From: Anaerolineales bacterium
GTDB taxonomy: Bacteria > Chloroflexota > Anaerolineae > Anaerolineales > E44-bin32
Direction of reading: 5' to 3'
Length of the DNA: 64,000 nucleotides
Assembly (NCBI GenBank): GCA_034417075.1
Contig: DAOULU010000006.1
Coordinates: 138,283-202,282 of the forward strand
In this document: piece by piece, positions 1 to 64,000 of the stretch
Layout: each line of letters begins with the position of its first letter
Position numbering within the stretch: the first letter of the stretch is position 1
The notes under the pieces: generated by a model
Databases searched by the model: none
Told to the model about the DNA's origin: nothing
The model's input: the letters and a program-made list of their open reading frames with translations, nothing else
Program-made: the position numbers and the translations under genes

Positions 1-2726
1 GCTACGTTGAATCCCTCTCTGCCTACGCACGCCAATTTCTCGGTCAGCTCGACAAACCTGACGTGGATTACATCGAAGGACTTTCTCCCGCCGTGTCGAT
101 CAACCAACGCGGGGTGTCTCACAATCCCCGGTCCACAGTCGGGACCGTGACGGAAGTGTATGATTATCTACGTTTGCTCTTTGCACGCGCCGGAATCCCG
201 CATTGTCCGATCTGCAATCGAGAAGTGCGCCAACAATCGGCACAGGAGATCGTCGATGCCGTCGAGGCCATGCCGACCGATTCGCGCGTGTTGATCCTGG
301 CGCCACTGATTCGCGGGCGCAAAGGGACACACCGCGCGGTTTTCGATGAGGTTCGCAGATCGGGGTTCGTGCGCGTGCGGGTTGACGGCGTGATGCAATC
401 CGTCGACGACGAGATCGAACTGGATCGCTACAAAACGCACAACATTGAAGTTGTCGTGGATCGTCTCATCGTCGAATCGGATTCTGAGCATGCATCGGAG
501 AATGGATTCCGATCGCGCCTGACGGATTCGATCGAGACGGCACTGCGCTGGGGCGACGGTACGATGCTTGTCGCCGACGTGACTTCAGAGCAAGAGCCGA
601 AAATCACTCCCTATTCGGAGTTCCTTGCCTGTCCCGAGCACGGCACGATGCTCTCGGAGATCGAACCGCGCACGTTCTCCTTCAACACGCCCCACGGCGC
701 ATGCCCGGAATGCCAGGGACTGGGTATTAAATTGGAGATCGACCCCGATCGCATCATTCCCGATCGTTCCATCTCCATCGCCGACGGTGCGGTCACCGCG
801 CTGGAATGGTCCAACCAAAGCCGCGAACGAAGAGGCTATTACTGGCAGATGGTCGAAGCCGTCGCCGAGCACTATGGGGTGAATCTCGATGCCCCGGTAG
901 CGGAACTCGAAGATGAAAAACTAGATTTGATCCTGTATGGAACGAACAACGAAAAATTGCCCGTTAACTACGTGAACAGTGACGGACGTAAAACAACTTT
1001 CAAGACGACTTTCGAGGGCGTGATCGGAAATCTCGAACGGCGCTATCAGGAGACGCAATCCGATGCGGTTCGCAACCGCATTCAAGAATTCATGGCCGAG
1101 CGGCCGTGTCCCTCCTGCGGAGGCCGGCGCTTGCGCGCAGAAGCCCTGGCCGTCCTGTTGGACGGCATGAACATCGTCGAGGTCACGAAGTGGCCCGTCC
1201 AACGCACACTGCAATGGATACAGAAACTGCATGGTGATGACAGTCCGTTGTCCGATCGTCAACGGAAAATCGCCGATCGAGTGCTTAAAGAGATCGCTGA
1301 CCGCCTCGGTTTCCTGGTGAATGTGGGTTTGGATTACCTCACCCTCGACCGTTCGGCGAGCACGCTCTCGGGTGGCGAAGCGCAACGCATTCGATTGGCG
1401 ACCCAAATTGGATCGCGATTGATGGGCGTGCTCTATGTGCTCGACGAACCTTCGATCGGTCTTCATCCCCGCGATAACAAACGGCTCATCCAGACTCTGG
1501 AGGAGATGCGCGACCTGGGCAATTCCGTGCTCGTCGTTGAGCACGACGAGGCCACCATCCGGGCTGCAGATTGGGTCATCGATCTGGGTCCGGGAGCCGG
1601 AGAAACTGGGGGAGAAATCGTAGCGGAAGGCACGGTCACTCAAGTCACGCACAACAAGAAATCGGTTACCGGCCGGTTCCTCGCTGGAAAACTTTGCATC
1701 GACACTCCCGAGGAACGGCGAAAAGGAAGTGGACACACTTTATCCGTACTCGGCGCACGCGAAAACAACCTCAAGGACATCGACGTGCATATCCCTCTGG
1801 GGACGTTTGTGTGCATTACGGGCGTTTCAGGCTCCGGCAAATCCACCCTGATGGTGGAGGTGCTCTACAAAGCGTTGGCTCATAGTCTGCATGGGGGACG
1901 GCAGCAGCCAGGTACCTATTCCACACTCGAGGGAGTCGAGTTCGTAGACAAGGTTATCAACATCGACCAGAGTCCGATAGGTCGTACGCCGCGCTCCAAC
2001 CCCGGCACGTACACAGGCGTTTTCGATCACGTGCGCGCGTTGTTCGCCGAACTGCCCGAATCCAAGGTGCGCGGTTACAAGCCGGGTCGCTTCTCCTTCA
2101 ACGTTCACGGCGGCCGCTGCGAAGCCTGCCAGGGGCAGGGACAATTGCGTATCGAGATGCAGTTTTTGCCTGACGTGTATGTGCCGTGCGAGGTATGCCA
2201 CGGCGCTCGCTTCAACCGGGAAACGCTGCAGGTGCGATTCAAAGAACAATCCATCGCCGACATTCTCGACATGACCATCGATGAAGCGGCAGAGTTTTTC
2301 GAGGCATTTCCAGCGATGGTACGCAAACTAGACACCTTGCAGGAGGTCGGCCTGGGCTACATTAAAATCGGTCAGCCAGCTCCCACCCTATCCGGTGGTG
2401 AGGCCCAACGCGTGAAGCTGTCGCGCGAACTTTCGAAACGCAGCACCGGCCACACACTCTACGTTCTTGACGAACCTTCTGTGGGGCTGCATGCTGCGGA
2501 CGTATATAAATTGATCGACGTCCTGCAGCGTCTGGTGGACCAGGGCAATACCGTCTTGATCATCGAGCATCATCCCGACATCATCAAGGTCGCCGATTGG
2601 GTGATCGATCTCGGTCCGGAGGGGGGAGATCAAGGCGGAGAAATCGTCGCGGTCGGAACGCCGGAAGAGCTCTGCAGCGTTTCCGTATCATACACCGGAC
2701 AATTTTTGCGAGAACATCTGAAATAA
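1..2726 (+). CDS. uvrA: Excinuclease ABC subunit A (UvrA), 5' end cut by window edge
   Basis: Frame is open from nt 3 (..VESLSAYARQFLGQLDKPDVDYIEGLSPAVSINQ..), so the Met at 63 is internal. Walker A GVSGSGKST, two LSGGEAQR signatures, zinc fingers CPECQGLG and CEACQGQG. Confidence 0.97.
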   Translation, partial: YVESLSAYARQFLGQLDKPDVDYIEGLSPAVSINQRGVSHNPRSTVGTVTEVYDYLRLLFARAGIPHCPICNREVRQQSAQEIVDAVEAMPTDSRVLILAPLIRGRKGTHRAVFDEVRRSGFVRVRVDGVMQSVDDEIELDRYKTHNIEVVVDRLIVESDSEHASENGFRSRLTDSIETALRWGDGTMLVADVTSEQEPKITPYSEFLACPEHGTMLSEIEPRTFSFNTPHGACPECQGLGIKLEIDPDRIIPDRSISIADGAVTALEWSNQSRERRGYYWQMVEAVAEHYGVNLDAPVAELEDEKLDLILYGTNNEKLPVNYVNSDGRKTTFKTTFEGVIGNLERRYQETQSDAVRNRIQEFMAERPCPSCGGRRLRAEALAVLLDGMNIVEVTKWPVQRTLQWIQKLHGDDSPLSDRQRKIADRVLKEIADRLGFLVNVGLDYLTLDRSASTLSGGEAQRIRLATQIGSRLMGVLYVLDEPSIGLHPRDNKRLIQTLEEMRDLGNSVLVVEHDEATIRAADWVIDLGPGAGETGGEIVAEGTVTQVTHNKKSVTGRFLAGKLCIDTPEERRKGSGHTLSVLGARENNLKDIDVHIPLGTFVCITGVSGSGKSTLMVEVLYKALAHSLHGGRQQPGTYSTLEGVEFVDKVINIDQSPIGRTPRSNPGTYTGVFDHVRALFAELPESKVRGYKPGRFSFNVHGGRCEACQGQGQLRIEMQFLPDVYVPCEVCHGARFNRETLQVRFKEQSIADILDMTIDEAAEFFEAFPAMVRKLDTLQEVGLGYIKIGQPAPTLSGGEAQRVKLSRELSKRSTGHTLYVLDEPSVGLHAADVYKLIDVLQRLVDQGNTVLIIEHHPDIIKVADWVIDLGPEGGDQGGEIVAVGTPEELCSVSVSYTGQFLREHLK

Positions 2727-2742
2727 CTGAAGATCGGGTTCG

Positions 2743-3966
2743 TTATTCGTAGCGCAGCGCTTCGACGGGCTGGAGATCTGCGGCGCGTTTAGCTGGATAG
2801 AGACCAAAGAACACACCGACGGCCGCTGAGAACAGCGTCGCCAACAGGACCGCATCCAGGCCCATGCTGGGGTTCAACTCGGCATCCGAAGCGGCTGCGA
2901 TCGCACCGACAATTTGTGACAATCCCCAACCCAAGCCGATGCCGATCAAGCCCCCCATCATGCTCAACAACGCCGATTCGGTGAGGAATTGAAGCAGGAT
3001 ATCCCGTTTGCGCGCCCCGACCGCCTTGCGCAAACCGATCTCCCGCGTACGCTCCGTAACCGAAACGAGCATGATGTTCATGATCCCGATTCCACCGACG
3101 AGAAGCGAGATCGCCGCGATCCCGCCCAGGAAGACCGTAAGTACGCTGGTGATCGCTTCCGCCGTTTCGAGGAAATCCTGCTGGGTGAAAATAGTGAAAT
3201 CGTCTGCGCCGATCGGCGTGCGGTGACGAGTACGCAGGATGGCGGCGATTTCGTCGTTCGCCGTGGAGACATTCTCCGGGCTGATCGCCTGTACCAAGAT
3301 CATATCCACCGCGTCTCGGTTCCGGCGCAGCAAGCGGACCTGTGCGGTGGACAACGGAACGATGATCTGATTGTCCTCGTTCGAAAACTCGGATCCGCCT
3401 TTCGAGACGGTAACGCCGATGACGCGAAATGGCTGTCCTTCGACGCGTATGGTTTCGCCGAGCACGCCCTGCGTTCGGCCGAACAATTCTTCGGCGACGT
3501 CAGGGCCGATGACCGCCACCGCGGCCCGTCCGAGTAGATGTACTTCGCTGATGAACTCACCTTCCGCGAGTTCAACGTTGCGCACGCTTTGATAATCCGG
3601 TGTGACGCCATAGCCCGTGGTCAGTTTTGTTTCTCCAGCGTAACTTACCTCGACCGTGCCTTGGAGGACGGGAGCCACGCCGACCACAGAAGGAGCGACG
3701 AACGGATCACGTATCGCTTCGGCATCCGCCAAGGTCAACGGCTTGGGATTGCGGATCTCCTCCGATCCGCCGCGTATCACGAAAAGCAAATTGGTGCCGA
3801 TTCCGCTTATCGATCCTGTGATCGTGTTTTGCGCGCCGGTACCAATCGCCAGCATGGCGATCACCGCCCCAACCCCGATGACGATACCCAATACCGTCAG
3901 GCCGGAGCGTAATTTGTTGCTGGCGAGGCTGTCCAGCGCTTCGAGGACGTTGTTCCAAAGGTCCAT
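2743..3966 (-). CDS. ABC transporter permease, MacB/FtsX family
   Basis: 407 aa. N-terminal TM helix, large extracytoplasmic domain, C-terminal FtsX-like 3-TM bundle (TERTREIGLRKAVGARKRDILLQFL). Downstream of the cognate ATPase. Confidence 0.9.
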   Translation of the reverse strand: MDLWNNVLEALDSLASNKLRSGLTVLGIVIGVGAVIAMLAIGTGAQNTITGSISGIGTNLLFVIRGGSEEIRNPKPLTLADAEAIRDPFVAPSVVGVAPVLQGTVEVSYAGETKLTTGYGVTPDYQSVRNVELAEGEFISEVHLLGRAAVAVIGPDVAEELFGRTQGVLGETIRVEGQPFRVIGVTVSKGGSEFSNEDNQIIVPLSTAQVRLLRRNRDAVDMILVQAISPENVSTANDEIAAILRTRHRTPIGADDFTIFTQQDFLETAEAITSVLTVFLGGIAAISLLVGGIGIMNIMLVSVTERTREIGLRKAVGARKRDILLQFLTESALLSMMGGLIGIGLGWGLSQIVGAIAAASDAELNPSMGLDAVLLATLFSAAVGVFFGLYPAKRAADLQPVEALRYE

Positions 3967-4059
3967 CCCGATTCCTTACCGCCTTGCTTCTGCCTGTTCG
4001 TGGACCCGCATTTCCGGGATGCGTGGAAAACGCGCAAGCCCATCCATGCGCTCACTCTA

Positions 4060-4743
4060 TCAACCCGATTGACTTTCGACCAATCCATCCCGCAGCATGA
4101 TCACGCGTTCGGTCCGTACCGCGATCTCCGGATCATGGGTCACGAAGATCAGGGTCGTCGAAAATTTCTCGTTGAGATCGAGCAAGATGTCCATGATCTC
4201 CTCGCCCGACTTCGTATCAAGATTACCCGTGGGCTCGTCGGCCAGAATGATCGCCGGATTATTGACTAACGCCCTGGCGATCGCCACTCGTTGTTGTTGC
4301 CCACCGGAGAGTTCGTTCGGTCGGTGCCGAATGCGGTCGCCCAGACCGACGTCTTCCAGTGCCTGGATCGCGCGTTTTCGCCTGCCGTTGGACACACCGG
4401 CGTAGCGCATGGGCAGCTCGACGTTCGTCAGTGCGGTTTGGCGCCCCAACAGGTTGAAACTCTGAAAAACGAAACCCACTTTATGACTTCGGATTTCCGC
4501 CAACGCATCGTCGCTCAAATCGGCGATCTCCTGCCCATCGAGCTTGTAACGGCCGCTGCTCGGGCGATCGAGGCACCCCAGGATGTTCATCAACGTGCTT
4601 TTCCCCGAGCCGGAAGGTCCCATGATGGCGATCACTTCACCCGGCTTGACGCGCATCGATACGCCGCAGAGTGCGTGCACTTCGACCTCACCCATACGAT
4701 AGACTTTGGTCAGCTCTTCGGCTTCAATGACCCACTCCGCCAT
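4060..4743 (-). CDS. ABC transporter ATP-binding protein (MacB/LolD-type)
   Basis: Walker A GPSGSGKST, signature LSGGQQQRVAIARAL, Walker B ILADEPTGNLD. The start overlaps the stop of the upstream adaptor gene by 1 nt. Confidence 0.94.
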   Translation of the reverse strand: MAEWVIEAEELTKVYRMGEVEVHALCGVSMRVKPGEVIAIMGPSGSGKSTLMNILGCLDRPSSGRYKLDGQEIADLSDDALAEIRSHKVGFVFQSFNLLGRQTALTNVELPMRYAGVSNGRRKRAIQALEDVGLGDRIRHRPNELSGGQQQRVAIARALVNNPAIILADEPTGNLDTKSGEEIMDILLDLNEKFSTTLIFVTHDPEIAVRTERVIMLRDGLVESQSG

Positions 4744-6167
4744 TATCTGCCCCCCATGAACCCCGGCTGCCCACCGAAGAGCATATTTTCGGGTGGATTC
4801 AAAACCACGAGATCCCCTGCCTCAAGTTCTCCATCGAGAACCTGGCTTTGTGTGTCGGACGAAACCCCGAGTTGGATGACCACCGGTTTTAATTGCTCAC
4901 CTTCGAGGATAAAGACGGTACGTTCACCGTCGACCACTCGTACGGCGCGATTGGGGACGAGCAACACGTCCTCGATCTGCTCGACGACGATGTTTACCGC
5001 GGCGGTCATGCCCGGCCTGATGCGCTCGTCCGCATCCTGCAGTTCAACGGTAACGTTGAAGCTCACAACGCCTTGTGTGATTACGCCGCTGAGCCCGATC
5101 GCGGTCACATGCCCGTGATACGTACGGTCGAGGACAGCATCGAAATTCAAGTTAACCGGTTGGTCGATCGCAATGCGATTGATGTCCACCTCGGAAATTT
5201 CGACGTCCACCAACAGGCGTGAAAGGTCCGCCAAGCCGAAAGCGACCGTACCCGGGGCGACTTGGTCGCCGGGTTTTACCTGCACCGAGGTAATCGTGCC
5301 CGAAAAAGGTGCTTCGATGCGGGCGGTTTTCAGCGTCGCTTCTGCGGCCGCCAAGCGCGCTTCCGCAGCAGCTATGTCATCGGGGTTGGGTCCGTCTTTC
5401 ACTCGCTCCCAATCGCGCATGGCATCCGCAACCCGCGCTTCCGCCACCGCCACTTCGGCATCCAGCAACGCTTGTTCGGTTACCGAAGGGTGTCCCGTGT
5501 ACCAATTGAGCTCCCGCTGGATCGAGTCGCGTTTCTTGCGCGCCGCGATGAGGTTGGACAGCGCCAGAGCCCTACCAGGATCGTCATTCGGACGATTCTC
5601 CACCCGCTCGAAAGCAGCTTCTGCGCGGTCTACATCCTGCTGTGCGAGCACCAGGTTCGCTCGCGCCGCATCCAATGTGTCGCTGCTGGCCCGATACCCC
5701 TCCTGCCGCACGGTGCGCAGGTATTCAGCATTCTCGAGTGCATCCTGCGCTTGGGCGAGAGCCAGCTGTGCCGCGGCCTGCGTTTGCGATGACTCCTGAA
5801 GATCGTCCAGCGCTCGCTGCGCAGCGACGTAATCGGCCTGGGCAAGGATCACCGCTGCGGGCAACGTTGTCTGTTTAATTTCAGACAGCACATCCCCGCG
5901 CTCGACTCTATCCCCCAGCTCCACGTCGACACCGTCTACAATGCCGCTGGATTGAAAAGTAAGCACCGCGGATTGGTTTGCCCGTACGGTCCCTGTTGCA
6001 CCGACGGATGCCGTAAGCGATCCCCGGGTCAGCTCCTCGGTCTGCAGAGAATCCAATGAAGCCTGACTCGATTGTGCGCAAGATCGCAGTGCAAGAAAGG
6101 CCGCGACGATGACAACAACCACCGCGATCACAATATATCGTCGTTTCATCTTTCTACTTCCTTCCAA
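4743..6167 (-). CDS. Efflux periplasmic adaptor / membrane-fusion protein (HlyD/MacA family)
   Basis: 474 aa. N-terminal TM anchor, long Ala/Gln-rich coiled-coil hairpin, C-terminal beta-barrel region (ARIEAPFSGTITSVQVKPGDQVAPG). First gene of the adaptor-ATPase-permease operon. Confidence 0.85.
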   Translation of the reverse strand: MEGSRKMKRRYIVIAVVVVIVAAFLALRSCAQSSQASLDSLQTEELTRGSLTASVGATGTVRANQSAVLTFQSSGIVDGVDVELGDRVERGDVLSEIKQTTLPAAVILAQADYVAAQRALDDLQESSQTQAAAQLALAQAQDALENAEYLRTVRQEGYRASSDTLDAARANLVLAQQDVDRAEAAFERVENRPNDDPGRALALSNLIAARKKRDSIQRELNWYTGHPSVTEQALLDAEVAVAEARVADAMRDWERVKDGPNPDDIAAAEARLAAAEATLKTARIEAPFSGTITSVQVKPGDQVAPGTVAFGLADLSRLLVDVEISEVDINRIAIDQPVNLNFDAVLDRTYHGHVTAIGLSGVITQGVVSFNVTVELQDADERIRPGMTAAVNIVVEQIEDVLLVPNRAVRVVDGERTVFILEGEQLKPVVIQLGVSSDTQSQVLDGELEAGDLVVLNPPENMLFGGQPGFMGGR

Positions 6168-6407
6168 GTGCTTCTCCGACGTTATCGTTCGGTAAATAAG
6201 ATTTGTGATCCCCAGGCACGAGGTAAAAAAACACCTGGGGATCCTCGGTTTTCCGAGCCGAACTGCACAATAAAATGTATTTTACCCCATGATGATAAGC
6301 ATATTTTCAGTTGTGACAACCATCACGAATAAGGATGACATTCACGACTGATATAGGACCACTTGGGTCTGTATCATCTAATGTAGGGAGTAGCGGAGGT
6401 TTGTAGA

Positions 6408-7847
6408 ATGCCAGAACCATCGAGTGGAGAACCAGCTCTTGACCGTAAAGCTCGCATGAAATTGCCCTTCGAGGACATCGAAGCACGCCCGGTCAACGTT
6501 CGTATCCTCGATTTTGAGCCTACGTTCAAACCTCTGACCGCAGAACAAGCGCGGCGCGCTGCCGAAAGATGCATTCATTGCCCAGATCCTGCCCCTTGTC
6601 ACAAAGCATGCCTGCTGCATAATGACATCCCCTCCGCAATGTGGTTGATCGAGCAGGGCGACTTCATCGGTGCGGCTGAAATCTACCGCCGCACCAGTTC
6701 CATGCCCGGAATTTGCGGCAGGGTATGCCCGCACGAAGCCCTCTGCCAGGGCGCATGCCCGCGCAACAAACGCGGCGAGCCTGTCTTGACCGGGGCGTTG
6801 GAAGCTTTCGTCGCAGACTATCAACGTCAGCACGGCAAAGTTGAAATTCCAGTCGGGACACCTACCGGAAAAAAGGTCGCCATCATCGGATCCGGACCAT
6901 CGGGTCTCGCCTGTGCGGAACAACTGGTCCAAAAGGGACACGCCGTAACGATTTTCGAAGCCATGCCTGCTTTCGGCGGTTTATTGATGTACGGGATTCC
7001 CAATTTCAAACTCGACAAGCAGGTCGTCCAAGCCAGGATTGACGATCTGCGAAACGCCGGCGTCTCCTTCGTGAGCAACACTCGCATCGGCGAGGATCAA
7101 ACGATCGATGATCTCATGAAACAAGGTTACGACGCCGTTTTCATCGGGGTTGGTTCCGAGGTCGATGCCAAGATGGATGCACCTGGGGAGGATTTGCCCG
7201 GTGTGTACGAAGCCACGGATTTCCTCATGCGCGCCAACGTCGACCCGAAGCTGCTTCCGGAATCGAAGCGAAGCAAACCGGAAATCGGACATCGGGTCGC
7301 CGTCATCGGCGGCGGCGACACGGCTTCCGACTGCCTGCGTACTGCGATCCGGCTTGGAGCGGAAGAGGTCACCTGTCTGTACCGGCGCACGGAAGCCGAG
7401 ATGCCGGGCGGCGAGAAAGACCGCCATTTAGCCAAGGAAGAGGGTGCTCAATATCGTTTCCTCACCCAGCCGGTGCGCTACATCGCCGGACCGGACGGGA
7501 GCGTGAGCGCCGTTGAGTGCCTGCAATGCGAATTGGGCGAGCCAGATGACAGCGGCCGAAGGCGCCCCATTCCCATCGAGGATTCGAATTTCACCGTGGA
7601 AGCAGACACCGTTATCCTGGCGATCGGCTACTGGCCCGATCCCCTCATTGGAAAGACAACGGACAATCTGGAAACTCGCAAGTATGGTCTTGTCATTGCC
7701 GATGAAGAAACGGGCGCCACGTCTCGAAAGGGCGTTTTCGCCGGCGGCGATGCTGTCAGCGGACCCGACCTGGTCGCTACCGCCGTCGCCTCGGGCCGTC
7801 GTGCTGCGGCGGGCATCCACGAATACCTGCTCGAAACCGGCGAATAA
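6408..7847 (+). CDS. NAD(P)H-dependent oxidoreductase, glutamate synthase small-subunit (GltD)-like
   Basis: N-terminal Fe-S Cys clusters (CIHCPDPAPCHKAC, CGRVCPHEALCQGAC), FAD/NAD Rossmann motifs (VAIIGSGPSGLACA, VAVIGGGDTASDC). No gltB large subunit adjacent. SD GGAGG lies 8 nt upstream. Confidence 0.85.
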   Translation: MPEPSSGEPALDRKARMKLPFEDIEARPVNVRILDFEPTFKPLTAEQARRAAERCIHCPDPAPCHKACLLHNDIPSAMWLIEQGDFIGAAEIYRRTSSMPGICGRVCPHEALCQGACPRNKRGEPVLTGALEAFVADYQRQHGKVEIPVGTPTGKKVAIIGSGPSGLACAEQLVQKGHAVTIFEAMPAFGGLLMYGIPNFKLDKQVVQARIDDLRNAGVSFVSNTRIGEDQTIDDLMKQGYDAVFIGVGSEVDAKMDAPGEDLPGVYEATDFLMRANVDPKLLPESKRSKPEIGHRVAVIGGGDTASDCLRTAIRLGAEEVTCLYRRTEAEMPGGEKDRHLAKEEGAQYRFLTQPVRYIAGPDGSVSAVECLQCELGEPDDSGRRRPIPIEDSNFTVEADTVILAIGYWPDPLIGKTTDNLETRKYGLVIADEETGATSRKGVFAGGDAVSGPDLVATAVASGRRAAAGIHEYLLETGE

Positions 7848-8009
7848 TTCATCATCCATAAGCCGCTCTAAATCCAGACGCGCGGGTTTCTCTACATTCC
7901 CTTTCGATCCTCAAAAGGCTTCGTTGCTTTTCGCTGCGGGGAAGATCGCCTGCGTATTGAATGAATCGAAGGCCGATATAATCGGACCGGCGATTCTCCT
8001 AGGAAAGAT

Positions 8010-9167
8010 TTGGAAATCATGCACGATGCCCCAGCGAATGCGTTAGCCACAGAAATAAAAAACGAAGCAAAACGTATCGGCTTTACGCTTGCAGGCATCA
8101 CGTCCCCCGATCCGCCTGCCCATCTCGAGGTCTATGAAGCGTGGCTTTCCCAAGGGCATCACGCGAGCATGGTTTACATGAGCCGCGAAGACGCACGCCA
8201 ACGACGAGCCGATCCCCGATCGATTCTGCCGGAATGCCAGGCGATCATCGTCCTCGCGGCGAATTATCTCCCCAGAACTACGACTCGAGATCGTACGGAC
8301 TCTCATTTCCAGATTGCATCTTACGCCCTCGGAGATGATTACCATATCGTGCTTCCCGAGCGCATGTATCGGCTCGTCGAATTCATACAGGAGCGACTTG
8401 GAAGAGATGTGAGGTATAAAATTTACACCGACACAGGACCGCTTCTCGAGCGTGAACTTGCACAACGAGCGGGTCTGGGTTGGATCGGCAAGAATTCATG
8501 CCTGATCCACCCGCGGCTCGGTTCCTATTTCGTTCTGGGCGAAATCTTGCTCGACGTTCCCCTCCCCATCGACGCCCCATTCTCACACGACCGCTGTGGT
8601 ACGTGTACCCGCTGCATCGACGCGTGTCCGACCCGTTGCATCCTGCCCAACCGCACCCTGGACAGCCGTAACTGCATATCCTATTGGACCATCGAATCCA
8701 AGGACGTCATCGCGCTCGACATCCGTCCGCAGATCGGGGACTGGTTGTTTGGCTGTGACGTCTGTCAGCAAGTATGTCCTTACAACAAGACGTTCGCCAA
8801 ACCGAGCGAGGATTCCGCATTCCAGATGCGAGAATCCCTCGCTGGCGCGACGCTCGAGCGATTCCTGCGACTTCCACAAGATGAATGGCGCCGTACATTC
8901 AAGGAAAGCCCGCTGCTGCGCGCCAAGCGGCGTGGCCTGGTTCGTAACGCAGTTGTTGTTGCGGGCAATGCCGAAGATCCGGCATTTGTCCCCAATTTGA
9001 CCATGCTCCTTCAACAAGATTCAGAACCACTTGTGCGCTCGCATGCAGCCTGGGCGCTCGGCCGCATTCGTTCTCCGCAAGCCCTGACCGGACTTCGAGC
9101 GGCGCAATCATACGAGAAATCTCCCGAGGTGATCGAAGCCATCGAGGCGGCACTGCGAGATTCATAG
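8010..9167 (+). CDS. queG: tRNA epoxyqueuosine(34) reductase
   Basis: Two 4Fe-4S ferredoxin motifs (CGTCTRCIDACP, CDVCQQVCPYN), characteristic N-terminal domain, C-terminal HEAT-like repeat (EPLVRSHAAWALGRI). Confidence 0.9.
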   Translation: MEIMHDAPANALATEIKNEAKRIGFTLAGITSPDPPAHLEVYEAWLSQGHHASMVYMSREDARQRRADPRSILPECQAIIVLAANYLPRTTTRDRTDSHFQIASYALGDDYHIVLPERMYRLVEFIQERLGRDVRYKIYTDTGPLLERELAQRAGLGWIGKNSCLIHPRLGSYFVLGEILLDVPLPIDAPFSHDRCGTCTRCIDACPTRCILPNRTLDSRNCISYWTIESKDVIALDIRPQIGDWLFGCDVCQQVCPYNKTFAKPSEDSAFQMRESLAGATLERFLRLPQDEWRRTFKESPLLRAKRRGLVRNAVVVAGNAEDPAFVPNLTMLLQQDSEPLVRSHAAWALGRIRSPQALTGLRAAQSYEKSPEVIEAIEAALRDS

Positions 9168-9462
9168 CCGTTTATGCCCGATGCACGGGCAATCGATGAT
9201 GCTCGTCCCTACAATGTCCAAAAAATACTACGTAGAGACGCCTCGGTGAGGCATCTAATTCTTATCGCTGGCGAGGGATATGTAACCCTCGCCCATCGTT
9301 CGCGGATATTTTTCCTCAGGTGTGCACAGATGAATGTGAATCAATGAAATGTTGGGTTTCGGTTCCCTCAACCCAACCTACGAGCTGTGGATGCGATCTC
9401 ATTTTTAGGGCTGCTTTTTTAGTACAGCCCCTTTGTCATGCCTTGTGGTTTGTCGCTCGTGG

Positions 9463-10164
9463 TTAGCTCGGTGTAGCGGAAGGTGTACCCGGACCCGGAG
9501 ACAGCGTTGGCGTTGGTGTGGCGATGTTGACCGGGACGAGGATGATCTGGCCAACGCCGATGTCGTTCGGATCTTCGATGTCATTGGCTTCGGCGATCGC
9601 TTCCGCCGTGCTGTTGAACTGTGCGGCAATCGACTCGAGCGTGTCGTTCGGTTGGACGCGGTATTCGATCCTTTGGCCGGGCAGCAGATTCTCCGGCAAA
9701 GGAGTATTTGTCGGCAAGACGTCTTCCGAGCCAGGGATGATTAAAACCTGTCCCACGAATATCGCATCCGGATCGTCGATGTTGTTCACCGCCATCAAGA
9801 GCGAGATGCCATCCAATCCGAACTGTTCGGCGATCGTCCAGAGCGAATCACCCAGTTCGACGGTGTAGCTCAATGGGCCTGTGGGTGTCGGTGTGTCTGA
9901 GGGCGGTAGGGTGAGGGTAATCGTAGGCGTGTCGGTTGCTGGCAGCGGAGTTGAGGTTTCCGTAGGCGTCGGCGTCTTGCTGGCAAGAAATCCGGGTAGC
10001 GCCGGTGGATTATCACCGGTGAGCCACAAAACGACCATGAAGATTCCCACAACGAGGAGCACCACCGCCAGCCCCCCCAGGATGAGCGGCACCAAACGTT
10101 CTCGACGCCGCCTGTACGCCATAATCACGTCCGCGACATCTGGTTCCGGTTCAGACATATCCAA
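9463..10164 (-). CDS. Membrane-anchored LysM-domain protein (two LysM repeats)
   Basis: One TM helix (LVPLILGGLAVVLLVVGIFMVVLWL), PT-rich linker, two LysM repeats (YTVELGDSLWTIAEQFG..., YRVQPNDTLESIAAQFN...). Confidence 0.85.
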   Translation of the reverse strand: MDMSEPEPDVADVIMAYRRRRERLVPLILGGLAVVLLVVGIFMVVLWLTGDNPPALPGFLASKTPTPTETSTPLPATDTPTITLTLPPSDTPTPTGPLSYTVELGDSLWTIAEQFGLDGISLLMAVNNIDDPDAIFVGQVLIIPGSEDVLPTNTPLPENLLPGQRIEYRVQPNDTLESIAAQFNSTAEAIAEANDIEDPNDIGVGQIILVPVNIATPTPTLSPGPGTPSATPS

Positions 10165-10266
10165 TCACTCCCCTCCAGTGTGGAGCGTACTCACAACTCC
10201 TTCGGCGCGTTTCATTGTACCTGAATTCAAGTCATCCGGGTGCTTAAATGTTAGGGGGGACTAACT

Positions 10267-11214
10267 TTATTTTTGCCACGCATCGGCCAGGAAGTCGAGC
10301 ATATCGTCAAAAACCAGAATCCAGCCTTCGCGATTGTGCCCGCCTTGCGAGAATATATAGGTGTGAGGAATTCCCTGCTGTTCAAGCAGCGAAACCAGCT
10401 TCTCGGTCGCCTGGCGGAAGGACGGCTCGCCTTTCCCGGCGCTGAGAAAAATCGCCGATGGCAGCCGACGATCGCCACTTGCGAGAAGGAGGGGATCGTA
10501 CGCCGGGCGGGCATGATTGACGTTCAACGCCGGGCTCAAGGCCATCACCGCGTCGAACACGTCCGGGTGGCGGAACGCAATCTCCAACGCCCACACACCA
10601 CCCCGAGAGACGCCCGCCAGCGCACGCGCCCGTGCTCGGGAATCGACGGGATAATTCTGTTCGATTGCCGGAAGCAGATCATCGATGAACTCTGCTTCGT
10701 AGGAATCGGGACCGCCATCGCTGCTCGTAAACAGCGGCTCCGGAGCACGCGGCATGACCATCAAAATCCCTGGGAGCATGTCCGTGGAGATCGCACGATC
10801 CACCCACTCCGTAAACCCCAGGTCAACCCAATGAGTCTCGTCGAAAGGAAAACCGTGTAGGAGGTAGAGTACGGGATACCGCCGGCTTTCATCGGGGTAA
10901 CACGGCGGCAGATACATCAGATAAGGCACCTGTTCTCTCAACAGGCTGCTCGTATATTCTCCCTGTTCGATACGACCGTGCTGTTCCAGGCAAACCGGTG
11001 TAGGGCTCAATGTGGGCGTGAGGCTTGGCGCCGGTGTCTTCGACGGCGGTAGTGTTTGGGTCGCTTGCGGTGTTCGCGTCGCTTCCGCCGTCGGAGCTAC
11101 CGTCGCGTCCCCTGCAGGATTGCAACTCGTGCCGCCAATCACGAGAACGATGCAGCCCATAAGGTAAAGTATACACTTCAACACCCTTCGATCGGTTTGC
11201 GGAATGGATTCCAT
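10267..11214 (-). CDS. Secreted alpha/beta-hydrolase, putative esterase family (possible lipoprotein)
   Basis: GxSxG nucleophile elbow GVSRGG, YPVLYLLHG oxyanion-type motif, signal/lipobox-like LVIGGTSC. The start is uncertain: the ORF extends to 11265, and I prefer the Met at 11214 (MESIPQ..). Confidence 0.7.
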   Translation of the reverse strand: MESIPQTDRRVLKCILYLMGCIVLVIGGTSCNPAGDATVAPTAEATRTPQATQTLPPSKTPAPSLTPTLSPTPVCLEQHGRIEQGEYTSSLLREQVPYLMYLPPCYPDESRRYPVLYLLHGFPFDETHWVDLGFTEWVDRAISTDMLPGILMVMPRAPEPLFTSSDGGPDSYEAEFIDDLLPAIEQNYPVDSRARARALAGVSRGGVWALEIAFRHPDVFDAVMALSPALNVNHARPAYDPLLLASGDRRLPSAIFLSAGKGEPSFRQATEKLVSLLEQQGIPHTYIFSQGGHNREGWILVFDDMLDFLADAWQK

Positions 11215-11350
11215 GCTGTCAGTCTGCCTGGTTTGATGACAATCGTTTCCCATCGTGAACTCCAATCATACCGCAATTCATGTAGGCAAGCCCGCGGGAA
11301 CAGATTCCCGGCTTTTCCATTCCATCCGATCAGCGCTGCAGTTGGACATC

Positions 11351-11379
11351 CGACAAATCAGACCCGATCGGGTTATAAT
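11351..11379 (+). promoter_or_regulatory. Sigma-70-type promoter of miaB, geometry implies a leaderless mRNA
   Basis: CGACAA (11351-56), 17 nt spacer, TATAAT (11374-79), 7 nt, then ATG 11387. No purine-rich SD in between. Confidence 0.45.
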
Positions 11380-11386
11380 CGTCCCC

Positions 11387-12739
11387 ATGAAGTACCACAT
11401 TTGGACCGCCGGCTGCCAGATGAACGTCGCCGATTCTCAGCGCGTGGCTTCCGCCTTGGAGCGCCTGGGCTACGCCGCATCCGAAGACATCGAGCAGGCG
11501 GATGTCATCGTGCTGAACACCTGCGTCGTGCGCCAGAGCGCCGAAGACAAAGCCTACGGCCGACTCCAATCGCTGAAGCCGCTGAAAGCACACAATCCCG
11601 ATATGGTCATCAACCTCATGGGCTGTCTGGTCGGCGTGAAGGACAATCCCAAGCTGCGGAAGGTCTTTCCCCACGTCGACGTATTTTCACCGCCCTCGGA
11701 TCCGAGTCCGCTGATCGAGTATCTGCTATTGAAGGATGCCCATGACGTCGACAAAGCAGAAACGGAACGCCGCCATGCCATCATGGACGGCGAGTTACAG
11801 TTGCCCCGAGCCCAACGCGGGAAAGCCGTTTCGGCTTTCATTCCCGTGGTGTATGGCTGCTCGCACGCCTGTTCGTACTGCGTCATTCCCTACCGCCGCG
11901 GTGCCGAACGCAGTAGGCCGCTCGCCGAAGTCGTCGCAGAAGTGAACACCCTCGCCGCGCAGGGTGTGCGGGAAGTCACCTTGCTAGGACAGATCGTCGA
12001 TCGCTACGGCAAAGACTTCGAAAATGGGGAAACGCTTAGCAGTCTGCTGCGCGCTGTGCACGCCGTCGATGGAATCCAGCGCATCCGCTTCCTGACCTCC
12101 CATCCCAATTGGATGAACGACGAACTACTGCACACGGTCGCCGAATTGCCCAAAGTGTGCGAGCACATCGAAGTTCCCGTGCAAGCCGGCGACGACGAGA
12201 TTCTGCGCCAAATGAAGCGCGGTTACAGCGTGGACGATTACCGGCGTTTGATTGAGCGTATCCGCCATCGAATATCGGACGTATCCATCGCCACCGACAT
12301 CATCGTCGGGTTCCCGGGTGAAACGGAAGCCCAATTCCGGCGCACCTACGATCTGCTCGAGGAGCTGCGTTTGGACGTCGCCCATCTGGCTCGTTATTCA
12401 CCACGGCCAGACACCGTGTCCGCAAGACGCATGTCGGACGACGTAGCCGAGGAAGAGAAGATGCGCCGTTTCCGGGCGTTGGAAGCCCTGCAAGCCGACA
12501 TCGCCGCGGAGATCAACGCCGGCTGCCAGGATCGAATCGTCGAGGTTCTTGTCGAAGAAAACCATCGTGGCCGATGGAAAGGTCGCACGCGGACCAACAA
12601 GCTGGTATTTTTCGACTCTGATGAAGATCTGCTGGGCAAATTGGTGCCGGTACGCGTCGAGTGGACTGGTCCCTGGTCGTTGATTGCATCCCCCACAGTT
12701 TCCGAAGAGATCCCCGCAGATATCTCCACCCCACATTGA
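11387..12739 (+). CDS. miaB: tRNA-2-methylthio-N6-dimethylallyladenosine synthase
   Basis: MKYHIWTAGCQMN UPF0004 N-terminus, radical-SAM CSHACSYC, C-terminal TRAM domain. The longer ORF from 11255 would overlap the divergent esterase gene and adds non-conserved residues. Confidence 0.93.
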   Translation: MKYHIWTAGCQMNVADSQRVASALERLGYAASEDIEQADVIVLNTCVVRQSAEDKAYGRLQSLKPLKAHNPDMVINLMGCLVGVKDNPKLRKVFPHVDVFSPPSDPSPLIEYLLLKDAHDVDKAETERRHAIMDGELQLPRAQRGKAVSAFIPVVYGCSHACSYCVIPYRRGAERSRPLAEVVAEVNTLAAQGVREVTLLGQIVDRYGKDFENGETLSSLLRAVHAVDGIQRIRFLTSHPNWMNDELLHTVAELPKVCEHIEVPVQAGDDEILRQMKRGYSVDDYRRLIERIRHRISDVSIATDIIVGFPGETEAQFRRTYDLLEELRLDVAHLARYSPRPDTVSARRMSDDVAEEEKMRRFRALEALQADIAAEINAGCQDRIVEVLVEENHRGRWKGRTRTNKLVFFDSDEDLLGKLVPVRVEWTGPWSLIASPTVSEEIPADISTPH

Positions 12740-13106
12740 ACTTTGTAATCATTAACGCGAGAATAACTCCATACACTTCTCGCTGATGTCCGATCGATCA
12801 CGTCGGCGGGACAGCATGCTTAAAACGCTGCTAGACAATGGAAGAAACGTGCAAGTCGAAAGATTCCAGTCGGTATCGTAACGAATATATCGCGGCAATC
12901 CCATACATCAATGGATGTACAAGCGTGTCACAAACCGAGCGCTTTTAGCGTTTCAGAGTTGTGAAAAACCTGTTTTTCGGGAGGAGGCTCACTCTTACCG
13001 CATGCCAATATTCCGGTGGGTGGCCAGGTCTTTTTGAGTCCTTCGCTTTCGAATAGCGTCCAGTAGCCACATCTGGCACTGGACCGTGTGAAGAAGTGGG
13101 GAAAAC

Positions 13107-15743
13107 ATGAAGCAATATTCACTCCTCATACAACTGCTCCTCTTATCTACTGTTGTCGTGATGGCTGCAGCATTCACTCCGATCCCGGCTAACGCAAATG
13201 GTGATTGGATCGTGGTTAACACAGAAAACGATATGGACGATGGCGTCTGTGACAATACTCATTGTTCTCTCCGCGAAGCTATCAACCACGCCAACCTTCT
13301 TCCAGGGAAGCAAGGGATTTCCTTCAATATCCCGAATTCCAATCCCTTCGCCATTATCCAGGCGTGCGGTCCACTGCCAGATATCACGGACCCGGTCCTC
13401 ATCGACGGTACGTGGCCGCTCGGACCGAATGCGCCCCCCCGAGTCGTGATCCGACCCGACAAGAGACGAGAATGCCCCATAACTCCTCCCAGCCATGGAT
13501 TCTGGATCGTCGCTAATAACGTCACGATCCGCAACCTCAGCATGGTCAATTTCTTCAGCTTTCAGGCATTGGTATCCGGCGCCATCATCGTCGATACTGG
13601 AGCAAATGCAGTCATCGAAAACAACCTGCTCGGCATCTACCCCACCGGTTTCGTTCAAGGCAATTACAACGCCATTTATTTGAATGACGATCACCACACT
13701 GTACGGGACAATGTAATCTCCGGTAACTGGAATGGCATCCAGGTTCGCGGCGCGGATGTAACCATCCAGGGGAATTTTATCGGCACCGATATCTCCGGGA
13801 CTACAAGTAATTTTTCTCTACGCAATGCAATTGGAGTGTTTTTAACACTTTGGAGTGAGGCGAGTGTCATCGGTGGCGTCAATCCCGGTGAGATGAATTT
13901 GATCTCCAACAACGGAACCGGTATCGATGTCACATCCTCCCATAACACGATAATTGGGAATCAGATCGGAACGGACATTTCTGGAACTCTGGATCTGGGA
14001 AATTCCAATGGGATCATCATAACAGGACCCCGCAATACCATCGGTGGTGACCTGCCTGGAGAGGGCAATCTGATATCAGGTAATTCCATGGCAATTAGCA
14101 TCGGCACTGCCGGGGATAACAATATTATTCAAGGCAACTTGATCGGCACCGACTTCAGCGGCACCCAGCCCCTGGCAAATGCACAAGATAATTATCGCGG
14201 CATGGTTATCTTAGGTCAGGACAATTTGGTCGGCGGACTCAATGCTGGCGAGAACAATCTGATCGCCTACATTATTCACGAAGGCATTGAATTCGGAATG
14301 GATGCCAGCGACAATCAAATCCGCGGGAACACGATCATCCATAACGAACTCGGTGTGCTTGTTAAAACAGATCTCTGGGACACCGCGTTGAGAAACACAC
14401 TGACACAAAATGAGATTCACTCCAACTCTGGGTTGGGAATCGATCTCGAACCAGCCGGTGTTTCACCTAACGACCCCGGCGACACGGACAACGGCGGGAA
14501 TACGGTGCTCAACTTCCCGGAATTCAGTGTCAGCATGAATGCTGCCGCAGGAACGGCATGCCCCGAGTGTGTCGTTGAGCTCTTCTTTTCCGACAATGAC
14601 CCTTCAGGGTACGGCGAAGGTGAAACATTCATCGACAGCACCATTGCCGATACAAACGGCAACTTCATGATCCCATTAAATCTACCCATCTCCGGCTGTT
14701 CCCGTTTTTCCGCCACAGCGACGGACCTCCTGGGAAACACCTCCGAGTTTTCCGAAAACGTGGAGTTTGGTTTTTGTCTGGCGGTTGATCCCTGGGTGAT
14801 TCTCACTCCCTTGGTTGCTTTTGGGTTAAGCCTGGGAATCGGCTTCTTTGTTGGACGAAAACCCAACATCAATGGGCGCACAGCACTCGCTGCAGCCGGC
14901 GCTGCTGGTTTCGCTCTCGCGGGGACACTGTTTGTGATCTTGAGAGGACCCTCCGAACTTCCTCCACAGGGATCCGAAGACTCCGAAGTTTGGTCCAGAC
15001 TGCAATCCTGCAGTGAATATCTCGAACCGGATAGTATATCCCCCACCGAAGGGATGCTTTTCGAGCTGGAAGACGACCCCCTGTTCACCTGGGCTCCGCT
15101 CGACAACCTACCCCCGGGTTCGATCCGCTGGACGGTTGAACTGGCGAAACTTTCGGATTCACCGGAAAGCCAGAGCACGAGCGAGGCTCATCTGGCATTT
15201 TCGACATTCGGCATTCAACCCGATCCCGCAACAATCTTTAAATGGCGCCTCAGCGGAGAATTAGCCGATAAGGACGGTGGTGAATGGCGCTTCTTCTGCT
15301 CGCCCACAGACTGGCTGCCGTTTCAGATCGGCTTGCTTCCGGTCGTAAAGGCACCCTCCGATACACCCGAACCGTCACCCACACCCACTCCGACTCCAAC
15401 TTCTCAGTATTGCGTCTATACGGCGATCGAAAACGCCAATTGCCGCAGCAGTGATTACAAAGAATCGGAGCAAATCGCCATCCTCATGCAAGGTGAAAGT
15501 GCAGAACTCTTGAGCCTCAATCCCGAATTCACCCATGGACAGTTTTTACTCGATCAGGAGTTATGCTGGATCTGGCTCGGTTTGTTGGATGGGCCCGAAA
15601 ATCCCTTCGGCACGTGCAGCGTGCCGATCATCGATCCCGCACCGGCTTGCACGTCGGAACTGGATGAGCAAGCCTGTATACTCGCCGGCGGACAGATCAG
15701 TGAAACGCGCACGACAGCACCTTACTGCGTCTGCCCGGATTGA
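13107..15743 (+). CDS. Surface protein paralog 1 of 4: signal peptide, CSLREA motif, parallel beta-helix repeats, internal TM hairpin, C-terminal 8-Cys domain
   Basis: 878 aa. Signal peptide MKQYSLLIQLLLLSTVVVMAAA, VVNTENDMDDGVCDNTHCSLREAINHAN, many NxIxGNxIGTDxSGT repeats, GIDLEPAGVSPNDPGDTDNGGNTVLNFP, ATATDLLGNTSEFSEN. Two hydrophobic helices flank RKPNINGR. PT linker, then the Cys-rich end ..YCVCPD. Confidence 0.9.
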   Translation: MKQYSLLIQLLLLSTVVVMAAAFTPIPANANGDWIVVNTENDMDDGVCDNTHCSLREAINHANLLPGKQGISFNIPNSNPFAIIQACGPLPDITDPVLIDGTWPLGPNAPPRVVIRPDKRRECPITPPSHGFWIVANNVTIRNLSMVNFFSFQALVSGAIIVDTGANAVIENNLLGIYPTGFVQGNYNAIYLNDDHHTVRDNVISGNWNGIQVRGADVTIQGNFIGTDISGTTSNFSLRNAIGVFLTLWSEASVIGGVNPGEMNLISNNGTGIDVTSSHNTIIGNQIGTDISGTLDLGNSNGIIITGPRNTIGGDLPGEGNLISGNSMAISIGTAGDNNIIQGNLIGTDFSGTQPLANAQDNYRGMVILGQDNLVGGLNAGENNLIAYIIHEGIEFGMDASDNQIRGNTIIHNELGVLVKTDLWDTALRNTLTQNEIHSNSGLGIDLEPAGVSPNDPGDTDNGGNTVLNFPEFSVSMNAAAGTACPECVVELFFSDNDPSGYGEGETFIDSTIADTNGNFMIPLNLPISGCSRFSATATDLLGNTSEFSENVEFGFCLAVDPWVILTPLVAFGLSLGIGFFVGRKPNINGRTALAAAGAAGFALAGTLFVILRGPSELPPQGSEDSEVWSRLQSCSEYLEPDSISPTEGMLFELEDDPLFTWAPLDNLPPGSIRWTVELAKLSDSPESQSTSEAHLAFSTFGIQPDPATIFKWRLSGELADKDGGEWRFFCSPTDWLPFQIGLLPVVKAPSDTPEPSPTPTPTPTSQYCVYTAIENANCRSSDYKESEQIAILMQGESAELLSLNPEFTHGQFLLDQELCWIWLGLLDGPENPFGTCSVPIIDPAPACTSELDEQACILAGGQISETRTTAPYCVCPD

Positions 15744-15835
15744 AATACGCAGACGTAGGGAACGATGGACTCCGAAGCGGGCATTTCCTCACTGGGGAGG
15801 TGTTCGAAAGCAAGTCAGAAGGTTTGGAGATGAAA

Positions 15836-18565
15836 ATGAATAAGAAGCGGATCTTGTACCTTACCCTCGCCGTAACACTGTCGCTCTTCGCCCTCGTCAT
15901 GCAGCCCATGGCTTCCGGCTACGCCGGAGGGGGCATTATCGAGGTCAACACGATAGACGACACCGACGACGGCGTCTGCGATGCGGCACACTGCTCGCTG
16001 CGCGAGGCGATCAACTGGGCCAACACCATGGCCGGTACACCGACGATCACCTTCGATATCGCCGGTTCCGGCCCGCACGTCATCGACCTGTGCCATGCGC
16101 TGCCGCAGCTGACCAGTTCGGGCACGACCATCGACGGCACCACAGAACCGAGCTACACCGGAACCCCCGTTGTCGTCGTGCACCCGGCATTTCTTTCCAA
16201 TACCCCGCCGCCGCTGACCCACGTCCCGCCGTGTATTCCGCCTTCGGTCGGTCTGTGGATCGAAACCGACGACATCACCGTGAGAGGCTTGAGCATCGTC
16301 GGTTTTCGCCAGACATGGCCGGCGATCGCCGCCGGGATCGTGGTCGCCAACGGCAGCAACAACCTTATCGATGCAAATTACATCGGTCTGGACGCCAGCG
16401 GCTCACCGGACGGTAACCGCGACGGGATTCTCCTCGGTGCAACCGGCCAAGAGGTTCGTCACAACACCATCTCCGGCAACGACACCGGCATCCACGTCCG
16501 CGCCGGCGAACAAACAATAAACGCTAACCGCATCGGCACGGATTTCTCCGGCAGCACGAGCGGAACCGGAATGGGCAACTACCGCGGTATCCGTATCGAG
16601 CCGGCCGCGGATGCCAACCACATCGGATCCTCCGATCCCATACATAAGAACGTAATCTCCGGCAATACCGCCGTCGGGATCGAGGTGGAATCCGCCGACA
16701 ACATTATCCAGGGTAACTACATCGGCTGCAACATCAGCGGCGATACCGCATTGGGCCAACAGGAAGGTGTGGTGCTCGGAGGCAACAGCAATCTTCTCGG
16801 TGGGAATAATGCCGGTGATGGCAACCTGATCTCCGGAAACGACATCGATGGCGTGATCGTTGGTGGAAGCGGTCACCAAATCCTAGGCAACACGATCGGA
16901 GCAGACATCAACGGCCTCCCATTGGGAAATCAAAATGGCATCTTCAGCATACAAAGTGACAATGTCATCATCGGCACAAACGCCACTGCCTCTGGCAACC
17001 TGATCGCGCATAACAGCTTACATGGCGTGATGCTCTTGGCGAGATCCAAAACTTACCACATCGCCGGCAACACGATCACCCAGAATGGTGGTGACGGCAT
17101 TATATTGGGAACATTTTCCATGAGTCCCGATGTCCCCGAGCAAATCACCATCAACCGCAACAGCATATACGATAACGGAGGCCTGGGGATCGACCTTTAT
17201 CCAGCCGGTGTTACACCCAACGACCCGGGCGATGCGGATTCAGGCCCCAACACGCTGCTCAATTTCCCCGAGCTCAGCCAGGTGACGTCCACCAATGCAC
17301 AGGGAACCGTCTGCGCTAGCTGCCGTGTGGAGGCTTTCATCGCCGACGGCGATCCCACAGGATACGGCGAAGGCATGACCTTCGTCGGGGAAGCGTTCGC
17401 TGACTCCTCCGGCAGCTTGAGCCTTCCACTCGACGTGAACCTGGTTTCCACCTGCGATCTGATCACGACGCGAGCGACAGACGGGGCCGGCAACAGTTCC
17501 GAATTCTCGGAAAACATGCGCGTTTCGCCCTGCTTCACGCTACGTCGGCCGTGGTTATTTGCACCACCCATCCTGCTGGGTCTGCTGGGGTTGCTCGGAG
17601 GCCGCCGCGCAGGACGCGGCAAACCCGGGCTGGCTTCCGCCGCGGGCGGCGCTGCAATCGGCGTCGGGATCGGCGGCGGACTCATCCTCCTAGCGATCGT
17701 ACTGCCCTTTGTGCACATCGAAAAACCACAGGAAGACGTAGGCTTACCCGCCGTGCAGCAGCCCTGCGATCGTTTCCTCGATCCGGCCGGGCTCTCGCCT
17801 GCCGATGGATCGATATTCGAGATCGATGACAACGGCTGGGAATTTACTTGGAGTCCATCACCCGAGATGCCAGATGGAGAGTTCCGCTGGCTCGTCGAGC
17901 TGGCGTCAGCGGACGGCAGCATACAGCAATTGACGACCACCGGAAATTCGCTGCCCTTCCTGTCCTTCGATACTGAAATCTCACAAGGCGCCGTGTTCTC
18001 CTGGCGCCTCAGCGCCGAACAGGCCATCCCCGGTACGGACCGCTGGGAGCCCTTCTGTCGGCAGTTCGCTTGGCACACCTTCCAGTTCGGCGAGCGCCCA
18101 CCGCTCAACGCCCCACCCTGGACGCCCGACGAGTGGAGTGAACCCGAAGACACGCCGACACCAACTTCAACTCCCACAGAAACTCCAACGCCGACTCCCG
18201 AGGAATTGGTTTGTGTGTACGAGGCGCTGCAGAATTCAAACTGCCGCGCCAGCGACTACGCAGAAGCGTTACAAATTTCGATCCTCATGCAGGGCGAGAC
18301 GGCCGAACTGCTAGCCTTGAACCCCGAGTTCTCCTACGGCCAATTCAACCTCGGCCAGGGCGCGTGTTGGATTTGGCTTGGCTTGCTGGACGGACCGGAA
18401 AATCCATTCGATACCTGTGACGTACCGGTCGTCGATCCGCCCTCACCGCCTACGGAGACACCGCCCGCCTGCACACCGGACCTGGATGAAGAAGCGTGTG
18501 TGCTGAGTGGTGGCACGTGGTCGGAGGGCGTGAGTCGAGCGCCCTATTGTGTGTGTCCCGAGTGA
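15836..18565 (+). CDS. Surface protein paralog 2 of 4 (same architecture)
   Basis: Colinear with paralog 1 (HCSLREAINWAN, GIDLYPAGVTPNDPGDADSGPNTLLNFP, GNSSEFSEN, loop GGRRAGRGKPG, end YCVCPE). GGAG lies 6 nt before ATG 15836. ATG 15830 and the TTG-extended ORF from 15740 are less likely starts. Confidence 0.88.
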   Translation: MNKKRILYLTLAVTLSLFALVMQPMASGYAGGGIIEVNTIDDTDDGVCDAAHCSLREAINWANTMAGTPTITFDIAGSGPHVIDLCHALPQLTSSGTTIDGTTEPSYTGTPVVVVHPAFLSNTPPPLTHVPPCIPPSVGLWIETDDITVRGLSIVGFRQTWPAIAAGIVVANGSNNLIDANYIGLDASGSPDGNRDGILLGATGQEVRHNTISGNDTGIHVRAGEQTINANRIGTDFSGSTSGTGMGNYRGIRIEPAADANHIGSSDPIHKNVISGNTAVGIEVESADNIIQGNYIGCNISGDTALGQQEGVVLGGNSNLLGGNNAGDGNLISGNDIDGVIVGGSGHQILGNTIGADINGLPLGNQNGIFSIQSDNVIIGTNATASGNLIAHNSLHGVMLLARSKTYHIAGNTITQNGGDGIILGTFSMSPDVPEQITINRNSIYDNGGLGIDLYPAGVTPNDPGDADSGPNTLLNFPELSQVTSTNAQGTVCASCRVEAFIADGDPTGYGEGMTFVGEAFADSSGSLSLPLDVNLVSTCDLITTRATDGAGNSSEFSENMRVSPCFTLRRPWLFAPPILLGLLGLLGGRRAGRGKPGLASAAGGAAIGVGIGGGLILLAIVLPFVHIEKPQEDVGLPAVQQPCDRFLDPAGLSPADGSIFEIDDNGWEFTWSPSPEMPDGEFRWLVELASADGSIQQLTTTGNSLPFLSFDTEISQGAVFSWRLSAEQAIPGTDRWEPFCRQFAWHTFQFGERPPLNAPPWTPDEWSEPEDTPTPTSTPTETPTPTPEELVCVYEALQNSNCRASDYAEALQISILMQGETAELLALNPEFSYGQFNLGQGACWIWLGLLDGPENPFDTCDVPVVDPPSPPTETPPACTPDLDEEACVLSGGTWSEGVSRAPYCVCPE

Positions 18566-18647
18566 GAGGCTGCATGCGCATTCAGCGAACGGGAATTTCC
18601 GCAGTGAATAGACACGTGAAACCATCCTGCCCCGTAGGAGGTGCAAG

Positions 18648-21509
18648 ATGAATTCTCGATGGATGAAAAAGCTTGGATTGTGCGTATTGAGCACGTTGTG
18701 GCTCTTGATGTTCACCACACCTATGGCGACACAGGCTGGTGGTGGCGTGTTCGTCGTCAACACCACCGACGATCTGGACGACGGCACCTGTGACGCCACA
18801 CACTGCTCGCTGCGCGAAGCGATCAACGCGGTCAACACCTATGCGGGCACGCAGTACATCTACTTTGATATCCCCGGTCCAGGACCGCACGAGATCATGC
18901 TATGCTCGATGCTTCCATCCTTGAGCGACGACGGAACGTTGATCGACGGCACTTCGGAGCCCGATTATGGCGGCACGGTACCTGTGGTCGTGATCAAGCC
19001 GGGGATATTCAACGTGTCTTCCTATCCTGGCTGCACGCCACCACCCATCGGGATCTGGATCGCCGCCAGCGACATAACCGTGACCGGCCTGAGCATCATC
19101 GGTTTCAGGAGTCCTTCCGCATCCATCGCCGGCGGGATCGTGACTCACATGGGCTCGAACGTCACCATCCAGTGGAACTACATCGGCCTGGATCCCTCCG
19201 GAACTCCCGTCGGGAATCGAGACGGGATCCTGATAGGCTCCGAGGCGTCGCAGATCTATTCCAACCGCATCTCGGGCAACGTCATCGGCATTCACGTCTT
19301 CCGCAGCGACCACATCATCCGCTTGAACTACATCGGAACCGATCCCACGGGCACGTCGACCAGTCCTACGCTGAAAAATTCCGTCGGCATCCTGGTGGAC
19401 AATCCTTCTAGCAACGTGCATATCGGAGGCCCGAATCCCGCCTGGATGAACCTCATTTCGGGCAACGACACGGGCGTCCAAGTCGTTACGGACGGTAACT
19501 TCGTGACCAACAATCGCATCGGCGCAGACGCCAGCGGCAGCGCAGGCTTGGGCAATGACACCGGCGTATGGGTCACGGGCAACGGGAACCAAATCGAAGG
19601 CAATCAGGTCAGTGACAGCCAGATCGGCGTGCTGCTGGCCGGAAACAATAATCAAGTCTCCGGCAACTTCATTGGTACGGACGCAAGCGGCGACCTGGCG
19701 TTAGGCAACGACACCGGCGTCCACATCATCGGCAGTGATAACGTCATCGGCGGCGAGATTCCGATCATGCTCGTGCCGGGCAGCACGGCAGGAAACATCA
19801 TCTCCGGAAATGACACGGGCATCTTCCTCGGCCCGAACGCACAGAACAACTACATTAAAGGCAACAAGATCGGTGCCGGCAACAGCCCCGACTCGAGTCT
19901 GCCCAACACTACAGGCATCCTGCTCGATGGCGCCGACAACAACACGATCGGAGGTATCTATCTACCCATGGAAGCCAACTGGGTGATGCACAATATCCAG
20001 GACGGCATCCAGTTCATCACCACCGCCAGCGACAACCTGGTTCAAAACAATTACATCGCCTGGAACGACCGGGGCATCACCGCCGGCGCCACGACCGGTA
20101 CGTCGATCCAGAATACCTTTCACTACAATAACATCTACTATAACGATCAACTCGGTATCGACCTCTTCCCCTGGGGCGTGACCCCCAATGATCCGGGTGA
20201 CGCTGACAGCGGCGCCAATAATCTACAAAATTTCCCCGTGATCAGTTCGGCTACGACCACGACAGCTCAGGGGACCGCCTGTCTGGGCTGCACGGTGGAG
20301 ATTTTCGAAAGCGAAGAGGATCCCTCCGGATACGGTGAGGGCATATCACCTATCGGTGAAAGCCTTACTGACTCCTCAGGAAATTTCAGCATCAGTGTCG
20401 ATCCGCTCTCTACCGCAGGTGTCTGTGATTACGTAACCGCCACGGCGACCGACGCAAACGGCAACACCTCCGAATTTGCAGAGAACTTCCTGATCGGACC
20501 GTGCTTCACGTTCTCACCCCAACTTTTACTCTTCCTGGGTGTGGTTTTCGTGTTCGGTGGTGGGGCCGCCGGCGGGAGGCTCGGACGCGGTCGCGGCACG
20601 CGGCCAGGCCTGGGAACCGCTGCTGGCGCCGCGCTGGGCGGCGTGATCGGTGCCGGTCTGCTCCTCGCAACCTCCTTCATTCCAATTTTCCGTCTACCAC
20701 CAGAAGAGGAACATGTGGTCTCCGATGGCCTGACAGCGCTCGTCCCCTCCTGTAATGCCTACCTCGATCCGCAGGCATTCGTGCCGCAAGATGGCGCGAT
20801 CGTGCTCGACGAAAACTTCGACTTCGCATGGTCCTGGTTGAACGAGCCTTCGAACGGACGGTTCCGCTGGAGCCTGGATTTGAACGGGCCCGACGATTCC
20901 GGCCAGCAAACGACGGAGGATACTTCGCTTCCCTTCACTGCGTTTGGTTTCGCGGTCGACGACGGGGATCGATTCATCTGGCGACTGACTGGCGAGCAAT
21001 TCGACGACTCTTCCGCAGAATGGAAACCCTTCTGTGCACCATCGGCGTGGCTAACGTTCCAAATCGGACTTTCACCATTGCTGGCGCCACCGTGGACACC
21101 GGAAACGCCGGAAGAACTACCTCCGACGCCCACGAGCACACCCGAGTCTCCTGCGGGAGTCTGTCTGTACACAGCGGTACGTAACAGCAACTGCCGCGCC
21201 AGCGACTATCCGGAGTCGCTGCAGATCGATATCCTCATGCAGGGGGAATCGGCCGAACTCCTGGCCTTGAATCCCGAGTTCACCCACGGTAAATTCGAGC
21301 TCGATCACGGTCAGTGCTGGATCTGGCTGGGATTGCTGGAAGGTCCCGATAACCCATACGGCACGTGCAACGTCCCGGTCATCGATCCGCCGCCGCCACC
21401 GACCGCAACGCCACAAACCTGCACTGCGGATTTAGACGAGGACGCTTGCATCGCAAGTGGAGGCACCTGGTCGGTGACGGGCGCTGCGGGATGTGTATGC
21501 CCGGAGTGA
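18648..21509 (+). CDS. Surface protein paralog 3 of 4 (same architecture)
   Basis: 953 aa. SD AGGAGGTG upstream. HCSLREAINAVN, GIDLFPWGVTPNDPGDADSGANNLQNFP, ATATDANGNTSEFAEN, loop GGRLGRGRGTRPG, end GCVCPE. Confidence 0.9.
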   Translation: MNSRWMKKLGLCVLSTLWLLMFTTPMATQAGGGVFVVNTTDDLDDGTCDATHCSLREAINAVNTYAGTQYIYFDIPGPGPHEIMLCSMLPSLSDDGTLIDGTSEPDYGGTVPVVVIKPGIFNVSSYPGCTPPPIGIWIAASDITVTGLSIIGFRSPSASIAGGIVTHMGSNVTIQWNYIGLDPSGTPVGNRDGILIGSEASQIYSNRISGNVIGIHVFRSDHIIRLNYIGTDPTGTSTSPTLKNSVGILVDNPSSNVHIGGPNPAWMNLISGNDTGVQVVTDGNFVTNNRIGADASGSAGLGNDTGVWVTGNGNQIEGNQVSDSQIGVLLAGNNNQVSGNFIGTDASGDLALGNDTGVHIIGSDNVIGGEIPIMLVPGSTAGNIISGNDTGIFLGPNAQNNYIKGNKIGAGNSPDSSLPNTTGILLDGADNNTIGGIYLPMEANWVMHNIQDGIQFITTASDNLVQNNYIAWNDRGITAGATTGTSIQNTFHYNNIYYNDQLGIDLFPWGVTPNDPGDADSGANNLQNFPVISSATTTTAQGTACLGCTVEIFESEEDPSGYGEGISPIGESLTDSSGNFSISVDPLSTAGVCDYVTATATDANGNTSEFAENFLIGPCFTFSPQLLLFLGVVFVFGGGAAGGRLGRGRGTRPGLGTAAGAALGGVIGAGLLLATSFIPIFRLPPEEEHVVSDGLTALVPSCNAYLDPQAFVPQDGAIVLDENFDFAWSWLNEPSNGRFRWSLDLNGPDDSGQQTTEDTSLPFTAFGFAVDDGDRFIWRLTGEQFDDSSAEWKPFCAPSAWLTFQIGLSPLLAPPWTPETPEELPPTPTSTPESPAGVCLYTAVRNSNCRASDYPESLQIDILMQGESAELLALNPEFTHGKFELDHGQCWIWLGLLEGPDNPYGTCNVPVIDPPPPPTATPQTCTADLDEDACIASGGTWSVTGAAGCVCPE

Positions 21510-21582
21510 AACCGATTCGAGAAGATAACGCCATGGAGTCGATCGAAAACCGCAGCCAGAGATTGATGTAAGGGGTACTTTG

Positions 21583-24183
21583 ATGAGAACTCGCAAACAT
21601 GTTTCCCGAGCCTGGCTAGCCCTGTGCCTGCTGGCGATGATGACACTTGCTTTTCCGATCACCGCGGAGGCCAGCACCTTCGTCGTCAACACGGTCGACG
21701 ATCTCGACGACGGAAACTGCGACGCCGATCATTGCTCTCTGCGCGAGGCGATCAATGCCGCCAATGCCAACCCCGGTGCGGACACGATTGCCTTCGACAT
21801 CTTCGGCGCCGGGCCACACGTGATCAAACTGTGCAGCCTGCTGCCCATACTCACCGACGGCGGGACGACGATTGACGGCACGACGGAACCCAGTTATGCC
21901 GGGACGCCCGTCGTTACTTTAACGCCCTCTGCGGATCCGAGTTGTACCCGACCGCACATCGGCCTATGGATCCAATCCGACGGGAACGTGATCCGTGGGC
22001 TGCACACCATCGACTTCATGCATCCAACACTGCAGCACGAATCCGCCATCTACATCGAGCGCGGCGACGGAAACCTGATCGAGTTAAATCACATCGGCTA
22101 TCAACCTACCTGTTCGCTTTTCAACACACAATACGGTGTCCGCATCGACATGGACGCCGGAAACCAGCGCATTCTCAAAAACGTATTCAACTGTAACGGA
22201 ACGGCAATCGATATCTGGGCTGGCAGCCACGTGATCCGGGACAACCTCATCGGCGTCGATCCCTCCGGCACTACGGCCATCCTCAACGGTCTGGGCATCT
22301 ACGTCTACGAAACCGCCCACGGCTCGACCATTCAGGATAACGTGGTATCGGGCAACATCAGCGCCATGGTAGTCAATTCGGACGACAACAAGATCCTGGG
22401 AAACCGCGTTGGTACGGATTGGTCGACGAACATAGCCATCCCCAATCAAGGCGGCATCAAGGTGAACGGCGATCACAACCGCGTCGGCGGCACGAATCCC
22501 GGCGAGGCAAACATCATCGCCGCCAACACCAGCATTGGTCTTGATCTGTACTGCGGCGCGGAATACAACCAGGTGTATGGCAATATCATCGGCACCAATC
22601 TTTCGGGAACCATCATCATGGGCAACCAGTACGGTGTCACCATTATGGGGAACACGAACATCATCGGGGGTATCGGCTCAGGCGAAGCAAACCGCATCCT
22701 CTTCAGCCAGGAAGCCGGGCTCAGCTTGTACGCTTTGGCGCACAAAAACCGCATCATTGGAAACGAGATCGCTTACGGCCACACGCAGGGCATTCTGGGA
22801 ACGAGTTCGATGGGCTTTCCCGAATCCAACACCTTCAGCCGAAACAGCATCCATCACAATCGTGCCCTGGGAATCGATTTGGAACCTGCGGGCGTCACGC
22901 CAAATGATCCGGGAGACGCGGATTCCGGCCCCAACACACTGCTGAACTTTCCCGTGCTCCAATCCGCCAACGTGAACACGGCCGAAGGAGACGCCTGCCC
23001 GGGCTGTACCGTGGAGATCTTCATCGCCGATTCGGGCAAAGGCGCATTCGGCGAAGGTATGAACTTCGCGGGAAGCGGCAACGCCGATCCGAGCGGTCAT
23101 TTCTCGATCCCGTTAAGCGGGGTCGGTTTCTGCGATCCGCTCACCGCCACCGCCACTGACGGCGCAGCCAACACCTCCGAGTTTGCCAAGAACATCCTGG
23201 CCAGCTGCCTGACGCTCGTATTCCCTTGGCCCGATCTCCTTTTGCTGGCGTTCATTTTTGCTGGCGCCCTGGGCAACGGGCGTCGCGGCCGAGGTAGATC
23301 GCCGGGTCGATATGCCGCCATCGGCGGCGCTGCTGGCGCAGTATTCGGCATCGCCCTGCTGACCCTGGGCAGTGCGCTTCCTAACATGCACTTGGAATTG
23401 CTCCCTCCAAAAGGGGAACCGAAGAGTGAACCACTTTGCAGCGAGTTGCTTCTACCGGATGGGTACGCTCCACCGGCAGGCGCCGTGTTCCAAACCAGCG
23501 AAGACCCATTGCTTTCCTGGACGCCGGGACCCGGCGCCGCCGACGGGATCGTCTGGCAGGTAGAACTCAGTGCACCTGACGGCTCAATTTTGAATCAAAC
23601 GACTCAGGAGACAAGCATCGCCTTCAGCAGCTTCATGTTCCCCACTCAACCAGGATTTTACCGCTGGCGCATCACCGCCAGAGAGGGCAATGCCCCAGGA
23701 GCCCTGGGGAAAGCCTTATGTTCACCGACATCGTGGATGCCGCTTTCCTTCGAAGGACCACAGCGCGAGGAAACACCGGAAGAAACGCCGACATCGACCC
23801 CCACGCCGACTCCCACAGAAGAGACGTCAGCATGTGTCTACACCGCGCTGCAAAATGCCAACTGCCGGGAGAGCGACTACGTCGAATCGGATCAGATGGC
23901 CATTCTCATGCAGGGCGAAAGCGCCGAACTGTTGGCGTTGAACCCCGAGTTTACCCACGGTGAGTTCGAGGTCGATCAGCACCAATGCTGGATCTGGCTC
24001 GGGTTGCTGGACGGTCCTGAAAACCCATACGGCACATGCGACATTCCAGTCGTTGATCCGCCTCCACCGCCGACCGCGACGCCACAGATTTGCACAGAGG
24101 ATTTGAACGAGGAAGATTGCGTGGCCAGCGGCGGTGTATGGTCCGAGGGAATCACGGATCGCCTCTACTGCATCTGTCCTTAA
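21583..24183 (+). CDS. Surface protein paralog 4 of 4 (same architecture)
   Basis: HCSLREAINAANANPGADTIAFDI, GIDLEPAGVTPNDPGDADSGPNTLLNFP, ATATDGAANTSEFAKN, loop NGRRGRGRSPGR, end YCICP. ATG at 21583 (TTG at 21580 also possible). Confidence 0.9.
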   Translation: MRTRKHVSRAWLALCLLAMMTLAFPITAEASTFVVNTVDDLDDGNCDADHCSLREAINAANANPGADTIAFDIFGAGPHVIKLCSLLPILTDGGTTIDGTTEPSYAGTPVVTLTPSADPSCTRPHIGLWIQSDGNVIRGLHTIDFMHPTLQHESAIYIERGDGNLIELNHIGYQPTCSLFNTQYGVRIDMDAGNQRILKNVFNCNGTAIDIWAGSHVIRDNLIGVDPSGTTAILNGLGIYVYETAHGSTIQDNVVSGNISAMVVNSDDNKILGNRVGTDWSTNIAIPNQGGIKVNGDHNRVGGTNPGEANIIAANTSIGLDLYCGAEYNQVYGNIIGTNLSGTIIMGNQYGVTIMGNTNIIGGIGSGEANRILFSQEAGLSLYALAHKNRIIGNEIAYGHTQGILGTSSMGFPESNTFSRNSIHHNRALGIDLEPAGVTPNDPGDADSGPNTLLNFPVLQSANVNTAEGDACPGCTVEIFIADSGKGAFGEGMNFAGSGNADPSGHFSIPLSGVGFCDPLTATATDGAANTSEFAKNILASCLTLVFPWPDLLLLAFIFAGALGNGRRGRGRSPGRYAAIGGAAGAVFGIALLTLGSALPNMHLELLPPKGEPKSEPLCSELLLPDGYAPPAGAVFQTSEDPLLSWTPGPGAADGIVWQVELSAPDGSILNQTTQETSIAFSSFMFPTQPGFYRWRITAREGNAPGALGKALCSPTSWMPLSFEGPQREETPEETPTSTPTPTPTEETSACVYTALQNANCRESDYVESDQMAILMQGESAELLALNPEFTHGEFEVDQHQCWIWLGLLDGPENPYGTCDIPVVDPPPPPTATPQICTEDLNEEDCVASGGVWSEGITDRLYCICP

Positions 24184-24240
24184 CCCGCAGGATCGGGTGG
24201 GAGGTTGAAACTTGAAGCCGATTTGTACGCCACGAGCAAC

Positions 24241-24269
24241 TTGTCGAAACCAACAGGTCAATGTAGCAT
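24241..24269 (+). promoter_or_regulatory. Putative sigma-70 promoter of lipoprotein cassette A
   Basis: TTGTCG, 17 nt, TAGCAT. The same geometry and nearly the same sequence recur upstream of cassette B. Confidence 0.45.
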
Positions 24270-24352
24270 CCTGATACGGACTTACTGCCATTCCCAGTCG
24301 ATTTCATGGCCGGTATACGGAGAAGAAGACATTAAATTGAAGGAGAACCAAA

Positions 24353-25498
24353 ATGAGCCTTCCCTCAAGAATAAAATCAACCACACTCGTTTTCATACTG
24401 GTGACGAGCATCATCCTTGCGGCATGTCATTTCCCAGGAATGGGCCCCACGCCGGACTTGTTCGCCACCTCCGCTGCAGAAACCGTTTCCGCACGGCTTA
24501 CGCAACCAGTGGAACCCGGCACAGATGAGACAACAGAGCCCGAGCCGCCCGTGATCGCCACGACCGAAGCCCCACCGACAGAGGAACCCCCTACGCCAAC
24601 GACTACGCTCACCCCCACGATCACGCAGACCACAATCCCCTGCGATCGCGCCAGTTTCGTTTCGGACGTTACCATCCCCGACGGGGAGGAATTAGAACCG
24701 AACGAGAGTTTCACCAAAACCTGGCGGTTGAAAAATAACGGTTCCTGCACCTGGACCTCCAGCTACGCGCTCACTTTCGACAGCGGTGATTCGATGAGCG
24801 GACCTGCATCCAAACAGCTTACCAGTGGAACTGTAGCACCTGGCGCCACAATGGACGTCTCCGTCAATCTGACGGCGCCGAGTTCGCCGGGAACGTACAA
24901 AGGTTACTGGAAACTGCGCAACGGATCGGGAGTGAATTTCGGAATTGGAACTGGCGGCGTAAATCCTTTCTGGGTTGAAATCAAGGTCGTTCCCAACACA
25001 ACCACGGTTACCATTCCCATGAAAGAAATGGAAAGCGGACAAGTGCAGTCCACCGGCTCGACAGGCTTTGGAAGGTACGTGGGGGATAGCCACACGAATA
25101 CGTCCACACAAGCCTTCGTCAGCTTCGATATAAGTGCGATACCTTCGGACGCCATCATCACGGAGGTCACGATAAAGATTAGTAATTTCAACGATACCGG
25201 AGATCCATTTGGCGATTTGGGACCTATGTTCATCTACAAAGATGATTACGGTAGCTTGGATTCGACCGACTATGTAAGCAGCACTCCAGGGACAGGTCGG
25301 CTTATCGCCTGGAATTCAACCTCTCAATTGGGAACCACGATCCCCGACAACGACATGGTCAATGCGGTTCAGAGTAAAGTGGGTAGCAGTCGCTTTAGAG
25401 TTCGATTCCAATTCGCCAACGACACGAACAATGATAACGGCGCCGACTATCTGGAACTGGTCTCGATTGTGATCAAGGTAACCTACTACACGCCATAG
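24353..25498 (+). CDS. Lipoprotein with NBR1-like Ig domain and C-terminal beta-rich domain (cassette A)
   Basis: Lipobox ILAAC, PT/E-rich linker. The CDRASFVSDVTIPDGEELEPNESFTKTWRLKNNGSCTWTSSYALTFDSGD...PGTYKGYWKLRN pattern is typical of bacterial 'next to BRCA1'-type Ig-like domains. SD GAAGGAG upstream. Confidence 0.85.
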   Translation: MSLPSRIKSTTLVFILVTSIILAACHFPGMGPTPDLFATSAAETVSARLTQPVEPGTDETTEPEPPVIATTEAPPTEEPPTPTTTLTPTITQTTIPCDRASFVSDVTIPDGEELEPNESFTKTWRLKNNGSCTWTSSYALTFDSGDSMSGPASKQLTSGTVAPGATMDVSVNLTAPSSPGTYKGYWKLRNGSGVNFGIGTGGVNPFWVEIKVVPNTTTVTIPMKEMESGQVQSTGSTGFGRYVGDSHTNTSTQAFVSFDISAIPSDAIITEVTIKISNFNDTGDPFGDLGPMFIYKDDYGSLDSTDYVSSTPGTGRLIAWNSTSQLGTTIPDNDMVNAVQSKVGSSRFRVRFQFANDTNNDNGADYLELVSIVIKVTYYTP

Positions 25499-25517
25499 GC
25501 GCATTACGCAAGTTTAT

Positions 25518-25557
25518 AAAATCCCCGCCATTCTCATCCACGGCAGGGATTTTTTTA
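25518..25557 (+). terminator. Rho-independent terminator of cassette A
   Basis: ATCCCCGCC (25521-29) pairs with GGCAGGGAT (25542-50) with one mismatch, followed by a T6 run. Confidence 0.7.
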
Positions 25558-25727
25558 TTGCCGCCGAAGGTATTGCCAGCGGCCTTGAAGGCCATATCTC
25601 AGCGATCCGCTCACCTCCGCTGACGCAGACGGTGCTGCCAACACAATCTCCCATTTTGTATAAGCCCATGATACACAAGATTGGTTGTCCGGCAGGAATG
25701 CAGTACGGCCTATGCGCAAAGGGCCAC

Positions 25728-25756
25728 TTGTCAAAATCCGCAGGTCGCTGTAGCAT
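25728..25756 (+). promoter_or_regulatory. Putative sigma-70 promoter of lipoprotein cassette B
   Basis: TTGTCA, 17 nt, TAGCAT. Homologous to 24241-24269, with the shared block CAGGTCnnTGTAGCATCCTGrTAC. Confidence 0.45.
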
Positions 25757-25831
25757 CCTGGTACTTGCAGCCTGCCATGTGCAACGCCCCAGGCGCACGG
25801 ATAAGTAGATTTCAAAACGAAGGAGTTCGAG

Positions 25832-26980
25832 ATGAGCCCTCCGGCACGATTGAGAACAACACTCATTTTAATGCTCGCGATCAGTATCGTCCTATCGGCG
25901 TGCAATTTCCCCGGTATGGGTGCCACACCGGATCTGTTCGCCACATCTGCAGCGCAAACCGTCGCCGCCCGTCTCACCCAACCAGCGGGACCGGGCAATG
26001 ATGGGACCACGCCACCCGAGCCACCGCAGATTGCAACAACCGAAGCCCCTCCAACGGAGGAACCACCTACGCCCACGTCGACCATAACGCTGACGCCCAC
26101 GATCACGCAGACCACAATCCCCTGCGATCGCGCCAGCTTTATCACGGACGTCACCATCCCCGACGGAGAAGAATTGGAACCGAACGAGAGCTTCACCAAG
26201 ACCTGGCGCCTGAAAAACAACGGCTCCTGCACCTGGACCTCCAGCTATGCGCTCATTTTCGACAGCGGCGATTCCATGGGAGGACCCGCATCCAAACAGC
26301 TTACCAGCGGGACCGTTGCACCCGGTGCCATTATGGACGTCTCCGTCAACTTAACGGCGCCCAGTTCGCCGGGTACCTACAAGGGATACTGGAAACTGCG
26401 CAACGGTTCCGGGGTAAATTTCGGCATCGGTACCGGCGGCACCAATCCGTTCTATGTCGAAATCAAAGTCGTGCCCAACACGGCCACGACTACGGTTCCT
26501 CTCGTCGTTGGCGAAAGCGGTCAGGTCACGAAAAGCACCTATATCTCCGGGGATAAAATTGCCGGAGATAACGGATCGAACGATTCGTCCCAGGCTTTCC
26601 TTAGCTTCAACATCACCGGAATCCCGTCGGATGCCGTCATTACGGAAGTCGTCATCGATCTCGGTGACTTCACCGTGATCGGGACGCCGTTCTCAGCTTT
26701 GGGGCCACTGTTTATCTACAAGGATGATTATGGCGGTTTGGATGCCTCCGACTTCGTCAACAGCACACCATCTTCCGGCCGACTCATAGCCTGGAATTCA
26801 ACATCAAGCTTGGGGAACGCCGTCTCGGATAACGACATGGTCAACGCCCTGCAAACCAAAGTGGGATCGAGTCGCTTCAGATTGCGTCTGCAGTTCAACA
26901 AACAAACCGACAACGATGGCGCAAGCGATCACCTGACTTTCAACACTGTGATCCTCAAAGTCACCTACTACACGCCCTGA
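25832..26980 (+). CDS. Lipoprotein with NBR1-like Ig domain and C-terminal beta-rich domain (cassette B, paralog of 24353-25498)
   Basis: Lipobox VLSAC. The N-terminal two thirds are near-identical to cassette A and the C-terminal third is clearly more diverged. SD GAAGGAG upstream. Confidence 0.85.
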   Translation: MSPPARLRTTLILMLAISIVLSACNFPGMGATPDLFATSAAQTVAARLTQPAGPGNDGTTPPEPPQIATTEAPPTEEPPTPTSTITLTPTITQTTIPCDRASFITDVTIPDGEELEPNESFTKTWRLKNNGSCTWTSSYALIFDSGDSMGGPASKQLTSGTVAPGAIMDVSVNLTAPSSPGTYKGYWKLRNGSGVNFGIGTGGTNPFYVEIKVVPNTATTTVPLVVGESGQVTKSTYISGDKIAGDNGSNDSSQAFLSFNITGIPSDAVITEVVIDLGDFTVIGTPFSALGPLFIYKDDYGGLDASDFVNSTPSSGRLIAWNSTSSLGNAVSDNDMVNALQTKVGSSRFRLRLQFNKQTDNDGASDHLTFNTVILKVTYYTP

Positions 26981-27003
26981 CCGCACGTAGAAATTAGCGA
27001 TGA

Positions 27004-27040
27004 AAAATCCCCGCGAATCACCCAACGTCGCGGGGATTTT
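27004..27040 (+). terminator. Rho-independent terminator of cassette B
   Basis: Perfect 12-bp stem AAAATCCCCGCG / CGCGGGGATTTT with a 13-nt loop. The stem is related to the cassette A terminator stem. Confidence 0.7.
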
Positions 27041-27117
27041 CGCTCTCCAGTGAAGATCATATTGTGTATAAGTTAATCGCATTTCAAACGGTTGAATTGG
27101 CAGTTTTAAAGAACGCG

Positions 27118-27126
27118 TGATAGATT
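27118..27126 (+). promoter_or_regulatory. Extended -10 element (TGaTAGATT) 6 nt upstream of ATG 27133, suggesting a leaderless start
   Basis: TGATAGATTcaagttATG. No SD between the -10 element and the start codon. Confidence 0.4.
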
Positions 27127-27132
27127 CAAGTT

Positions 27133-28809
27133 ATGGTTGCGAATGTGCTCGTAGTTGAAGAGACGGAAGAATTCGGGTCTTTGATCCGTAACGCGCTCGA
27201 AGACACCGGGCGGTATCAGGTGTCACTGGCGATGAACGCTGACGAGGCGATCGAGATCGGAGATCGGGAAAATATCCACTTGCTAATCATCGACTTCGAT
27301 CTCTCCGAAGCCGATGCACCGGCCTGTATTCAACGCATCCAATCCACCAATCCGGACATGGCCATTATCGCCATTCCGCCCAACAACGATCCACACGATC
27401 CTGCCTTTTCAAGTCTCTCAATCCGCGGCGTGCTGACGAAGCCTTTTTACCTTCCCGAACTCAACGAGATCGTCTCCGCAGCGATAGATCTGCCAACGCA
27501 GGCTGTGGAAACGGATCAGATCCGGGAATCCATCCCGCAGGAACCCCCTTTCAGCGAGGCCGCGGAACCACCAACGCCCTGGCCTAACGACGTGGATCAA
27601 GCCACGCAGCACCTCGCCAGGGTATGCGGCGATACGTCTGCCGAAGCGTTGATCCTCTTGCATCACGGCCAGCGATGGGCACAAACGGGTGGAATTACAC
27701 CGGATCAAGCCGAAGGACTTGCGGTCAAGATTGCTGAAATTGGAGTCGGCGCTGGCGCCCGTGGAGCAATCACCACCCTGACTCGTTTACCAGGCACAAA
27801 GCGGGATTGCATCCTGTATGCCAATGGTCTGATACCGAATTGGATTTTGGCGCTGGTTTATCCCTCCGGCACATCCTTCGGGATCATCCGCCGCCAGGCT
27901 GGGCACACCGCGGACAGACTCAAATACATGGACCTGGATGATCACGAGGAAGACCTCCCTCCCATACCGACGTCCGCGCCCGATACCGCACCGATTTCAG
28001 CTCGAGACGAAGAAGATACATCGTTCGATGAAATCTTCGGTGTGGAGCCAGATGCCCAGGAAATTCCGTTTTTCGAAGATCTCGACCTGCCTCCCAAACC
28101 GATCCCTGCGCCCGATACCGCACCGATTTCTGCTCGAGACGAAGAAGATACATCGTTCGATGAAATCTTCGGTGCGGAGCCAGATGCCCAGGAAATTCCG
28201 TTTTTCGAAGATCTCGATCTTCCCCCTCCGGAGCCGGATGAAACGCCAGCGAAGGTTGACGAGGACCGGATCGAAGAAGCGGACACCGCTGCAGCGATTC
28301 CGGGGGATTGGGTGCCGGACAAACCCAAACCTGAATCCCACCTGCCTTTCCTCGAAGAAGGCGCCTTCCCGAGTACGGACTCCGCATCAACAGCGCTGGA
28401 GCCCATCCCGCTGCCCGACGCGGAGTACTACCTCCCCGTCACTGCAGTGCTTGTGCCTCGGTTCCCGGAACACCGCCTGACGGGTCCCCTTGTGGAAAAT
28501 CTACAGGAATGGGTGGTTCGCCTTTGCCTGGCGTGGGATTGGCGCGCGGATGAAGTGTCGATCGAACCCGATTATCTCTGCCTGACGATGAGCATTTCCC
28601 CGGAGACGGCGCCTTCGAACGCGGTTCTCCGGCTTCGGGATGATCTATCACAGCGGATACTCAGCGCATTTCCCGAATTTGTAGACGACCTGCCTTCCCG
28701 ACGTTTTTGGGCGCGCAGCTACCTGCTGATCACCGGCGGACCACCGCCAGCGAAACGACTGCAAGAGTTCGTCGAAACCACACGCAAGAGCCAAGGGATC
28801 GAAATCTAA
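27133..28809 (+). CDS. Receiver (REC)-like domain, acidic repeat linker, C-terminal IS200/TnpA (Y1 transposase)-like domain lacking the HUH motif
   Basis: N-terminus VLVVEETEEF...HLLIIDFDL...LTKPF resembles a CheY-like receiver, with EE in place of the DD pocket. The C-terminus aligns by eye to IS200 TnpA: YLPVTAVLVPRF (YHIVFxxKYR), PDYLCLTMSISPE (xDHxHxLxxxPP), RFWARSYLLITGG (FWxRGYYxxTVG). Confidence 0.7.
   Translation: MVANVLVVEETEEFGSLIRNALEDTGRYQVSLAMNADEAIEIGDRENIHLLIIDFDLSEADAPACIQRIQSTNPDMAIIAIPPNNDPHDPAFSSLSIRGVLTKPFYLPELNEIVSAAIDLPTQAVETDQIRESIPQEPPFSEAAEPPTPWPNDVDQATQHLARVCGDTSAEALILLHHGQRWAQTGGITPDQAEGLAVKIAEIGVGAGARGAITTLTRLPGTKRDCILYANGLIPNWILALVYPSGTSFGIIRRQAGHTADRLKYMDLDDHEEDLPPIPTSAPDTAPISARDEEDTSFDEIFGVEPDAQEIPFFEDLDLPPKPIPAPDTAPISARDEEDTSFDEIFGAEPDAQEIPFFEDLDLPPPEPDETPAKVDEDRIEEADTAAAIPGDWVPDKPKPESHLPFLEEGAFPSTDSASTALEPIPLPDAEYYLPVTAVLVPRFPEHRLTGPLVENLQEWVVRLCLAWDWRADEVSIEPDYLCLTMSISPETAPSNAVLRLRDDLSQRILSAFPEFVDDLPSRRFWARSYLLITGGPPPAKRLQEFVETTRKSQGIEI
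27952..28215 (+). repeat. In-frame tandem direct repeat, 2 x 132 bp (44 aa each), plus a partial third start
   Basis: Unit 1 27952-28083 is DLPPIPTSAPDTAPISARDEEDTSFDEIFGVEPDAQEIPFFEDL. Unit 2 28084-28215 is DLPPKPIPAPDTAPISARDEEDTSFDEIFGAEPDAQEIPFFEDL. DLPPPEPD follows. Confidence 0.95.
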
Positions 28810-28885
28810 CCCACAGCCTCCCCCACGAATTGCGCCTGGTGCTACAATTTAATACCTCACCGAATAATCCAAGGGAGCGTCCAGG

Positions 28886-31663
28886 ATGACTACCCAACCC
28901 CGATTATTTCTCATCGATGGCCATGCACTCGCATACCGCACTTACTTTGCATTAACGCGAGCAGGCGATCCCTCCCGCTGGATAACGAAATCCGGCGAGC
29001 CGACGGCCGGAACGTACGGCTTCGTCTCTGTGCTTCTCTCTCTCCTCGAGCGTGAGAAACCAGAGTATCTCGCCGTCTCTTTCGATACCGGCCGCACGTT
29101 CCGTGATGATCTCTTCGACGAGTACAAGGCCACGCGCGAAAAGATGCCCGACGATTTACGACTGCAAATCAAACGAATCCGGGAGGTCATCGCGGCCTTC
29201 GGTATCCCCATTCTCGAAGCCGAAGGATACGAAGCCGACGACGTGCTCGGCACCATCGCTCGAAAAGCGGCGGCACAGGATGTCCATACCGTCATCGTTA
29301 CTGGCGACCGGGATCTCCTACAGCTTGCCAGCGAGAACGTGACTATTCAATTATCTGGCCAGAAACTCTCCGAAGCGGCCGACTACGGACCAGAACAGGT
29401 TCGCCAGCGCTATGATCTCGATCCCGAGCAGCTGGTCGATCTGAAGGCCCTCGTCGGTGACAGCAGCGACAACATCCCGGGCGTGCGTGGCGTGGGTGAG
29501 AAGACTGCCACTTCGCTGCTCCAAAAATACCAAACCCTGGATAACATCTTCGCTAACCTGGAGGAGGTGAAAACCCGTTTCCGCAATAAATTAGAACAGG
29601 GTCGAGATGATGCGTATCTGAGCAGGGAGTTGGGCAAAATCGAAACGGATGTGCCTATCAAGTTCGATCTCGAATCCTGCCGTGCACAAGCCTACAATCG
29701 AGATAAAATCGTCCAGCTATTTCGGGAACTTGAATTCCGTACTTTGCTCAACCGCATCCAACTCGAAAAAGACAGCGGCGAACACCAGATGAGCCTATTC
29801 GTCAGCGACCAGCAGGGCAGCGGTGCAGAATCACGAACCGTGCACACCGTCGACGATGCCGAAAAACTCGAAAAATTGATCCAGCGACTGGAAGCGGCTG
29901 ACCACATTGCGTTCGACGTCGAAACGACCAGCACGGATGCGAGCCAGGCCAATCTCGTTGGAATATCGCTTGCCACCCAACCCGGAGAAGGATTTTACGT
30001 CCCCGTTGGGCATATCTCTCCCAAACACGGATCGCAACTGCCTGTAGAAACGGTTATCGAGGCTCTGCGGCACCCCCTGACCGATTCCGGCAAGCCCAAA
30101 GTGGGACACAATCTGAAGTACGATTACACCCTACTCGCACGCAACGGGCTTCGTGCGTCGCCGCTCGCATTCGATACCATGTTGGCCGAGTGGCTCTGCG
30201 ATCCCGCCTCCCGCAGCCTGGGATTGAAAAGCCTCGCCTGGATCCGCCTGGGTGTGGAAATGACGGACATCGAAACGCTGATCGGCCGTGGAAAGAATCA
30301 GCGCTCCATGGCTGATGTGCCTATTGCAGAAGTCGCGCCGTATGCCGCAGCGGACGCCGAAATCTGCCTGCGCCTCCTGCCCATCCTCGAGAAGGAATTA
30401 AAGGAGAAGAACCAGACGAAATTGTTCCAAGAGCTTGAGATGCCGTTGATTCCCATCCTGGCGCAGATGGAGATGACGGGAATCAGCCTGGACATCGATT
30501 TCCTGCGACAGTTTTCCGAGGAGCTGCAGGAACGAATGGCGGAAATCGAAGCTCAAATATTCGAAGAAGCCGGCAGCCAGTTCAACGTCAATTCGACACA
30601 GCAGTTATCGACCGTGCTCTTCGAGGATCTTAAGCTCGACCCGCCTGATCGTGCCCGCCGCACGTCTTCCGGTCACTACTCCACTGCCGCGTCGGTGCTC
30701 GAGGAACTACGCGACGCACATCCGATCATCGATCACATACTCGCCTTTCGCGAGATCGCAAAGATAAAATCCACCTACGCCGACGCCTTACCCCAGGAAG
30801 TCAACCCTCAAACGGGTCGCGTGCACACGTCCTTCAATCAAACCGGTTCGGTGACCGGCCGATTGGCTTCATCGAACCCCAACTTGCAGAACATTCCGGT
30901 ACGCACTGAAATTGGTCGTGAAATCCGCCGGGCTTTTATCGCTGAAAGCGGTCATACATTGCTCAGCGTGGACTACTCTCAAATCGAACTGCGCATCGTT
31001 GCCCACATTTCTGAGGATGAAGCGATGCTGCAAGCCTTTCGCGACGATCAAGATATCCACAGCGCTACTGCAGCGGCGATCTTTGGCGTCGAACCTGGAG
31101 ACGTATCGCCGAATCTGCGCCGACGGGCGAAAGCGATCAATTTCGGACTGATCTACGGAATGAGTCCCTTCGGGTTGACCCGCACCACGGATCTGACCCT
31201 CGCTGAAGCAGAAAATTTCGTGAAAGCATATTTCGATCGCTTTCCCGGTGTGCAGCGATATCTGGAGCAAACTCGACAAGAAGCCTCACAAGTCGGCTAC
31301 GTTTCGACGCTGCTGGGTCGAAGGCGATACTTCCCGCAATTAGCCGCATGGTCTACCGTATCCGAACAGGCTCGCGCCCGAGCGATGCGCGAGGCGATCA
31401 ACGCCCCGATCCAGGGCACGGCGGCCGACATCATTAAAATCGCCATGATACGACTCCCACAGGCACTACGCGAACAGAAATTGAAAGCCGATATGTTGAT
31501 TCAGGTTCACGACGAGTTGGTGCTCGAATGTCCGCAAAGCGAACTATCCAAAACCACCGCCGTCGTTCAGAAAATCATGCAAGGCGCATTCGACCTTCGC
31601 GTATCGTTGAAGACCGACGCCAAAGCGGGAGTGACCTGGGCGGGCATGAAACCCATAGAATAA
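28886..31663 (+). CDS. polA: DNA polymerase I
   Basis: 925 aa. 5'-nuclease N-terminus, 3'-5' exonuclease-like domain, polymerase motifs DYSQIELR, RRRAKAINFGLIYG, QVHDELV. SD AAGGGAG upstream. Confidence 0.97.
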   Translation: MTTQPRLFLIDGHALAYRTYFALTRAGDPSRWITKSGEPTAGTYGFVSVLLSLLEREKPEYLAVSFDTGRTFRDDLFDEYKATREKMPDDLRLQIKRIREVIAAFGIPILEAEGYEADDVLGTIARKAAAQDVHTVIVTGDRDLLQLASENVTIQLSGQKLSEAADYGPEQVRQRYDLDPEQLVDLKALVGDSSDNIPGVRGVGEKTATSLLQKYQTLDNIFANLEEVKTRFRNKLEQGRDDAYLSRELGKIETDVPIKFDLESCRAQAYNRDKIVQLFRELEFRTLLNRIQLEKDSGEHQMSLFVSDQQGSGAESRTVHTVDDAEKLEKLIQRLEAADHIAFDVETTSTDASQANLVGISLATQPGEGFYVPVGHISPKHGSQLPVETVIEALRHPLTDSGKPKVGHNLKYDYTLLARNGLRASPLAFDTMLAEWLCDPASRSLGLKSLAWIRLGVEMTDIETLIGRGKNQRSMADVPIAEVAPYAAADAEICLRLLPILEKELKEKNQTKLFQELEMPLIPILAQMEMTGISLDIDFLRQFSEELQERMAEIEAQIFEEAGSQFNVNSTQQLSTVLFEDLKLDPPDRARRTSSGHYSTAASVLEELRDAHPIIDHILAFREIAKIKSTYADALPQEVNPQTGRVHTSFNQTGSVTGRLASSNPNLQNIPVRTEIGREIRRAFIAESGHTLLSVDYSQIELRIVAHISEDEAMLQAFRDDQDIHSATAAAIFGVEPGDVSPNLRRRAKAINFGLIYGMSPFGLTRTTDLTLAEAENFVKAYFDRFPGVQRYLEQTRQEASQVGYVSTLLGRRRYFPQLAAWSTVSEQARARAMREAINAPIQGTAADIIKIAMIRLPQALREQKLKADMLIQVHDELVLECPQSELSKTTAVVQKIMQGAFDLRVSLKTDAKAGVTWAGMKPIE

Positions 31664-31781
31664 GACCAACGGAGGGGAATGGCAGCAGGATTGGCATAGA
31701 TACTTCAGATCGTTCAGCGACCGAAGATGACTTATGCTATACTCGCCTCGCCTTGAATTTTAATCCGGTGAAGAACGTCGA

Positions 31782-34130
31782 ATGACTGACCAGTTAAAAC
31801 TTTTTGAAGAATCGATGCGCCTTGGGCACTCTGCAGCCTGGGACCTCAAGTGGGACCGGGCAATTGAGTTCTACCGCAAGGCATTGGTGCAACTACCGGA
31901 AGATCCAGGTGCACTCACAAGTTTGGGATTGGCGCTGTTGGAGACCGAGCAGTATAAGGAAGCGCTTTCGGTCTATCATAAGGCAGCGAAGGTCACACCC
32001 AACGATCCGATTCCCCTCGAACGCTGCGCAGAGATCTTCGAACGCTTGGGGCAAATTAGCGACGCTGTCATGCAGCGCAATGCTGCAGCGCAACGCTACT
32101 TGGCTCGAAAGGACGCCCAGAAGGCCATCGATAATTGGATTCACATCGCGCGTCTGACTCCGGACGATCTGCACACGCGCTCCACCTTGGCGCTCACCTA
32201 CGAACGCACCGGAAATGCTCGCCAGGCTGTGTACGAATACATCAACGTGGCTTCCATACTACAAGGCGCGGGGAACACCGAGCGCGCCATCGAAGCCGTA
32301 CAGCGTGCCTTGCGCCTCGTCCCCGGGCACCCTGAGGCAGGTAAAGCCTTGCGAGCTCTCAAGGTCGGCGAGACACTAGCCCCGCCCACACAGCCGCGCG
32401 GCGCGACTGCGCCACTACGAATGGCCAAAGTCCAGGAATACATCAAAGCGGAAGCTGTGGAGACGGAAGCAGATGACGATGAAGTGGCAGATCCCGAGGT
32501 CGCGGCGCAGCGCGATGCACTCAAGATTCTGGCCGGCCTGCTGTTCGATGAACCCAGGGGAGATGACGAAGATGATCTCGATGAGGCGGAGGACAAACCT
32601 TCCGGCCTTTCCGCACTCACTGGAGGGCTGAGCCTTTCGGGCCGGAAATCCATCGGTCAGCCTCAGATGTACCGCTATCTCGGACAGGCGATCGATCTGC
32701 AAACACGTGGCAAAGACAAGGAAGCCATCAAGGAATTCGAACGAGCGATCAAAGCTGGTTTGGATCACCGCGCGGCACATTACAACCTTGGTATTCTCCA
32801 CAAAAAGTCCGAGGATTACCAGGCCGCTAAAAAGCATCTTGCCGCCGCCTTGGGCTACGAAGACTTAGATCTGGGAATCAACCTCGCCCTCGGTCGGATC
32901 GCTCGCACTGAGAAAGATCTACCTGAAGCTGCCAGATATCTGCTGCAGGCGCTGCGAATCGCCGATTCGTTGTCCGTCGATTCCAGTCAATCGGCGTCCC
33001 TCAATCAATTTTACGACGCCATGCTTGTTTCCCAGGAAGAAGGCAATGAAGAAGAACTTGATCGTATCGTTGAGAGCACGCTCAACTTCTTGAGTGGACC
33101 AGACTGGATGCGCCGTCTGCGGCAGGCGCGCATGCAATTGGAAAGCGAAGGCACGGAAAGTTCGGCTGTCGTTCCGATCGCCGAGATGCTCGCTGTGGGC
33201 GGAACGGACCGAGTGCTTCAATCCCTGGGCCGAATCGACGATCTTCTCGTCCGAGAATTGTACGCCGCGGCCATGGAAGAAGCCATGCTGACGCTGGATC
33301 ACGCACCTTCCTATCTGGCGCTCCATATGCGCATGGCTGAAATCATGATCCGCAGCGGCCGCCGGGAAGCAGGCTTGGAAAAAATGGGAATCGTCGCCGA
33401 AACGCATCGTGTGCGCGGTGAAAATTCTCAGGCCGCAGATGTCTACGCAAAGATCATCCGCGAAGCCCCGGTCAATATTCCGGCCAGAAACCGTTTGATC
33501 GAACTTTTCGTCCAACAAGATCGGCACAAAGAGGCTCTGGAACATTACATCGACTTAGCGGATATATATATGCAAATGGCAGAACTAGACTTGGCCAGAA
33601 AAGCCTTGGCAGCTGCACTCAGCCTTGCGCAGGACACTTCTGTTGACCGCGAATGGTCCGTAAAAATATTGCGGGAAATGGGCGATATTGACCTCTCTCG
33701 CCTGGATTGGCGCCGCGCATTGCGCGTCTATTCCCAAATCCGCACCCTGGATCCAAGCGACGAAAAGGCACGCACGAACGTGATCGATTTGAATTTACGT
33801 CTCGCGCAGGATGAACAAGCCGCTCAGGAATTGGATGGTTTGCTTGAATATCTCGTTCAGCACGATCGCGGTCAAGACGCTTTGACCTTCATTGAAGAAC
33901 TGGCTCGTGAGCATCCCGGGAAAAGCATTCTGCACGAACGTCTTGCCGAAGCGTACCTCGCTGCCGGTCGCAAAGCCGATGCGATTGCACAATTCGACGC
34001 GCTGGGTGAGATCCTTCTCGACAACGGGAATAATGCCGAAGCAATTCGAATCATCGAAAGAATTATTACTCTCCAACCTCCCGACATCGAAGGATATCAA
34101 GAATTGCTCAACAATCTGAGGAAAAATTGA
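31782..34130 (+). CDS. Tetratricopeptide (TPR) repeat protein
   Basis: 782 aa of Ala/Leu-rich 34-aa helical repeats (e.g. YKEALSVYHKAAKVTPNDP, AHYNLGILHKKSEDYQAAKKHL). Confidence 0.8.
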   Translation: MTDQLKLFEESMRLGHSAAWDLKWDRAIEFYRKALVQLPEDPGALTSLGLALLETEQYKEALSVYHKAAKVTPNDPIPLERCAEIFERLGQISDAVMQRNAAAQRYLARKDAQKAIDNWIHIARLTPDDLHTRSTLALTYERTGNARQAVYEYINVASILQGAGNTERAIEAVQRALRLVPGHPEAGKALRALKVGETLAPPTQPRGATAPLRMAKVQEYIKAEAVETEADDDEVADPEVAAQRDALKILAGLLFDEPRGDDEDDLDEAEDKPSGLSALTGGLSLSGRKSIGQPQMYRYLGQAIDLQTRGKDKEAIKEFERAIKAGLDHRAAHYNLGILHKKSEDYQAAKKHLAAALGYEDLDLGINLALGRIARTEKDLPEAARYLLQALRIADSLSVDSSQSASLNQFYDAMLVSQEEGNEEELDRIVESTLNFLSGPDWMRRLRQARMQLESEGTESSAVVPIAEMLAVGGTDRVLQSLGRIDDLLVRELYAAAMEEAMLTLDHAPSYLALHMRMAEIMIRSGRREAGLEKMGIVAETHRVRGENSQAADVYAKIIREAPVNIPARNRLIELFVQQDRHKEALEHYIDLADIYMQMAELDLARKALAAALSLAQDTSVDREWSVKILREMGDIDLSRLDWRRALRVYSQIRTLDPSDEKARTNVIDLNLRLAQDEQAAQELDGLLEYLVQHDRGQDALTFIEELAREHPGKSILHERLAEAYLAAGRKADAIAQFDALGEILLDNGNNAEAIRIIERIITLQPPDIEGYQELLNNLRKN

Positions 34131-34165
34131 TGATCGATAGAGGTTATGCAAGATAGGTCTCGACC

Positions 34166-35041
34166 GTGACGGATTTACTCAACGAGTTAGAATTATTCAT
34201 ACTGCGCTTCAACTGGCTGAGCTTGATCGATATCCTGCTCGTCACCGTTGTGATGTATTTGCTCCTGCGGCTCATGCGGGGCACGCGAGCGGAAGTCCTG
34301 CTGCGCGGTGTGATCCTACTCACACTTGGAATCGCCCTAATCACCTTGGTGCTCGATCTTCCAGCTTTCTCATGGCTGCTCCAAACGGCGTTACCGGCGC
34401 TGATCGTCGCGATTCCCGTGATCTTCGCCCCCGAAATCCGCCGTGCGCTGGAACAAGTGGGGAGAGCAGGAGATTTGTTAATCCTAGGAACACAGCCCAG
34501 CGCGATCGAAAATATGATCGACATCATCTGTGGTACAGCCCAGCGGCTTGCGGAACGCAGATTTGGTGCATTAATCGTCATTGAAAGAGACGTGCAGCTG
34601 GATGAATATGTCGAAACCGGCATTCCTATCGACGCGCAATTGACACCCGAACTTCTGCTGCAGCTCTTTTTCCACAACACCCCGCTTCATGACGGTGCAG
34701 TGATCATACGGGACGGGAGACTTATCGCAGCAGCCTGTGTAATGCCACTCTCCTCCAGCGGCACACTATCGAGATCACCGGCTCACCACTTCGGCCTACG
34801 CCATCGTGCCGCCTTGGGCATCAGTGAGGTCAGCGACTCGGTTTCCGTCGTCGTGTCGGAAGAGACGGGCTCAATATCGATCACCCACAACGGACGCATG
34901 ATCCGGCGCCTGGACCAGAATCGTTTACGCAACATCCTCACCGCCTTTTTCCAGCCGCGTACGACCAGCCGGCTCCCCGACTGGCTCGACCAATTGCTTG
35001 TGCGTTTCCAACATGCAAGTAGCGAAGCCCAGGGAGACTAA
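34166..35041 (+). CDS. cdaA: Diadenylate cyclase CdaA
   Basis: Three N-terminal TM helices plus a DAC domain (GALIVIERD, TPLHDGAVIIRDGRLIAAACVMPLS, GLRHRAALGISEVSDSVSVVVSEETGSISI). GTG start. Confidence 0.93.
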   Translation: MTDLLNELELFILRFNWLSLIDILLVTVVMYLLLRLMRGTRAEVLLRGVILLTLGIALITLVLDLPAFSWLLQTALPALIVAIPVIFAPEIRRALEQVGRAGDLLILGTQPSAIENMIDIICGTAQRLAERRFGALIVIERDVQLDEYVETGIPIDAQLTPELLLQLFFHNTPLHDGAVIIRDGRLIAAACVMPLSSSGTLSRSPAHHFGLRHRAALGISEVSDSVSVVVSEETGSISITHNGRMIRRLDQNRLRNILTAFFQPRTTSRLPDWLDQLLVRFQHASSEAQGD

Positions 35042-35049
35042 AGCCTTCC

Positions 35050-36297
35050 ATGTTGACTTGGTTCAGGGAGAACTTAGGGACCCTTCTGCTTTCATTGATC
35101 CTGGCCATCATGGTCTGGTTCATCGCCGTCAACGAAGATGATCCTCGCGTAGAACACCCGCTAGCCGATCCGGTTGATATTCAATTTACCGGCGTACCGG
35201 ATGGTTATCTGATCACCAACCCCTCCGCCACGCAAGCCAGCATTTCGTTGCTGACGACGCAATCAATCTGGAACGAATTATCCAGTACAGACATCCGTCT
35301 GGTAGCGGATATGTCCGGGCTGGAGCAAGGCACGTACAAAGTGCCGCTACAGGTAGAGCTTACGCGACGATTGGTCAAAGTAACAGAGATCACCCCGGAA
35401 TCCGTGATCGTCAGCCTGGAAGTAAAAGAAACAAAAACACTCCCGGTTCAGGTCGTAACGCTCGGCAGTCCGGCGCTGAGCTATACCGCCGAAGACCCGA
35501 TCGCCGAACCTCGAAACGCGACCATTGTCGGACCCGCTTCCGCGGTGGCTCGCGTTGTTGAATTGCGGGCCGCAATCAACTTGACCAACCGCCAGGAAAG
35601 TCTGGATCAATTGGTGACGCTCACCGCCATGGATGAAAACGGCCTCCAGATGGATGAGGTCCAGATTTCCCCCGAAACCGTGCGCGTGCAGATCCAGATA
35701 ACGCAGCAACCCAACTACCGCCTCGTATCCGTCATTCCCAAGATCGAGGGGCAGGACGAATTAGTGGAAGCCGGTTATCTGGTGACCGAGGTCACCGTTA
35801 CACCCCAATGGGTGACGATCTTTTCCTCCGATCCCCAGGCATTCGAGGACCTTCCGGGATACATCGAAACCGTTCCGCTGGACCTATCTGGAGCCGTAGA
35901 CGATGTCGAACAGCAACTACAGCTCGATCTTCCACCCGGCTTTTCCCTCGCACTTGAACAGACCGTAACCGTGAAAGTCGATATCGAACCGCGTACAAAC
36001 TCGATCACCATCAGCCGTCCATTGGATGTGCGCGGCATCGGTTCTGACCTCTACGCGCTGCTCTCTCCCGATGAAGTTTCTATAATTCTCACGGGTCCGG
36101 CTGCGCTTCTCAACACACTGCAGTCGGATGAGATCATCGTGGTCGTCGACGTGACCGGGTTAGAACCCGGAACCTACCAGATCACACCGCAGATCATCGG
36201 GATTCCAGAGACCATCGATGCCAGCGGCCCCATTCCGGCCACCATTCAAGTTACAATCAGCGCCACACCGCTGTCAACCCCTACCTCAGAACAATGA
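35050..36297 (+). CDS. cdaR: CdaR, YbbR-domain regulator of CdaA
   Basis: N-terminal TM helix followed by four repeated YbbR-like beta modules. Immediately downstream of cdaA. Confidence 0.85.
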   Translation: MLTWFRENLGTLLLSLILAIMVWFIAVNEDDPRVEHPLADPVDIQFTGVPDGYLITNPSATQASISLLTTQSIWNELSSTDIRLVADMSGLEQGTYKVPLQVELTRRLVKVTEITPESVIVSLEVKETKTLPVQVVTLGSPALSYTAEDPIAEPRNATIVGPASAVARVVELRAAINLTNRQESLDQLVTLTAMDENGLQMDEVQISPETVRVQIQITQQPNYRLVSVIPKIEGQDELVEAGYLVTEVTVTPQWVTIFSSDPQAFEDLPGYIETVPLDLSGAVDDVEQQLQLDLPPGFSLALEQTVTVKVDIEPRTNSITISRPLDVRGIGSDLYALLSPDEVSIILTGPAALLNTLQSDEIIVVVDVTGLEPGTYQITPQIIGIPETIDASGPIPATIQVTISATPLSTPTSEQ

Positions 36298-36303
36298 GCG
36301 CCG

Positions 36304-37674
36304 ATGTCCAAACCTGTCGTTGCCATCGTCGGACGGCCGAACGTCGGTAAGTCCACCCTATTCAATCGCCTCGCAGGCGAACGCTTGGCCGTCGTGGACG
36401 ACAGGCCTGGTACCACGCGCGATCGTCTCGTCGCCGAGTCGGAATGGCGAGGCATTACCTTCGACATCGTCGACACCGGTGGGATTGATCCGACGGACAT
36501 TCGCAGAAGCGAGCCCTTGTCAATAGATTCAGCAGACTTTATCGATCAGATTCGTGCCCAGGCCGAACTAGCCATGCGAGATGCGGATGCGATTCTGTTC
36601 ATGGTGGATGTCGAAAGCGGAGTGACCCCTGCGGATGTGGAGGTGGCAGAGAGGCTGCGGAAACGGCAGGGCTTGCAGCGTGATACACGGCAGCCGCCAA
36701 TCCTGCTCGTGGTCAATCGCTGCGACAACGAACAGCGGCGTGCCCAGGCTCATGAATTTTACGAACTCGGCATGGGCGATCCGATAGCGATATCCGCCCT
36801 GCACGGCAGTGGTACCGGCGATATGTTGGACTTGCTCATGGATGCCCTCCAGGTCGAAGGTGTACTCGAAGACGATGAGGACACCACGATCAAGGTCGCC
36901 ATCATCGGTCGCCCCAACGTAGGAAAATCCAGTCTGCTGAATCGTCTGCTGGGGGAGGAAAGGGTGATTGTGTCCCCTTTGCCGGGGACTACCCGCGACG
37001 CCATCGACACCAGACTCATCTACCATGGCACACCCCTGACTCTGATCGACACGGCGGGGATTCGCCGCAGAGGCCGCATTCGATCCGGTGTAGAGCGTTA
37101 TTCCGTTTTGCGCGCCCTAAAGGCCATCGATCGCGCGGACGTCGTTCTGCTGCTCGTCGATGCCACGGAAAGCGTCATCGCGCAGGACACGCACATCGCG
37201 GGCATGGCGATCGAAAAAGCGAAGAGTGTTGTCGTGATCGTCAACAAGTGGGATGCGGTCGACAAGGATTCACACACCATGGTTGCCTTCACGGAACACG
37301 TCCGGCAGGAATTGAATTTCATGGACTACGTTCCGGTCCTCTACATTTCCGCCAAGACGGGTCTGCGTGTCGGACAGGTGATTCCCACAGCCCTGCAAGT
37401 GCAGGAAGAGCGATTGCGCCGCATACCGACCGGCCAATTGAATCAGCTGCTGAGGCAAGCGCTCCACAATTTTCCCCCGCCGTCCAGAAAAGGCAAACGT
37501 CTGCGTATTCGCTACGCCTCGCAGGTGCGTACCGACCCGCCCACGTTCCTTTTTCACGTCAACGACCCGAAGTTGGTTCACTTCAGCTACGTGCGTTATC
37601 TCGAAAACTGCATCCGTACGAAGTACCGATTTCTTGGAACGCCTCTGCGTCTTTCATTTCGAAAACAAGCCTGA
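36304..37674 (+). CDS. der: Ribosome-biogenesis GTPase Der (EngA)
   Basis: Two tandem GTPase domains (GRPNVGKSTLFNRL and GRPNVGKSSLLNRL, DTGG/DTAG, NKCD/NKWD) plus a KH-like C-terminus. Confidence 0.96.
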   Translation: MSKPVVAIVGRPNVGKSTLFNRLAGERLAVVDDRPGTTRDRLVAESEWRGITFDIVDTGGIDPTDIRRSEPLSIDSADFIDQIRAQAELAMRDADAILFMVDVESGVTPADVEVAERLRKRQGLQRDTRQPPILLVVNRCDNEQRRAQAHEFYELGMGDPIAISALHGSGTGDMLDLLMDALQVEGVLEDDEDTTIKVAIIGRPNVGKSSLLNRLLGEERVIVSPLPGTTRDAIDTRLIYHGTPLTLIDTAGIRRRGRIRSGVERYSVLRALKAIDRADVVLLLVDATESVIAQDTHIAGMAIEKAKSVVVIVNKWDAVDKDSHTMVAFTEHVRQELNFMDYVPVLYISAKTGLRVGQVIPTALQVQEERLRRIPTGQLNQLLRQALHNFPPPSRKGKRLRIRYASQVRTDPPTFLFHVNDPKLVHFSYVRYLENCIRTKYRFLGTPLRLSFRKQA

Positions 37675-37743
37675 AGGATCGTTTCCTCACGCCGCCATCT
37701 GCTTAGAACGTATGCTCTTTCGATGATGATATAATTTGTTGCG

Positions 37744-38346
37744 ATGTCGAATCCTTACTCGTTTAACCACGAAGCCGAATGGCAGACACCTGCGCCAGAA
37801 AAGCCACAGAACCGGATCGTTCGCTACTTCGGTGAATTTTTGCAGACGGCTTTAATCGCCCTGCTGCTCTTTCTGGCCGTCAATCTCCTTACGGCGCGCA
37901 TTCGCGTCGAAGGCATCAGCATGGAACCGAGCCTACACGACGGTCAATTCGTGGTCGTGAATCGGCTGGCGTATCGCTGGCAAGAACCCAACCGCGGAGA
38001 CATCATCGTCTTCTACTTCCCCCAAAATCCCTCGCGGCGATTCATCAAACGTGTAATTGGCCTGCCAGGGGACACAATCGACGTTCAATCCGGTCATGTA
38101 TATGTCAACGGAACCTTGTTGGAAGAGCCCTATATCGCCGCTCCGGCGAACTTCTCCGGCGAGTGGCGCGTCGACCGGAACGATGTCTTCGTTCTCGGAG
38201 ATAACCGCAATAACTCTTCTGATTCGCCAGATTGGGGCGGATTGCCCATCAACGAAATTATCGGAAAAGCGATTTTCGTTTATTGGCCGCTGGATACCGT
38301 TGGACTCATCCCTCATTATGATCTCGTCGGGGCCGCCGAAGAGTAA
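37744..38346 (+). CDS. lepB: Signal peptidase I
   Basis: TM anchor, catalytic Ser box GISMEPSL, Lys box FIKRVIGLPGD, GDNRNNSSDS box. Confidence 0.93.
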   Translation: MSNPYSFNHEAEWQTPAPEKPQNRIVRYFGEFLQTALIALLLFLAVNLLTARIRVEGISMEPSLHDGQFVVVNRLAYRWQEPNRGDIIVFYFPQNPSRRFIKRVIGLPGDTIDVQSGHVYVNGTLLEEPYIAAPANFSGEWRVDRNDVFVLGDNRNNSSDSPDWGGLPINEIIGKAIFVYWPLDTVGLIPHYDLVGAAEE

Positions 38347-38604
38347 AAACGCACTCGCCTGAACCCCACACCTTGTGCTAAAATCGAATCATCGAAACAC
38401 CAAGCGATTTGGCCCAGATGGGATTCTCAGTGCATAATGCAGTGGCATTGATTTCTACCCGTTTACGACAGGTGGATTGGTGTTATCTTCGACTCTGGAA
38501 TAGAATACGTCGTTCGACGAAGCGGTTTAGCGTCAAATCCATCGGACCTGAACGATGAATTTGAGAGAGACCGTGTCCTAGGACACATCTCAAAGGGCAT
38601 TAAC

Positions 38605-40239
38605 ATGTCTGAGGCGCAAGAAAAAGCGACATCTCCGCGTGTAATGGTGATCGCGGACGTCGAAAGCAATGCAGAAGCGCTCATTGATCGTGTCTTTCGC
38701 CCTGCCGGCATTCAGGCTTCAACCTCAAACACGGAAGGCCCACCACCGGACATCCTCGTTCTCGACATCACTCAATTACGCGGAGATCCGCTGGGGAATT
38801 TACGCAACATACGCGCACAAGGTGAAGAAGCGCCCGCCATCGTACTCGCGGCGCACTTCCCCCATTCTCGCTTGAGAGACATGTTCCGTCTCGGTGTGAA
38901 TGACTTTTTACTCAAACCTTACCGGCCGGAGGCATTATGTCAAGCCGTACGCGACATGGGAGAAAGCCGCTCGATTGAAGTCAATACCAAGGTATTGGCG
39001 AGAAGGCTGGAGGGGATGCGCGAACAATTCCGACGTCGTTCGGAGGAAATTCGCCTCTTGACCGAGATCGGCCGTGTAGTCGTCCGTCTCGGTGATCTGG
39101 ATTCCATCCTTCGTCGCGTTGTGGAAGCAGCCGCCTTTGTGACCGACGCCGAAGAAGCCAACATCTACCTGGCCGAGCCGGGAACGAAGGAATTGGTCCT
39201 GCGCGCCACAAAGAGTATTAACGAACGACATGCTTCATTAAAGCGTTTGCGTGTCGAGGACACGTTGACGGGAGAAGTGTTCTCGACCGGGGAGCCGATG
39301 CTGCGCCAACCTTCTCTGGAAGGCGGACCGATCAAGGTACAAACGGGCTTTATGGTGCAATCACTTGTAAAAGTTCCCATACGAGCGCGGAACAGCATCG
39401 TCGGCGTGCTGGGCATATACAACGGCATCACCCCGCGCCGTTTCAGTCAACATCACCTTACCCTGCTGATGGCACTCGGTAACTGGACGGGTGTGGCGCT
39501 CGAATACGCCAACCTGATGCGTGAGGCGGAGAATCCGGCAGCGTCCAACCAGACCCTCACAGCCGTTCCTAACGATCTGATCGAAGGTCTTGATAAATGC
39601 ATTCAAATCATCGAACCGATGATCAACGGTGCAACGGAAGCATCGAGCAGAGAGCAGCGGCGTAGCCTAAACGAACTCCACAGGAATCTACTTATGCTAC
39701 GCGCCATGCCCATGGCGACGCTCGACGTCGAAGAAGCACAAGAAATGGTCGACTTGCCCGGTGTTATGGAGCAGGTTCTCCGGGAAATGCGGCGTCCGGC
39801 AGCGCGCAGAGGTTTGGAGATTATCATCGACGAAAGCCCCCCGCTGCCTTTATTTCGCGGCGATAGCAACCGCACGCATCGCATCATTCAAACGCTCGTC
39901 GCCGCCGCAATCCGTCGAACGTCGCGGGGACGTATTGTTCTCGAAGCCCACCGTGTCGAAGTCCTCAAGGGTCGCAGTACGAGCATTCCCATCCCGAGGC
40001 ACATTCAACTCAACGATGGGTTGTGGGCCATTGTGAGAATTTCGGATACGAGCCCCGGCCTCTCACCGGATACGGTCCACGCGCTGACAAAAGAAGAAAT
40101 CGATCCGTCCGCCGGACAGATCGGACCGGGGCTTTCCTTGGGTGAGATTCGCATGATGCTTGAAAGCATGAACGGCAGTTTGTGGTACGAGCATACACCC
40201 GCAAGCACCAGCATCGTATTCTCACTTCCAGTAACCTGA
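38605..40239 (+). CDS. Receiver-like, GAF, histidine-kinase-like ATPase signalling protein
   Basis: N-terminal REC-like fold (DILVLDI..., LLKPY), GAF region (LDSILRRVVEAAAFVTDAEEANIYL...VGVLGIYN), C-terminal HATPase-like region with G1 DTSPGL and G2 GPGLSLG. The N-box Asn is not evident (LVAAAIRRT). Confidence 0.7.
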   Translation: MSEAQEKATSPRVMVIADVESNAEALIDRVFRPAGIQASTSNTEGPPPDILVLDITQLRGDPLGNLRNIRAQGEEAPAIVLAAHFPHSRLRDMFRLGVNDFLLKPYRPEALCQAVRDMGESRSIEVNTKVLARRLEGMREQFRRRSEEIRLLTEIGRVVVRLGDLDSILRRVVEAAAFVTDAEEANIYLAEPGTKELVLRATKSINERHASLKRLRVEDTLTGEVFSTGEPMLRQPSLEGGPIKVQTGFMVQSLVKVPIRARNSIVGVLGIYNGITPRRFSQHHLTLLMALGNWTGVALEYANLMREAENPAASNQTLTAVPNDLIEGLDKCIQIIEPMINGATEASSREQRRSLNELHRNLLMLRAMPMATLDVEEAQEMVDLPGVMEQVLREMRRPAARRGLEIIIDESPPLPLFRGDSNRTHRIIQTLVAAAIRRTSRGRIVLEAHRVEVLKGRSTSIPIPRHIQLNDGLWAIVRISDTSPGLSPDTVHALTKEEIDPSAGQIGPGLSLGEIRMMLESMNGSLWYEHTPASTSIVFSLPVT

Positions 40240-40252
40240 TCGGAGCGGGACC

Positions 40253-40795
40253 ATGAATGGAAAATCAACGTCCGTCGAGGTCTACACTGCAACGCACAGA
40301 ATCCTGGGAAGGGTCCAGGCTGGGCCTACAGGACTGTTTAGCTACATCAACATCCCAACGCGCTCCTACATCGAAATGGAAGGCGCACACCTGTCGCGCC
40401 TGCACCAACCGTCTAAGTTGATTGCTCGCCATCCTACGCTATGGCTGGTGAAGAGCGAAGTGGTTGTCATACTGCTCAGCAGCCGCTCCGAACTGGGTGC
40501 GGCGAGCTTCGCTCGAGGGGGTTATACGAGCAAAATCCCGCATTGGGTACGCATTCTCATGGGGGGCTACGAAATGCGTGGCATGGTCGAAACTTCCGGC
40601 AAATTCAACTTCGGTTCGATCATGTTTGAAGGCGATTCGTTGTTCATCCCGATCTACCACACAGACTTCAACGCCATCCTCTTCCCCGCAGTCCGGACCC
40701 GGTCACCCGTCGGTTTGATCAACCGCAAGATGGTCGACGGTATCGCCTTGCTGCCTAAGGAAGAGATCCCCCAGCCGAAAGACGACGCCGGATAA
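40253..40795 (+). CDS. Hypothetical protein with an internal duplication (two ~85-aa modules)
   Basis: 180-aa ORF 14 nt downstream of the signalling protein. The two halves align by eye (VEVYTATHRILGRVQ... against VRILMGGYEMRGMVE...; LWLVKSEVVVILL against VGLINRKMVDGIALL). Confidence 0.55.
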   Translation: MNGKSTSVEVYTATHRILGRVQAGPTGLFSYINIPTRSYIEMEGAHLSRLHQPSKLIARHPTLWLVKSEVVVILLSSRSELGAASFARGGYTSKIPHWVRILMGGYEMRGMVETSGKFNFGSIMFEGDSLFIPIYHTDFNAILFPAVRTRSPVGLINRKMVDGIALLPKEEIPQPKDDAG

Positions 40796-40910
40796 TCCGT
40801 CCGTCTTCGACTCGGTCGGTAAACGTGCGCCGACCGCCTGGTCGCGGATGTCTGTTCGTAATTCGCTTTGGATATGAGGCCAAGTAAGCTGACGATCGAT
40901 TTCGCTCGAG

Positions 40911-41588
40911 TTACATCGACTCTTCGACGATCTTCACCCCCGCGCTCGCACCGATTCTCGTTGCCCCCGCAGCGATCATCTGCTGTGCCTGAGCGTACGT
41001 GTGAATCCCGCCCGCAGCTTTCACCCCGATTTCAGGCCCCACAGTGTGACGCATCAATGCCACGTCTTCGATGCTCGCTCCACCGGGTCCGAAACCCGTT
41101 GAAGTTTTGACGAAATCTGCCCCTGCCTCCACTGCGATCTGACAGGCAGTTTCCTTCCCTTCGTCCGTCAACAACGCAGCTTCGATAATCACTTTGAGGA
41201 TCGCTTCACCTTCGTGGCAGATGTTTGCTACTGCTGCTATATCATCCTGTACGATCCCCAATTGGCTCGATTTGAACGCACCGATGTTCATCACCATATC
41301 CACTTCGCTTGCCCCATCCCGCAGCACCCGTTGTGTCTCGAAGACCTTGACCTCCGTAGGCGTGGCACCCAACGGAAAGCCGACGACAGAACACACCAGA
41401 CTATCGGTCCCACCAAGCAGCTGCGCGCATAGTTTTACGTAGTAGGGGTTCACGCATACCGAATAGAAATTGTATTCCACGGCCTCGTCACAAAGCTGCC
41501 GGATTTGGTCCTCGCTGGCATCCGCTTTGAGCAGCGTATGGTCGATGAGGCGATTGATAGGTAGCTGGGTCGATTCTTTATTCGTCAC
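40911..41588 (-). CDS. deoC: Deoxyribose-phosphate aldolase
   Basis: [41 protein letters not shown], catalytic-Lys region [11 protein letters not shown] start at 41588 is preceded by GGAGGG at 7 nt. The ORF extension to 41762 lacks homology. Confidence 0.92.
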
Positions 41589-41819
41589 AGTGGTACCCTC
41601 CAATAATTGGCAATGGGAAAAATGCACTTCTGTTCCCGGATTCTCATTGGTGATTCTATTCCGTTCAGCCCGTTCCAGGCAAGCATCCCGGTCTGGTCCA
41701 AATCGCTCGCGATGCAACTCCCAACAACAAACGGGGGTTAAACGAGAAGGATTTGAAATCATATGGATGCGTTTTTGGTTTCGGGGCGGTTTTAAGTTAT
41801 CATTCGGCTGACAAAATGA

Positions 41820-44195
41820 ATGCAGGGGGATGCAATGAGGTTGTTCTGTTTCAACATGGCCTGGCTGGCCGGAATCGGCATCAGCCGGGCCGTATCGATT
41901 GATTCCACGGAGTGGTCGGTACTTGCGGGGATTTCGCTGGCCGCGCTGCTTCTCTTCCGCCGCAATCCGCTTCCCCGCGCCATCTTTTCGCTCACGTTGT
42001 TCTTTTCACTTGGAGGGCTGCGATACGTGTCCTCCCTCCCCAGGATCGATGCGGAACACATCGCCAGCCACAACGATCGCGGAGTGCGCGTTACGATCGA
42101 AGGCATTATCATCACCTCACCCGACCTGCGCGATGCGTACACGGGTTTGAAAATCGAAGCCCAAAGTATTCAAGCCCGCGACAGCACACAAATCCGAGCG
42201 ATAAGTGGCAGACTACTGGCGTACGTTTCTCCGTTCGAGGAATACAGCTACGGGGATAGAATTCGCGTGACGGGATTCGTCGAGACCCCTCCCGTCTTCG
42301 AGACCTTTTCCTACCGCGAGTACCTCGCCAGGCAGGGAATTCACAGCCTGATGCAGGACCCCGAGATCGCCGTATTGAGAAAAAGGGCGGGCCAACCGCT
42401 GCTTCAAGCCATATACGATTTCCGGGGGCGAGCTTTGGAAGTCGTGCAGAAAATATTTCCCGATCCGGAGGCATCCCTGCTCGCCGGAATCCTGCTGGGC
42501 ATCGAAAGCGGCATCTCACCCGAAGTACGTGCGGCGTTCGATAAGACTGGCACGACGCACATTATCGCCATATCCGGATTCAACATCACCATCATCAGTG
42601 CCCTCTTCATATCACTGTTCGGACGCTGGCTGGGCGTTCGACGCGGCGCCGTCGCAGCTGGGGCAGCGATTTGCCTGTATACCATCTTCGTCGGCGCAGA
42701 TGCAGCCGTGGTACGCGCGGCGATCATGGGAGGCTTCGTCCTGCTGGCGAACCGCATCGGCCGGCAGACGCACGGCATGGCTTCCTTGGGAGGCGCAGCG
42801 CTCGTAATGAGCATCATCAACCCGAGCGTCCTCTGGGACGTGGGATTTCAACTGTCTTTTGCAGCCACGTTGGGTCTCATCCTGTACGCCGAACCTCTCC
42901 AGGATTGGTTCGTACGTACGGCCAGCCGATGGATGGAGGATGGCCTTGCGGAGCGCCTCGCAGGACCCGTCGGTGAATTTGTGCTCTTCACCCTGGCTGC
43001 ACAACTCACCACGCTCCCCCTGATCGCTTACTACTTCCGCCGCATCTCGATTGCGTCGTTCCTCACCAATCCCGTGATCTTACCGGTCCAACCCGCGGTG
43101 ATGATCCTAGCGGGATTGGCCACCCTTGCGGGCTGCTTGTGGCTTCCGTTGGGAACTGCCCTCGCCTGGGGCGCATGGCCATTCGCGGCGTTTACCATCC
43201 GGGCGGTCGACTTTTTCTCCCGCTGGAATGCAGCCAGCTTTTCCCTGGGCCCCGTATCAATACTCGTCGTCGCAGGATTCTATCTGGTTCTCTTTGCTCC
43301 CACCGCAATCCTTCAAATTCCAGCGGAGCGTTACCCTCGCCTGGCACGCGTACGAGCCCGATTGGAATCGCTGCACCTATCGAAGACTGCAACGCTGGCT
43401 GCACTTGCCCTGTTGACTGGATTCACTTGGCGCGGCGTCGTCAACCGACCCGATAGACGCCTGCACCTCACCATGCTCGACACTGCTGGCGGCGATGCCA
43501 TACTGATCCAGACTCCCACTGGGAGACACGTCCTCGTCGACGGAGGCAACAGCACGATGCGTTTGTCCACGGCGCTCGGTCGACGGCTTCCACCGCTCGC
43601 CGCCCACCTGGACTGGCTGGTGATCGGAGGGACCAACGAAGAACAAATCGCAGGATTGGCGAGCGCCGTCGAACGATTTTCGATTGACGATGTTCTCATT
43701 TCAGGCGATCCGAGTGGCCCGGCCTACAGCAAGTTGATCCACTCCCTGATGGAAATGGGCACCGAAATCCGCTACGCAACCCGCGGGCAGCGTCTTGATC
43801 TCGGATCGGGTGCACACCTCGAGGTCATCGAAGCCGGCCGGCACGGCGCGATCCTCCTGGTTACGTTTGGGCGGGCGAGGTTCCTGCTCACACCAGGAGC
43901 GGACCCCGCGTTGATCAAAGAATTGCAGAAAAACCGCAGCTTTACCACCGTTTCAGCGCTGATGCTTGCAGACAGCGGATATGGCGCGGTAAACCCTCCC
44001 GCATTAATCGCAAGCCTGCAACCCTGGCTGGCTCTGGTCTCCGTGACGGCCGGGAACGAACGCAATCTCCCCGACTGGCGTGTGCTCGAAGCGCTAGATG
44101 GAACGATGGTTCTGCGTACCGACCAAAATGGTTGGATTCACTGTTTCAGCGATGGAGAAAATCTTTGGGTCGAGGTCGAGCGAGTGGCGGATTAA
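41820..44195 (+). CDS. comEC: DNA internalization-related competence protein ComEC/Rec2
   Basis: 791 aa. N-terminal OB/DUF4131-like region, polytopic competence domain ([16 protein letters not shown]), C-terminal metallo-beta-lactamase-like domain ([17 protein letters not shown]). Confidence 0.9.
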
Positions 44196-44292
44196 TTCCA
44201 AGTTCAGTTGGACGATACCAGCGATCCGAGATCGTTTTGCGCCCCTCGCTACGCATGCTACAATCTCGGCATCTTCGTATCCCAGGCGGTGT

Positions 44293-45327
44293 ATGATGCG
44301 ATTGAATAAACTTCTTCCGATCCTCCTGATTCTTTGCATGACGGCGTGTAATGCGCCAATACAAAAGCAAATGACGGTGCCGCCGGCTGCTCTTGAGGCT
44401 ACGGAAGCTCCCACGGAAGCGCCAACCGACACCATCGCGCCTTCCCCAGAGCCAACCGAAACTACGAATCCCTTCAGCAGACTCGGGCAAATCATGTTTC
44501 TGGTAACGCAGGAAGGCATTTCAGACGCGTACGTCATTAACGCGGACGGAACGCAGCTCAACCAATGGCAGCCCCCCATCGACGGCATATCGGAATTCGA
44601 CTGGTCGCCCGATGGCACCCGGCTGGCCGTTGTCAGCAACGCCGATGGCGATGATGAAATCTATGTCATGAATGCGGATGGTACGGATGTCAAGCAGCTA
44701 ACCAATAACGACGCAGCCGACCGGAATCCAGACTGGTCACCGGATGGTACCAAGATCGCATTTTATTCGATGCGGGACGTGATTCCGGATTACGAAGGTC
44801 CGCCTCCCGAAATTTACGTGATGAACGCCGACGGCTCCCAACAAACCCGTATCACCAACAACGAAACCAGCGACACCTGCCCCAATTGGACTCCGAGCGG
44901 TTCGCATATCGCCTTCACCTCCTTCCACTTCTCATACCAGACCAGCCGCATCAACATCATGCGCGCGGATGGCAGCGAAGAAACTCTACTCGTGGATACA
45001 GACGGAGATGAAGGCTGTCCTCGCTGGTCCCCCGAAGGAACCCGGCTCGTCTTCGAATCGCGCTATCGTGATGGCAGTTTCATCATTCTCACGGACGCCT
45101 ATGGGATGAATGAAACCCCCCTGACGGACGGTAGTGCCGACGATCGTGATCCGAACTGGTCACCAGACGGACAATGGATTGTATTCACCTCTGATCGAAA
45201 CGCAGGAGATGATCTTTATATTGTCTCTTCCATTGGAGGAGAATCAGCCAATCTGACTCAGAATCCATCGCAGCATGAACGAGCCCCGATTTGGGTGCTT
45301 CCGGGAACCATACCGCTGTCTGAATAG
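44293..45327 (+). CDS. Lipoprotein with TolB-like (PD40/WD40-like) beta-propeller repeats
   Basis: Signal/lipobox MMRLNKLLPILLILCMTAC. Repeated DWSPDGT / NWTPSGS / RWSPEGT / NWSPDGQ blades. The upstream ORF extension (44098) overlaps comEC. Confidence 0.85.
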   Translation: MMRLNKLLPILLILCMTACNAPIQKQMTVPPAALEATEAPTEAPTDTIAPSPEPTETTNPFSRLGQIMFLVTQEGISDAYVINADGTQLNQWQPPIDGISEFDWSPDGTRLAVVSNADGDDEIYVMNADGTDVKQLTNNDAADRNPDWSPDGTKIAFYSMRDVIPDYEGPPPEIYVMNADGSQQTRITNNETSDTCPNWTPSGSHIAFTSFHFSYQTSRINIMRADGSEETLLVDTDGDEGCPRWSPEGTRLVFESRYRDGSFIILTDAYGMNETPLTDGSADDRDPNWSPDGQWIVFTSDRNAGDDLYIVSSIGGESANLTQNPSQHERAPIWVLPGTIPLSE

Positions 45328-45423
45328 AGCAAAGCCGGCTGAGAATCGAACAAAATTACGAAGCCGCTCCCTACAGTGAGGCAATCAGGGAGCGGCTTTT
45401 TCATTGCGTCAGATGATATAAAA

Positions 45424-47298
45424 TCAAGGCAGCATCACAACCAGATTGTCGAACGCCAAGGAAAAGCCGCCTTCGGCGTACGTCCCGGCGATCAAACCGA
45501 TGTCGCCGTCTGTGAAAGTGTAATCCGTGACCTGCGCGACGACGACGTCGTTGATCGCAAGCGTCAGCTCGCTGCTGATACACGCGGCCGTTATCTTGTA
45601 GGAACTGTTTTGGGGGATGTCACGTGTGTAATCCCAGTCCCACAACCATTCAATGCTGTATTCTTCCGCCTTCCAAATGGAAAACCAGCCGTCTCCGGTC
45701 ATCGTCATGGCGTAAAAATTGCCATCGTCTTCAGCGCGGCAGATCACGCCGAAATCTGCACCTTCAACCGGTGTGACGATGCGTGAATCGACGCTTAGGA
45801 CCAAATCGCCGTAACTCTTTCCGGGATTTCCCCAGAAGTAATACCCTTCCCAATTGATTTGAAAGACGTACTCACCGTTCTGGTAACCAACAAAAGCGGC
45901 TTCATTGCGCTCGTGTCGCCAGCCCTCAGACCTGCTTGAAAAATCCTCTTGATAGACGATCGTCTTCCCTTGCGGTATTTGAATGTCAGGTTTGGGTTGT
46001 TCGACGATGTTGTATTCCCCGCGTTGGGCAGCCTCGATCAAAGGCATGGCCAGATCGATCGGGCGCAGCGCGTTGATGAAACCGCCCGTCGGAACGCAGC
46101 TATCGCGCCCGTCGACAACCCCGTCGCGGTTGGTATCGACGATCACGCGACAATCCACGAATTGATCCTCCCCGCCGTAGCCAAGTTGTGTGGGAATGGC
46201 AACCAGATATCCGGCCGCATCAACCACCAAACCCCCGCTGTTACCGCCTGCAATTGTCGCAGAAGTCTTGATGAAAGCGCGATCGCCGTACGTCTCTTCG
46301 GAAGTAAAACCACTCACTTCGCCGCGCGTGAGCGTGATCGTCTGTCCGCCGATCCCCGGATAGCCGAGGATGATCAACGAATCGCCCAATTGAATCTGGC
46401 CGGCGTCTCCCAAAGGGACAGCCGGCAGGTTAAGTTCGGACCGATCGATCTCTTTCTTGTCGATATCCGTGGTGATACGGATCACAGCGACGTCAAGTTT
46501 ATAGTCGGCTTGAAGCACCTCGGCGTAGTAAGTATCGGTCGGCGGTTGATCCGGCTCGCCGGTCATTGATATCTTCAATGCATCGACGGGAAAGAACTTA
46601 TCCGGCAGCACGACGTGAGCGTTGGTCAGAATCAAACCGTCTGGGGAGATGACCGAACCGGATCCGCTCCATCCCGGGGAAAGGCTTCCGTTTTCCATGT
46701 ACATTGCCGTGATTTTGACAACCGAGGAAAAGGGGATTTCAGATGCGGGCTCCGGCGCCGGAGTCTCTGTGGCGTTCGCCTCCACATCGGCCGCTACTTC
46801 TTCCATTGTGGTATTAACCACCAAACTCGTCGTTGCAGAAACCCGCTTCGATCCCGCCTTGACATCGAAACTGCCGTTGAAATCGATGGCTTCGCCGGCC
46901 TGCATGCGAATGCGAAATTCTCGCACCTCTTGGGGAACGAGGATGAAATCGATCACGAAGCCGGTCATCGAACCTTCATTTACCTGATTGAGCGTTCCCG
47001 GGAAAACATCGAGAACGGTGGCAGCCTCGAGAAGATCCTGCGGCAGCAGGATCTCATCCACGATCAAGTTGTCACTGCCGAGATTTTCCACCCCGACAAA
47101 TACGTCGAACGTTTCTCCGACCATGACTTCGGATGGCGCACGCACCTCGACCTGCATGGCGCTCGGAGAGCTAGGGAGAAAGCTCAGGCCACCTTCGAAA
47201 ATGCCTGAATTCGAGATCACGAACACCGCAACAGCGATCAAAATGCCCACATTTGCAATCGCTAAAATGATGACGATGGTTTTTGATTTCCCTTTCAT
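45424..47298 (-). CDS. Membrane-anchored trypsin-like (S1/HtrA-type) serine protease with C-terminal jelly-roll-like domain
   Basis: TM anchor. His box LILTNAHVV, Ser box GNSGGLVVDAAG. The C-terminal ~190 aa resemble a concanavalin/LamG-like fold (GDIGLIAGTYAEGGFSLAFDNLVV). Confidence 0.8.
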   Translation of the reverse strand: MKGKSKTIVIILAIANVGILIAVAVFVISNSGIFEGGLSFLPSSPSAMQVEVRAPSEVMVGETFDVFVGVENLGSDNLIVDEILLPQDLLEAATVLDVFPGTLNQVNEGSMTGFVIDFILVPQEVREFRIRMQAGEAIDFNGSFDVKAGSKRVSATTSLVVNTTMEEVAADVEANATETPAPEPASEIPFSSVVKITAMYMENGSLSPGWSGSGSVISPDGLILTNAHVVLPDKFFPVDALKISMTGEPDQPPTDTYYAEVLQADYKLDVAVIRITTDIDKKEIDRSELNLPAVPLGDAGQIQLGDSLIILGYPGIGGQTITLTRGEVSGFTSEETYGDRAFIKTSATIAGGNSGGLVVDAAGYLVAIPTQLGYGGEDQFVDCRVIVDTNRDGVVDGRDSCVPTGGFINALRPIDLAMPLIEAAQRGEYNIVEQPKPDIQIPQGKTIVYQEDFSSRSEGWRHERNEAAFVGYQNGEYVFQINWEGYYFWGNPGKSYGDLVLSVDSRIVTPVEGADFGVICRAEDDGNFYAMTMTGDGWFSIWKAEEYSIEWLWDWDYTRDIPQNSSYKITAACISSELTLAINDVVVAQVTDYTFTDGDIGLIAGTYAEGGFSLAFDNLVVMLP

Positions 47299-47552
47299 CT
47301 AACACCTCTTCCGTACCGAGGAAGATGTAGAGTGTTCGCGATCTGAGGTAACAAACCACACCTTGTCATAAGTTCAAGTTGAATAGTATAAGATTTCGCA
47401 ATCGGAGACAACATCCAATTCATCCTATTTGCACCATCGCGTGGAGGGAATGGCAATCTACAACGCCCGTTCGACAAATCACGACTTACTGTTCTCTTTT
47501 TTTACGATTTTGAATACACTTAAGAGTGCCAGAGATAATTAAGGAGGAGACA

Positions 47553-48692
47553 ATGCTAGCTAGCGATCCGAAGGCCATGCTGATGGCGCAGCTCCAACCA
47601 TGGCACGAAGCCATCTCCGATCCGACCAGCGCACAGCAGAACGTACTGCATCGTCTGCTGCAGGATTACGCCAAGACAAAATACGGCTCCGAACACGGCG
47701 CTTCACAGATCGATTCCATAGAGACATACCGCCAGGCGTTTCCCATCACGACGTATGAAGAATTCAAGCCGCTGATTAATCGCGTCATGGCGGGTGAAAT
47801 GGATCTCTTGCTGGCCGAGCCACCCATCGGCTGGGCGATCACTCGAGGCACCACTGCCGGGGAGTCGAAATTCGTCCCCATGACGCCAACCGACATGGCG
47901 ATGCGGGTTGCCGCCGGCCGCGCCATGATGAACTACGTCTTGGAAAGTGGCCGTTTCGATCTCTTCCAGGGTGTAAATCTCAATTTGAACTTTCCATCCT
48001 ACGTCGGCACGGTCAAGGTCGGCGATCAGGAATTGACCTACGGCTACAGCTCCGGGATCTATACCAAATTCGTCTCAGAGAAAACCCCCATTCATTCGAT
48101 GCCCACGCAAGATGAGATCGATGCACTCGGAGGCGGAAAGACTGTGCGAGACTGGGAAGCGCGTTTCGAGTTGGCATACCAGAAATGCAAGGATGAAAAC
48201 GTCACACTCGTGGGTGGAGTCGCGCCGACGGCTTTACGTTTCGCACGCTATTTACGAAAAAAACACAGCGTGTATCCGAAAAATCTATGGAAGACACAAA
48301 TCATGACCCTCGGCAGCGTTCCGGGGATCAACACGCACCACAAGGCGGCTTTGACGGCACTTTACGGACCGGTCGCAATCCGCGAAATCTACGGGGCTAC
48401 CGAGGGGATGTTCGGCCAACAACTCGACGAAAAAAAGGCCTGGACGCCGAATTCTGACCTTTTCTTTCTGGAAGCCGCTACCCGGTCCGGGATTAAAATG
48501 CTGCACGAAATGCGCGACGGTGAGATGGGAAATCTCGTCGTTTCCACCCCCATCTTGCCGCGATACGCGATCGGAGATCGCATCCTTTGCGTGAAAAAGC
48601 CCTACTACCGCTGTATCGGCCGTGATCGTTGGTGGACGCCTCTCGATTACGCCTGGAACGAGTTTTCCACATTAAATATGGGTCGATTGTAA
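47553..48692 (+). CDS. GH3-family (ANL-like adenylating) protein, apparently lacking the C-terminal subdomain
   Basis: YGSEHG...SIETYRQAFPITTYEEFKPLINRV, ITRGTTAGESKFVPMT, YGATEG. AAGGAGGAG SD lies before ATG 47553. The protein ends shortly after the RCIGRD hinge. Confidence 0.75.
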   Translation: MLASDPKAMLMAQLQPWHEAISDPTSAQQNVLHRLLQDYAKTKYGSEHGASQIDSIETYRQAFPITTYEEFKPLINRVMAGEMDLLLAEPPIGWAITRGTTAGESKFVPMTPTDMAMRVAAGRAMMNYVLESGRFDLFQGVNLNLNFPSYVGTVKVGDQELTYGYSSGIYTKFVSEKTPIHSMPTQDEIDALGGGKTVRDWEARFELAYQKCKDENVTLVGGVAPTALRFARYLRKKHSVYPKNLWKTQIMTLGSVPGINTHHKAALTALYGPVAIREIYGATEGMFGQQLDEKKAWTPNSDLFFLEAATRSGIKMLHEMRDGEMGNLVVSTPILPRYAIGDRILCVKKPYYRCIGRDRWWTPLDYAWNEFSTLNMGRL

Positions 48693-48732
48693 GATCCAAT
48701 CGACCCATTGCAGCCTCATACCAATTTCCGGA

Positions 48733-49197
48733 TCAGGCTTTCTTTCGAGTCCCGCGAAATATAATCGACAGCCCGATGACGATGATGATTAAAGGCCAGA
48801 TCAGGTCTGAATTGGTGATGTCGCCCAATCCGCTGCCGAATAAGATCACACCGAGAACGAGACTCCCCCCAACGGGCCCGCTGTATGCTGGGACGGTAAG
48901 GCGAATCAATACCTCCGCCAGTAGGATTAAACCTGCGCCTGCCGTTACGTAAGACCAGGGTTCCGCATTCCCGGGCAGATTCAAATCCTTCAAATAACCC
49001 ATATTCCAAATCAGGAAGAAAGCCCCAGCCCAAATCAAGATCGCCGCCCAAACGATGGAGGAAAGCGGATCGCGGCTCCATTTCTCATCCCACCGCTTAC
49101 CCATTTCTTTCTCGTGTGACTTTTCATCCATCTTTTCGTCCCTCCCCCATTCCTTCTCTTCTTTTTCGTTCATCGGGGTGTTTTGTTTGTCAGTCAT
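48733..49197 (-). CDS. Hypothetical membrane protein (charged N-terminus, 4 predicted TM helices)
   Basis: AGGAGGAGG SD lies 9 nt before ATG 49197. KE-rich N-terminus (EKEEKEWGRDEKMDEKSHEKEMGKRWDEKW) followed by hydrophobic helices. Confidence 0.6.
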   Translation of the reverse strand: MTDKQNTPMNEKEEKEWGRDEKMDEKSHEKEMGKRWDEKWSRDPLSSIVWAAILIWAGAFFLIWNMGYLKDLNLPGNAEPWSYVTAGAGLILLAEVLIRLTVPAYSGPVGGSLVLGVILFGSGLGDITNSDLIWPLIIIVIGLSIIFRGTRKKA

Positions 49198-49575
49198 CTC
49201 GTCTTGCCTCCTCCTGAATCCATGATGTGAATTCTGTTCCACGCGAATATAAGATTAAGATCGAATCCTGGTTCCAGATCAGCTTGATTTATCGAACGAC
49301 CTCGTTAAAAATCTGGTCTCGTGATTTCGCAGCAGCCAGACTCGCAGCTGAGGCCGTCGAAACTCGTGTCAACTCGAACGCATATCCAACAATTTGCTTC
49401 CAAACTCAAAGTAAATAGCGGGCAAAGCGTACCCACCACTGAAAATATGATACACGAGAAAAGGCGCAAACTCAATTTGTAGCCTGCATTATCGAGGGAG
49501 ATCCCCGATCGATTTAAAAGTCAGTAGCCACGAATAATTACGGCGTTTTCGAATTCAATTGGATGGAATTTAGTT

Positions 49576-50250
49576 TTAAGTATCCGAGACGTTTGTTTCT
49601 CTTTGCTTGCTCCAGCGCGCCCGCACATACAAGCTGAACCTAGAAAGCATTTGTTGAAATCTGCTGCCGGCCGTTCGTACCTGGGGTATGCGCAGAAAGA
49701 GCAGCAGCACCACAATCGCCATGTAAACCAAGGGTACGCGAACGTCCGATTTCACCAACCAGGTATAGTGCACCGTCGCAAGGAGCGTCCCGAGGTAGAT
49801 GGAACGATGCAGTCGTTTCCAATTCTTACCCAACCTGCGCTGCCAACCCCGGGTTGACGTGATCACCAAAGGTATGAGCAGAAGCCCCGAGGCGAGGCCC
49901 ACCAACGCAAAGCGTTTACTGAAAAGCGCATCTTTCAAGGATCCGAAATCGAACCCGTAGTCGATGCCGATGAAAATGAAGAAATGCAGCGCCACATAGC
50001 ACGCCGCATAGATGCCCAACCACTTACGCACGGGGATCAATAGCTTAAAACCAAAAAGAGTGTTCAACGGCGTAATCGCCAGCGTAATCGTCAACAGGAC
50101 GAGTGCGGTTTTGCCCGTACGCAACGTCGCCGCCTGAATGGGGTTGGCCGTGAGGTCGTTCTGATACCAATCGAAAAGCAGCAGGCCCATCGGCGTCAGG
50201 GCAGCTACATGGATGAGGAGTTGGATTCCGATTCGGCGCAACCTTGTCAT
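49576..50250 (-). CDS. msrQ: Protein-methionine-sulfoxide reductase heme-binding subunit MsrQ
   Basis: Ferric-reductase-like 6-TM protein with conserved His residues. Its start overlaps the msrP stop. Confidence 0.85.
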   Translation of the reverse strand: MTRLRRIGIQLLIHVAALTPMGLLLFDWYQNDLTANPIQAATLRTGKTALVLLTITLAITPLNTLFGFKLLIPVRKWLGIYAACYVALHFFIFIGIDYGFDFGSLKDALFSKRFALVGLASGLLLIPLVITSTRGWQRRLGKNWKRLHRSIYLGTLLATVHYTWLVKSDVRVPLVYMAIVVLLLFLRIPQVRTAGSRFQQMLSRFSLYVRARWSKQRETNVSDT

Positions 50251-51206
50251 CAGAAAAAGATCGATGGGCTCATGTCGGGATAGAGAAAAGCGACCTCATT
50301 GGCATATCCATTGAAGAGTAAGGTATCTCTTCGGCTGATTTCTCCGATGCGGCGTTCTTTTGCCTGAGACCAGCGAGGATGGGGTACCTCCGGGTTGATG
50401 TTGGCGTAAAATCCGTACTCGTTTGGCGAAGCTGCCATCCAAAGAGACGTCGGCTGTTCCGAAACCAGATCGATCTTGACGATCGATTTGATGCTCTTAA
50501 ATCCGTATTTCCAGGGCACAACGAGCCGGATCGGAGCGCCGTTTTGAGCCGGAAGATTCTTTCCGTACAAGCCGATAGCCATGAGCGTCAGATCATGCAT
50601 GGCCTCATCGATGCGCAATCCTTCGACGTACGGCCATGCGTACCAGGGGGTCTTCTGGCCCGGCATCTGATCCGGATCGTAAAGCGTTTCAAAACGGACG
50701 TATTTGGCATCTCCCATCGGTTCGACGTCCTCCAGCAACCGGGCCAGGGGAAAGCCATTCCAGGGTATCACCATCGACCATCCCTCGACGCAGCGCAAAC
50801 GATAGACACGTTCTTCCTGCTCGAAGCCGGCCAAATCGTCGATGTCGTATACCTTTGGGTTATGGACCAAACCTCCAACTTCGACCTGCCAAGGCGAAGT
50901 GCGGAAATTCCCTACGCGATCGACAACGGTCGTCTTGTCCGTGGTAAATTCGTAAAAATTGTTGAAATGGGTAATGTCCGTATAGCTGTTCACCGGATCC
51001 CCCAGTTCATCCGTCAATGCGCTGCTTTCCGGCTGCATAGTCTCATCGGCCGACGAAAGCTGAGTAGCAGCTCCTCCACCACAAGCAGCCAAGAGCAGCG
51101 AGCCCGAGGCTAGTGCTCCAGCACTTTTCAGAAAATCGCGTCTCGATAGATAAACGTGCTCCGGAGTAATTTCTGAGGGATGTATTTCAACCATTTCAAC
51201 CTCCAC
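50250..51206 (-). CDS. msrP: Protein-methionine-sulfoxide reductase catalytic (molybdopterin) subunit MsrP
   Basis: Tat signal [13 protein letters not shown]. YedY-type core ([43 protein letters not shown]). Confidence 0.9.
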
Positions 51207-51460
51207 ATTCCAAGCCCAACGCCAGCGAATTTACCGTAGACCATCTATAGACCAGATTTTACCTCAGCATATCAGGCCCAAGTAGCGCTGCATGCAGGGG
51301 GCGTGACGATCGTGTCATTTCTGACGCTTCCGGGGGACCGACCACGGCCATCCATGAATTTTCGAGGGGACGAGCAAACTATCGAGGATCGATTGCACTG
51401 AGGGAAGGAGGAAAAGCCCGATTCAATCAACGATCAAACGAAAACACAAGACCTCTTGTC

Positions 51461-51850
51461 TCACCCAGAATGTGCCGGGAGGTATTTGGTAATCTCTCTC
51501 CGAAACTGCTTGATTGAGAAGGGTTTACTCATGAAAGCGTTCGCTCCAGCTTCCAAAGCTTCACTTCGATCTTCCGGCATCGCCTTCGCACTTACGATAA
51601 TCGTTGGGATATCGGACCAAGCGGGCGCTGATCGTATTTTGCGTACGAGACATATTCCGTCGACTTCAGGCATCATAATGTCCGATAAGATCAAATCCGG
51701 CGTGCAACGCTCGAGCAGCGTCAACGCCTGGGGAACGTCATACGCAAGATGGACTTTATAACCATCGGAAGTCAAAAATTCATACATGATCGCACAAAAC
51801 ACAGGATCATCATCGACAACGAGCACGACAGGATTATATTGATGTTTCAT
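51461..51850 (-). CDS. Single-domain response regulator (CheY-like)
   Basis: VLVVDDD, DLILSDIMMPEVDG, IIVSAK, SKPF. I prefer the Met at 51850 (MKHQY..) to the ORF start at 51895. Confidence 0.88.
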   Translation of the reverse strand: MKHQYNPVVLVVDDDPVFCAIMYEFLTSDGYKVHLAYDVPQALTLLERCTPDLILSDIMMPEVDGICLVRKIRSAPAWSDIPTIIVSAKAMPEDRSEALEAGANAFMSKPFSIKQFRREITKYLPAHSG

Positions 51851-52149
51851 GGTTCTCGGTCCTCTAACGAATGATTTATGACCGTTAAGCTGCACGTTTT
51901 ATGCCAATCGACAAATCGGAAGTGTACGAGTACACAACGACCTCAGCAATTACGGCGAGGCAGATCTTCCTCTTCATTAGAATCGAGATGATTTATCGAT
52001 GTCGCCATAAAAACAGCAGGATCACACATGTAGGAATGAAGGACCGCAACACTTCATGCTCACTTCGAAGACCAGTATTTCTTCTCCCTCGATCGCCTCA
52101 GTGATGAATGTTGTGTCATCCAAAGTCGACGCTATCTCCCTACCCTGTT

Positions 52150-52359
52150 TCAGCCCTCCCTCATCTTGTTCAACTCGTCTTCCAATTGCGCCTTACGGAT
52201 TTCATAGGCTTGTTGGATCTCCTCACGAAATTCATCCCTCCGCTGCTGTATGCGCGCTCTAAATTCATCGCCGGAAGAAGGCGCCAGCAACAATGCGGTT
52301 ACGGCCCCGACGAAGGCACCACAGAATGCGCCGGTTAGAAAAGTCATGAAACGTCGCAT
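52150..52359 (-). CDS. YtxH-domain small membrane-associated protein
   Basis: 69 aa. FLTGAFCGAFVGAVTALLLAPSSGDEFR followed by an amphipathic charged helix. Confidence 0.7.
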   Translation of the reverse strand: MRRFMTFLTGAFCGAFVGAVTALLLAPSSGDEFRARIQQRRDEFREEIQQAYEIRKAQLEDELNKMREG

Positions 52360-52723
52360 CGTACACCTCCTCTTGAAGATAATTACAGGTAGGCACTAAT
52401 CACTAGAAAAGCTGCAAATATTCCCGGATAGAACACCTTTGTCAGCCAAAATTCTCGAGATTATCGACTGTCGCTACATTGTTAGTAACACCCGTACTCC
52501 TGCGAAGCCTCACAGCAGTTCGATGATGGAGAGAATGTAGGATTTGTTCCCTCGAGGGAACATTCTACAACCTTTAAGTACGACTCTCTCGATTTGGTTG
52601 CCTATCCCAAAGCATCTGCGATATACTCGTGACTTGTCACATTAAATATCGGCCCGAACCACAAACCGGGAGATCTCCTCCCGGTTGTGCATGACAAGGA
52701 ATTCGGAGGCAATGGAGGACACC

Positions 52724-52960
52724 ATGGCCAAAGTCAGCATCGAGTACTGCGCCGTTTGACACTACACGGATCGAGCCGTCCGTGCGATGGCTGAAGTCCT
52801 GCAGAAATATGAAACCAGAATCGACGAGATCACACTGATACCATCCGACGGCGGACGCTTCGAAGTCACCGTCGACGGCACACTGGTATACTCCAAACTC
52901 GCCACCGGACGTCACATCGAATCAGGTGAGACCGCAAAATGTGTCGGAGAACATATTTAG
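52724..52960 (+). CDS. selW: SelW/Rdx-family selenoprotein, in-frame UGA (Sec) at 52757-52759
   Basis: GGAGG lies 5 nt before ATG 52724. Translation is MAKVSIEYCAV-U-HYTDRAVRAMAEVLQKYETRIDEITLIPSDGGRFEVTVDGTLVYSKLATGRHIESGETAKCVGEHI. It has the CxxU redox motif and the GGxFEVxVDGxLxxSK signature of the Rdx fold. Absent from the ORF track because of the TGA. Confidence 0.85.
52765..52784 (+). promoter_or_regulatory. Candidate bacterial SECIS hairpin
   Basis: CACGGA (52765-70) pairs perfectly with TCCGTG (52779-84) around an 8-nt loop UCGAGCCG. It begins 5 nt after the UGA. Confidence 0.55.
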
Positions 52961-52972
52961 GAGGAAAACCCA

Positions 52973-53962
52973 TTGACAGCAAAGAAGGGACGCGTCTTTT
53001 CCGGTGCCAGACCGACCGGGCGCCAACATCTAGGTAATTACCTAGGCGCCATCAAGAACTACGTGGCGCTGCAAGATGAATTCGAATGCATTTACTGCAT
53101 CGTCGACTTGCACGCCTTGACGACACTTGAGACGACCAAATCGCTCAAGACGAACACCTACGAGATGGCACTCGATTGGCTCGCTGCAGGACTGCGGCCG
53201 GAGGAGACGATCATCTTCGTTCAATCCCACGTCCCGGAAGTCACTGAGCTGCATACCATCCTTTCAATGGTCGTAGGGCTCGGGAAACTGACCGATCTAC
53301 CCACCTTCAAAGAAAAAGCGCGGCAGCAGCCGCATAACATCAACTACGGTCTGGTAGGGTATCCAATTTTAATGGCAGCCGATATTGCTCTCTATAAAGC
53401 GGGATTTGTGCCCGTAGGAATCGACCAGGCACCGCACCTCGAATTTGCCCGCGAGGTCGTGCGTTCGTTCAATCACCGCTTTGAAACGGATGTGTTGATC
53501 GAGCCCCAGATGAAAAGCACGGAGGTTCCCAAAGTCCTCGGCACGGATGGCGTGCAGAAAATGAGTAAAAGCCTGGATAACCACATCGAACTGGCCGCTA
53601 CGCCGGAGGAGACCCTCGCACGCGTGATGACCATGGTGACCGATCCGCAGCGAAAGCGCCGCTCGGATCCTGGGAATCCCGACGTGTGCAACGTCTTTAC
53701 GATGCATAAAATCTTCTCTACGGAGGAGGACGTCAAAGAGATCAACATCGAGTGCCGCCGAGCAGGAATTGGCTGCGTGGATTGTAAGAAGCGATTCGCC
53801 GAGAATCTGAACGCACATCTAGCCCCCTTCCGAGAAAAACGGTCCAAGCTCAGCGAAGATCCCGATCAGGTCTGGAACATCTTGGCGGATGGGGCAGCAC
53901 GCGCCAAACGAATTGCCACGCAAACGATGATCGAGGTACGCGAAGCCGTAGGATTACCCTGA
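52973..53962 (+). CDS. trpS: Tryptophan--tRNA ligase
   Basis: Class I motifs: HLGNY (HIGH variant) and KMSKS. TTG start 12 nt after the selenoprotein stop, with GGAGGA upstream. Confidence 0.95.
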   Translation: MTAKKGRVFSGARPTGRQHLGNYLGAIKNYVALQDEFECIYCIVDLHALTTLETTKSLKTNTYEMALDWLAAGLRPEETIIFVQSHVPEVTELHTILSMVVGLGKLTDLPTFKEKARQQPHNINYGLVGYPILMAADIALYKAGFVPVGIDQAPHLEFAREVVRSFNHRFETDVLIEPQMKSTEVPKVLGTDGVQKMSKSLDNHIELAATPEETLARVMTMVTDPQRKRRSDPGNPDVCNVFTMHKIFSTEEDVKEINIECRRAGIGCVDCKKRFAENLNAHLAPFREKRSKLSEDPDQVWNILADGAARAKRIATQTMIEVREAVGLP

Positions 53963-54154
53963 CCAGCGGGGTAATGAATGAGACAATCCCGATCGGGTTC
54001 AAAGGATGAAAGAAATCCTGCTCGAATGGTCGTACACGCTTCGACTTGGATTCGCCAGTTTGAAATATGCGACGGAATTATCGACGGCTTAGGCGGTCGT
54101 ACTTCGGAACATCTTATCGTGTTGAGTTGAGAGCGAGAAGGAGCCGGGAACTGT

Positions 54155-54598
54155 ATGCGTGCGGTGCTGCAGCGCGTTCGTCGAGGTCGCGTGTCCGTTG
54201 AAGGCAAAACCATGGCGGAGATCGATCGGGGACTGGTCATACTCGTCGGTGTCGGTCACGAAGATACCGCGCAGGAAGCCCACAGGTTGGCGGAAAAATG
54301 CGCTGCGTTGCGAATCTTCGAGGACGATGAGGGGAAAACGAACCTTTCGATTCTGGATATCGAAGGGCAGGCCATCGTGATCTCCCAATTTACGCTGTAT
54401 GCCGACACGCGCAAAGGTCGCAGACCGAGTTTTACCAAAGCCGCCAAGCCGGAGACAGCAGAACCACTCGTAGAGATCTTCACATCCCACTTACGAGCGC
54501 AAGGCGTGCAGACTCAAACCGGCGTTTTTGGGGCGCACATGCTGGTGGAAATCGAAAACGACGGGCCGGTTACTATCCTGCTCGAACGTAACCCATAG
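54155..54598 (+). CDS. dtd: D-aminoacyl-tRNA deacylase
   Basis: MRAVLQRV..., [29 protein letters not shown]. Confidence 0.94.
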
Positions 54599-54738
54599 CC
54601 CGCCTTACTGACCTTGACCCTGGTGGAGAGTTTTTTCGAGACCGAATGTCGGAAATATTGAACCCGGAAATGCATGCTACGCTTGTCGAGTGCAATCTTT
54701 CCATTCCGACAACGAAACCTTTTTGCCGGAAGTGATCA

Positions 54739-56391
54739 ATGTCCATGAATGGGCGTAAAGAAAAAAGCTGGAAGAATTTCTTGCTCTACTCACCAGCTAT
54801 ACTTGCTTTCTTAATTATGATCCCCAGGTTGGCATCGCCTCAATTCGGACTTTTAGATGATGCAACTAACATCTATGCTACACAACAATTCCATAATGGG
54901 GATCTGTCGTGGATTCAAGGTTTGAATAGCGGTCGCTTTAGGCCAGCCTATTTCCTCATTTTTGCCCTTTTTTACGCAATCGCGGACATGAATCCTCTGG
55001 CCTATTTCGTCATCGATAGCATTATTTTCATTCTGATTACTTGCAGCTTGATTTTCATCGTAAATCACCAGTCACAAAATAAAGGGATTGCATGGTGGAG
55101 TGGTACGCTCTTCGTGCTTTCGAGCCCGGTAATCGAAAATTTCTACACGGTATACAAACAAGAAGCACTACAAATTGCTTTACTTGTGGGAGCATTATTA
55201 CTTACATGTCAACTCAACAAAGTATCATCGCGCCTTAAAAGAACAGTGTTACTTGCCCTCAGCCTGCTATTTATACTTAGCGCACTGTCTTTTAAAGAGA
55301 CATCCCTCATCATCATCCCCATTGCAATTTCCTGGTATATCGGGGCCTTTGTTTTTCAACGAATCACCAAGAAAGATACCCATGCGCTGATCAAACGGAA
55401 TTATATGCTCATCACGCTTTGTAGTGGTTTGATCTTCATCCTCCTTTGGTATTTGAACAAACAAAATGTTATTGCTGTTGAAGGAATCCACTTTCGTTAC
55501 TCATTTGAGCCAAGTAGCATCGCACATTCACTAAAAGAATGGGAAAGATGGATCCGCCGAGATTTCTTTTTCCTATATTTTCTCCTGGTACCACCCCTAT
55601 TATGGTTTGTTCACAAAAGAAGATTTCCACACAGCAACTTATTTTTCGATGCTGTGCTATGGATGATCGGATGGCTCGCGGTTTTTATCCCGTGGGTTTA
55701 CCAACTCGATTATTATTTACTCCCGTTCGCGTTGGGAAGCAGTGTCCTTGGTGCGATTTGTATTTCTCAAAGCATTTCGACTTTCAGAAATGGAGGCCCA
55801 CTCTATCGCATCGTTGCGATAGCTTCATTATGCCTGGCGGCTTTTTTCTTCCTCACAACGCTCCCGAACAATCTTACGAACGCAAGATTACAATTGACCA
55901 TCGACAAACACAACGCGGATCTTGTCGCCTTCGCTGTGGATGAATTACCAGAGAACGCTGCCCTTTTGATCAACATCCAACAGCAAAGTGAATATCTTGG
56001 AACGCTCAGCCGATTCATCAACGTTCTATATGATCGTTCTGACATTCAGATAAGACAACTGAAAGCTGACGACCTCAGTCTCGCAGAGATAGATGACGAT
56101 CATTACTACATTGCAACTCCAATTTTTGAAAGTCAATTCTATCGCTCAGTCCGATTGGGTTTTTCAGCAGATGACGCCAAGCAATGGAGCGAATCCATTT
56201 CATCATATCTGGACGGCACAGAAGAAATGGTGTTTGAAACAATTGGAAATTTCCGCTTGTTCTTGGTAGAGATACGCCTGGGTTGTTTGCTTCGTGATGT
56301 CCCTAGTTATTGTGATATTCCTACTGTACCGCTTGACCGGCGAGAGCTCATCTACGGATGGAGAGTATATCGCATTCCAATCCAACAATGA
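54739..56391 (+). CDS. Polytopic membrane glycosyltransferase, GT-C fold (ArnT/PMT, GT39-like)
   Basis: 550 aa with about 10 or more TM helices. The first extracytoplasmic loop has an acidic DD motif (FGLLDDATNIY). The gene is markedly AT-rich compared with its flanks. Confidence 0.6.
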   Translation: MSMNGRKEKSWKNFLLYSPAILAFLIMIPRLASPQFGLLDDATNIYATQQFHNGDLSWIQGLNSGRFRPAYFLIFALFYAIADMNPLAYFVIDSIIFILITCSLIFIVNHQSQNKGIAWWSGTLFVLSSPVIENFYTVYKQEALQIALLVGALLLTCQLNKVSSRLKRTVLLALSLLFILSALSFKETSLIIIPIAISWYIGAFVFQRITKKDTHALIKRNYMLITLCSGLIFILLWYLNKQNVIAVEGIHFRYSFEPSSIAHSLKEWERWIRRDFFFLYFLLVPPLLWFVHKRRFPHSNLFFDAVLWMIGWLAVFIPWVYQLDYYLLPFALGSSVLGAICISQSISTFRNGGPLYRIVAIASLCLAAFFFLTTLPNNLTNARLQLTIDKHNADLVAFAVDELPENAALLINIQQQSEYLGTLSRFINVLYDRSDIQIRQLKADDLSLAEIDDDHYYIATPIFESQFYRSVRLGFSADDAKQWSESISSYLDGTEEMVFETIGNFRLFLVEIRLGCLLRDVPSYCDIPTVPLDRRELIYGWRVYRIPIQQ

Positions 56392-56619
56392 TTTCTTCAC
56401 CCAAGAACTAGTCGGCACATACATACTGATTCCCGTAATGAAATCAATGCAAAATTTTCTGCACACCAAGATATTGAACTTATCTCTTTTGATCCGACAC
56501 AATAGATCTTCTTGGCAGCCTGCTGTCAGCCGCACGTCGGCAGTCAGAAAAATCTGCATGTTATAATCCCGTCGAAATACGTAAATTTGATCTATGGATA
56601 ACTGAAGGAGGAAGAATCC

Positions 56620-57663
56620 ATGAACATCGCAATCGCAATTCGCGCCTTATCTACGATCTCTTGGTTGCTCTTTGTGGGAATCATCATTCTAGCCGTCGTG
56701 CGCGCGGCGCAAGGGCGTCACATGAAATCTGCGCCGGTTATGGTCATCGCTACGGCTTTGTTTGCCATCGTCCTGACGACCGTGTCTGCCGGGCTCGTCT
56801 TTATCCAACCCGAACAACGTGGTGTTGTAATCTCGGCGCTTGACCCGCAGGGCTATAAATCCGAACCGCTTCAACCCGGCTTGCGTTGGGTTGTTCCCTT
56901 CGCCGAAAGTGTGATTACGTACCCGATTTCAAGTCAGACCTACACCATGTCCATCGCACCGGAAGAAGGTCAAGTGCATGGAGACGACTCAGTTGCCGCC
57001 CGTACATCCGATGGCCAGGAAGTACTCATCGATGCTTCTGTGATTTTCGCCATCGATCCCAACCAGGTTATTGACGTTCACATTCAATGGCAGGATCGCT
57101 ATGACATCGATTTGGTTCGAGCAGTCTCCCGCGGCGTTATCCGTGACGAAGCCTCCCAATATCGCGTGGATGAGATCGTGAGTGCCAAACGACGGGAATT
57201 GATCCAGGGAATCGAAGTTGAATTGTCAGAGCAACTTCAGCAGAATGGATTGATTCTACGCAATTTTATCCTGCGTAACATTCAGTTTTCACCGGAATAT
57301 GCTGCCTCAGTGGAACAAAAGCAGATCGCCGAGCAGGAAGCGCAGCAGGCGGCCTTCGTGGTCCAGCAGCGCGCGCAGGAAGCCGAACAAGCACGAAAAG
57401 TGGCTGAAGGTCAAGCCGACGCCAATGTGATCGCCGCCGAGGGTCGTGCCGAAGCACGCTTGATCGAAGCCGAAGCGGAAGCCAAAGCACTCAAGTTGAT
57501 CGCCGACGCATTGCGCGATAACCCCGATTTGCTTACCTTCGAATACATCCAGAAGCTGGCGGACCAGATCCGCGTGATGCTCGTGCCCAACGACAACCCG
57601 TTCTTGCTGCCGCTGCCTTCGCTGGAAGAGGAAGGCACAGTTACGGTTCCTTCGACTCCATAG
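56620..57663 (+). CDS. SPFH/Band-7 (prohibitin-like) membrane protein
   Basis: N-terminal TM helices, SPFH core, Ala/Glu/Gln-rich coiled coil (QKQIAEQEAQQAAFVVQQRAQEAEQARKVAEGQADA). Confidence 0.88.
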   Translation: MNIAIAIRALSTISWLLFVGIIILAVVRAAQGRHMKSAPVMVIATALFAIVLTTVSAGLVFIQPEQRGVVISALDPQGYKSEPLQPGLRWVVPFAESVITYPISSQTYTMSIAPEEGQVHGDDSVAARTSDGQEVLIDASVIFAIDPNQVIDVHIQWQDRYDIDLVRAVSRGVIRDEASQYRVDEIVSAKRRELIQGIEVELSEQLQQNGLILRNFILRNIQFSPEYAASVEQKQIAEQEAQQAAFVVQQRAQEAEQARKVAEGQADANVIAAEGRAEARLIEAEAEAKALKLIADALRDNPDLLTFEYIQKLADQIRVMLVPNDNPFLLPLPSLEEEGTVTVPSTP

Positions 57664-57696
57664 TCGATAAGATCACCGCATCAACCGGTAACACAA

Positions 57697-57734
57697 AGGG
57701 GCTACCCTAAAAGGTCAGCCCCTACATTTTCTTT
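57697..57734 (+). terminator. Probable terminator after the SPFH gene
   Basis: AGGGGCT (57697-703) pairs with AGCCCCT (57717-23), followed by ACATTTTCTTT. Confidence 0.45.
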
Positions 57735-57846
57735 ATGAAATAGGTTCTACCCAATCTACTTCATCCTGCAAGGATGACTTTTTTGACATTTCCACTTTAT
57801 TTGCCCGGAACAACCGAGATCGTCCCATCGATCTGTAATCAAAATC

Positions 57847-57877
57847 TGTAGGGGCGGGTTTGAAACCCGCCCCTACA
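57847..57877. repeat. GTAG-headed perfect GC-rich palindrome (REP-like hairpin / bidirectional terminator)
   Basis: TGTAGGGGCGGGTTT-G-AAACCCGCCCCTACA, with 15-nt arms. It lies between the convergent SPFH and nadB genes. Confidence 0.7.
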
Positions 57878-57959
57878 TCGCTATCTCGAAGAGGAAGACG
57901 GCGTGTGTCGATTTGATCAAATCACATCCTATTTCCCAGTATCACATTCTGGAAAATAG

Positions 57960-59552
57960 CTAAATCGCAGCCGTTCCTTTCGTGTCATCACGATAATGGC
58001 AGCCACGGCTGGTGCGGTTGTGCTGGGCGGCTGCGGCGATGATGAGCGCGGCTTGTACGCTGTGACGCAGCCCGATCAATGCGTCGTTAACGCGCGTCGT
58101 GCGGTAGAAAACCTCGATGTCCTCTTTCAAGTGGTTCAAGTCCCGCATGGCGCGTGCCAGCCGCCGGGTGGAACGCACCAAACCCACGTAATGCCACATG
58201 GTATGCTGGATGGTGCGCATGTCACGCCAGATCAAGGCCGGATCGGCATCTTCCTCCAACCCCGCCTCCTCCCAGCGTGGAACTTCGTCCGGCATTACAC
58301 CGTCCACTACGCCGTTTGCGGCGATGTCCTTCGCCGCGCGCACCCCCCAAACGAGACCATCCACGAGGGACGTGCTCGCCAGGCGATTAGCGCCGTGAAC
58401 TCCGTTGCAGGCTACTTCGCCCACAGCATACAGGTTTTGAACGCTGGTGTGCGCCCACTCGTCTGTCCACACCCCGCCGCAGAAATAATGCGCAGCAGGT
58501 ACAACCGGAATGGACTGGCGGGTGATGTCGAGCCCAAGATCCAAGCAGCGTGCGTGAATCGTGGGAAAACGCTCGCGGATGGCGTCGGCCGCCATGACAG
58601 AGTGAATGTCAAGCAGCACATGGTCATAGCCGTTTTCGACCATCTCGTGGTGGATGGCGCGCGAGACGATATCGCGCGGCGCCAGATCGCCCCACTCCGG
58701 ATTGTATTTCTGCATGAAGGCATCTCCCGAGGGTGTGAGCAAACGGCCGCCTTCTCCTCGCACGGCTTCGGAGATGAGAAATCCCTCGCCGCCCGGCGTG
58801 GCGAGCGTCGTCGGGTGGAACTGCACGTACTCGGCGTTGATGACCCGCGCCCCCGCCCGATACGCCATCGCCAGCCCGTCCCCTCGAGCTCCTTCCGGAT
58901 TGGTGGTGTGGCGGAAGATGCGGCCCAGACCTCCCGTGGCGAGGATTGTCTTCCCTGCCAGGTAGCGGCGTACGTCGCGCGTGGCCTGCTCGAAAACGTA
59001 GGCGCCGTAGCACGTAATCGGCTCGTAGACCGTAAGCGGATCGCTGGCATGATGAGGAAACGTGATCAGGTCGACGGCCGTTGCTGCGGGTACGATCTCG
59101 ACGTTGGGTTCCCGATGCAGGGCAGCGATCATGGCCCGGATGATCGCCTTGCCCGTGGAATCCCCAACGTGCAAGATGCGCGCACAGGTGTGAGCCGCCT
59201 CCTGGCCGTAGGCCAATCCGCCATCGGACGTGCGGTCGAACGACACGCCGCAGTACTCGATCAGCAGCTGGCGCACGACTTCGGGACCTTGTTCTGCGAT
59301 GATGCGGGCAGAGGAAGGCAGGCTCAATCCCGCACCGGCGGCAAGGATATCCTCCACCAGTTGATCGGGACTGTCGCCTTCGCCCAGGGAAACGATACCA
59401 CCCTGCGCATAGCGCGTGTTGCTCTCTTCGGGCTCAGCGGCGCGCGTAATGACGATGATCTTCCGCTTGCGATCCTGCGCCAGGCGCAACGCCGTCGCTG
59501 CTCCGGCGATGCCACAGCCAATCACGAGCACATCGCTTCGGACGGGAGTCAC
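57960..59552 (-). CDS. nadB: L-aspartate oxidase
   Basis: FAD motif VLVIGCGIAGAATAL, RYAQGGI, HPTT, GLYAVGEVAC-type region. GTG start at 59552 overlaps the nadA stop (GTGA). The ORF extension to 59795 lies inside nadA. Confidence 0.93.
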   Translation of the reverse strand: MTPVRSDVLVIGCGIAGAATALRLAQDRKRKIIVITRAAEPEESNTRYAQGGIVSLGEGDSPDQLVEDILAAGAGLSLPSSARIIAEQGPEVVRQLLIEYCGVSFDRTSDGGLAYGQEAAHTCARILHVGDSTGKAIIRAMIAALHREPNVEIVPAATAVDLITFPHHASDPLTVYEPITCYGAYVFEQATRDVRRYLAGKTILATGGLGRIFRHTTNPEGARGDGLAMAYRAGARVINAEYVQFHPTTLATPGGEGFLISEAVRGEGGRLLTPSGDAFMQKYNPEWGDLAPRDIVSRAIHHEMVENGYDHVLLDIHSVMAADAIRERFPTIHARCLDLGLDITRQSIPVVPAAHYFCGGVWTDEWAHTSVQNLYAVGEVACNGVHGANRLASTSLVDGLVWGVRAAKDIAANGVVDGVMPDEVPRWEEAGLEEDADPALIWRDMRTIQHTMWHYVGLVRSTRRLARAMRDLNHLKEDIEVFYRTTRVNDALIGLRHSVQAALIIAAAAQHNRTSRGCHYRDDTKGTAAI

Positions 59553-60598
59553 CGGCTTACCTCCAGCATACGCTCCAATGCTATTCGAGCGTCCTGAGCG
59601 GTTTCCCCAGGAACCTCGACTTGATTCACGAAATTCCCCTCCACAAGTCCTTCTAAAACACGACCAACTTTCTCCAGCGTGATGAGATTCATGTTGCGGC
59701 AATTTACCGGCTTTTCCGAGAGGATAGCAACGGATTTGTCCGTATGCGCCTGATCGAGGCGATGGACGAGATTGTATTCGGTTCCTACGGCCCATTTGCT
59801 TCCGGAAGGCGATTCATCAATTCGCCGGATGATGTAAGACGTCGAACCCGCTTCGTCCGCCAGGTCGACGACTTCCATGCTGCACTCGGGATGGACAATT
59901 ACACGAATATCAGGTTCAATCTGACGCCATCGGATCACGTCCTGCGGGGAGAAAACGCGGTGCACCTTGCACCAGCCCCGCCAGAGAAAGATGCGAGCGT
60001 TTCGAAGCGTTTCTGCATCATACCCGCCGCGCGTAAGCTTCGGGTCCCACAACAGCATCTCTTCCAGCGGGATGTCCATCTTCTTGCCCGTGTTGCGACC
60101 GAGATGTTGATCGGGGAAAAAGAACACATAAGGCCGCTGCTCGAAGGCCCAGGCGAGTATCCTTTCGGCGTTCGACGAGGTACACACGAGGCCGTTGTGG
60201 CGGCCACAGAACGCCTTCAACGCAGCCGTGGAGTTGACGTAAGTGATCGGGGTAACCTGAGTCTCGACGTCCAGCACCTCACCCAGTTGATCCCAGACCT
60301 GCTGTACGTCCGTCAGATCGGCCATTTCCGCCAGCGGGCAACCGGCGTTCAAATCCGGCAGGAACACGCTTTGGCCAGCTTGAGCCAGGATGGCGGCGGT
60401 TTCTGCCATGAAGTGCACGCCGCAGAAAACGATGTATTTCGCTTCCCTGCACTTAACAGCATCGAACACCAATTTCAACGAATCGCCCCGGAAGTCCGCC
60501 AGTTGGATCACGGCATCCCGCTGGTAATGATGACCAAGGATTACCACTTCCTCCCCCAATTGGGATTTGAGCTGCGAGACCCGATCGAGTTCGACCAT
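59549..60598 (-). CDS. nadA: Quinolinate synthase
   Basis: 349 aa. ILGHHYQ, FCGVHFMAETA, VIVHPEC. Sits between nadC and nadB. Confidence 0.94.
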   Translation of the reverse strand: MVELDRVSQLKSQLGEEVVILGHHYQRDAVIQLADFRGDSLKLVFDAVKCREAKYIVFCGVHFMAETAAILAQAGQSVFLPDLNAGCPLAEMADLTDVQQVWDQLGEVLDVETQVTPITYVNSTAALKAFCGRHNGLVCTSSNAERILAWAFEQRPYVFFFPDQHLGRNTGKKMDIPLEEMLLWDPKLTRGGYDAETLRNARIFLWRGWCKVHRVFSPQDVIRWRQIEPDIRVIVHPECSMEVVDLADEAGSTSYIIRRIDESPSGSKWAVGTEYNLVHRLDQAHTDKSVAILSEKPVNCRNMNLITLEKVGRVLEGLVEGNFVNQVEVPGETAQDARIALERMLEVSR

Positions 60599-60601
60599 CG
60601 A

Positions 60602-61474
60602 TTATATCCTCATGCTTATATCGAGCGCCGGCGCGGAATGTGTAAGCGCTCCAATCGAGATGTAGTCCACACCCGTCGCAGCGACTTCCGCAACGTACGC
60701 CAAATCCACGTTGCCCGATGCTTCCAAAGGCGTACGACCTGCCGCCATGCGGACGGCTTCACGCATCTCTTCCAGGTCCATGTTATCCAGCATGATGCGG
60801 TCGACATCGAGGGTCAACGCTTCATCTAATTGGTCCATTCGTTCGACTTCGACCTCGATGGGTAAATCCGGGTACACCGCACGGGATCGTTCGACGGCCA
60901 CAGAGATTCCCCCCGCGGCAGCGATGTGGTTATCCTTGATCAAAATCATCTCGTGCAGATTCTTGCGGTGATTCTGGCCTCCACCCATACGAACGGCGTA
61001 CTTCTCGAGCAGGCGATATCCGGGATGCGTTTTCCGCGTATCTAGGATGATGGCTTTGCTCCCTTCGACCGCGCGCACGAAGGTCTGCGTGTATGTCGCG
61101 ATTCCGGAGAGGTGCTGGAGAAAATTTAGGGCGATTCGCTCCGCGGCCAGTAGTTTTCTGCCCGACCCGGCAACCTGCGTGATCTCGTCACCAGCATGCA
61201 CGCCGTCACCGTCTTGTACTTTAGGCTCAAAATGCAACGCCGCGTCTACGCGTGTAAACACCGCCTGAGCGATGGGCAGACCAGCAACGATGCCCGCCTG
61301 CTTGACAACGATCGATCCTTGTATCGACCGATCGGGAGCGATCACTGCGTTGGAAGTCGCATCCCCTGGCCCGATATCCTCTGCGACAGCCAATTCGATA
61401 AGCGGCTGGGCGGCCTTAATCAAATCATCACTCATTCGTAATCCTATGCTGGCTGGATCGTGGAAACTCGACAC
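60602..61474 (-). CDS. nadC: Nicotinate-nucleotide pyrophosphorylase (carboxylating)
   Basis: ALNFLQHLSGIAT, ILDTRKTHPG, AVRMGGGQNHR, IMLDNM, LEASGNV. Confidence 0.94.
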   Translation of the reverse strand: MSSFHDPASIGLRMSDDLIKAAQPLIELAVAEDIGPGDATSNAVIAPDRSIQGSIVVKQAGIVAGLPIAQAVFTRVDAALHFEPKVQDGDGVHAGDEITQVAGSGRKLLAAERIALNFLQHLSGIATYTQTFVRAVEGSKAIILDTRKTHPGYRLLEKYAVRMGGGQNHRKNLHEMILIKDNHIAAAGGISVAVERSRAVYPDLPIEVEVERMDQLDEALTLDVDRIMLDNMDLEEMREAVRMAAGRTPLEASGNVDLAYVAEVAATGVDYISIGALTHSAPALDISMRI

Positions 61475-61646
61475 TCATACCATGGAACTGGAGGAGACCA
61501 TCCGTTTGCAGCAGAAATTACACGAAGTATACGCTGGCAGGTTGGCGATGTCCAGCCAGCCGCCGGCTCGATAATTGACACACAGAAAAAGAACAAACCG
61601 ATGATATGATGTCTCCAACAATGCATCATCATCGAAAAAGGAGAAT

Positions 61647-62474
61647 GTGGTCATGACGGCCGCAGGGAAAATCGATGGAATCACCGTCGCCGCCAATCCA
61701 CAGGAGTCAGAAACGGTTGAATTGATCGATAAATCCTGCGCGCGGGCATTGCGGCTTGCACGAGAGATGTGGGCGCTCGACCCGCCACAGGACTGCCACA
61801 TTTACGTGATGACCTCGTGGTGGAAATTCTTCTTCCGTTCCGCGCCCTGGCCGTGGAAGGTCTTATTGGTCGTCGGATTCCCGCTCTGGGCGTTGCGCGC
61901 ACGTAGGACGTGGCCGTACGCGGCAGCATGGACTCAACGCTATGGTCGCCGCGTCGCCATTGGGGTGAAACCTCCACATTTGTTGGAAATAAGCGACATG
62001 AGCGTCGGCATCCGTATGTTCGTCAAAGAGAAGGACATGCGCCTGAAGGTGCAGCACGTCAGTTGTCACGAACTCGTGCACGCCTGCTCCGCTCACCTCC
62101 AATTGCCGATGTGGTTGAACGAAGGCATCGCCACGGTCACGGTGGACCATTATTTGGGGAAGAGGACGATCCTGAGGACAACGCTTGAACTCCTGCGTGA
62201 TTACCAACCCAAGGCGCCGCCTCCGACGTACCGGCAGCTCTCGCGCATGAAAACTGAGGCCCTCGTCTACCACACCACACGAGGGTATTGGCTCACACGA
62301 TACCTGGCGGAACAGCACCGTGATTTCATGATCAGGCTGTTAGAAACACGCCGCAGCGCTCAGGAGATCGATAATCTCATGGCAGAAAATCTAAAAATCG
62401 ATCCACTGACTTTTTGGCAGGAGATTGATGGGATACTGGTGCAATATTTTTCATCCGAAAGGACTCCTGCCTGA
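61647..62474 (+). CDS. Putative zinc metallopeptidase (peptidase MA-like; HExxH...NEG)
   Basis: VSCHELVHACSAHLQLPMWLNEGIATV matches the gluzincin HExxH plus downstream Glu pattern. The start is GTG 61647 or ATG 61653, after AAAAAGGAG. Confidence 0.6.
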   Translation: MVMTAAGKIDGITVAANPQESETVELIDKSCARALRLAREMWALDPPQDCHIYVMTSWWKFFFRSAPWPWKVLLVVGFPLWALRARRTWPYAAAWTQRYGRRVAIGVKPPHLLEISDMSVGIRMFVKEKDMRLKVQHVSCHELVHACSAHLQLPMWLNEGIATVTVDHYLGKRTILRTTLELLRDYQPKAPPPTYRQLSRMKTEALVYHTTRGYWLTRYLAEQHRDFMIRLLETRRSAQEIDNLMAENLKIDPLTFWQEIDGILVQYFSSERTPA

Positions 62475-62541
62475 AATCGCCTCCTGGGCGAGTCAATTCT
62501 TTCACCCTCTGGCCGTCGATTGCGCACTCGAAGGAGGTTTG

Positions 62542-62871
62542 ATGGCAGATATCGATCAACACATACCAGAAGCAATCTCTCTCTTGTTTGCCGTTCAATA
62601 CCAAGACGGCGGCATCGTGAGCCGCACGATCCTGAAAAAGGAGTCGGGAAACATCACATTGTTCGCCTTCGATGCCGAACAGGAATTGAGCGAACATACG
62701 ACGCCGCACGAAGCGCTGTTGTACGTCTTCGAAGGGGAGGCGCAGGTGACGATTGATTCCACACCACACAAAGTTGAAGCGGGGAGCATCATTCAGTTAC
62801 CCGCCAACGTCCCGCATGCGGTGAAGGCGGTTCAACGCTTCAAAATGATGCTGGTGATGTTGCACGAATGA
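62542..62871 (+). CDS. Cupin-domain protein
   Basis: HTTPHEALLYVFEGEAQVTIDSTPHKVEAGSIIQLPANVPHAVKA. AAGGAGG lies 4 nt before ATG 62542. The longer ORF from 62425 overlaps the previous gene. Confidence 0.8.
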   Translation: MADIDQHIPEAISLLFAVQYQDGGIVSRTILKKESGNITLFAFDAEQELSEHTTPHEALLYVFEGEAQVTIDSTPHKVEAGSIIQLPANVPHAVKAVQRFKMMLVMLHE

Positions 62872-62891
62872 AGTTCGGAATGCCGCCGGAT

Positions 62892-63317
62892 TCACTGCAT
62901 GTCGGTTGGATTTACACGCCGCAGCTTCTTGATTCGCGAACGGCGGCGCTTCTCCATTAAACGGCGTTCTCTGGCGGCTTTGCTGGGTCTCGTCTTCTTG
63001 CGAGGTTTTCGTCGCTGCGCTGCTCGCCGGATGAAGTCGATCAAGCGGTCGATCGCATCCTGACGGTTGCGGGTTTGCGTACGAAAGCGGCGCGCGTTGA
63101 TGATTAAGACGCCTTCTTTGTTGATCCGGTTGCCGGCCAGGCGCATCAAGCGTGCGCGCACGGTCTCGGGCAGCGATGGAGATCGACGGACATCGAAACG
63201 AAGCTGCACCGCTGTGGCGACGCGATTCACGTTCTGCCCGCCCGGGCCGGCTGCCCGGACGAAGTCGAATTGCAATTCATCTTCATCGAGTGAAATGTCT
63301 TTGGTGATTGGGATCAT
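62892..63317 (-). CDS. arfB: Alternative ribosome-rescue factor ArfB (peptidyl-tRNA hydrolase)
   Basis: GGQ motif AAGPGGQNVNRVATAVQLRFD and a basic C-terminal tail (KPRKKTRPSKAARERRLMEKRRRSRIKKLRR). Confidence 0.92.
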   Translation of the reverse strand: MIPITKDISLDEDELQFDFVRAAGPGGQNVNRVATAVQLRFDVRRSPSLPETVRARLMRLAGNRINKEGVLIINARRFRTQTRNRQDAIDRLIDFIRRAAQRRKPRKKTRPSKAARERRLMEKRRRSRIKKLRRVNPTDMQ

Positions 63318-63454
63318 GGCTTAAGCATAATCAAGGCCCCGCAAGGTTTCAAGTCGTTCCTTTAGTTCCGCTTCGATGCAGTATTGAAATGAACCAAAGA
63401 GCTGCCCGTAATGGGCAGCCCTTCATCTATGACGAACGTGCACGGAAGAGAATC

Positions 63455-64000
63455 CTAGCGTAAAGTAAAACTGCCCGATCCACCGTCATAGGTTATTTGG
63501 ATACGGAGTTCGGCATCGGTATAGTTCTCTGATTCCCAGGTTCCTGTGTCGTCGTCGTTATCACCACCATCGCTGATCAGCTCGTATCCATTCGGAACCC
63601 GTACGCTCCCCGATCCACTGTCGTGTACGATCAAGCGCACCCCTGCACCTTCGGGCACCTCGATCGTCGTGCTGCCGGATCCACCGTTGACATTCAGTTC
63701 GGCTGCGGCATCCCCATCGAAGGAAATTTTAAACGAACCGGATCCGACTTCGATGTTCGCTTCAATGTCTGCTCCCTCGGCGACTTCGACCGTGAAGGAA
63801 CCCGAAGCAGAATCGAGGCGAACGTCGTAGCTTTTCGTGCTGGGGGGAAGAATCAAGCGGCTGCTTCCCGATCCGCCATCGATTTCGATGCGCTCCAGGT
63901 TCATACCTCCCAGGTCCAGCCTCGCCGAACCGGATCCCACATCGACGCGTAGATCAACGGGGATTTGCGGGCTTAGTGCAATCTCCCAGCGAGCATCCTG
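63455..64000 (-). CDS. Beta-strand repeat protein with periodic GSGS motifs (DUF4097 / toast-rack-like), 5' end outside window
   Basis: The frame stays open to nt 64000 (..LRVDVGSGSARLDL..). At least seven repeats of h-x-h-x-(G)GSGS-h-x-h-x-h occur about every 20-25 aa. Confidence 0.6.
   Translation of the reverse strand, partial: QDARWEIALSPQIPVDLRVDVGSGSARLDLGGMNLERIEIDGGSGSSRLILPPSTKSYDVRLDSASGSFTVEVAEGADIEANIEVGSGSFKISFDGDAAAELNVNGGSGSTTIEVPEGAGVRLIVHDSGSGSVRVPNGYELISDGGDNDDDTGTWESENYTDAELRIQITYDGGSGSFTLR

Follow-up and report, generated by a model that had tools for sequence, protein, structure and literature searches.

The 16-kb interval between the housekeeping genes miaB and polA in the 64,000-nucleotide stretch of Anaerolineales DNA analysed here (the window) is probably not one unit, and we favor a model in which it is made up of three layers of different age and different transcriptional organisation. 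In this model, an array of four genes for CSLREA/beta-helix envelope proteins (CS1 to CS4), two lipoprotein cassettes (LP1 and LP2) and a gene for a protein that combines a receiver (REC) domain with a dead IS200-fold (Y1) domain, hereafter REC/Y1, would share a slot that has long been variable and lies between miaB and the REC/Y1-polA pair. Because synteny separates the three layers, the seven genes are not a demonstrable functional unit.

Borders, content and composition of the interval

Upstream, the interval is bordered by miaB (11255..12739, + strand), which matches TIGR01574 with 399.6 bits (cut-off 355.3) and in which a profile search finds the UPF0004, Radical_SAM and TRAM domains. Its orthologs have lengths of 441-467 aa, and its true start probably lies ~30-45 codons downstream of 11255. 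The downstream border is polA (28886..31663, + strand), encoding DNA polymerase I (PRK05755, 1112 bits; 4/4 Pfam domains). Between the two, a 367-nt leader is followed by seven long ORFs, all on the + strand, i.e. the four CS paralogs, LP1, LP2 and the REC/Y1 gene. The original prediction had described these borders and this content, with seven same-strand genes from the end of miaB at 12739 to the start of polA at 28886, and both are verified; the long leader that it had pointed out is real, and its length is kept (375-380 nt) in the related loci L081 and L083.

It had also been proposed that the block lacks an integrase, a tRNA gene and a flanking repeat and does not look like a classic mobile island, and both statements are upheld. 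In searches of all seven proteins against Pfam, NCBIfam and PHROG, the dead Y1 domain was the sole match to a mobility gene, with the PHROG matches being limited to the REC and Y1 domains. PADLOC gave zero matches, no tRNA genes and no Rfam families were found in the 64-kb window, and repeat searches found no direct or inverted repeats of note at the block borders. The k-mer scan that had been suggested revealed no compositional anomaly, i.e. the tetranucleotide composition of the 16-kb block has z <= 1.6 relative to the window, and its GC content is 0.51-0.60 (window, ~0.55), with CS1 alone being slightly lower. Like classical genomic islands, the block is a large same-strand run of non-housekeeping genes between conserved genes and is patchy among relatives. 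Unlike them, it lacks an integrase, a tRNA gene and direct repeats and does not deviate in composition, and ~4.5 kb of it are ancestral to the family at this site. With none of these marks and with no presence or absence of the block as a unit, a classical mobile genomic island is rejected.

Synteny in relatives

Synteny was compared over ~170 related loci, including a polA-anchored series; the related sequences are all metagenome-assembled contigs, and a gene missing from a 10-kb flank is not equivalent to a gene missing from the genome. In the simplest arrangement, miaB and polA are adjacent and 167-193 nt apart (L003, L024 and L042). Other loci have a single LP gene between miaB and polA (L004, L006 and L074), two LP genes (L008 and L080), or one to three LP genes followed by REC/Y1 (L010, L015, L016, L017 and L027). 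In L088 and L089, the order is queG, LysM, miaB, LP, LP, REC/Y1, polA, TPR and DAC, with an additional esterase gene between LysM and miaB in L089. The miaB-LP-LP-REC/Y1-polA-TPR-DAC type of arrangement without CS genes is, thus, present in the distant relatives L088, L089, L010, L015 and L027, and many relatives have one to three LP genes at the miaB-polA site with no CS genes there. By contrast, CS genes are found at this site only in L001, L002/L083, L005, L030, L081, L082, L084 and L085, and L001, L002/L083, L005, L030 and L081 all show the order CS...LP1-LP2-REC/Y1.

The CS genes alone vary as a unit, and LP and REC/Y1 are each distributed in their own way. The idea of one block inserted between housekeeping genes, as originally put forward, does not agree with these data because only the CS array is clade-specific, LP-LP-REC/Y1-polA exists without it, and REC/Y1 is tied to polA. 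The original prediction had suggested a synteny comparison and had named unlinked genes in relatives as evidence against it. In this comparison, REC/Y1 is linked to polA and LP genes are at the site, but the CS genes are unlinked from the other genes in L086 and L087.

The CS array

The CS array together with its leader occupies 12740-24183 (+ strand). The leader (12740..13106, + strand) is non-coding; it has no Rfam match and no credible ORF, and its fold has a z-score of -1.8. It contains an invariant element, TGTCACAA-N15-CGTTTCAG (12926..12956, + strand), located 151-181 nt upstream of CS1. This element has a single occurrence in the 64-kb window, is found once ahead of the leading CS gene in each of L081-L085, and is present in 0/84 of the other loci compared; it was not found upstream of LP1, LP2 or REC/Y1. 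We consider it a candidate promoter or operator of the CS array.

The four genes, all on the + strand, are CS1 (13107..15743; 878 aa), CS2 (15830..18565; 911 aa), CS3 (18648..21509; 953 aa) and CS4 (21583..24183; 866 aa). For CS2, the most likely start is the ATG at 15830 rather than the TTG at 15740 because this ATG agrees with the ortholog length of 911-913 aa and with the beginning of the signal peptide; the CS4 start is likely at 21583. All four proteins have the CSLREA N-terminal domain (TIGR04214; 38.3, 40.0, 42.8 and 46.7 bits for CS1 to CS4, cut-off 25 bits), and they are 41-44% identical in pairwise comparisons. Pfam beta-helix matches exceed the gathering scores in CS1 (NosD, 28.1 vs 23.6 bits) and CS2 (Beta_helix, 44.5 vs 25.9 bits); CS3 and CS4 have no above-threshold beta-helix match and align throughout with CS1 and CS2. 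CS1 has a signal peptide and two hydrophobic segments mid-protein; the first hydrophobic segment of this central hairpin is weak in CS2. The C-terminal 260 aa have no Pfam match. For CS4, AlphaFold2 (pLDDT 88) predicts that this region begins with an FN3/Ig-like sandwich, continues with a Pro/Thr linker and an SH3-like barrel and ends in a Cys-rich tail. Foldseek matches of this region are SH3 domains, with a target TM-score of ~0.75, FN3 domains, CPE1231, YrvJ and NlpC2, all with E >= 1.5e-3, and the SH3-like barrel has target TM-scores of ~0.63-0.77 to SH3 domains, CPE1231, YrvJ and NlpC2, also at E >= 1.5e-3.

From these features we infer that the CS proteins are surface proteins. They are predicted to be exported by means of the signal peptide and held in the membrane by the central two-helix hairpin with its Arg-rich cytoplasmic loop. 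In this topology, two ectodomains would be displayed, an N-terminal one comprising the beta-helix and an Ig-like domain and a C-terminal one comprising the FN3-like sandwich, the Pro/Thr linker, the SH3-like barrel and the Cys-rich tail. The spacers between the CS genes are 73-86 nt long with no promoter-like or terminator-like signals. Given these spacers and a conserved leader element of its own, the array is probably a single transcription unit. A folding search found no terminator after CS4 and, therefore, read-through from CS4 into LP1 is possible.

All four CS genes have 1:1 orthologs in L081, with 66, 81, 86 and 85% identity for CS1 to CS4, respectively, CS1 being the fastest-evolving of the four paralogs. 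CS2 is 80-81% identical to its orthologs in L081 and L083, and a CS3 ortholog is absent from L083. The copy number is 3-5 in close relatives; L084 and L085 each have five CS-type genes and one SdrD_B gene. CS-type genes also occur elsewhere, without LP or REC/Y1. L086, which is from the same assembly as L003 (GCA_011192015.1), in which miaB and polA are adjacent, has two CS-type genes away from miaB/polA, and L087 has a solo CS1-clade gene in an unrelated context. In a neighbor-joining tree of the CS proteins, the two L086 genes are placed with or beside the CS2 and CS4 clades. The CS paralog duplications are ancient. The expansion by duplication in the original prediction holds insofar as the paralogs and the LP cassettes arose in this way; with the CS proteins being only 41-44% identical, the expansion is not a recent one.

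Because full-length CS-type proteins and the paralog clades occur in other Anaerolineales, other loci included, the CS family is native to the order. This finding also counts against an old horizontal transfer, in which the whole block or at least its CS array would have arrived as an island whose mobility genes later decayed. The presence of the array in one clade and its absence from the site in the next relatives, its location between conserved housekeeping genes, the copy number of 3-5 and the lower GC3 of CS1 (0.58 vs 0.70 in CS2-CS4) would fit such an origin; nevertheless, with no integrase, tRNA gene, flanking repeat, phage or defence match and with the inconspicuous tetranucleotide composition of the block, we regard it as very unlikely. 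Rather, the array probably arrived at the site, or was retained only there, in the clade of the window via ordinary rearrangement with no mobile element involved. Because the tree has no support values, the event may have been a gain at the site or a loss elsewhere.

The lipoprotein cassettes

LP1 (24353..25498, + strand) and its paralog LP2 (25832..26980, + strand) lie in a region (24184-27040, + strand) that follows the CS array and encode lipoproteins with an NBR1/ILRUN-like Ig (FW) domain (PF16158; 101.1 and 95.4 bits, respectively; cut-off 28 bits). Sequence matches in the PDB are human ILRUN (6vhi, E = 3.7e-16) and NBR1 (E = 2.5e-12). By inspection, the lipoboxes are ...SIILAAC|HFPG in LP1 and ...SIVLSAC|NFPG in LP2, and the pattern in LP orthologs is L-(A/T)-G-C-N-(F/Y)-P. 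LP1 and LP2 are 73% identical overall, with 94% identity in the Ig domain and 57% in the C-terminal domain; in LP1, this diverged domain has matches to DNRLRE (E = 0.0013) and CBM96 (E = 0.06), both under the cut-off.

Each LP gene is preceded by a putative sigma-70-like promoter element, TTGTCG-17-TAGCAT for LP1 (24241..24269, + strand) and TTGTCA-17-TAGCAT for LP2 (25728..25756, + strand), and the sequence around these elements is invariant 5' of both LP genes in the window and in L001, L005 and L083. LP1 is followed by a terminator-like hairpin with a U-run (25518..25560, + strand; -13.8 kcal/mol, z = -3.4) and LP2 by a terminator-like hairpin at 27004..27040 (+ strand; -20.6 kcal/mol, z = -4.3); in both cases, 0/200 shuffled sequences were as stable. 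We predicted promoters and terminators from a consensus or from folding, and these predictions are tentative for Chloroflexota. According to them, each LP cassette would be self-contained with promoter, 5' UTR, ORF and terminator.

The original prediction had further suggested that the seven genes act together. In its most explicit form, they would be one co-functional envelope module in which the four beta-helix proteins and the two lipoproteins are under control of REC/Y1. In favor of this, the seven genes share one orientation, the clade preserves the order CS...LP1-LP2-REC/Y1, no terminator was found between CS4 and LP1, and the CS and LP families are both predicted to be extracytoplasmic. 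Moreover, in P0137, a protein encoded elsewhere, a CSLREA beta-helix is fused to an N_BRCA1_IG domain. However, many relatives have LP and REC/Y1 but no CS genes at the site, some other loci have CS-type genes but neither LP nor REC/Y1, and REC/Y1 stays with polA whatever the upstream genes are. In addition, each of the genes LP1, LP2, REC/Y1 and polA is equipped with a separate promoter-like element, which is invariant for LP1 and LP2, a terminator hairpin is present after both LP1 and LP2, and the CS leader element is missing 5' of LP1, LP2 and REC/Y1. Based on these observations, one such module is unlikely, and we prefer three layers. Because the CS/LP/REC/Y1 adjacency is kept within the clade and because of the fusion in P0137, a functional link between the CS and LP proteins is conceivable.

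The REC/Y1 protein and its linkage to polA

The REC/Y1 gene (27133..28809, + strand) has a promoter-like site of its own (27097-27126, + strand) and is single-copy in the window. Profile searches and AlphaFold2/Foldseek analyses divide the protein into a REC domain, a Roadblock-like domain, a disordered linker and a C-terminal Y1 domain. The REC domain (PF00072, 45.5 bits, cut-off 30.2) matches Spo0F and XynC with an rmsd of ~2.2 A in Foldseek; among 21 homologs, D54 is invariant and K103 nearly invariant, i.e. the receiver fold is present together with the phospho-acceptor Asp and the conserved Lys. The beta1-alpha1 loop keeps one acidic residue with no paired acidic pocket, and the Thr/Ser switch region at the end of beta-4, with the switch position placed by eye, holds a Pro (P82) that is invariant in the 21 homologs. 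No histidine kinase gene adjoins REC/Y1; the nearest candidate is a GAF/HATPase protein at 38605-40239. In the Roadblock-like domain (residues 154-270; pLDDT ~80-90), the order of secondary structure elements fits alpha-beta-beta-alpha-beta-beta-beta-alpha, and the REC and Roadblock-like domains together align to Rag/Gtr GTPase-roadblock chains in Foldseek; the protein has no Roadblock/LC7 Pfam match even at E <= 10. In the linker, a tandem duplication of 132 nt (27952..28215, + strand; 94% identical) gives rise to a 44-aa repeat, and the homolog lengths of 514, 558 and 602 aa are consistent with this repeat being present once, twice and three times, respectively.

The C-terminal 125 aa match Y1_Tnp (40.1 bits, cut-off 23) and, in Foldseek, 2ec2, 2xm3 and 2fyx (E = 3.7e-9, target TM-scores 0.7-0.82). 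In comparison with the ISDra2 and Sulfolobus TnpA structures, the protein has Y-L-C in place of the HUH motif and Phe in place of the catalytic Tyr. This loss is widespread, with Phe at the position of the catalytic Tyr in 78/86 homologs and HxH kept in 1/86. REC/Y1 resembles IS200/IS605 TnpA and RAYTs in its Y1_Tnp match and in the TnpA fold of its C-terminus. It differs from them in that both HUH histidines and the catalytic tyrosine are missing, in being fused to REC and Roadblock-like domains, in being single-copy and polA-syntenic, and in having no IS ends, tnpB or REP arrays.

The protein could, in principle, be a decaying, functionless IS200/IS605 remnant that was fused by chance to a response regulator; Pfam and PHROG match it as a transposase and its catalytic residues are lost. 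Against this idea, the Y1 domain is intact and confidently folded in the AlphaFold2 model (pLDDT 84-92) and is the best-conserved part of the protein (83-92% identity vs 55-79% for the linker), and the same architecture and the same neighbor are found in >100 loci, down to ~26% overall identity. Also, the 64-kb window was found to contain no tnpB, no hairpins of IS ends and no family of REP-like hairpins. We therefore deem a remnant of this kind highly improbable. Instead, REC/Y1 appears to be an atypical response regulator whose output would be an exapted, catalytically dead IS200-type transposase domain.

The linkage to polA is close. In 44/49 polA-ascertained loci, the REC/Y1 stop is <200 nt from polA (median 42 nt), and polA starts <250 nt downstream in 65/67 metagenome loci ascertained through the REC/Y1 protein. 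REC/Y1 is beside polA even where all upstream genes differ. The 76-nt REC/Y1-polA spacer in the window contains an extended -10-like element, TGCTACAAT (28840..28848, + strand), which is kept across lineages as TGCTACAAT, TGTTACAAT, TGATACAAT or TGCTAGAAT. The REC/Y1 gene belongs with polA and not with the surface genes. As a tentative explanation, which we consider plausible although less than even in probability, REC/Y1 may be an exapted transposase that no longer cleaves, possibly still binds ssDNA or hairpins and acts as a phosphorylation-controlled partner of Pol I across Anaerolineales. It might control the polA promoter, the upstream part of which would lie in the 3' end of the REC/Y1 gene; alternatively, it might bring Pol I to structured lagging-strand DNA via the conserved linker motifs DWVP, LPFL and DLDLPPPDP.

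Discussion

For genome annotation, the lesson from our analysis is that several non-housekeeping genes in a row on one strand, flanked by two core genes, do not have to form an island or an operon. In the interval described here, synteny sets an old core (LP, LP, REC/Y1 and polA) apart from one clade-specific array.

CSLREA domain-containing proteins (TIGR04214), whose repeats form a right-handed parallel beta-helix (PF13229/PF05048), have thousands of relatives, and many proteins in Anaerolineales metagenome-assembled genomes carry this name. As in this family, the signal peptide of the CS proteins is followed directly by the CSLREAI motif and then by beta-helix repeats. Beyond the known family, they have the central transmembrane hairpin and the 260-aa FN3-like/SH3-like/Cys-rich C-terminal ectodomain, and the full architecture was seen only in ~35 full-length relatives. 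We found no experimental work on the function of the family; the literature that we found mentions it only as a substrate of type II secretion in Acinetobacter. For LP1 and LP2, the sequence match is to the NBR1 FW/ILRUN Ig-like domain (PF16158). In eukaryotes, this domain binds protein cargo during autophagy (PMC9233695). Unlike in eukaryotic NBR1/ILRUN, the Ig domain of the LP proteins is part of bacterial lipoproteins, in which it lies between a Pro/Thr linker on its N-terminal side and a diverged domain that faintly resembles CBM96/DNRLRE.

The literature searched contains no description of a fusion between a receiver domain and an HUH-fold output domain or of a dedicated polA regulator, and in a survey of the superfamily (PMC6006769) the terms response regulator, receiver and CheY do not occur.

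The CS array itself is ordinary, and it gives a defined architecture with two ectodomains and a central membrane hairpin to a very abundant, uncharacterised Chloroflexota surface family, which is of modest interest for understanding the cell envelope of filamentous Anaerolineae. Of greater value is a by-product of the analysis, the near-obligate pairing of a dead-transposase regulator with polA. If this pairing is functional, it would represent a clear case of bacterial transposase domestication and, moreover, an unusual way in which signalling feeds into DNA replication or repair.

Gene content and boundaries of the miaB-polA interval

An ORF map and family scans agree on the gene layout originally predicted for this region: miaB (MiaB methylthiotransferase; TIGR01574, 399.6 bits, cut-off 355.3) ends at 12739, polA (DNA polymerase I; PRK05755, 1112 bits) starts at 28886, and between them lie seven long ORFs, all on the + strand. 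Minus-strand ORFs within these seven genes are shadow ORFs of the GC-rich coding sequence. The array of four CSLREA/beta-helix paralogs, CS1 to CS4 (12740-24183), opens with a 367-nt leader without a credible ORF, as had been noticed earlier; it is followed by the cassettes of the lipoprotein genes LP1 and LP2 (24184-27040) and by REC/Y1 (27133-28809), which encodes a receiver protein with a transposase-like domain. The relatives of polA place the window in the Anaerolineales, phylum Chloroflexota; a cluster look-up returned no names for the proteins of the window.

The block differs from a classical genomic island in every test applied, and that it is an old horizontally acquired island is very improbable. 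The reported lack of an integrase, a tRNA gene and flanking direct repeats was borne out by tRNA, repeat, PADLOC and PHROG searches: the window contains no tRNA or tmRNA gene, all repeats returned by a boundary search of the block derive from the paralogs or are short inverted repeats due to chance, PADLOC defence models had no match in the block, and PHROG phage models matched nothing but the two REC/Y1 domains REC and Y1. Rfam families were found neither in the whole window (gathering scan) nor in the leader (E-value scan). A k-mer scan, which had been proposed with the original prediction, gave a tetranucleotide composition without anomaly for the block (z <= 1.6).

Composition deviates in only one part of the window, at 52-58 kb (tetranucleotide z 3.0; GC 0.42 at 55-56 kb), which contains a 550-aa ORF without Pfam match (54739-56391) that could be a foreign or fast-evolving gene. 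Nearby, the Band_7 gene (56620-57663, + strand) and the FAD-binding gene (57960-59795, - strand) converge on a perfect palindrome with a 14-bp stem (TGTAGGGGCGGGTTTGAAACCCGCCCCTACA; 57847-57877), probably a bidirectional terminator. On the 3' side of polA and a TPR gene, a diadenylate cyclase (DAC) gene and a YbbR-domain gene lie at 34166-36297, and der/engA comes next.

The interval in related genomes

A PolA scan of species-representative genomes yielded 80 Anaerolineales loci, onto which the window proteins were mapped; further loci were found via homologs of CS1 and of REC/Y1, and all comparison sequences are metagenome-assembled contigs. The miaB-polA interval ranges from 167 nt to 16 kb. 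The two genes are adjacent in L003, L024 and L042; one lipoprotein gene lies between them in L004, L006 and L074, two in L008 and L080, and REC/Y1 together with one to three lipoprotein genes in L010, L015, L016, L017 and L027. Among the polA-anchored loci, CS genes are present in the interval only in the closest relatives, L001, L002, L005 and L030 (polA 83-90%). The CS1 and REC/Y1 searches added L081, with the order miaB, four CS genes and LP1, L083, with three CS genes and the CS3 ortholog missing, and L084 and L085, with five CS-type genes and an additional SdrD_B gene. In the far more distant L088 and L089, the order is queG, LysM, miaB, LP, LP, REC/Y1, polA, TPR, DAC without a CS gene, with an esterase gene additionally between LysM and miaB in L089; the polA-TPR-DAC run is thus kept in both. 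The synteny of these relatives therefore upholds the proposal of an accessory block for the CS array (11.4 kb), which alone is restricted to the window's clade at this site, and contradicts it for the last 4.5 kb, which are ancestral.

Age and position of the CS array

Every CS paralog of the window has a 1:1 ortholog in L081, and the duplications are therefore older than the split of these lineages. Two tandem CS-type genes are found at an unrelated locus, L086, in the same assembly as L003, in which miaB and polA are adjacent, and a solo CS-type gene lies in yet another context on the metagenome contig L087. In an NJ tree without support values, L086_a falls into the CS2 clade, L086_b adjoins the CS4 clade and L087 falls into the CS1 clade. 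From the L081 orthologs, the L086 and L087 loci and their placement in the tree, it follows that the CS family is older than its current location. The CS genes are native to the order, and no mobility functions could be recognised behind their rearrangement.

Recent gene conversion among the CS paralogs was considered and dropped, the best DNA identity being 60-76% over 141-300 nt. The arrays of L084 (15698-17869) and L085 (13202-15356) contain an extra, fifth CS-type copy that is probably a pseudogene because it appears truncated or degraded and is overlapped by small minus-strand gene calls; these arrays are preceded by the SdrD_B-domain gene, which is absent from the window. In the LP1-LP2 spacer, a 46-nt stretch (25599-25644) shares 80% identity with positions 23129-23174 in the coding sequence of CS4 and translates to SDPLTSADADGAANT, the CS4 counterpart being CDPLTATATDGAANT. 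Similar stretches are present in this spacer in L001, L005 and L083, and the stretch, of marginal significance, could be what is left of a CS-type gene.

CS proteins and lipoproteins

CS1 to CS4 are 41-44% identical to one another and share one architecture: an N-terminal signal peptide, the CSLREA motif (TIGR04214, 38-47 bits, cut-off 25), right-handed beta-helix repeats, an Ig-like domain with GNTSEF as its terminal motif, a pair of adjacent hydrophobic helices with an Arg-rich loop between them, and a C-terminal region of 260 aa that contains a Pro/Thr linker as well as invariant cysteines. In the AlphaFold2 model of this last region (pLDDT 88), a beta-sandwich leads into a small barrel; Foldseek matched the region to FN3/Ig and SH3 domains, including those of the SH3b-bearing YrvJ and NlpC2, all at E >= 1.5e-3, and a relaxed Pfam scan of the domain gave no match. 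A sequence search of the PDB with the beta-helix region of CS2 returned nothing meaningful. We infer a hairpin anchor with both large domains extracellular, which fits the positively charged loop, the cysteines and the linker. The CS proteins thus belong to the uncharacterised CSLREA/beta-helix family, of which they are predicted to represent an unusual hairpin-anchored form with two ectodomains; literature searches on CSLREA proteins returned no description of any of these genes. The start of CS2 is most likely the ATG at 15830. CS1, the first gene of the array, is evolving faster than CS2-CS4, and its lower GC3 (0.58 vs 0.70 in CS2-CS4) and lower identity to the L081 ortholog (66% vs 81, 86 and 85% for CS2, CS3 and CS4) suggest relaxed or diversifying selection.

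The lipoproteins LP1 (lipobox ILAAC) and LP2 (lipobox VLSAC) both contain a Pro/Thr linker. Their Ig domain is NBR1-FW/ILRUN-like (PF16158, 101 and 95 bits; match to ILRUN, E = 3.7e-16), and both belong to the NBR1-FW Ig family as bacterial representatives. The two Ig domains are 94% identical, the C-terminal domains 57%.

Predicted transcription signals

Transcription signals were deduced from sequence, and all promoter and terminator calls are predictions. The length of the leader is kept in L081 and L083. It contains an invariant element, TGTCACAA-N15-CGTTTCAG (12926-12956), of which each array has one copy, placed 150-195 nt before its first CS gene; the SdrD_B gene of L084 and L085 sits between this element and miaB. 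A riboswitch-type leader is unsupported because the fold is barely better than that of shuffled sequences (z = -1.8). The element is a single site, with no second occurrence in the window at <= 3 mismatches, and a regulon common to CS, LP and REC/Y1 via this motif was rejected on that count. The CS spacers (73-86 nt) have no promoter-like or terminator-like signals. Both lipoprotein genes are preceded by an invariant TTGTCR-17-TAGCAT element with a conserved UTR, a pattern shared by four genomes, and behind each lies a strong hairpin with a U-run (z = -3.4 for LP1 and -4.3 for LP2). REC/Y1 has a promoter-like site of its own, TTGGCA-18-TAGATT, and polA a putative extended -10 element, TGCTACAAT (28840-28848), that is conserved across lineages in a short spacer, so that the upstream part of the polA promoter would lie within the 3' end of REC/Y1. 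The distribution of these signals argues for at least five separate transcription units rather than one.

REC/Y1 and its link to polA

REC/Y1 consists of a receiver domain with conserved D54 and K103, a segment whose secondary-structure elements follow the Roadblock/LC7 order and that had no match in a relaxed Pfam scan, a disordered linker with the conserved short motifs DWVP, LPFL and DLDLPPPDP, and a C-terminal IS200/IS605 TnpA fold. Within the linker, a 132-nt tandem duplication (27952-28215; 94% identical) encodes a 44-aa repeat, and homologs of 514, 558 and 602 aa are consistent with one, two and three copies of it.

The protein shares the fold of IS200/IS605 transposases but not their catalytic site. 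In an alignment with the structures of ISDra2 and Sulfolobus TnpA, Y-L-C takes the place of the HUH motif and Phe that of the catalytic Tyr; of 86 homologs, 78 have Phe at the Tyr position and only one keeps HxH. Because these catalytic residues are lost, yet the Y1 domain is the best-conserved part of the protein and is confidently modelled, the domain is read as exapted and predicted to be unable to cleave DNA, rather than as an IS remnant. Neither tnpB nor IS ends are present in the window, and a search there for a REP-like hairpin family, a possible target of a Y1-type domain, found none.

In the polA-anchored loci, a gene of the same domain order precedes polA, with a median distance of 42 nt between its end and polA; 44 of 49 polA-ascertained loci have a distance of <= 200 nt, and the genes further upstream vary. 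In a second survey, independent of polA, metagenome contigs were searched with a REC/Y1 protein profile, and polA starts < 250 nt downstream in 65 of the 67 REC/Y1-ascertained loci with enough downstream sequence. The pairing (27133-28885 in the window) is seen across Anaerolineales, among the loci L007-L072 and L088-L169. Thus, the REC/Y1 gene belongs with polA.

Discussion

The co-location of the seven genes had raised the possibility that they act together. Within the clade their order is kept, a terminator between CS4 and LP1 was not found, and an unrelated metagenome protein, P0137 (1271 aa), fuses a CSLREA beta-helix with an N_BRCA1_IG domain and also has a Laminin_G_3 domain; among domain fusions, no other hints that a common substrate might link the CS and LP families. 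However, the CS, LP and REC/Y1 layers have independent phyletic distributions and separate predicted regulatory signals, and REC/Y1 is tied to polA. A co-functional module of seven genes is therefore unlikely, and we consider a layered, non-mobile explanation of the block to be the probable one. The observation of the block holds, but what it shows is mostly ordinary: an array of paralogs specific to one lineage, set beside older neighbours.

Literature searches on REC-IS200 fusions, inactive Y1 transposases and polA regulation in Anaerolineae likewise did not turn up these genes, and the searchable literature yielded no account of the REC/Y1 architecture or its polA link. It is this regulator with a predicted dead transposase domain, together with its link to polA, that is the most interesting content of the region and merits a separate follow-up.

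Follow-up and report, generated by a model that had tools for sequence, protein, structure and literature searches.

The closest described relatives of the proteins studied here are the CSLREA beta-helix proteins (TIGR04214; PF13229 / PF05048), which carry an N-terminal CSLREA cap, beta-helix repeats and a widespread GIDL..NDPGD..Ig..GNTSEF ending, and which normally stop ~10 residues past GNTSEF or after a short tail. Choice-of-anchor Q / rhombotarget-A-like proteins (NF041518, TIGR04212) also place a beta-helix at the surface and join it to an interchangeable C-terminal anchoring element. Parts of the proteins further resemble the SH3b (SH3_3) domains of endolysins, lysostaphin-type enzymes and NlpC/P60 hydrolases, which sit in terminal position behind a flexible linker, and the FN3-like stalks of surface proteins, beta-sandwiches of ~105 aa leading from the membrane to a distal head. 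Insertion as a helical hairpin is exemplified by E. coli leader peptidase, which is N-out / C-out and has two transmembrane (TM) helices, a short basic cytoplasmic loop and a large exported C-terminal domain. In the literature, 'CSLREA' receives passing mentions only, and 'choice-of-anchor' returned no paper relevant to the family described here.

Positions 13107-24183 of the window, the whole 64,000-nucleotide stretch of DNA that was analysed, from a filamentous, uncultured member of the Anaerolineales, hold four plus-strand ORFs (W1-W4; Table 1) that are colinear paralogues, ~40% identical to one another. W2-W4 exhibit 41-44% identity to W1 as the reference and are colinear with it across 999 alignment columns, in agreement with the four same-strand colinear paralogues described in an earlier note on this DNA. 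Every architectural element listed in that note was also recovered by sequence reading, profile matches or alignment: an N-terminal half of signal peptide, CSLREA cap, right-handed beta-helix, acidic NDPGDxDxG motif and Ig-like domain, and a C-terminal half that starts with a pair of hydrophobic helices joined by a short Arg/Gly loop and continues through the 2-Cys module and Pro/Thr linker to the 8-Cys end. Its term 'giant', however, overstates proteins of 870-950 aa. Each gene has a Shine-Dalgarno-like purine run of its own, and the likely start of W2 is ATG 15830 or 15836, with GGAG upstream. No fifth copy of the array gene is present elsewhere in the window. Co-transcription of W1-W4 is not established, because a promoter/terminator scan was at chance level (10 against 6.8 expected; 14 against 13.5). 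On balance, and with modest confidence, we read each gene as encoding a membrane-anchored, two-armed cell-surface protein of Anaerolineales (Chloroflexota) whose head would bind an envelope polymer. The layout is unusual but does not amount to a new type of system: its parts are known folds. What is shown here is which domains make up the proteins, the two modelled folds, that the hairpin is conserved, that the parts are modular and that orthologues keep the order of the four genes; we infer the topology, ligand and role of the proteins.

Table 1. Coordinates of the four array genes and their parts in the window.
Feature	Position	Strand	Evidence or remark
W1, paralogue 1	13107..15743	+	ORF, 878 aa; GGGGA 6-7 nt upstream of ATG
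W1 N-terminal arm	13107..14777	+	TIGR04214 38.3 bits; NosD 28.1 bits; Big_6 below threshold
W1 signal peptide	13107-13199	+	
W1 CSLREA cap	13200-13304	+	
W1 beta-helix	13305-14426	+	
W1 acidic NDPGDxDxG motif and Ig-like domain, conserved Cys at end	14427-14777	+	
W1 hairpin: TM1, loop GRKPNINGR, TM2	14778..14951	+	hydropathy peaks 2.25, 2.12; loop/flank charges
W1 FN3-like 2-Cys module ('M')	14985..15332	+	AF2 model and Foldseek
W1 Pro/Thr linker	15333-15410	+	
W1 head	15411..15740	+	SH3b-like 4-Cys 15411-15635, 4-Cys knot 15636-15740
W2, paralogue 2	15830..18565	+	~909-911 aa; ORF open from TTG 15740 (15740-18565)
W2 N-terminal arm, plan as W1	15833..17533	+	TIGR04214 40.0 bits; Beta_helix 44.5 bits
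W2 hairpin: TM1 (short, Pro-containing), loop GGRRAGRGKP, TM2 with GxxxGxxxG	17534..17707	+	hydropathy, charges
W2 FN3-like module	17741..18091	+	aligned with W1 module
W2 Pro/Thr linker	18092-18211	+	
W2 head	18212..18562	+	SH3b-like 18212-18436, knot 18437-18562
W3, paralogue 3	18648..21509	+	ORF, 953 aa; AGGAGG 7 nt upstream of ATG
W3 N-terminal arm, plan as W1, helix ~60 aa longer	18648..20504	+	TIGR04214 42.8 bits
W3 hairpin: TM1, loop GGRLGRGRGTRP, TM2 with GxxxGxxxG	20505..20684	+	hydropathy, charges
W3 FN3-like module	20727..21068	+	aligned with W1 module
W3 Pro/Thr linker	21069-21161	+	
W3 head	21162..21506	+	SH3b-like 21162-21386, knot 21387-21506; AF2 mean pLDDT 91.6
W4, paralogue 4	21583..24183	+	866 aa from ATG 21583; ORF list: TTG 21580 start
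W4 N-terminal arm, plan as W1	21583..23208	+	TIGR04214 46.7 bits
W4 hairpin: TM1, loop NGRRGRGRSPGR, TM2 with GxxxGxxxG	23209..23382	+	hydropathy, charges
W4 FN3-like module	23413..23751	+	aligned with W1 module
W4 Pro/Thr linker	23752-23832	+	
W4 head	23833..24180	+	SH3b-like 23833-24057, knot 24058-24180

The signal peptides of W1-W4, read from the sequence, are Sec-type with AxA-like ends, and CSLREA_Nterm (TIGR04214), a model of a 27-residue N-terminal motif with a curated cut-off of 25 bits, matches all four proteins at the scores given in Table 1. W1 exceeds the cut-off of NosD (PF05048; 23.6) and W2 that of Beta_helix (PF13229; 25.9); W3 and W4 have no Pfam NosD/Beta_helix match of their own and are colinear with W1 and W2 across the whole region, the longer helix of W3 corresponding to an insertion at alignment columns 440-500. 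These scores bear out the earlier placement of the N-terminal half in the CSLREA / right-handed beta-helix class. The repeats reported earlier are present, but their number, 'about a dozen', is approximate only, given that they are highly degenerate and follow a ~60-aa super-period marked by IGxDxSG. The motifs GIDLxPxGVTPNDPGDxDxGxNxLxNFP and ATATDxxGNTSEF are near-invariant in W1-W4, and the stretch before the hairpin, up to GNTSEF, is read as a putative Ig-like domain, with Big_6 (PF17936) scoring 17.6-22.3 bits in W1, W3 and W4, below its gathering threshold of 27.6. Whereas CSLREA beta-helix proteins normally end here, W1-W4 continue into a predicted TM hairpin and, behind it, a putative second ectodomain arm 250-330 residues long.

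A beta-helix arm could be polysaccharide-active (lyase, hydrolase or C5-epimerase type), with an SH3b-like head for targeting to the wall, as autolysins and endolysins pair a catalytic domain with SH3b. The NosD and Beta_helix matches belong to the fold class that includes pectate lyases and AlgG, one relative has a faint match to AlgG, and the SH3b structures that fit the head most closely come from an endolysin and NlpC/P60 hydrolases. The AlgG match, however, reaches 20.8 bits, far under the cut-off of 700, and no glycoside-hydrolase or lyase family of Pfam or NCBIfam matches W1-W4. Among 45 members, conservation of 90% or more in the helix is confined to Asn, Gly, Ile, Ser, Pro and Phe; it is reached by none of the residues Asp, Glu, His, Lys, Arg and Tyr. 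A catalytic role of the helix was rejected because conserved catalytic-type residues were not found, and it is unlikely that the proteins are wall-targeted enzymes.

Behind the Ig-like domain, W1-W4 each possess two hydrophobic segments (Kyte-Doolittle 1.3-2.5 over 19 aa) and, between them, a loop with three to five Arg/Lys. These two hydrophobic helices and the basic loop, recognised in the earlier note, are conserved far beyond the window: in each of the 27 family genes taken from the window and from GTDB loci, two hydrophobic segments flank a loop carrying 2-5 Arg/Lys; with one exception, these genes also encode a net acidic stretch of 25 residues behind TM2; and the hairpin is kept in 29/32 distant representatives (<50% identical to each other). 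It is especially clear in subfamily B (FLYPIWxFIIVVF..WRIRRxRP..TM2). Hydropathy, charge bias and comparative logic suggest that a two-helix hairpin, N-out/loop-in/C-out, most likely anchors W1-W4 in the membrane. The predicted extracytoplasmic position of the post-hairpin part gains indirect support from the head, which in at least 40 further proteins comes directly after a hydrophobic segment at the N-terminus: 40 of the 53 complete head-bearing proteins without the hairpin begin with such a segment, and 34 of these have a lipobox-like motif. Also counted for an outside location were the conserved Cys pairs and Pro/Thr linkers of the C-terminal arm and the disulfide-rich acidic repeats that the sister subfamily carries at the post-hairpin position. 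A protein that spans the membrane once, with no hairpin and with its C-terminal part in the cytoplasm, is disfavoured and would be extremely improbable; TM1 of W2 is indeed weak (short, prolines inside, Kyte-Doolittle ~1.0-1.3), but both segments recur throughout the family in the numbers given above, the terminal domain otherwise occurs on lipoproteins and secreted proteins, and neither ten conserved Cys nor Pro/Thr linkers nor Cys-rich repeats would be expected in the cytoplasm. The likeness to leader peptidase covers the two TM helices, the short basic loop and the C-terminal domain after the second helix; leader peptidase, however, exposes no more than a short N-terminal tail on the outside, whereas in W1-W4 a domain of 530-590 residues would be exported first, by its own cleavable signal peptide.

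The hairpin could also be a maturation site, at which cleavage would yield a separate beta-helix protein and an FN3-SH3b protein, either with TM2 as an internal signal peptide or with TM1 and the Arg cluster as a sorting-signal-like element. C-terminal sorting signals (LPXTG, PEP-CTERM, GlyGly-CTERM) are likewise built from a hydrophobic helix with an Arg cluster behind it, both halves are known as independent genes elsewhere, and small residues follow TM2 in W3 (ATS/F) and W4 (GSA/L). Sorting signals, however, lie at the extreme C-terminus, whereas TM1 and its Arg cluster are internal, with 250-330 residues downstream, and NCBIfam sorting-signal models find no match in W1-W4. W1, W2 and subfamily B possess no conserved AxA-like site after TM2, the array neighbourhood contains no sortase, exosortase or rhombosortase gene, and the fused form is retained in at least 29 divergent clusters, all of which makes a processed precursor improbable. 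The anchor of W1-W4 would be an internal TM hairpin and not the C-terminal sorting signal of choice-of-anchor Q proteins.

Pfam and NCBIfam give no match behind the hairpin of W1-W4, and a post-hairpin profile gave no match among all PDB sequences at E up to 10. The AF2 model of the W1 2-Cys module has a pLDDT of 80-97 across model residues 1-110, and Foldseek aligns it with FN3 and cytokine-receptor D2 domains (E 1.3e-4 to 5e-3, probability 1.0), including contactin FN3, EpoR and IL-3R-beta, at an rmsd of 3.0-3.8 Å over 88-113 columns. The module, which the earlier note could not assign, is on this modelling an FN3-like beta-sandwich of ~105 aa, an assignment at fold level only because the FN3 sequence models of Pfam and NCBIfam find no match in W1-W4. 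It resembles FN3-like stalks in size and in leading from the membrane to a distal head, and differs from them in this lack of a model match and in being bracketed by a disulfide.

The 8-Cys end reported earlier is present, but it is not a single domain: a 4-Cys domain of 75 aa is joined by a short Pro-rich spacer to a 4-Cys knot of ~30 aa. This end is the best-conserved part of the proteins, with 74% identity between paralogues against 38% in the helix, and sequence exchange between paralogues explains some of this high similarity. A first AF2 run on 18 sequences gave a good FN3-like module and a poor head (pLDDT 45-65), and a confident head model was obtained only from a 59-sequence alignment. 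Foldseek identifies an SH3 fold in the W3 head, which superposes on 6biq at 1.5 Å rmsd over 59 columns, on 4krt at 1.9 Å over 68, on 9ovi at 1.7 Å (target TM-score 0.78) and on 2krs at 1.7 Å (0.72), with modest E-values of 2e-3 to 2e-2 and ~60-68 of 119 residues covered. The window heads have no match to Pfam SH3_3 (PF08239) even at E 1; the model matches 10/59 family members (best E 9.9e-7), the family scores listed being 21.2-25.4 bits, under the gathering score of 27. Relatives, AF2 and Foldseek together identify the first 75 aa, also left unassigned earlier, as a predicted disulfide-bearing SH3b-like fold, whereas the helix-plus-hairpin knot after it gave no fold match. Fold and terminal position behind a flexible linker are those of SH3b domains; unlike these, the heads of W1-W4 have four conserved Cys inside the SH3 fold, are always followed by the Pro spacer and knot, sit on a non-enzymatic membrane protein and are missed by the Pfam model. 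The head is probably a wall-binding SH3-like domain, although SH3b folds as a class have diverse ligands. Two unannotated sequence families are defined in this arm: the divergent FN3-like module, and the Cys-stabilised SH3b domain with its knot.

W1-W4 are most likely non-enzymatic membrane-anchored surface proteins with a flexible C-terminal head for binding to an envelope polymer. The cleavable signal peptide would drive Sec export of the N-terminal arm, comprising the CSLREA cap, the long, rod-like right-handed beta-helix and the Ig-like domain; TM1 would act as a stop-transfer; the Arg/Gly loop, of 5-16 residues, would remain cytoplasmic; and TM2, rich in Gly-zippers, would restart export of the C-terminal arm, predicted to comprise an FN3-like stalk, flexible Pro/Thr linker, disulfide-bearing SH3b-like head and small Cys knot. 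The head would most likely bind a common envelope polymer, be it peptidoglycan or a different component of the wall or outer layer, and the divergent non-catalytic beta-helix arms may present four different binding or structural surfaces.

The SH3-like heads might otherwise bind the proline-rich linkers of their neighbours (PPWTPE, DPPPPPT) and, with Gly-zipper contacts between TM2 helices, build a self-assembling membrane-anchored layer. The best Foldseek E of the W3 head is indeed to peptide-binding Abl SH3 domains, but at an rmsd of ~4 Å against 1.5-1.9 Å for SH3b domains; Pro-rich segments lie beside the head in all four proteins, but subfamily B has no Pro/Thr linker and many head-bearing lipoproteins have acidic linkers, not Pro-rich ones. 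GxxxGxxxG occurs in TM2 of 15/27 genes and in TM1 of none, and the existence of four conserved, non-redundant paralogues would also suit such a layer, which we nonetheless hold to be highly improbable. A broader proposal is that the hairpin together with the FN3 stalk, linker and head makes up an anchoring cassette not described before, tying the cytoplasmic membrane to the wall or outer layers of monoderm filamentous Chloroflexota, with the four paralogues as a hetero-oligomeric, lattice-like scaffold held by Gly-zipper TM2 and head-ligand contacts. This proposal is doubtful; if it were true, W1-W4 would be the first candidate structural proteins of the filamentous Chloroflexota envelope. Filamentous Chloroflexota have multilayered envelopes, and the molecular composition of the layers is unassigned (PMC13319060). 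Conserved membrane-anchored proteins with a probable wall-binding head offer defined targets for experiments on localisation and binding.

In other MAGs, orthologues share 61-67% identity with W1, 80-82% with W2, 58-86% with W3 and 77-83% with W4, giving an overall range of 58-86% against ~40% between paralogues, and the gene order 1-2-3-4 is kept in the MAG loci L003 and L002+L001. By these comparisons, the four paralogues are conserved and non-redundant. The shared synteny reaches MiaB and RR-Y1_Tnp and, in the window, also PolA; because it includes these housekeeping genes (MiaB-like, PolA), it indicates close relatedness and not a functional operon, and the 'dedicated cell-surface or envelope system' of the earlier note goes beyond the data. 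An operon functionally linking the array to the N_BRCA1_IG lipoproteins downstream was also rejected, its synteny being inseparable from close relatedness.

The family is rare: a search spanning the FN3-like module and head found 112 clusters among 1.84 billion representatives, in which members with taxonomic annotation are Anaerolineales and those with source annotation are all currently labelled hypothetical. One relative, P0009, joins the CSLREA cap straight onto the head; it is likely an assembly collapse or recombination (...AINxAN / ...NANCR) and was not used as evidence. Outside the fused form, the head is found independently, directly behind lipoprotein or signal sequences. Two choice-of-anchor Q beta-helix lipoproteins (P0003 and P0004, 77-86 bits) possess the same linker and SH3b-knot head; they match NF041518, a 58-residue domain model that finds no match in W1-W4, but share the head only. 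The FN3-like module occurs in the family almost only directly behind the hairpin, and a stand-alone gene with TM, FN3, linker and head exists (P0065; L016 507-1439). Relatives of the N-terminal arm usually end at the position given above for the class, and in one a lone TM helix forms the C-terminus. The architecture resembles a type-I-anchored beta-helix protein fused to a type-II-anchored FN3-SH3b protein, and the family would offer a clear case in nature of large ectodomains flanking a two-helix membrane hairpin, apparently by gene fusion. In subfamily B, the FN3 module and linker are replaced behind the same hairpin by 2-5 cysteine-rich acidic repeats that match TIGR02232 at 22-24 bits (cut-off 20.8), and other relatives with the same hairpin and FN3 end in a canonical SH3_3, in N_BRCA1_IG and a ConA-like lectin domain, or in an Ig-like domain.

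Four consecutive open reading frames on one strand of the window, W1-W4, encode paralogues that align colinearly over their whole length, as the earlier note had claimed, with W2-W4 being 41-44% identical to W1. A Shine-Dalgarno-like purine run lies upstream of each gene, and no further array copy was found elsewhere in the window. In the alignment, the motifs quoted in the earlier note are all found in W1-W4 and are mostly invariant, and its CSLREA assignment is borne out by NCBIfam CSLREA_Nterm, which scores 38-47 bits in the four proteins (cut-off 25). Pfam NosD or Beta_helix is above threshold in W1 and W2, and Pfam Big_6 (bacterial Ig) scores below threshold in W1, W3 and W4. The N-terminal arm (signal peptide, CSLREA cap, beta-helix, acidic motif and Ig-like domain) is a bona fide CSLREA/beta-helix protein. 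The helix repeats described earlier are present; they are very degenerate and have a ~60-aa super-period. The sequence ...GNTSEF is followed by a conserved Cys, a hydrophobic segment, a Gly/Arg loop and a second hydrophobic segment, and behind this hairpin lie a 2-Cys module with one Cys at each border, then a Pro/Thr linker, then an 8-Cys end. The last of these, taken earlier for one domain, consists of two 4-Cys units, a domain of 75 aa and a knot of 30 aa, with a Pro spacer between them; together they are termed the head.

Coordinates of the array genes and of genes downstream of the array
Feature	Locus	Position	Strand	Remark
W1 ORF	window	13107-15743	+	ORF call
W2 ORF	window	15740-18565	+	ORF call; likely start ATG 15830 or 15836
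W3 ORF	window	18648-21509	+	ORF call
W4 ORF	window	21580-24183	+	ORF call; likely start ATG 21583
Two paralogous probable lipoproteins	window	24353-25498, 25832-26980	+	directly 3' of array
Response-regulator receiver + IS200-like Y1 transposase fusion	window	27133-28809	+	
Receiver-Y1 transposase fusion	L003	14019-15563		
Receiver-Y1 transposase fusion	L004	13296-14858		

Two hydrophobic segments around a loop with 2-5 Arg/Lys are present in 27/27 family genes from the window and the GTDB loci, and the 25 residues past the second segment (TM2) are net acidic in 26 of the 27. Among representatives less than 50% mutually identical, 29 of the 32 proteins with the 2-Cys module show a pair of hydrophobic segments with a short basic loop immediately upstream of it, and the hairpin is even clearer in a sister subfamily, subfamily B (..FLYPIWxFIIVVF..WRIRRxRP..TM2). 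TM2 is Gly/Ala-rich and carries a GxxxGxxxG zipper in 15/27 genes; no such zipper is present in TM1 of any of the 27. Three independent lines suggest an out-in-out topology. The N-terminal arm is preceded by a cleavable signal peptide of the standard type. In other proteins the terminal domain lies outside the cytoplasm: 40 of 53 complete, hairpin-less proteins that possess it start with a hydrophobic segment, with a lipobox-like motif in 34 of those 40. Lastly, subfamily B (loci L007, L008, L009, L011, L012 and L015), in which the N-terminal arm, hairpin and head are as in the array, has 2-5 tandem cysteine-rich acidic repeats behind the hairpin instead of the 2-Cys module and linker (CGNGVVDxGEQCDGDDLxMCLSGQVCxNCKC; TIGR02232, 22-24 bits, cut-off 20.8). 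If both flanks are outside, an even number of membrane spans must lie between them. A protein that spans the membrane once and keeps its tail in the cytoplasm is highly improbable. That the hairpin is instead a site at which a precursor is cleaved is unlikely. A large ectodomain on either side of a two-helix hairpin is an unusual arrangement.

A match of the post-hairpin region to a well-characterised family, which the earlier note had named as counting against its reading, was obtained at the level of fold only (FN3 and SH3b); no curated model matches the post-hairpin sequences of W1-W4. The 2-Cys module was modelled as a beta-sandwich (pLDDT 80-97), for which Foldseek returned contactin FN3 domains and cytokine-receptor FN3-type domains (E 1e-4 to 5e-3, probability 1.0, rmsd 3.0-3.8 A, ~90-110 columns), and the stalk is accordingly predicted to be FN3-like. 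The terminal domain was poorly modelled with 18 sequences and reached pLDDT 91.6 with a 59-sequence alignment built from an exhaustive HMMER search. Its residues 1 to 60-68 form an SH3 barrel on which bacterial SH3b domains superpose closest by Foldseek, the superpositions including Trichomonas NlpC2 (6biq, rmsd 1.5 A), phage phiSM101 endolysin (4krt, rmsd 1.9 A), a Bacillus anthracis SH3b domain (9ovi, target TM-score 0.78) and Clostridium perfringens CPF_0587 (2krs, target TM-score 0.72). Independently of structure comparison, Pfam SH3_3 matches 10/59 family members (best E 9.9e-7), and distant members exhibit a textbook SH3b sequence, such as ..LNCRSGPGTGF..G.LLEGES..V.G.N.DGTW..I.... The window's own heads are too divergent to match SH3_3 and family scores lie just below the Pfam gathering threshold, so what is claimed is the fold and a remote homology rather than membership of a curated family. 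The head has an SH3b-like fold that carries extra disulfides and is followed by a 4-Cys knot without a fold match. Assembly of the proteins into a lattice via SH3-polyproline contacts is quite unlikely.

The SH3b-knot head also ends beta-helix lipoproteins with choice-of-anchor Q (P0003 and P0004, 77-86 bits), many short lipoproteins with acidic disordered linkers, and proteins carrying other FN3-like modules. Conversely, the hairpin and FN3 core are kept in relatives whose head is a canonical SH3_3 with a different Cys tail (P0105, P0119), N_BRCA1_IG plus a ConA-like lectin domain (P0116), or an Ig-like domain (P0096, P0109), and every one of these alternative heads is a binding module. Each half is also found by itself. 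P0065 is a stand-alone gene with an in-frame stop codon upstream of its start codon, and its product has an N-terminal TM helix followed by FN3, the Pro/Thr linker and then the head. In relatives of the N-terminal arm the chain usually stops ~10 residues past GNTSEF; in one it closes with a lone TM helix at the C-terminus. The simplest history is fusion of a type-I-anchored beta-helix protein to a type-II-anchored FN3-SH3b protein, from which the hairpin arises automatically. In P0009, a 170-aa protein on a 5-kb contig, the signal peptide and CSLREA cap run directly onto the SH3b-knot head (...CSLREAINKA joined to NCRSSDY...), which represents either a natural deletion via recombination of two similar short motifs or an array-spanning assembly collapse.

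When the post-hairpin part was searched by word index against 5.8 billion proteins, only five relatives were recovered, and a terminal-domain profile search recovered fifteen more. Two of those relatives have an NCBI organism label, both from Anaerolineae/Anaerolineales metagenome-assembled genomes (MAGs), and the source annotation, wherever given, is always 'hypothetical protein'. The exhaustive HMMER search, over 1.84 billion cluster representatives, yielded 112 proteins with an E-value of 1e-3 or lower, 63 of them at 1e-10 or lower. Across 185,579 species genomes, a scan identified 15 family loci, 14 of them in seven Anaerolineales MAGs. The other (L015, JARRNW010000588.1, 2.4 kb) holds a subfamily-B gene fragment and is binned with a 'Candidatus Thiodiazotropha' (Gammaproteobacteria) MAG; contamination during binning is more likely than genuine presence outside Chloroflexota. 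Four family genes lie in a row at L003, the same four at L002 and L001 together, and three at L004, and the order 1-2-3-4 is preserved across MAGs. Orthologues of each window gene are 58-86% identical, whereas paralogues are ~40% identical, which, with the preserved order, suggests that the quadruplication is old and the four copies non-redundant. The conserved four-gene orthologous array and its restriction to a small Anaerolineales clade are unusual. The window, L003 and L004 share an upstream MiaB-like radical-SAM gene and, downstream, two N_BRCA1_IG lipoprotein genes and the receiver-Y1 transposase gene, after which a PolA gene follows in the window. Because these flanks include a housekeeping gene and PolA comes next, the synteny points to close relatedness rather than to an operon-level system. 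The subfamily-B gene of L012 lies downstream of an ABC-2 transporter gene set, not in the MiaB context.

Mean pairwise identity among paralogues is 74% in the SH3b-like domain, 66% in the CSLREA cap, 60% in the Cys knot, 56% in the acidic motif and Ig-like domain, 38% in the beta-helix and 36% in the FN3-like module. Occasional inter-paralogue exchange accounts for part of the head similarity. When heads were compared (L001_1, L005_10291, L003_2509 and L003_5482 against window 21162-21506), some were closer to a different paralogue than to their own orthologues: the paralogue-4 head of MAG N4_180 is 85% identical to that of W3, and the paralogue-2 head of MAG N14_70 is nearest to the same genome's paralogue 4. 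Such patterns suggest that gene conversion has occasionally taken place within the array. Among 45 family members, the beta-helix residues conserved at >=90% (Asn, Gly, Ile, Ser, Pro and Phe) are ladder and turn residues, and no conserved acidic or basic cluster is present, which argues against catalysis by the beta-helix and leaves a wall-targeted enzyme an improbable reading.

A reading of W1-W4 as non-enzymatic, two-armed, membrane-anchored surface proteins is somewhat favoured, in which the head binds a common envelope polymer and the helix arms present distinct surfaces. The conserved head, on its flexible linker, would bind peptidoglycan or some other component of the wall or outer layer, by analogy with SH3b wall-binding modules, and each of the four divergent helix arms would supply a surface of its own, for binding or as structure. 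Chloroflexota are considered monoderm and have multilayered envelopes, with layers without known composition (PMC13319060), which makes proteins of this type plausible membrane-to-wall connectors. They constitute a solid and clearly bounded family of surface proteins that lacks annotation, with an uncommon predicted topology, ordinary parts and a putative function.

In the two probable lipoproteins directly downstream, a lipobox (LAAC/LSAC) and a linker rich in Pro/Thr precede an N_BRCA1_IG domain (NBR1 FW-like, 95-101 bits) and a 170-aa C-terminal part without assignment. The pair is kept 3' of the array in L003 and L004, and in P0116 the same domain stands in place of the SH3b head. The receiver-Y1 fusion is syntenic in three genomes and so looks domesticated (Y1/REP-associated-type) rather than a mobile element. 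A very short C-terminal tail, (V/L/I)(Y/F)(L/I)P(L/x)(L/I/V)x(R/K), recurs in many beta-helix relatives, some of which have a Pro/Thr linker before it and some not; the proteins concerned, P0126-P0133, P0142, P0161 and P0171, are relatives of the Ig-like part, and KVYLPLLFKGLL, KRYLPLIRR and DVFLPLLVRQSP are examples of the tail. It is too short to form a TM helix and might represent a C-terminal tag for sorting or anchoring that has not been described before; a similar sequence, IFLYPIW, opens TM1 of subfamily B.

Follow-up and report, generated by a model that had tools for sequence, protein, structure and literature searches.

Tandem β-helix proteins of Anaerolineales carry a conserved helical hairpin between two ectodomains, probably an N-out/C-out membrane anchor

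The leader peptidase Lep of E. coli is the textbook example of an N-out/C-out protein with a hairpin of two transmembrane helices. According to the positive-inside rule, basic loops stay in the cytoplasm. In the viral polyproteins E2-6K-E1 of alphaviruses and Gn-Gc of bunyaviruses, a stop-transfer anchor is followed by an internal signal, and the chain is cut at signal-peptidase sites. Glycine zippers are over-represented in the helices of homo-oligomeric channels. The NCBIfam family NF033207, midcut-by-XrtH, presumably carries a PEP-CTERM-like signal in the middle of the protein. The criteria that a portable tripartite C-terminal sorting signal should satisfy have been set out by Haft (bioRxiv 10.1101/2023.06.07.544157).

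We analyzed a 64-kb stretch of DNA from a member of the Anaerolineales, hereafter referred to as the window, which contains four tandem paralogs, P1 to P4, with a mutual identity of 41 to 44% (Table 1). The domain order, given for P1, is signal peptide, CSLREA domain, β-helix, Ig-like domain (ending in GNTSEFSEN), hairpin, FN3-like domain, PT linker, SH3b-like domain, and Cys-rich tail. The region upstream from the hairpin (the N-module) is a clear member of the CSLREA β-helix proteins (TIGR04214), including the β-helix repeats and the Ig-like GNTSEFS domain; in the Anaerolineales clade, it is continued by the hairpin and a second ectodomain (the C-module). Arrays of three or four of these genes are conserved next to housekeeping genes in several Anaerolineales genomes. 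P4 corresponds to database protein P0106 (866 residues, encoded by a 308,585-bp NCBI contig), with a 100% match across the 578 residues queried. The open reading frame of P2 reaches back to a TTG codon at position 15740, and the database copy of this protein, P0145, has 909 residues. Open reading frames of the minus strand (e.g. 14417–15178) overlap the plus-strand paralog genes, which are conserved and supported by homologs.

Table 1. Positions in the window of the four paralog genes, their hairpins, and their C-terminal domains.
Feature	Position	Strand	Remarks
P1 gene	13107..15743	+	878 aa
P1 TM1 (DPWVILTPLVAFGLSLGIGFFVG)	14787..14855	+	Kyte-Doolittle; invariant Cys (aa 557) just before
P1 basic loop RKPNINGR	14856..14879	+	net charge +3
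P1 TM2 (TALAAAGAAGFALAGTLFVIL)	14880..14942	+	small-xxx-small motifs abundant
P1 FN3-like domain	14943..15356	+
P2 gene	15830..18565	+	911 aa; start ATG 15830
P2 hairpin	17549..17722	+	TM1 17549–17602, loop RRAGRGKPG 17603–17629, TM2 17630–17701, LPFVHIE 17702–17722
P2 FN3-like domain	17702..18115	+
P3 gene	18648..21509	+	953 aa
P3 hairpin	20514..20699	+	TM1 20514–20576, loop RLGRGRGTRPG 20577–20609, TM2 20610–20678, IPIFRLP 20679–20699
P3 FN3-like domain	20679..21089	+
P4 gene	21580..24183	+	867 aa
P4 hairpin	23221..23397	+	TM1 23221–23280, loop RRGRGRSPGR 23281–23310, TM2 23311–23376, LPNMHLE 23377–23397
P4 FN3-like domain	23377..23772	+	two conserved Cys; past hairpin
P4 SH3b-like domain (CVYTALQNANCR...CWIWLGLLDGP) and Cys-rich tail (CTxDLxxxxC..GG.W....CxCP)	23833..24183	+

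The hydrophobic N-termini of the four paralogs end in ANA (residues 1 to 30 of P1), GYA, TQA, and AEA. The CSLREA_Nterm domain (TIGR04214) is located directly behind the signal peptide in P1 to P4, with scores of 38.3 to 46.7 bits for a cut-off of 25, and the Pfam models Beta_helix or NosD exceeded their cut-offs in P1 and P2. Full-length P4 was modelled by AlphaFold2 with 72 sequences (mean pLDDT of 87), an earlier run with 10 sequences having given poor confidence for the hairpin and the SH3 region. The model contains a right-handed parallel β-helix (pLDDT > 90), for which Foldseek returned matches to alginate epimerases and polysaccharide lyases. Conserved cysteines run through the ectodomains, consistent with disulfides.

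In the C-module, the FN3-like fold was modelled at a pLDDT of 85 to 95. A Pfam search, including the bacterial SH3 family PF08239, gave no match for the C-terminal CWIWL domain of the window proteins. SH3_3 was matched by 4 of 21 aligned relatives, all under the cut-off (best E-value of 3e-5), and the best three PDB profile matches were SH3 domains, but with E-values of 0.2 to 0.7. In the P4 model, the domain is a six-strand module (pLDDT > 90) with a Foldseek match to SH3 (TM score of 0.72, E-value of 0.037). The combination of the SH3b-like domain and the Cys-rich tail also terminates, in Anaerolineales MAGs and related metagenome contigs, unrelated lipobox-bearing lipoproteins and other β-helix proteins. 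Thus, with a signal-peptide-led N-module on one side and, on the other, Cys-containing FN3- and SH3-like domains that also occur on lipoproteins, both flanks of the hairpin look extracytoplasmic.

The earlier note on this DNA had described two hydrophobic helices (TM1 and TM2) separated by a basic cluster, directly after the GNTSEFSEN stretch. This description holds for P1 to P4, in which the helices follow the GNTSEFS end of the Ig-like domain and are connected by an Arg-rich loop: all of the peptides quoted were reproduced by translation of the open reading frames, and the hairpin is present where the earlier note had placed it in each paralog. TM1 is located at residues 548 to 643 of proteins of 867 to 953 residues, and 260 to 300 residues extend beyond TM2. 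Kyte-Doolittle plots (19-residue windows) displayed two peaks above 1.8 at the hairpin sites of P1, P3, and P4. TM1 of P2 (PWLFAPPILLGLLGLLGG), which is short and flanked by Arg at either end, was weaker, under the threshold of 1.5. In the P4 model, the hairpin helices (residues 550–567 and 575–599), bordered by short strands (544–547 and 603–606), were isolated from any domain core and were modelled at moderate confidence only (pLDDT of 59 to 75).

A database search with a 578-residue query defined the family. The hairpin was present in 125 database relatives, nearly all from Anaerolineales, and in a further 16 copies from five other Anaerolineales MAGs, in which the fused architecture was intact in every copy of the syntenic arrays. 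The recurrence of the hairpin, in register in the four paralogs, the 16 MAG copies, and the 125 relatives, is far beyond chance. All 125 relatives contain two uncharged runs of at least 18 residues with a strictly basic loop between them, the net charge of which is positive in every case (+1 to +6, median of +4). Over the 10 residues past TM2, the net charge averages –1.2, and an acidic residue is the first charged one in 83 of the 125 sequences. This charge asymmetry agrees with the positive-inside rule. The TM2 segments contain GxxxG in 113 of 125 cases and GxxxGxxxG in 64, versus 11.8 expected from composition-preserving shuffles (about fivefold), confirming the packing motifs that had been pointed out in the hairpin; in P4, the glycine zipper is formed by G582, G586, and G590. 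In 72 full-length sequences, G586 and P601 (P4 numbering) are at least 90% conserved, and Cys-543, before TM1, is the sole invariant residue from the SEF motif to G586. We considered Cys-543 as part of a MYXO-CTERM-like signature and rejected this possibility, since relatives devoid of TM segments (e.g. P0215, P0216, and P0223) also have a Cys after SEFS; this residue therefore belongs to the Ig-like domain. Between orthologs, identity reaches 69 to 91% in TM2 and 67 to 97% in the loop, which is the level of the folded domains. Replacement of the C-module leaves the hairpin in place: the module is of the FN3 type in 103 of the 125 relatives, the remainder harboring Cys-rich repeats or a helical segment. 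All complete hairpin-bearing proteins examined have a CSLREA-type N-module, except P0244, in which the β-helix is deleted and a GNISDFS remnant of the N-module is left.

From the sequence anatomy of the hairpin, its conservation, and the folds of the flanking domains, we infer topology, absence of cleavage, and function: each gene probably encodes a single uncleaved polypeptide held in the cytoplasmic membrane by an N-out/C-out helical hairpin. The N-terminal signal peptide, with its AxA-type end, would start Sec export of the CSLREA/β-helix/Ig-like module (ca. 520 residues) and then be removed. TM1 would act as a stop-transfer anchor. The Arg-rich loop of 7 to 11 residues, including RKPNINGR of P1, would remain cytoplasmic, as predicted by the positive-inside rule. 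TM2 would serve as an uncleaved signal anchor (an internal start-transfer sequence) and re-open export for the C-module (ca. 270 residues), comprising the FN3-like domain, the PT linker, the SH3b-like domain, and the Cys-rich tail, and the glycine zipper may pack TM2 onto TM1 or onto neighbouring copies. The resulting surface protein would have two arms tied to the membrane by the hairpin: one would display a carbohydrate-active or carbohydrate-binding β-helix, and the second a module that probably binds wall or matrix. In this topology, the window proteins would share with Lep two helices, a short positive cytoplasmic loop, and an uncleaved TM2 by which a large C-terminal domain is exported. 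In contrast, Lep has no signal peptide and only a very short N-terminal tail, whereas the window proteins begin with a cleavable signal peptide and an ectodomain of ca. 520 residues. There is no sequence homology between them, and only the window proteins have large folded modules on both sides of the hairpin.

Alternatively, the hydrophobic stretches might not span the membrane, forming instead a buried inter-domain linker or a low-complexity artefact. The weak hydropathy of TM1 in P2 and the moderate AlphaFold confidence in the helices could be read in this way, but this explanation is highly improbable in view of the paired uncharged runs around a basic loop in all 125 relatives, the isolation of the modelled helices outside domain cores, and the charge asymmetry. 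The hairpin could also be an oligomerisation device, the zipper of TM2 assembling the four paralogs or many copies of one protein into a membrane bundle or lattice that could organise a surface layer or a pore-like assembly. This possibility, which is compatible with an uncleaved anchor, accounts for the excess of GxxxGxxxG, the near-invariance of G586, a hairpin as conserved as the folded domains, and the four paralog types being kept together in synteny across MAGs, and it fits the known preference of glycine zippers for homo-oligomeric channels. We nevertheless consider it unlikely, as the zipper could equally pack TM1 against TM2 within one chain. The Pfam glycine-zipper families PF05433 (Rick_17kDa_Anti), PF13488 (Gly-zipper_Omp), and PF13441 (Gly-zipper_YMGG) share with the hairpin a GxxxGxxxG motif in a Gly/Ala-rich helix beside a second helix, but their matches were insignificant (best E-values of 0.078 to 1.8; 9 to 13 bits for cut-offs of 24 to 29), and they consist of small lipoproteins, whereas the hairpins of the window sit inside proteins of ca. 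900 residues. In addition, P3 is missing from one MAG (L005), so that the paralogs need not always form a complex of four fixed parts.

The earlier note had proposed that the hairpin may be a processing seam, a site of proteolytic maturation that releases or separates the two ectodomains. In such a model, a sorting enzyme would cut the precursor at TM1, or TM2 would be cut at its outer end, by signal peptidase or by a different enzyme; the products would be a β-helix protein anchored by TM1 and a C-module that is released separately or bound to the wall. Part of this proposal is borne out by the sequences. TM1 and the Arg cluster do have the layout of a C-terminal anchor, as found in LPXTG, PEP-CTERM, IPTL-CTERM, and MYXO-CTERM proteins: a hydrophobic helix followed by 2 to 5 basic residues (Arg in these signals), on proteins that begin with a signal peptide and are encoded several times in a genome (four times in the window). 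A relative of the N-module, P0224, ends in a true IPTL-CTERM immediately after GNTSEFS (TIGR04174, 25.2 bits for a cut-off of 20.5). In the distant relatives P0208 and P0210, a TM segment and an Arg cluster precede a lipoprotein-like signal ending in Cys. The strongly conserved hydrophobic-Pro motif LPxVxhE (106 of 125 relatives) ends TM2 on the outer side. A protease of the outer face would act there and could use the motif for recognition. Three of the criteria set out by Haft are, however, missed by TM1, which is not C-terminal, is devoid of a signature motif of its own, and is always associated with the same N-module. The TM1-plus-loop peptides of P1 to P4 matched no NCBIfam model at E-values up to 10, whereas the tail of P0224, used as a control, was matched. 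The midcut-by-XrtH family, the name of which implies a mid-protein sorting signal, resembles the window proteins as an idea; it belongs to another phylum and another sorting system, and NF033207 was matched neither by the full-length window proteins nor by their TM1-plus-loop peptides. The open reading frames scanned in the window included no gene for a sortase, exosortase, rhomboid, or CPBP protein, and its sole signal peptidase I gene is located ca. 14 kb downstream from the array amid unrelated genes.

The loop and TM2 had also been regarded as the n- and h-regions of a signal peptide. The basic n-region is present in all 125 relatives, and TM2 would indeed function as an internal export signal, but the short h-region of cleavable Sec signal peptides (ca. 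7 to 15 residues) is not found: TM2 comprises 21 to 24 residues in the window proteins (25 to 28 with the hydrophobic-Pro motif), and the median uncharged run is 29 residues across the family, a length like that of signal anchors, which are typically uncleaved. Nor does TM2 appear to end in a conserved signal-peptidase site. Just before the hydrophobic-Pro motif, the –3/–1 rule is obeyed in 35 of 105 sequences and position –1 is occupied by L, V, F, or I in 54, whereas the N-terminal signal peptides of the family obey the rule in 113 of 113 cases, over a wider search window than in the hairpin test. Cleavage could still occur in some members of the P4 and P3 ortholog groups, as signal peptidase I would accept the ends of their TM2 (LGSA|LP and ATS|FIP). 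P4-type orthologs mostly have G-S-A before LP, but residue –1 is T in P0107 and V in P0112. The likeness to viral polyproteins, which also have ectodomains on both sides of an anchor and an internal signal, is an analogy only, since the viral internal signals are cut at a signal-peptidase site that appears not to be conserved in the window proteins. The earlier note had further suggested a search for split versions in related genomes. In about 140 copies of the family, there was no case in which one gene stopped at TM1 and an adjacent gene began at the loop; on the genomic side, this is the outcome that the note itself had named as refuting. Candidate split halves from an exhaustive profile search were rejected: P0239, P0241, and P0251 are stand-alone genes with upstream neighbours on the opposite strand, none of which encodes a β-helix, and P0228 is separated by 59 bp from the end of its contig, which is 1.3 kb long. 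Apparent split proteins retrieved with sub-fragment queries were contig-end fragments. Furthermore, P0244 retains the hairpin as a unit despite having no N-module to release. Cleavage at the hairpin is thus unsupported: no split pair was found among the ca. 140 copies, TM1 matches no sorting model, and the site after TM2 does not appear to be conserved. Overall, we regard a processing seam as unlikely, and it is somewhat more doubtful still that the hairpin is a mid-protein sorting and maturation signal of monoderm Chloroflexota, in which an envelope protease reads LPxVxhE or the Cys-TM1-Arg arrangement.

The proposal that each gene is a fusion of two secreted proteins is partly supported, by the appearance of both flanks and by C-modules that occur alone and have an N-terminal helix of their own (P0251, P0239, and P0241), but not by any split gene pair. 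Distant relatives of the N-module that lack the hairpin terminate at GNTSEFS or shortly beyond it, or bear other anchors, including, besides the IPTL-CTERM of P0224, a T9SS tail or a dockerin. An origin of the hairpin proteins from separate modules is plausible.

Chloroflexota are considered to be monoderm, with envelopes built of many layers, the protein and polysaccharide layers being unidentified (PMC13319060). The host cell of these surface proteins is probably monoderm, and the hairpin proteins, which form a family of at least 125 sequence clusters, are concrete candidates for components of the envelope layers. Their layout, one chain with a central hairpin anchor and an ectodomain on each side, is real and undescribed; Pfam has no model for either the hairpin or the C-module, and full-text literature retrieved with the term CSLREA contained no paper on the hairpin-bearing family. 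The proteins also offer a natural test case for the handling by Sec of two successive ectodomains, the first of them large, with a hairpin in between. If cleavage were proven, the hairpin would represent a new kind of sorting signal, and its processing would be a bacterial counterpart of that of viral glycoprotein polyproteins, yielding a membrane-anchored β-helix enzyme or adhesin and a separate wall-bound module of the SH3b type. As an uncleaved anchor, the hairpin would define a surface-protein build in which a β-helix of the carbohydrate-active type and a putative wall-binding SH3b-like module form the two arms.

The four tandem surface-protein paralogs, P1 to P4, share one layout, and P2, P3, and P4 are 41–44% identical to P1 over the whole length. 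In each paralog, a signal peptide (ending in ANA, GYA, TQA, and AEA across the four) is followed by CSLREA_Nterm (38–47 bits, cut-off 25), by parallel beta-helix repeats (Pfam Beta_helix, NosD), and by a Big_6-like Ig domain, which closes the N-terminal module and terminates in ATATDxxGNTSEFSxN plus a cysteine. Next comes a hairpin made of two hydrophobic helices, TM1 and TM2, joined by an arginine-rich loop. The C-terminal module then comprises a domain of ~130 residues, a Pro/Thr-rich linker, a Cys-containing domain of ~70 residues (CVYxAxxNxNCRxSDY...CWIWLGLLDGP), and a Cys-rich tail (CTxDLDxxxC..GG.W....CxCP). Translation of the window placed all the hairpin peptides quoted in an earlier note where that note had located them. 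Hydropathy analysis (19-residue windows) revealed two peaks at the hairpin in P1, P3, and P4, TM1 of P2 being weaker than its counterparts. The annotated start of P2 is ambiguous since its frame is open from TTG 15740, overlapping the P1 stop at 15743, its signal peptide starts at ATG 15830, and the start of a database copy (P0145, 909 aa) lies two codons downstream of this ATG.

Features of the paralog array and its surroundings (window coordinates)
Feature	Position	Strand	Description
P1 gene	13107–15743	+	ORF listing
P1 TM1	14787–14855	+	translation
P1 loop	14856–14879	+	RKPNINGR; translation
P1 TM2	14880–14942	+	translation
P2 gene	15830–18565	+	ORF listing
P3 gene	18648–21509	+	ORF listing
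P4 gene	21580–24183	+	ORF listing
NBR1-type Ig paralog	24353–25498	+	N-terminal hydrophobic leader; PF16158, E 6.6e-29 (the one copy scanned)
NBR1-type Ig paralog	25832–26980	+	N-terminal hydrophobic leader
558-aa ORF	27133–28809	+	response-regulator receiver (aa 5–114), IS200-like Y1 transposase (aa 437–548)
Signal peptidase I (Peptidase_S26)	37744–38346	+	between Der GTPase and GAF histidine kinase

The structure of full-length P4 was predicted with AlphaFold2 from an alignment with 72 homologs (mean pLDDT 87). The N-terminal module forms a long beta-helix resembling alginate C-5 epimerases and polysaccharide lyases or depolymerases (Foldseek against the PDB). The hairpin helices (residues 550–567 and 575–599, pLDDT 59–75) are flanked by short strands (544–547 and 603–606) and followed by a beta-sandwich, then by a six-strand module at pLDDT >90. 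The post-hairpin domain matched FN3 domains in Foldseek, and the small C-terminal module matched an SH3 domain (TM 0.72, E 0.037, rank 48). We only infer that the latter is SH3b-like because matches to SH3_3 (Pfam) were sub-threshold (4 of 21 aligned relatives, best 3e-5) and the top three matches of a PDB profile search, all SH3 domains, had E-values of only 0.2–0.7. Two of these three came from cell-wall-binding proteins.

A search with P4 residues 1–578 recovered 120 full-length relatives of 700–1000 aa, those with source names being 'CSLREA domain-containing protein' from Anaerolineales or Anaerolineae; further members came from an exhaustive profile search based on the FN3-like domain. 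The hairpin proteins form a sizeable and apparently undescribed Anaerolineales family. In the parsed sequences of 125 cluster representatives, the hairpin lies directly C-terminal to the SEFS motif, and a cysteine always precedes TM1 (125/125). The loop has a median length of 7 residues and a net charge of +1 to +6 (median +4). The first charged residue past TM2 is acidic in 83 of the 125, the ten residues C-terminal to TM2 having a mean charge of –1.2. A conserved hydrophobic-Pro motif of the LPxVxhE type (LPFVHIE, LPNVHLE, LPAIQIE, and others) closes TM2 in 106. In the 72-sequence full-length alignment, C543 never varies, and conservation is at least 90% at G586 and P601. When orthologs are compared across MAGs, the hairpin (TM2, 69–91%; loop, 67–97%) shows the same level of conservation as the folded domains. 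TM2 contains GxxxGxxxG in 64 of the 125 representatives, against 11.8 expected from composition-preserving shuffles; this glycine zipper probably helps the helices pack and may also promote oligomerisation.

The array sits among housekeeping genes on a chromosome of Anaerolineales type (UvrA, MacB-type ABC exporter, MiaB, PolA, CdaA, Der, ComEC, TrpRS). The gene order LysM protein, esterase, MiaB, P1-P2-(P3)-P4, two NBR1-like Ig proteins, REC-Y1 transposase-like protein, PolA recurs on contigs of four other Anaerolineales MAGs, with protein identities of 57–90%. Sixteen additional copies from five other MAGs (loci L001–L008) were all fused. One array, L005 from MAG N6_271, is P1-P2-P4, indicating that the four-gene set is not obligatory. 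The tandem NBR1-type Ig pair adjoining the 3' end of the array keeps its position in four other loci (78–85% identity) and may therefore be functionally partnered with the hairpin proteins. The neighbouring 558-aa ORF, also syntenic in other Anaerolineales MAGs (57–77% identity), resembles a transposase that has been domesticated and placed under phospho-control.

The proposal that each gene is a fusion of two secreted proteins was upheld with respect to modularity, and a modular origin is plausible. Distant relatives of the N-terminal module stop a few residues past GNTSEFS or run into other anchors: an IPTL-CTERM domain in P0224 (25.2 bits, cut-off 20.5; P0033 scored 19 bits), T9SS tails in P0029 and P0217, and a dockerin in P0212. 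The C-terminal module also occurs free-standing behind its own N-terminal helix in P0251 (310 aa, complete module, a stop 20 codons upstream, and the preceding gene on the opposite strand), P0239 (a complete 155-aa ORF), and P0241 (L013 5001–5813), which starts at a TM2-like helix. The post-hairpin module is interchangeable, being of the FN3 type in 103 of the 125 representatives and otherwise consisting of tandem CGNGxVDxGEQCDGDDL Cys-rich repeats or a short helical segment; variant C-terminal modules seen in full end in a recognisable domain of the window type. P0244 (L012 335–1759) has lost the beta-helix but still has TM1 and TM2, here separated by a loop of ~100 aa, along with the signal peptide, a remnant GNISDFS, and the FN3 and SH3-like domains. 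Split genes, which the proposal also called for, were not found: in no copy examined were the two modules encoded by neighbouring genes, and the hairpin stays together as a unit.

Both P0244 and P0241 are reduced versions located upstream of hisG, a pattern suggestive of a single locus decaying step by step. Of 94 shorter relatives of the N-terminal module, fifteen (P0012, P0014, P0017, P0019–P0022, P0025, P0028, P0049, P0066, P0072, P0083, P0087, and P0091) carry a short YLPLVxK/R motif, of the form (V/I)YLP(L/V)hx(K/R), at the C-terminus or no more than ~15 residues short of it. This motif resembles the hLPxhxh that closes TM2 in the hairpin family and may represent a C-terminal signal not yet described in Chloroflexota. 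The SH3b-like domain, mostly with the tail CxxDLDxxxCxxxGGxW...CxCP, ends P0006, P0008–P0011, and the products of L008 2571–3845 and 6107–7360, otherwise unrelated proteins encoded in Anaerolineales MAGs or on related metagenome contigs; P0006, P0010, and the two L008 products include lipobox-bearing lipoproteins and other beta-helix proteins. The domain and its tail behave like a portable envelope-retention module without a Pfam model.

According to the earlier note, the hairpin may be a site of proteolytic maturation, TM1 having the layout of a C-terminal sorting or anchor signal and the loop plus TM2 that of a second signal peptide. Criteria for tripartite sorting signals have been listed by Haft (10.1101/2023.06.07.544157). 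TM1 displays the helix, basic cluster, accompanying signal peptide, and multiple copies; it lacks the C-terminal location, a signature motif of its own, and portability across unrelated proteins. It matched none of the CTERM and midcut models, and no sortase, exosortase, rhomboid, or CPBP protease was detected among the scanned ORFs of the window. The signal peptidase I gene, ~14 kb downstream of the array and without evident linkage to it, probably encodes a housekeeping enzyme. TM2 is too long for a signal peptidase I substrate, and only 35 of 105 sequences obey the –3/–1 rule just before the hydrophobic-Pro motif, versus 113 of 113 for the family's own N-terminal signals, a control that used a wider search window. 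Since the P4 and P3 ortholog groups have residues acceptable to signal peptidase I (GSA|LP and ATS|FIP), cleavage at the TM2 end could occur in this subset. The nearest approach to an anchor plus second signal peptide was seen in two distant relatives, P0208 and P0210, in which a TM helix and Arg cluster precede a second hydrophobic stretch that ends in ...ASC|GDD or ...AAC|GDE, with ~40 residues beyond, and looks like a lipoprotein signal. The topogenic logic and modularity of the fusion-and-cleavage proposal were retained, its split genes and cleavage site were not supported, and the analysis yielded no positive evidence for processing at the hairpin.

Several features favour an N-out/C-out topology for the helical hairpin. 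The chain starts with a signal peptide, the loop is strictly basic, both helices are long enough to span the membrane, and the outer flanks are acidic. Conserved cysteines and extracellular-type folds occur on both sides, and the SH3b-like and Cys-tail module is also found on lipoproteins and other beta-helix proteins. Standard Sec topogenesis includes the positive-inside rule and Lep-type hairpins. On this basis, TM1 would act as a stop-transfer sequence, and the loop and TM2 as an internal start-transfer sequence exporting the second module, so that describing them as n- and h-regions was mechanistically apt. We consider it reasonably probable, and the likeliest mechanism, that the hairpin is a permanent anchor displaying two ectodomains.

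Follow-up and report, generated by a model that had tools for sequence, protein, structure and literature searches.

The window considered here is a 64,000-nucleotide stretch of a contig from an Anaerolineales bacterium, and four complete paralogous open reading frames, P1 to P4, lie in tandem on its + strand from 13107 to 24183 (Table 1). The P2 frame opens with a TTG at 15740, overlapping the P1 stop. All four proteins pass the CSLREA_Nterm model (TIGR04214; cutoff 25 bits) with scores of 38.3 (P1), 40.0, 42.8 and 46.7 bits. Pfam matches to Beta_helix or NosD accompany it, the one in P1 being a NosD beta-helix. The order of parts in P1 is a signal peptide, the CSLREA N-terminus, the beta-helix and a GLGIDL/PNDPGD motif with an Ig-like region, then a predicted TM hairpin, a middle domain, a PT linker and finally the tail that is our subject, made of a module A, a linker and a module B. 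The middle domain of P1-P4 had no Pfam match at E<=10 except Tissue_fac (E 0.15), and no copies of the tail beyond the four were found in the window. In all genomes examined, two genes for N_BRCA1_IG lipoproteins come after the array.

Table 1. Coordinates in the window of the four paralogs, their predicted membrane segments and the modules of their tails.
Feature	Position	Strand	Remarks
P1	13107..15743	+	878 aa; ORF
P1 predicted TM hairpin	14784..14963	+	two hydrophobic segments with a short basic loop (GRKPNINGR); Kyte-Doolittle peaks
P1 module A	15411..15617	+	divergent SH3b; C769, C779, C820, C837; translation checked
P1 Pro-rich inter-module linker	15618..15647	+	7 aa shorter than in P2-P4
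P1 module B	15648..15740	+	4-Cys mini-domain
P2	15830..18565	+	ORF; likely start ATG 15830 or 15836
P2 predicted TM hairpin equivalent	17540..17719	+	Kyte-Doolittle, sequence
P2 module A	18212..18418	+	SH3b-like
P2 module B	18470..18562	+	non-orthologous to its counterpart in the L001 and L002 orthologs of P2
P3	18648..21509	+	953 aa; ORF
P3 predicted TM hairpin equivalent	20511..20690	+	Kyte-Doolittle, sequence
P3 module A	21162..21368	+	SH3b-like
P3 module B	21420..21506	+	sequence
P4	21580..24183	+	867 aa; ORF
P4 predicted TM hairpin equivalent	23218..23397	+	Kyte-Doolittle, sequence
P4 module A	23833..24039	+	SH3b-like
P4 module B	24091..24180	+	sequence

The positive-inside rule, taken with the signal peptide at the N-terminus, allows a topology to be proposed for P1-P4. 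The signal peptide would export the CSLREA/beta-helix half, and the TM hairpin, with its basic loop in the cytoplasm, would bring the chain back outside, so that everything from the middle domain through the PT linker to the tail would be extracellular as well. An Arg-rich loop between two hydrophobic segments is present in all four proteins, and the first of these segments in P2 is weak and falls under the Kyte-Doolittle threshold used.

The C-terminal ~110 aa of P1-P4 align around the consensus put forward in the original prediction, and the eight invariant cysteines claimed there are borne out in all four (C769, 779, 820, 837, 848, 857, 874 and 876 in P1). The alignment is not free of gaps as had been stated, since the Pro-rich linker of P1 is 7 aa short, 2 aa are missing from P3 close to its end, and P4 has 1 aa fewer. 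Nor is the tail the one eight-cysteine domain it was taken for; it comprises two modules with a variable linker between them. Module A has 69 aa and four cysteines, and module B, of ~30 aa and also with four (C-x8-C-x3-GG-x(10-12)-C-x-C-P), closes the protein, the terminus of P1-P4 being C-x-C-P-(E/D) without a hydrophobic tail. A single novel eight-cysteine domain was rejected because the modules are found separately and as tandem repeats, and because the wider family retains just six of the eight cysteines. Across 53 sequences C14, C55, C90, C99, C116 and C118 are invariant, while C4 and C72 are both present in 36, both absent from 17 and never found singly. The likely disulfides of module A would pair the invariant NCR cysteine with the CW cysteine, as C14-C55, and the cysteine ahead of strand 1 with the one that follows the final strand, as C4-C72; two further pairs are predicted inside module B.

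By fold and by profile homology, module A is one of the bacterial SH3 (SH3b) domains, though a divergent one. Its AF2 model (pLDDT 92.9, six beta-strands in residues 4-58) has among its top Foldseek matches the SH3-like_bac domain of 9ovi (9ovi_A; TMt 0.78, rmsd 1.6 Å, 62 columns), along with SH3b domains from 6biq NlpC2, the 4krt endolysin, 2krs and 2kt8, and Abl SH3 structures are also among the matches; the E-values are weak (4e-3 to 3e-2) though TM and rmsd are good. In hhalign the window-type module A aligns with Cys-containing SH3b repeats (probability 96.5%, E 9.6e-10, 51 columns), and eight of those nine repeats match SH3_3 (best E 4.7e-7). SH3_3 is matched by 13 of 88 family members, and directly by module A of distant relatives, the best such score being 29.3 bits against a GA of 27. 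The window copies do not reach the 27-bit gathering score of Pfam SH3_3 (PF08239): their tails matched none of the Pfam and NCBIfam models even at E<=10 (for the P2 tail, no Pfam family at that limit), and full-length P1-P4 gave no SH3 at E<=1. A PDB sequence search returned only marginal matches, all to SH3b cell-wall binders (2kq8 and 8b2f). SH3b domains act as peptidoglycan-binding anchors (PMC6461655, PMC8470621), and from this family function an SH3b-like cell-wall binding is predicted for module A.

Module B matched no known family, and the PDB sequence search with it returned nothing. It is predicted to form a short helix and a beta-hairpin. Membership of the trefoil family (P-type, PF00088) was rejected, the hints being sub-threshold: TFF1, TFF3 and pSP occur among weak Foldseek matches (E 2-4, probability <=0.2), and Trefoil reached E 0.065 for module B of one relative and was not matched in the window tail. 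The predicted helix and two-stranded, disulfide-held hairpin do recall the trefoil core; however, trefoils have six cysteines (paired 1-5, 2-4, 3-6) with CC-[FW] and WCF motifs, whereas module B has four and neither motif, and so the resemblance is a lead and not membership. An EGF-like domain was also rejected, with no match in the window tail and a weak hEGF match (E 0.0072) in one of 88 homologs. A match to a known family, which the original prediction would have counted against itself, is found in part: module A, two thirds of the domain, falls in the SH3b superfamily (SH3 clan) on the evidence of its fold and of remote homology.

The tail is indeed the most conserved part of the paralogs, its mean pairwise identity in 40-residue sliding windows being 0.67-0.78 against 0.30-0.40 in the beta-helix; the GLGIDL..PNDPGD motif ranks next at 0.68, ahead of the CSLREA N-terminus at 0.62. 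That the same peptide is encoded by differing DNA also proved right, the four strings quoted for it lying exactly at 15480, 18281, 21231 and 23902 and differing at 6-15 of 51 bases. Between the paralog tails silent sites are saturated (pS 0.66-0.89), and pN (0.17-0.23) is the lowest of any region. The check by dN/dS was made on orthologs, with unsaturated dS of ~0.5-0.6 (about 1.1 for P1), and gave 0.06-0.09 for module A, the lowest value, 0.11-0.18 for the beta-helix and 0.16-0.26 for the middle domain. The beta-helix halves are also well constrained between orthologs and divergent between paralogs, and are not free to vary.

Other Anaerolineales MAGs contain a separate ortholog for each of the four paralogs, and so the duplication is older than those species. 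Ortholog identity outside the tail is 79-87% aa for P2-P4 and 61-65% aa for P1, and within module A it is 82-89% nt; paralog pairs are ~40% identical (aa). The four-gene array is kept in the MAGs L002 and L003+L004, L001 has three copies, and L005 holds the last gene of the array only, at a contig start. Modules A and B have been exchanged long ago across the related genomes. Module B of L2_b, L2_c and L1_b is 80-84% identical (nt) from one to another, whereas the window P2 reaches only 55-58% nt identity with its orthologs there (pS 0.92-1.05 against L001 and L002). In module A, L1_c and L5_a share only 65% nt identity with P4, although the rest of the protein agrees at 79% aa.

This mosaic history and the same-codon use of P3 and P4 speak for the idea that the tails are held alike by gene conversion among tandem copies (concerted evolution) and not by selection on the peptide. 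At identical tail residues the same codon is used in 0.32-0.57 of cases where codon usage alone predicts ~0.40, and only the P3-P4 pair is nominally raised (0.57 against 0.39 expected; Fisher p=0.043, uncorrected for six tests). Concerted evolution is nevertheless very improbable. In a GENECONV-like permutation test on P1-P4 no tract rose above expectation (p>0.2 in all six pairs), the longest identical run is 20 nt, and even the module B shared by L2_b and L2_c has a pS of 0.61 with a pN of 0.04, so that an old exchange was followed by selection. Recent conversion was rejected on the saturated pS, the permutation result, the near-equilibrium codon identity and the grouping of orthologs, and is largely refuted. 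For this window the original prediction of purifying selection on an old duplication, and not recent conversion, is therefore supported, because silent sites are saturated, tracts are lacking and each paralog has orthologs elsewhere. The NBR1-Ig paralog pair was considered as a case of gene conversion within the window itself and rejected (pS 0.38-0.64 in the conserved domain).

The tail family is rare, with 106 matches in 1.84 billion representatives. A wide variety of exported proteins of Anaerolineales/Chloroflexota carry the two-module pair at their very C-terminus, 65 of 68 two-module matches ending <=2 aa from it. The passengers include CSLREA beta-helices, Chlam_PMP beta-helices, fn3/Ig and SdrD_B proteins and short lipoproteins whose linkers are acidic. 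Like binding modules in general, A and B can each stand alone or be repeated in tandem (internal repeats in P0073, P0078, P0090 and P0104). The usual passenger of an SH3b domain is a peptidoglycan hydrolase, and a recognised domain of this kind was found in none of the 88 homologs scanned.

Sludge, sediments and bioreactors harbour Anaerolineales in abundance, yet these bacteria are rarely cultured. With moderate confidence we think it probable that the tail is a two-part, disulfide-bonded extracytoplasmic cassette that binds one common envelope ligand noncovalently. In it the SH3b of module A would be stapled by two putative disulfides, and module B would be a four-cysteine knot of short helix and beta-hairpin at the very C-terminus; the ligand would be peptidoglycan or another wall polymer, and the tail may hold its passenger much as SH3b and GW modules hold lysins and adhesins. 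One ligand common to all would explain why the same tail peptide is kept under strong purifying selection in four long-diverged paralogs and in many otherwise unrelated exported Anaerolineales proteins, all with differing ectodomains. The suggestion already made of a shared binding partner fits with module A being an SH3b-type binding domain. On the other side, P1-P4 already have a TM hairpin, which leaves no evident need for a further anchor, and the lack of hydrolase passengers, the weak Foldseek E-values and the want of a Pfam/NCBIfam match for the window copies also count against an anchor.

Eukaryotic-type SH3 domains are peptide binders, and the fold would therefore suit a protein partner equally well. 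The tail could then be a docking module for a common protein partner, like cohesin/dockerin, with ectodomains assembled on one scaffold; the partner might be a subunit of an S-layer or sheath, one of the NBR1-Ig lipoproteins encoded next to the array, or another tail. We consider this unlikely yet worth serious attention: the Abl SH3 matches, the missing hydrolases, the two N_BRCA1_IG lipoprotein genes after every array examined and the invariant SDYxE and NPEFTHG loops, absent from generic SH3_3, would all suit it, but in structure and in sequence module A comes nearest to the SH3b domains that bind bacterial cell walls and not to peptide-binding SH3, and no candidate partner with co-variation was found. 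The strictly C-terminal position, and the many unrelated passengers in one lineage, could instead speak for a sorting or secretion signal read by a lineage-specific machine and perhaps removed, in the style of the T9SS CTD, sortase or PEP-CTERM systems. This is improbable given that all of the proteins have ordinary N-terminal signal or lipoprotein peptides, that the fold is SH3b and not a CTD beta-sandwich, that a C-terminal TM segment with basic tail is lacking, and that both modules also form internal tandem repeats, unlike sorting signals; nor did the window tail match a Pfam/NCBIfam model of a C-terminal sorting domain (T9SS Por_Secre_tail, PEP-CTERM, LPXTG), the Pfam limit being E<=10. 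Hardly credible, finally, is a cytoplasmic C-terminal half in which the eight cysteines form metal-binding (Zn) clusters, to which the terminal CxC motif, the high cysteine density and the weak first hydrophobic segment of P2 might point; against it stand the pair of hydrophobic segments around the Arg-rich loop in P1-P4, the same tail on signal-peptide and lipoprotein proteins without any TM segment, the pairwise gain and loss of C4 and C72, and the lack of a His or Asp ligand pattern.

If the noncovalent envelope cassette is taken further, SH3b and knot might be a general surface-display tag of Anaerolineales, a counterpart of SLH, LysM and GW, with the disulfide-stapled SH3b recognising a Chloroflexota-specific envelope polymer and module B a new glycan-binding mini-fold. 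This is a possibility we hold tentatively; if true, it would be the first sequence handle on exoprotein retention by these poorly understood envelopes. The cassette marks dozens of different exported proteins and so is a searchable signature for the surface proteome, and the 110-aa tail is a defined reagent for finding the envelope ligand. It is also a clean example of domain-specific purifying selection, one module staying constant in a tandem family as the rest diverges, without concerted evolution. The finding is useful and modest, and will not surprise a specialist because the larger part of the tail lies in the well-known SH3b anchor superfamily.

Among known systems, the CSLREA_Nterm beta-helix surface proteins resemble P1-P4 in the N-terminus that defines them and in the beta-helix, whereas the TM hairpin and tail lie outside the scope of that definition. 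The GW modules of Listeria InlB and Ami are SH3-like C-terminal repeats that attach noncovalently to lipoteichoic acid, and offer a working analogy as an SH3-like C-terminal tether of an adhesin-type ectodomain to an envelope polymer; they are repeated and without disulfides, in contrast to the single copy plus knot of the window tail, which did not match the GW Pfam family at E<=10. PDB 8b2f, annotated as an SH3-like cell wall binding domain-containing protein, is a marginal profile match (E 0.2, not significant) with cysteines at both aligned positions (HCR ... GCY) equivalent to the invariant C14 and C55, but without a module B. The closest comparison seems to be with the SH3b domains (SH3_3, PF08239) by which lysins and autolysins bind the cell wall, such as those of lysostaphin (PMC6461655), C. 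perfringens Acp (PMC8470621) and the Psm endolysin (4krt). The beta-barrel fold and the N-x-R ... G ... W core motifs are common to these and module A, with homology traced via intermediates, and in both cases a terminal module is joined by a flexible linker to a variable functional domain. The window copies differ in falling below the Pfam model, in having two putative disulfide staples, in SDYxE taking the place of the usual GP after NxR and in the additional invariant NPEFTHG loop, and their family is set apart by beta-helix or adhesin-like passengers in place of hydrolases and by a module A that is followed by a module B.

Conservation among the four tandem surface-protein paralogs (P1 to P4) is concentrated at their C-terminal ends. 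Their overall identity to P1 is 40-44% in a four-way alignment, in which the tail is a block of about 110 residues containing eight invariant Cys, as in the consensus of the original prediction, whose four quoted DNA strings were found exactly (at 15480, 18281, 21231 and 23902). That the tail is the most conserved part of the paralogs is borne out in 40-residue windows, mean pairwise identity being 0.67-0.78 there versus 0.30-0.40 along the beta-helix, and only a GLGIDL..PNDPGD motif (0.68) and the CSLREA N-terminus (0.62) are comparable. The tails had been described as aligning without gaps, which is wrong: 7 aa of a Pro-rich linker are missing from P1, and P3 is 2 aa short close to its end. 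The motif, in full GLGIDLxPxGVxPNDPGDxDxGxNxxxNFP and the second most conserved stretch, closes the beta-helix, and the region after it matches Big_6 Ig weakly.

Coordinates of the array, its internal features (TM hairpins as predicted) and the genes downstream
Feature	Position	Strand	TM hairpin	Remark
P1	13107-15743	+	14784-14963	complete ORF
P2	15830-18565 (ORF opening TTG 15740)	+	17540-17719	complete ORF
P3	18648-21509	+	20511-20690	complete ORF
P4	21580-24183	+	23218-23397	complete ORF
GLGIDL/PNDPGD motif	~14430-14520			P1 residues 443-471, and equivalents
P2 module B	18470-18562			second tail module
Lipoprotein-like gene	24353-25498	+		one N_BRCA1_IG domain
Lipoprotein-like gene	25832-26980	+		one N_BRCA1_IG domain
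Receiver/Y1 ORF	27133-28806	+		558 aa

At 15740-15830 the opening TTG of P2 overlaps the stop codon of P1, and the signal-peptide-like sequence begins no earlier than an ATG at 15830 or 15836, and so the true start is probably one of these. The flanks of the array (MiaB-like, esterase, PolA, CdaA/DAC, YbbR and EngA) are housekeeping genes, and the array is a chromosomal surface-protein cluster and no mobile element.

The reading that gene conversion keeps the tails alike is poorly supported. By Nei-Gojobori counts tail pS between paralogs is 0.66-0.89, at or beyond saturation and not below the remainder of the genes (0.66-0.77 overall), and pN is the lowest of any region (0.17-0.23). Because dS is saturated, dN/dS between paralogs has no more than a rough upper bound (<=0.1). 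A GENECONV-style test (longest concordant run of polymorphic sites against 2000 permutations) found no significant tract in the six paralog pairs (p=0.22-1.0), and the longest run of identical nucleotides anywhere between paralogs is 20 nt. At tail positions with identical amino acids the codon is also identical in 0.32-0.57 of cases, with about 0.40 expected from codon usage alone; same-codon use is nominally raised only in P3-P4 (p=0.043, six tests, uncorrected). Purifying selection on an old duplication, as originally proposed along with the exclusion of recent conversion, is supported by the saturated pS, the lowest pN and the grouping of orthologs.

When a single genome of each species was scanned, Anaerolineales/Anaerolineaceae MAGs alone had the tail. 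In L002 the four-gene array recurs with the two ~400-aa genes behind it, and in MAG N4_180 it is divided between contigs L003 and L004. L001 holds three copies, immediately 3' of an ORF of MiaB-like size at the position of MiaB in the window, and L005 has only the last copy, at the contig start, with the same downstream genes. With the tail set aside, every window paralog has one partner in the other genomes at 61-87% identity and is about 40% identical to the rest, and the duplication is therefore much older than the species compared. Orthologous module A, the N-terminal part of the tail, has 82-89% nucleotide identity. Ortholog dS is unsaturated (about 0.5-0.6 for P2-P4, about 1.1 for P1) and so allows the proposed dN/dS per domain: 0.06-0.09 in module A, 0.11-0.18 in the beta-helix, 0.09-0.30 in the TM hairpin and 0.16-0.26 in the middle domain. 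Module A is thus the most constrained part, yet only about twofold relative to the beta-helix, and the N-terminal halves, after an early divergence, are by now conserved as well.

With 61-65% aa identity the orthologs of P1 have diverged far further than those of P2-P4 (79-87%), and so P1 may either evolve faster or have a different history. GC is lower in the P1 region (0.53-0.54, 12001-16000) than in that of P2-P4 (0.58-0.60, 16001-24000). In the related contig L007 the P1 position (1752-2264), between a 458-aa gene and a 903-aa paralog, is occupied by a 170-aa gene (P0002) in which a signal peptide and CSLREAINKAN are joined straight to NCRSSDY of module A, either an in-frame deletion of about 700 aa or an assembly chimera.

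Within the tail orthology breaks down in places, and a mosaic history is apparent in related genomes. P2 module B has 55-58% nucleotide identity to that of the P2 orthologs L1_b and L2_b and shows no relation to it at silent sites (pS 0.92-1.05), and module A just upstream has 83-88%; module B is common to L1_b, L2_b and L2_c at 80-84%. Module A of L1_c (L001 10436-13060) and L5_a (L005 343-3000) is 65% identical to that of P4 in nucleotides (pS 0.83), with 79% aa identity over the remainder of the protein, and has been replaced relative to P4. The exchanges are old and were followed by purifying selection, because the module B shared by L2_b and L2_c has pN 0.04 with pS 0.61. The two modules are separately exchangeable units over long time scales, and the conclusion of selection and no recent conversion in the window is unchanged.

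The eight Cys of the original prediction hold for P1-P4, and its "8-Cys domain" resolves into two modules. The profile search that it proposed, made with the four tails, matched just 20 proteins via a word index and 106 when 1.84 billion cluster representatives were searched. Six of the eight Cys are invariant across 53 aligned sequences; the other two, the first and the fourth, are both present in 36/53, both absent in 17/53 and never found singly, which argues for a disulfide closing module A. For module A an AlphaFold2 model from this alignment (pLDDT 92.9) has six strands in residues 4-58, and Foldseek against the PDB returned SH3 domains throughout, at E-values of only 4e-3 to 3e-2, led by 9ovi, an SH3-like_bac domain from Bacillus anthracis (TMt 0.78, rmsd 1.6 A), and including the SH3b of NlpC2 (6biq), the phiSM101 endolysin (4krt), 2krs and 2kt8. 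Even at E<=10 the window tails have no Pfam match. In more distant members module A matches SH3_3 directly (best 29.3 bits, cutoff 27), and a window-type module A profile matches Cys-containing SH3b tandem repeats (96.5% probability, E 9.6e-10), 8/9 of which match SH3_3. Marginal PDB sequence matches are again SH3b wall binders, one of them sharing two aligned Cys. By its fold, its distant members and the profile match, module A is a divergent SH3b domain with putative disulfide staples.

Module B (C-x8-C-x3-GG-x-W-...-C-x-C-P), modelled as a helix and hairpin (pLDDT 86), had no significant structural or sequence match and is an unclassified four-Cys C-terminal knot. Weak hints of a trefoil recur and are insufficient for membership. 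The protein ends within two residues of the match in 65/68 two-module matches. Among the passengers of the tail are CSLREA beta-helix proteins that share the TM hairpin, beta-helices of Chlam_PMP type, fn3/Ig and SdrD_B proteins, and numerous short lipoproteins whose linkers are acidic. Module A occurs in tandem without B (P0073, P0090, P0104) or joined to a different tail (P0068, P0085), and module B without A, in tandem (P0078) or singly (P0020, P0109, P0114, P0115). The combination of stapled SH3b and four-Cys knot is restricted to Anaerolineales/Chloroflexota.

Downstream, the two tandem paralogous lipoprotein-like genes match N_BRCA1_IG (NBR1-type Ig) at E 1e-27 to 1e-29; their Ig domains are nearly identical as protein (pN 0.01-0.04, pS 0.38-0.64) and their C-terminal halves diverged. 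ORFs matching the pair by size and position follow the array in L001, L002, L004 and L005. An ORF further downstream has a response-regulator receiver domain at residues 5-114 and, at 437-548, an IS200-like Y1 transposase domain; this fusion and the similar-sized ORFs found in synteny in L004 (4654-6198) and L005 (5954-7498) suggest that a transposase domain has been domesticated under two-component control.

Each of P1-P4 has an N-terminal signal peptide and, mid-protein, two hydrophobic segments flanking an Arg-rich loop, and by the positive-inside rule on this predicted hairpin both halves would lie outside the cell. The segments are Gly/Ala-rich, the loop is of RRxGRGR type, and the first segment with the loop resembles a C-terminal sorting tail turned internal; linking two extracytoplasmic halves in this way would be unusual for a beta-helix surface protein. 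An extracytoplasmic tail agrees with the pairing of Cys and with its occurrence on secreted lipoproteins, and a cytoplasmic metal-binding tail is poorly supported, as is the tail as a sorting signal. We infer that the SH3b and knot cassette is a non-covalent envelope-binding anchor; a single ligand recognised in common would explain why constraint is uniform among paralogs that have diverged and passengers of unrelated kinds. A protein partner for the tail is a serious rival, favoured by the family-specific SDYxE and NPEFTHG loops and by the lack of hydrolase passengers in 88 scanned homologs.

For the proposed envelope anchor a parallel exists in the GW anchors of Listeria InlB, which are SH3-like. 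SH3b anchors themselves are known, and what is new in the tail is one with putative disulfide staples next to an unclassified four-Cys knot. Its proposed role is akin to that of the SH3b domains of lysins (PMC6461655, PMC8470621).
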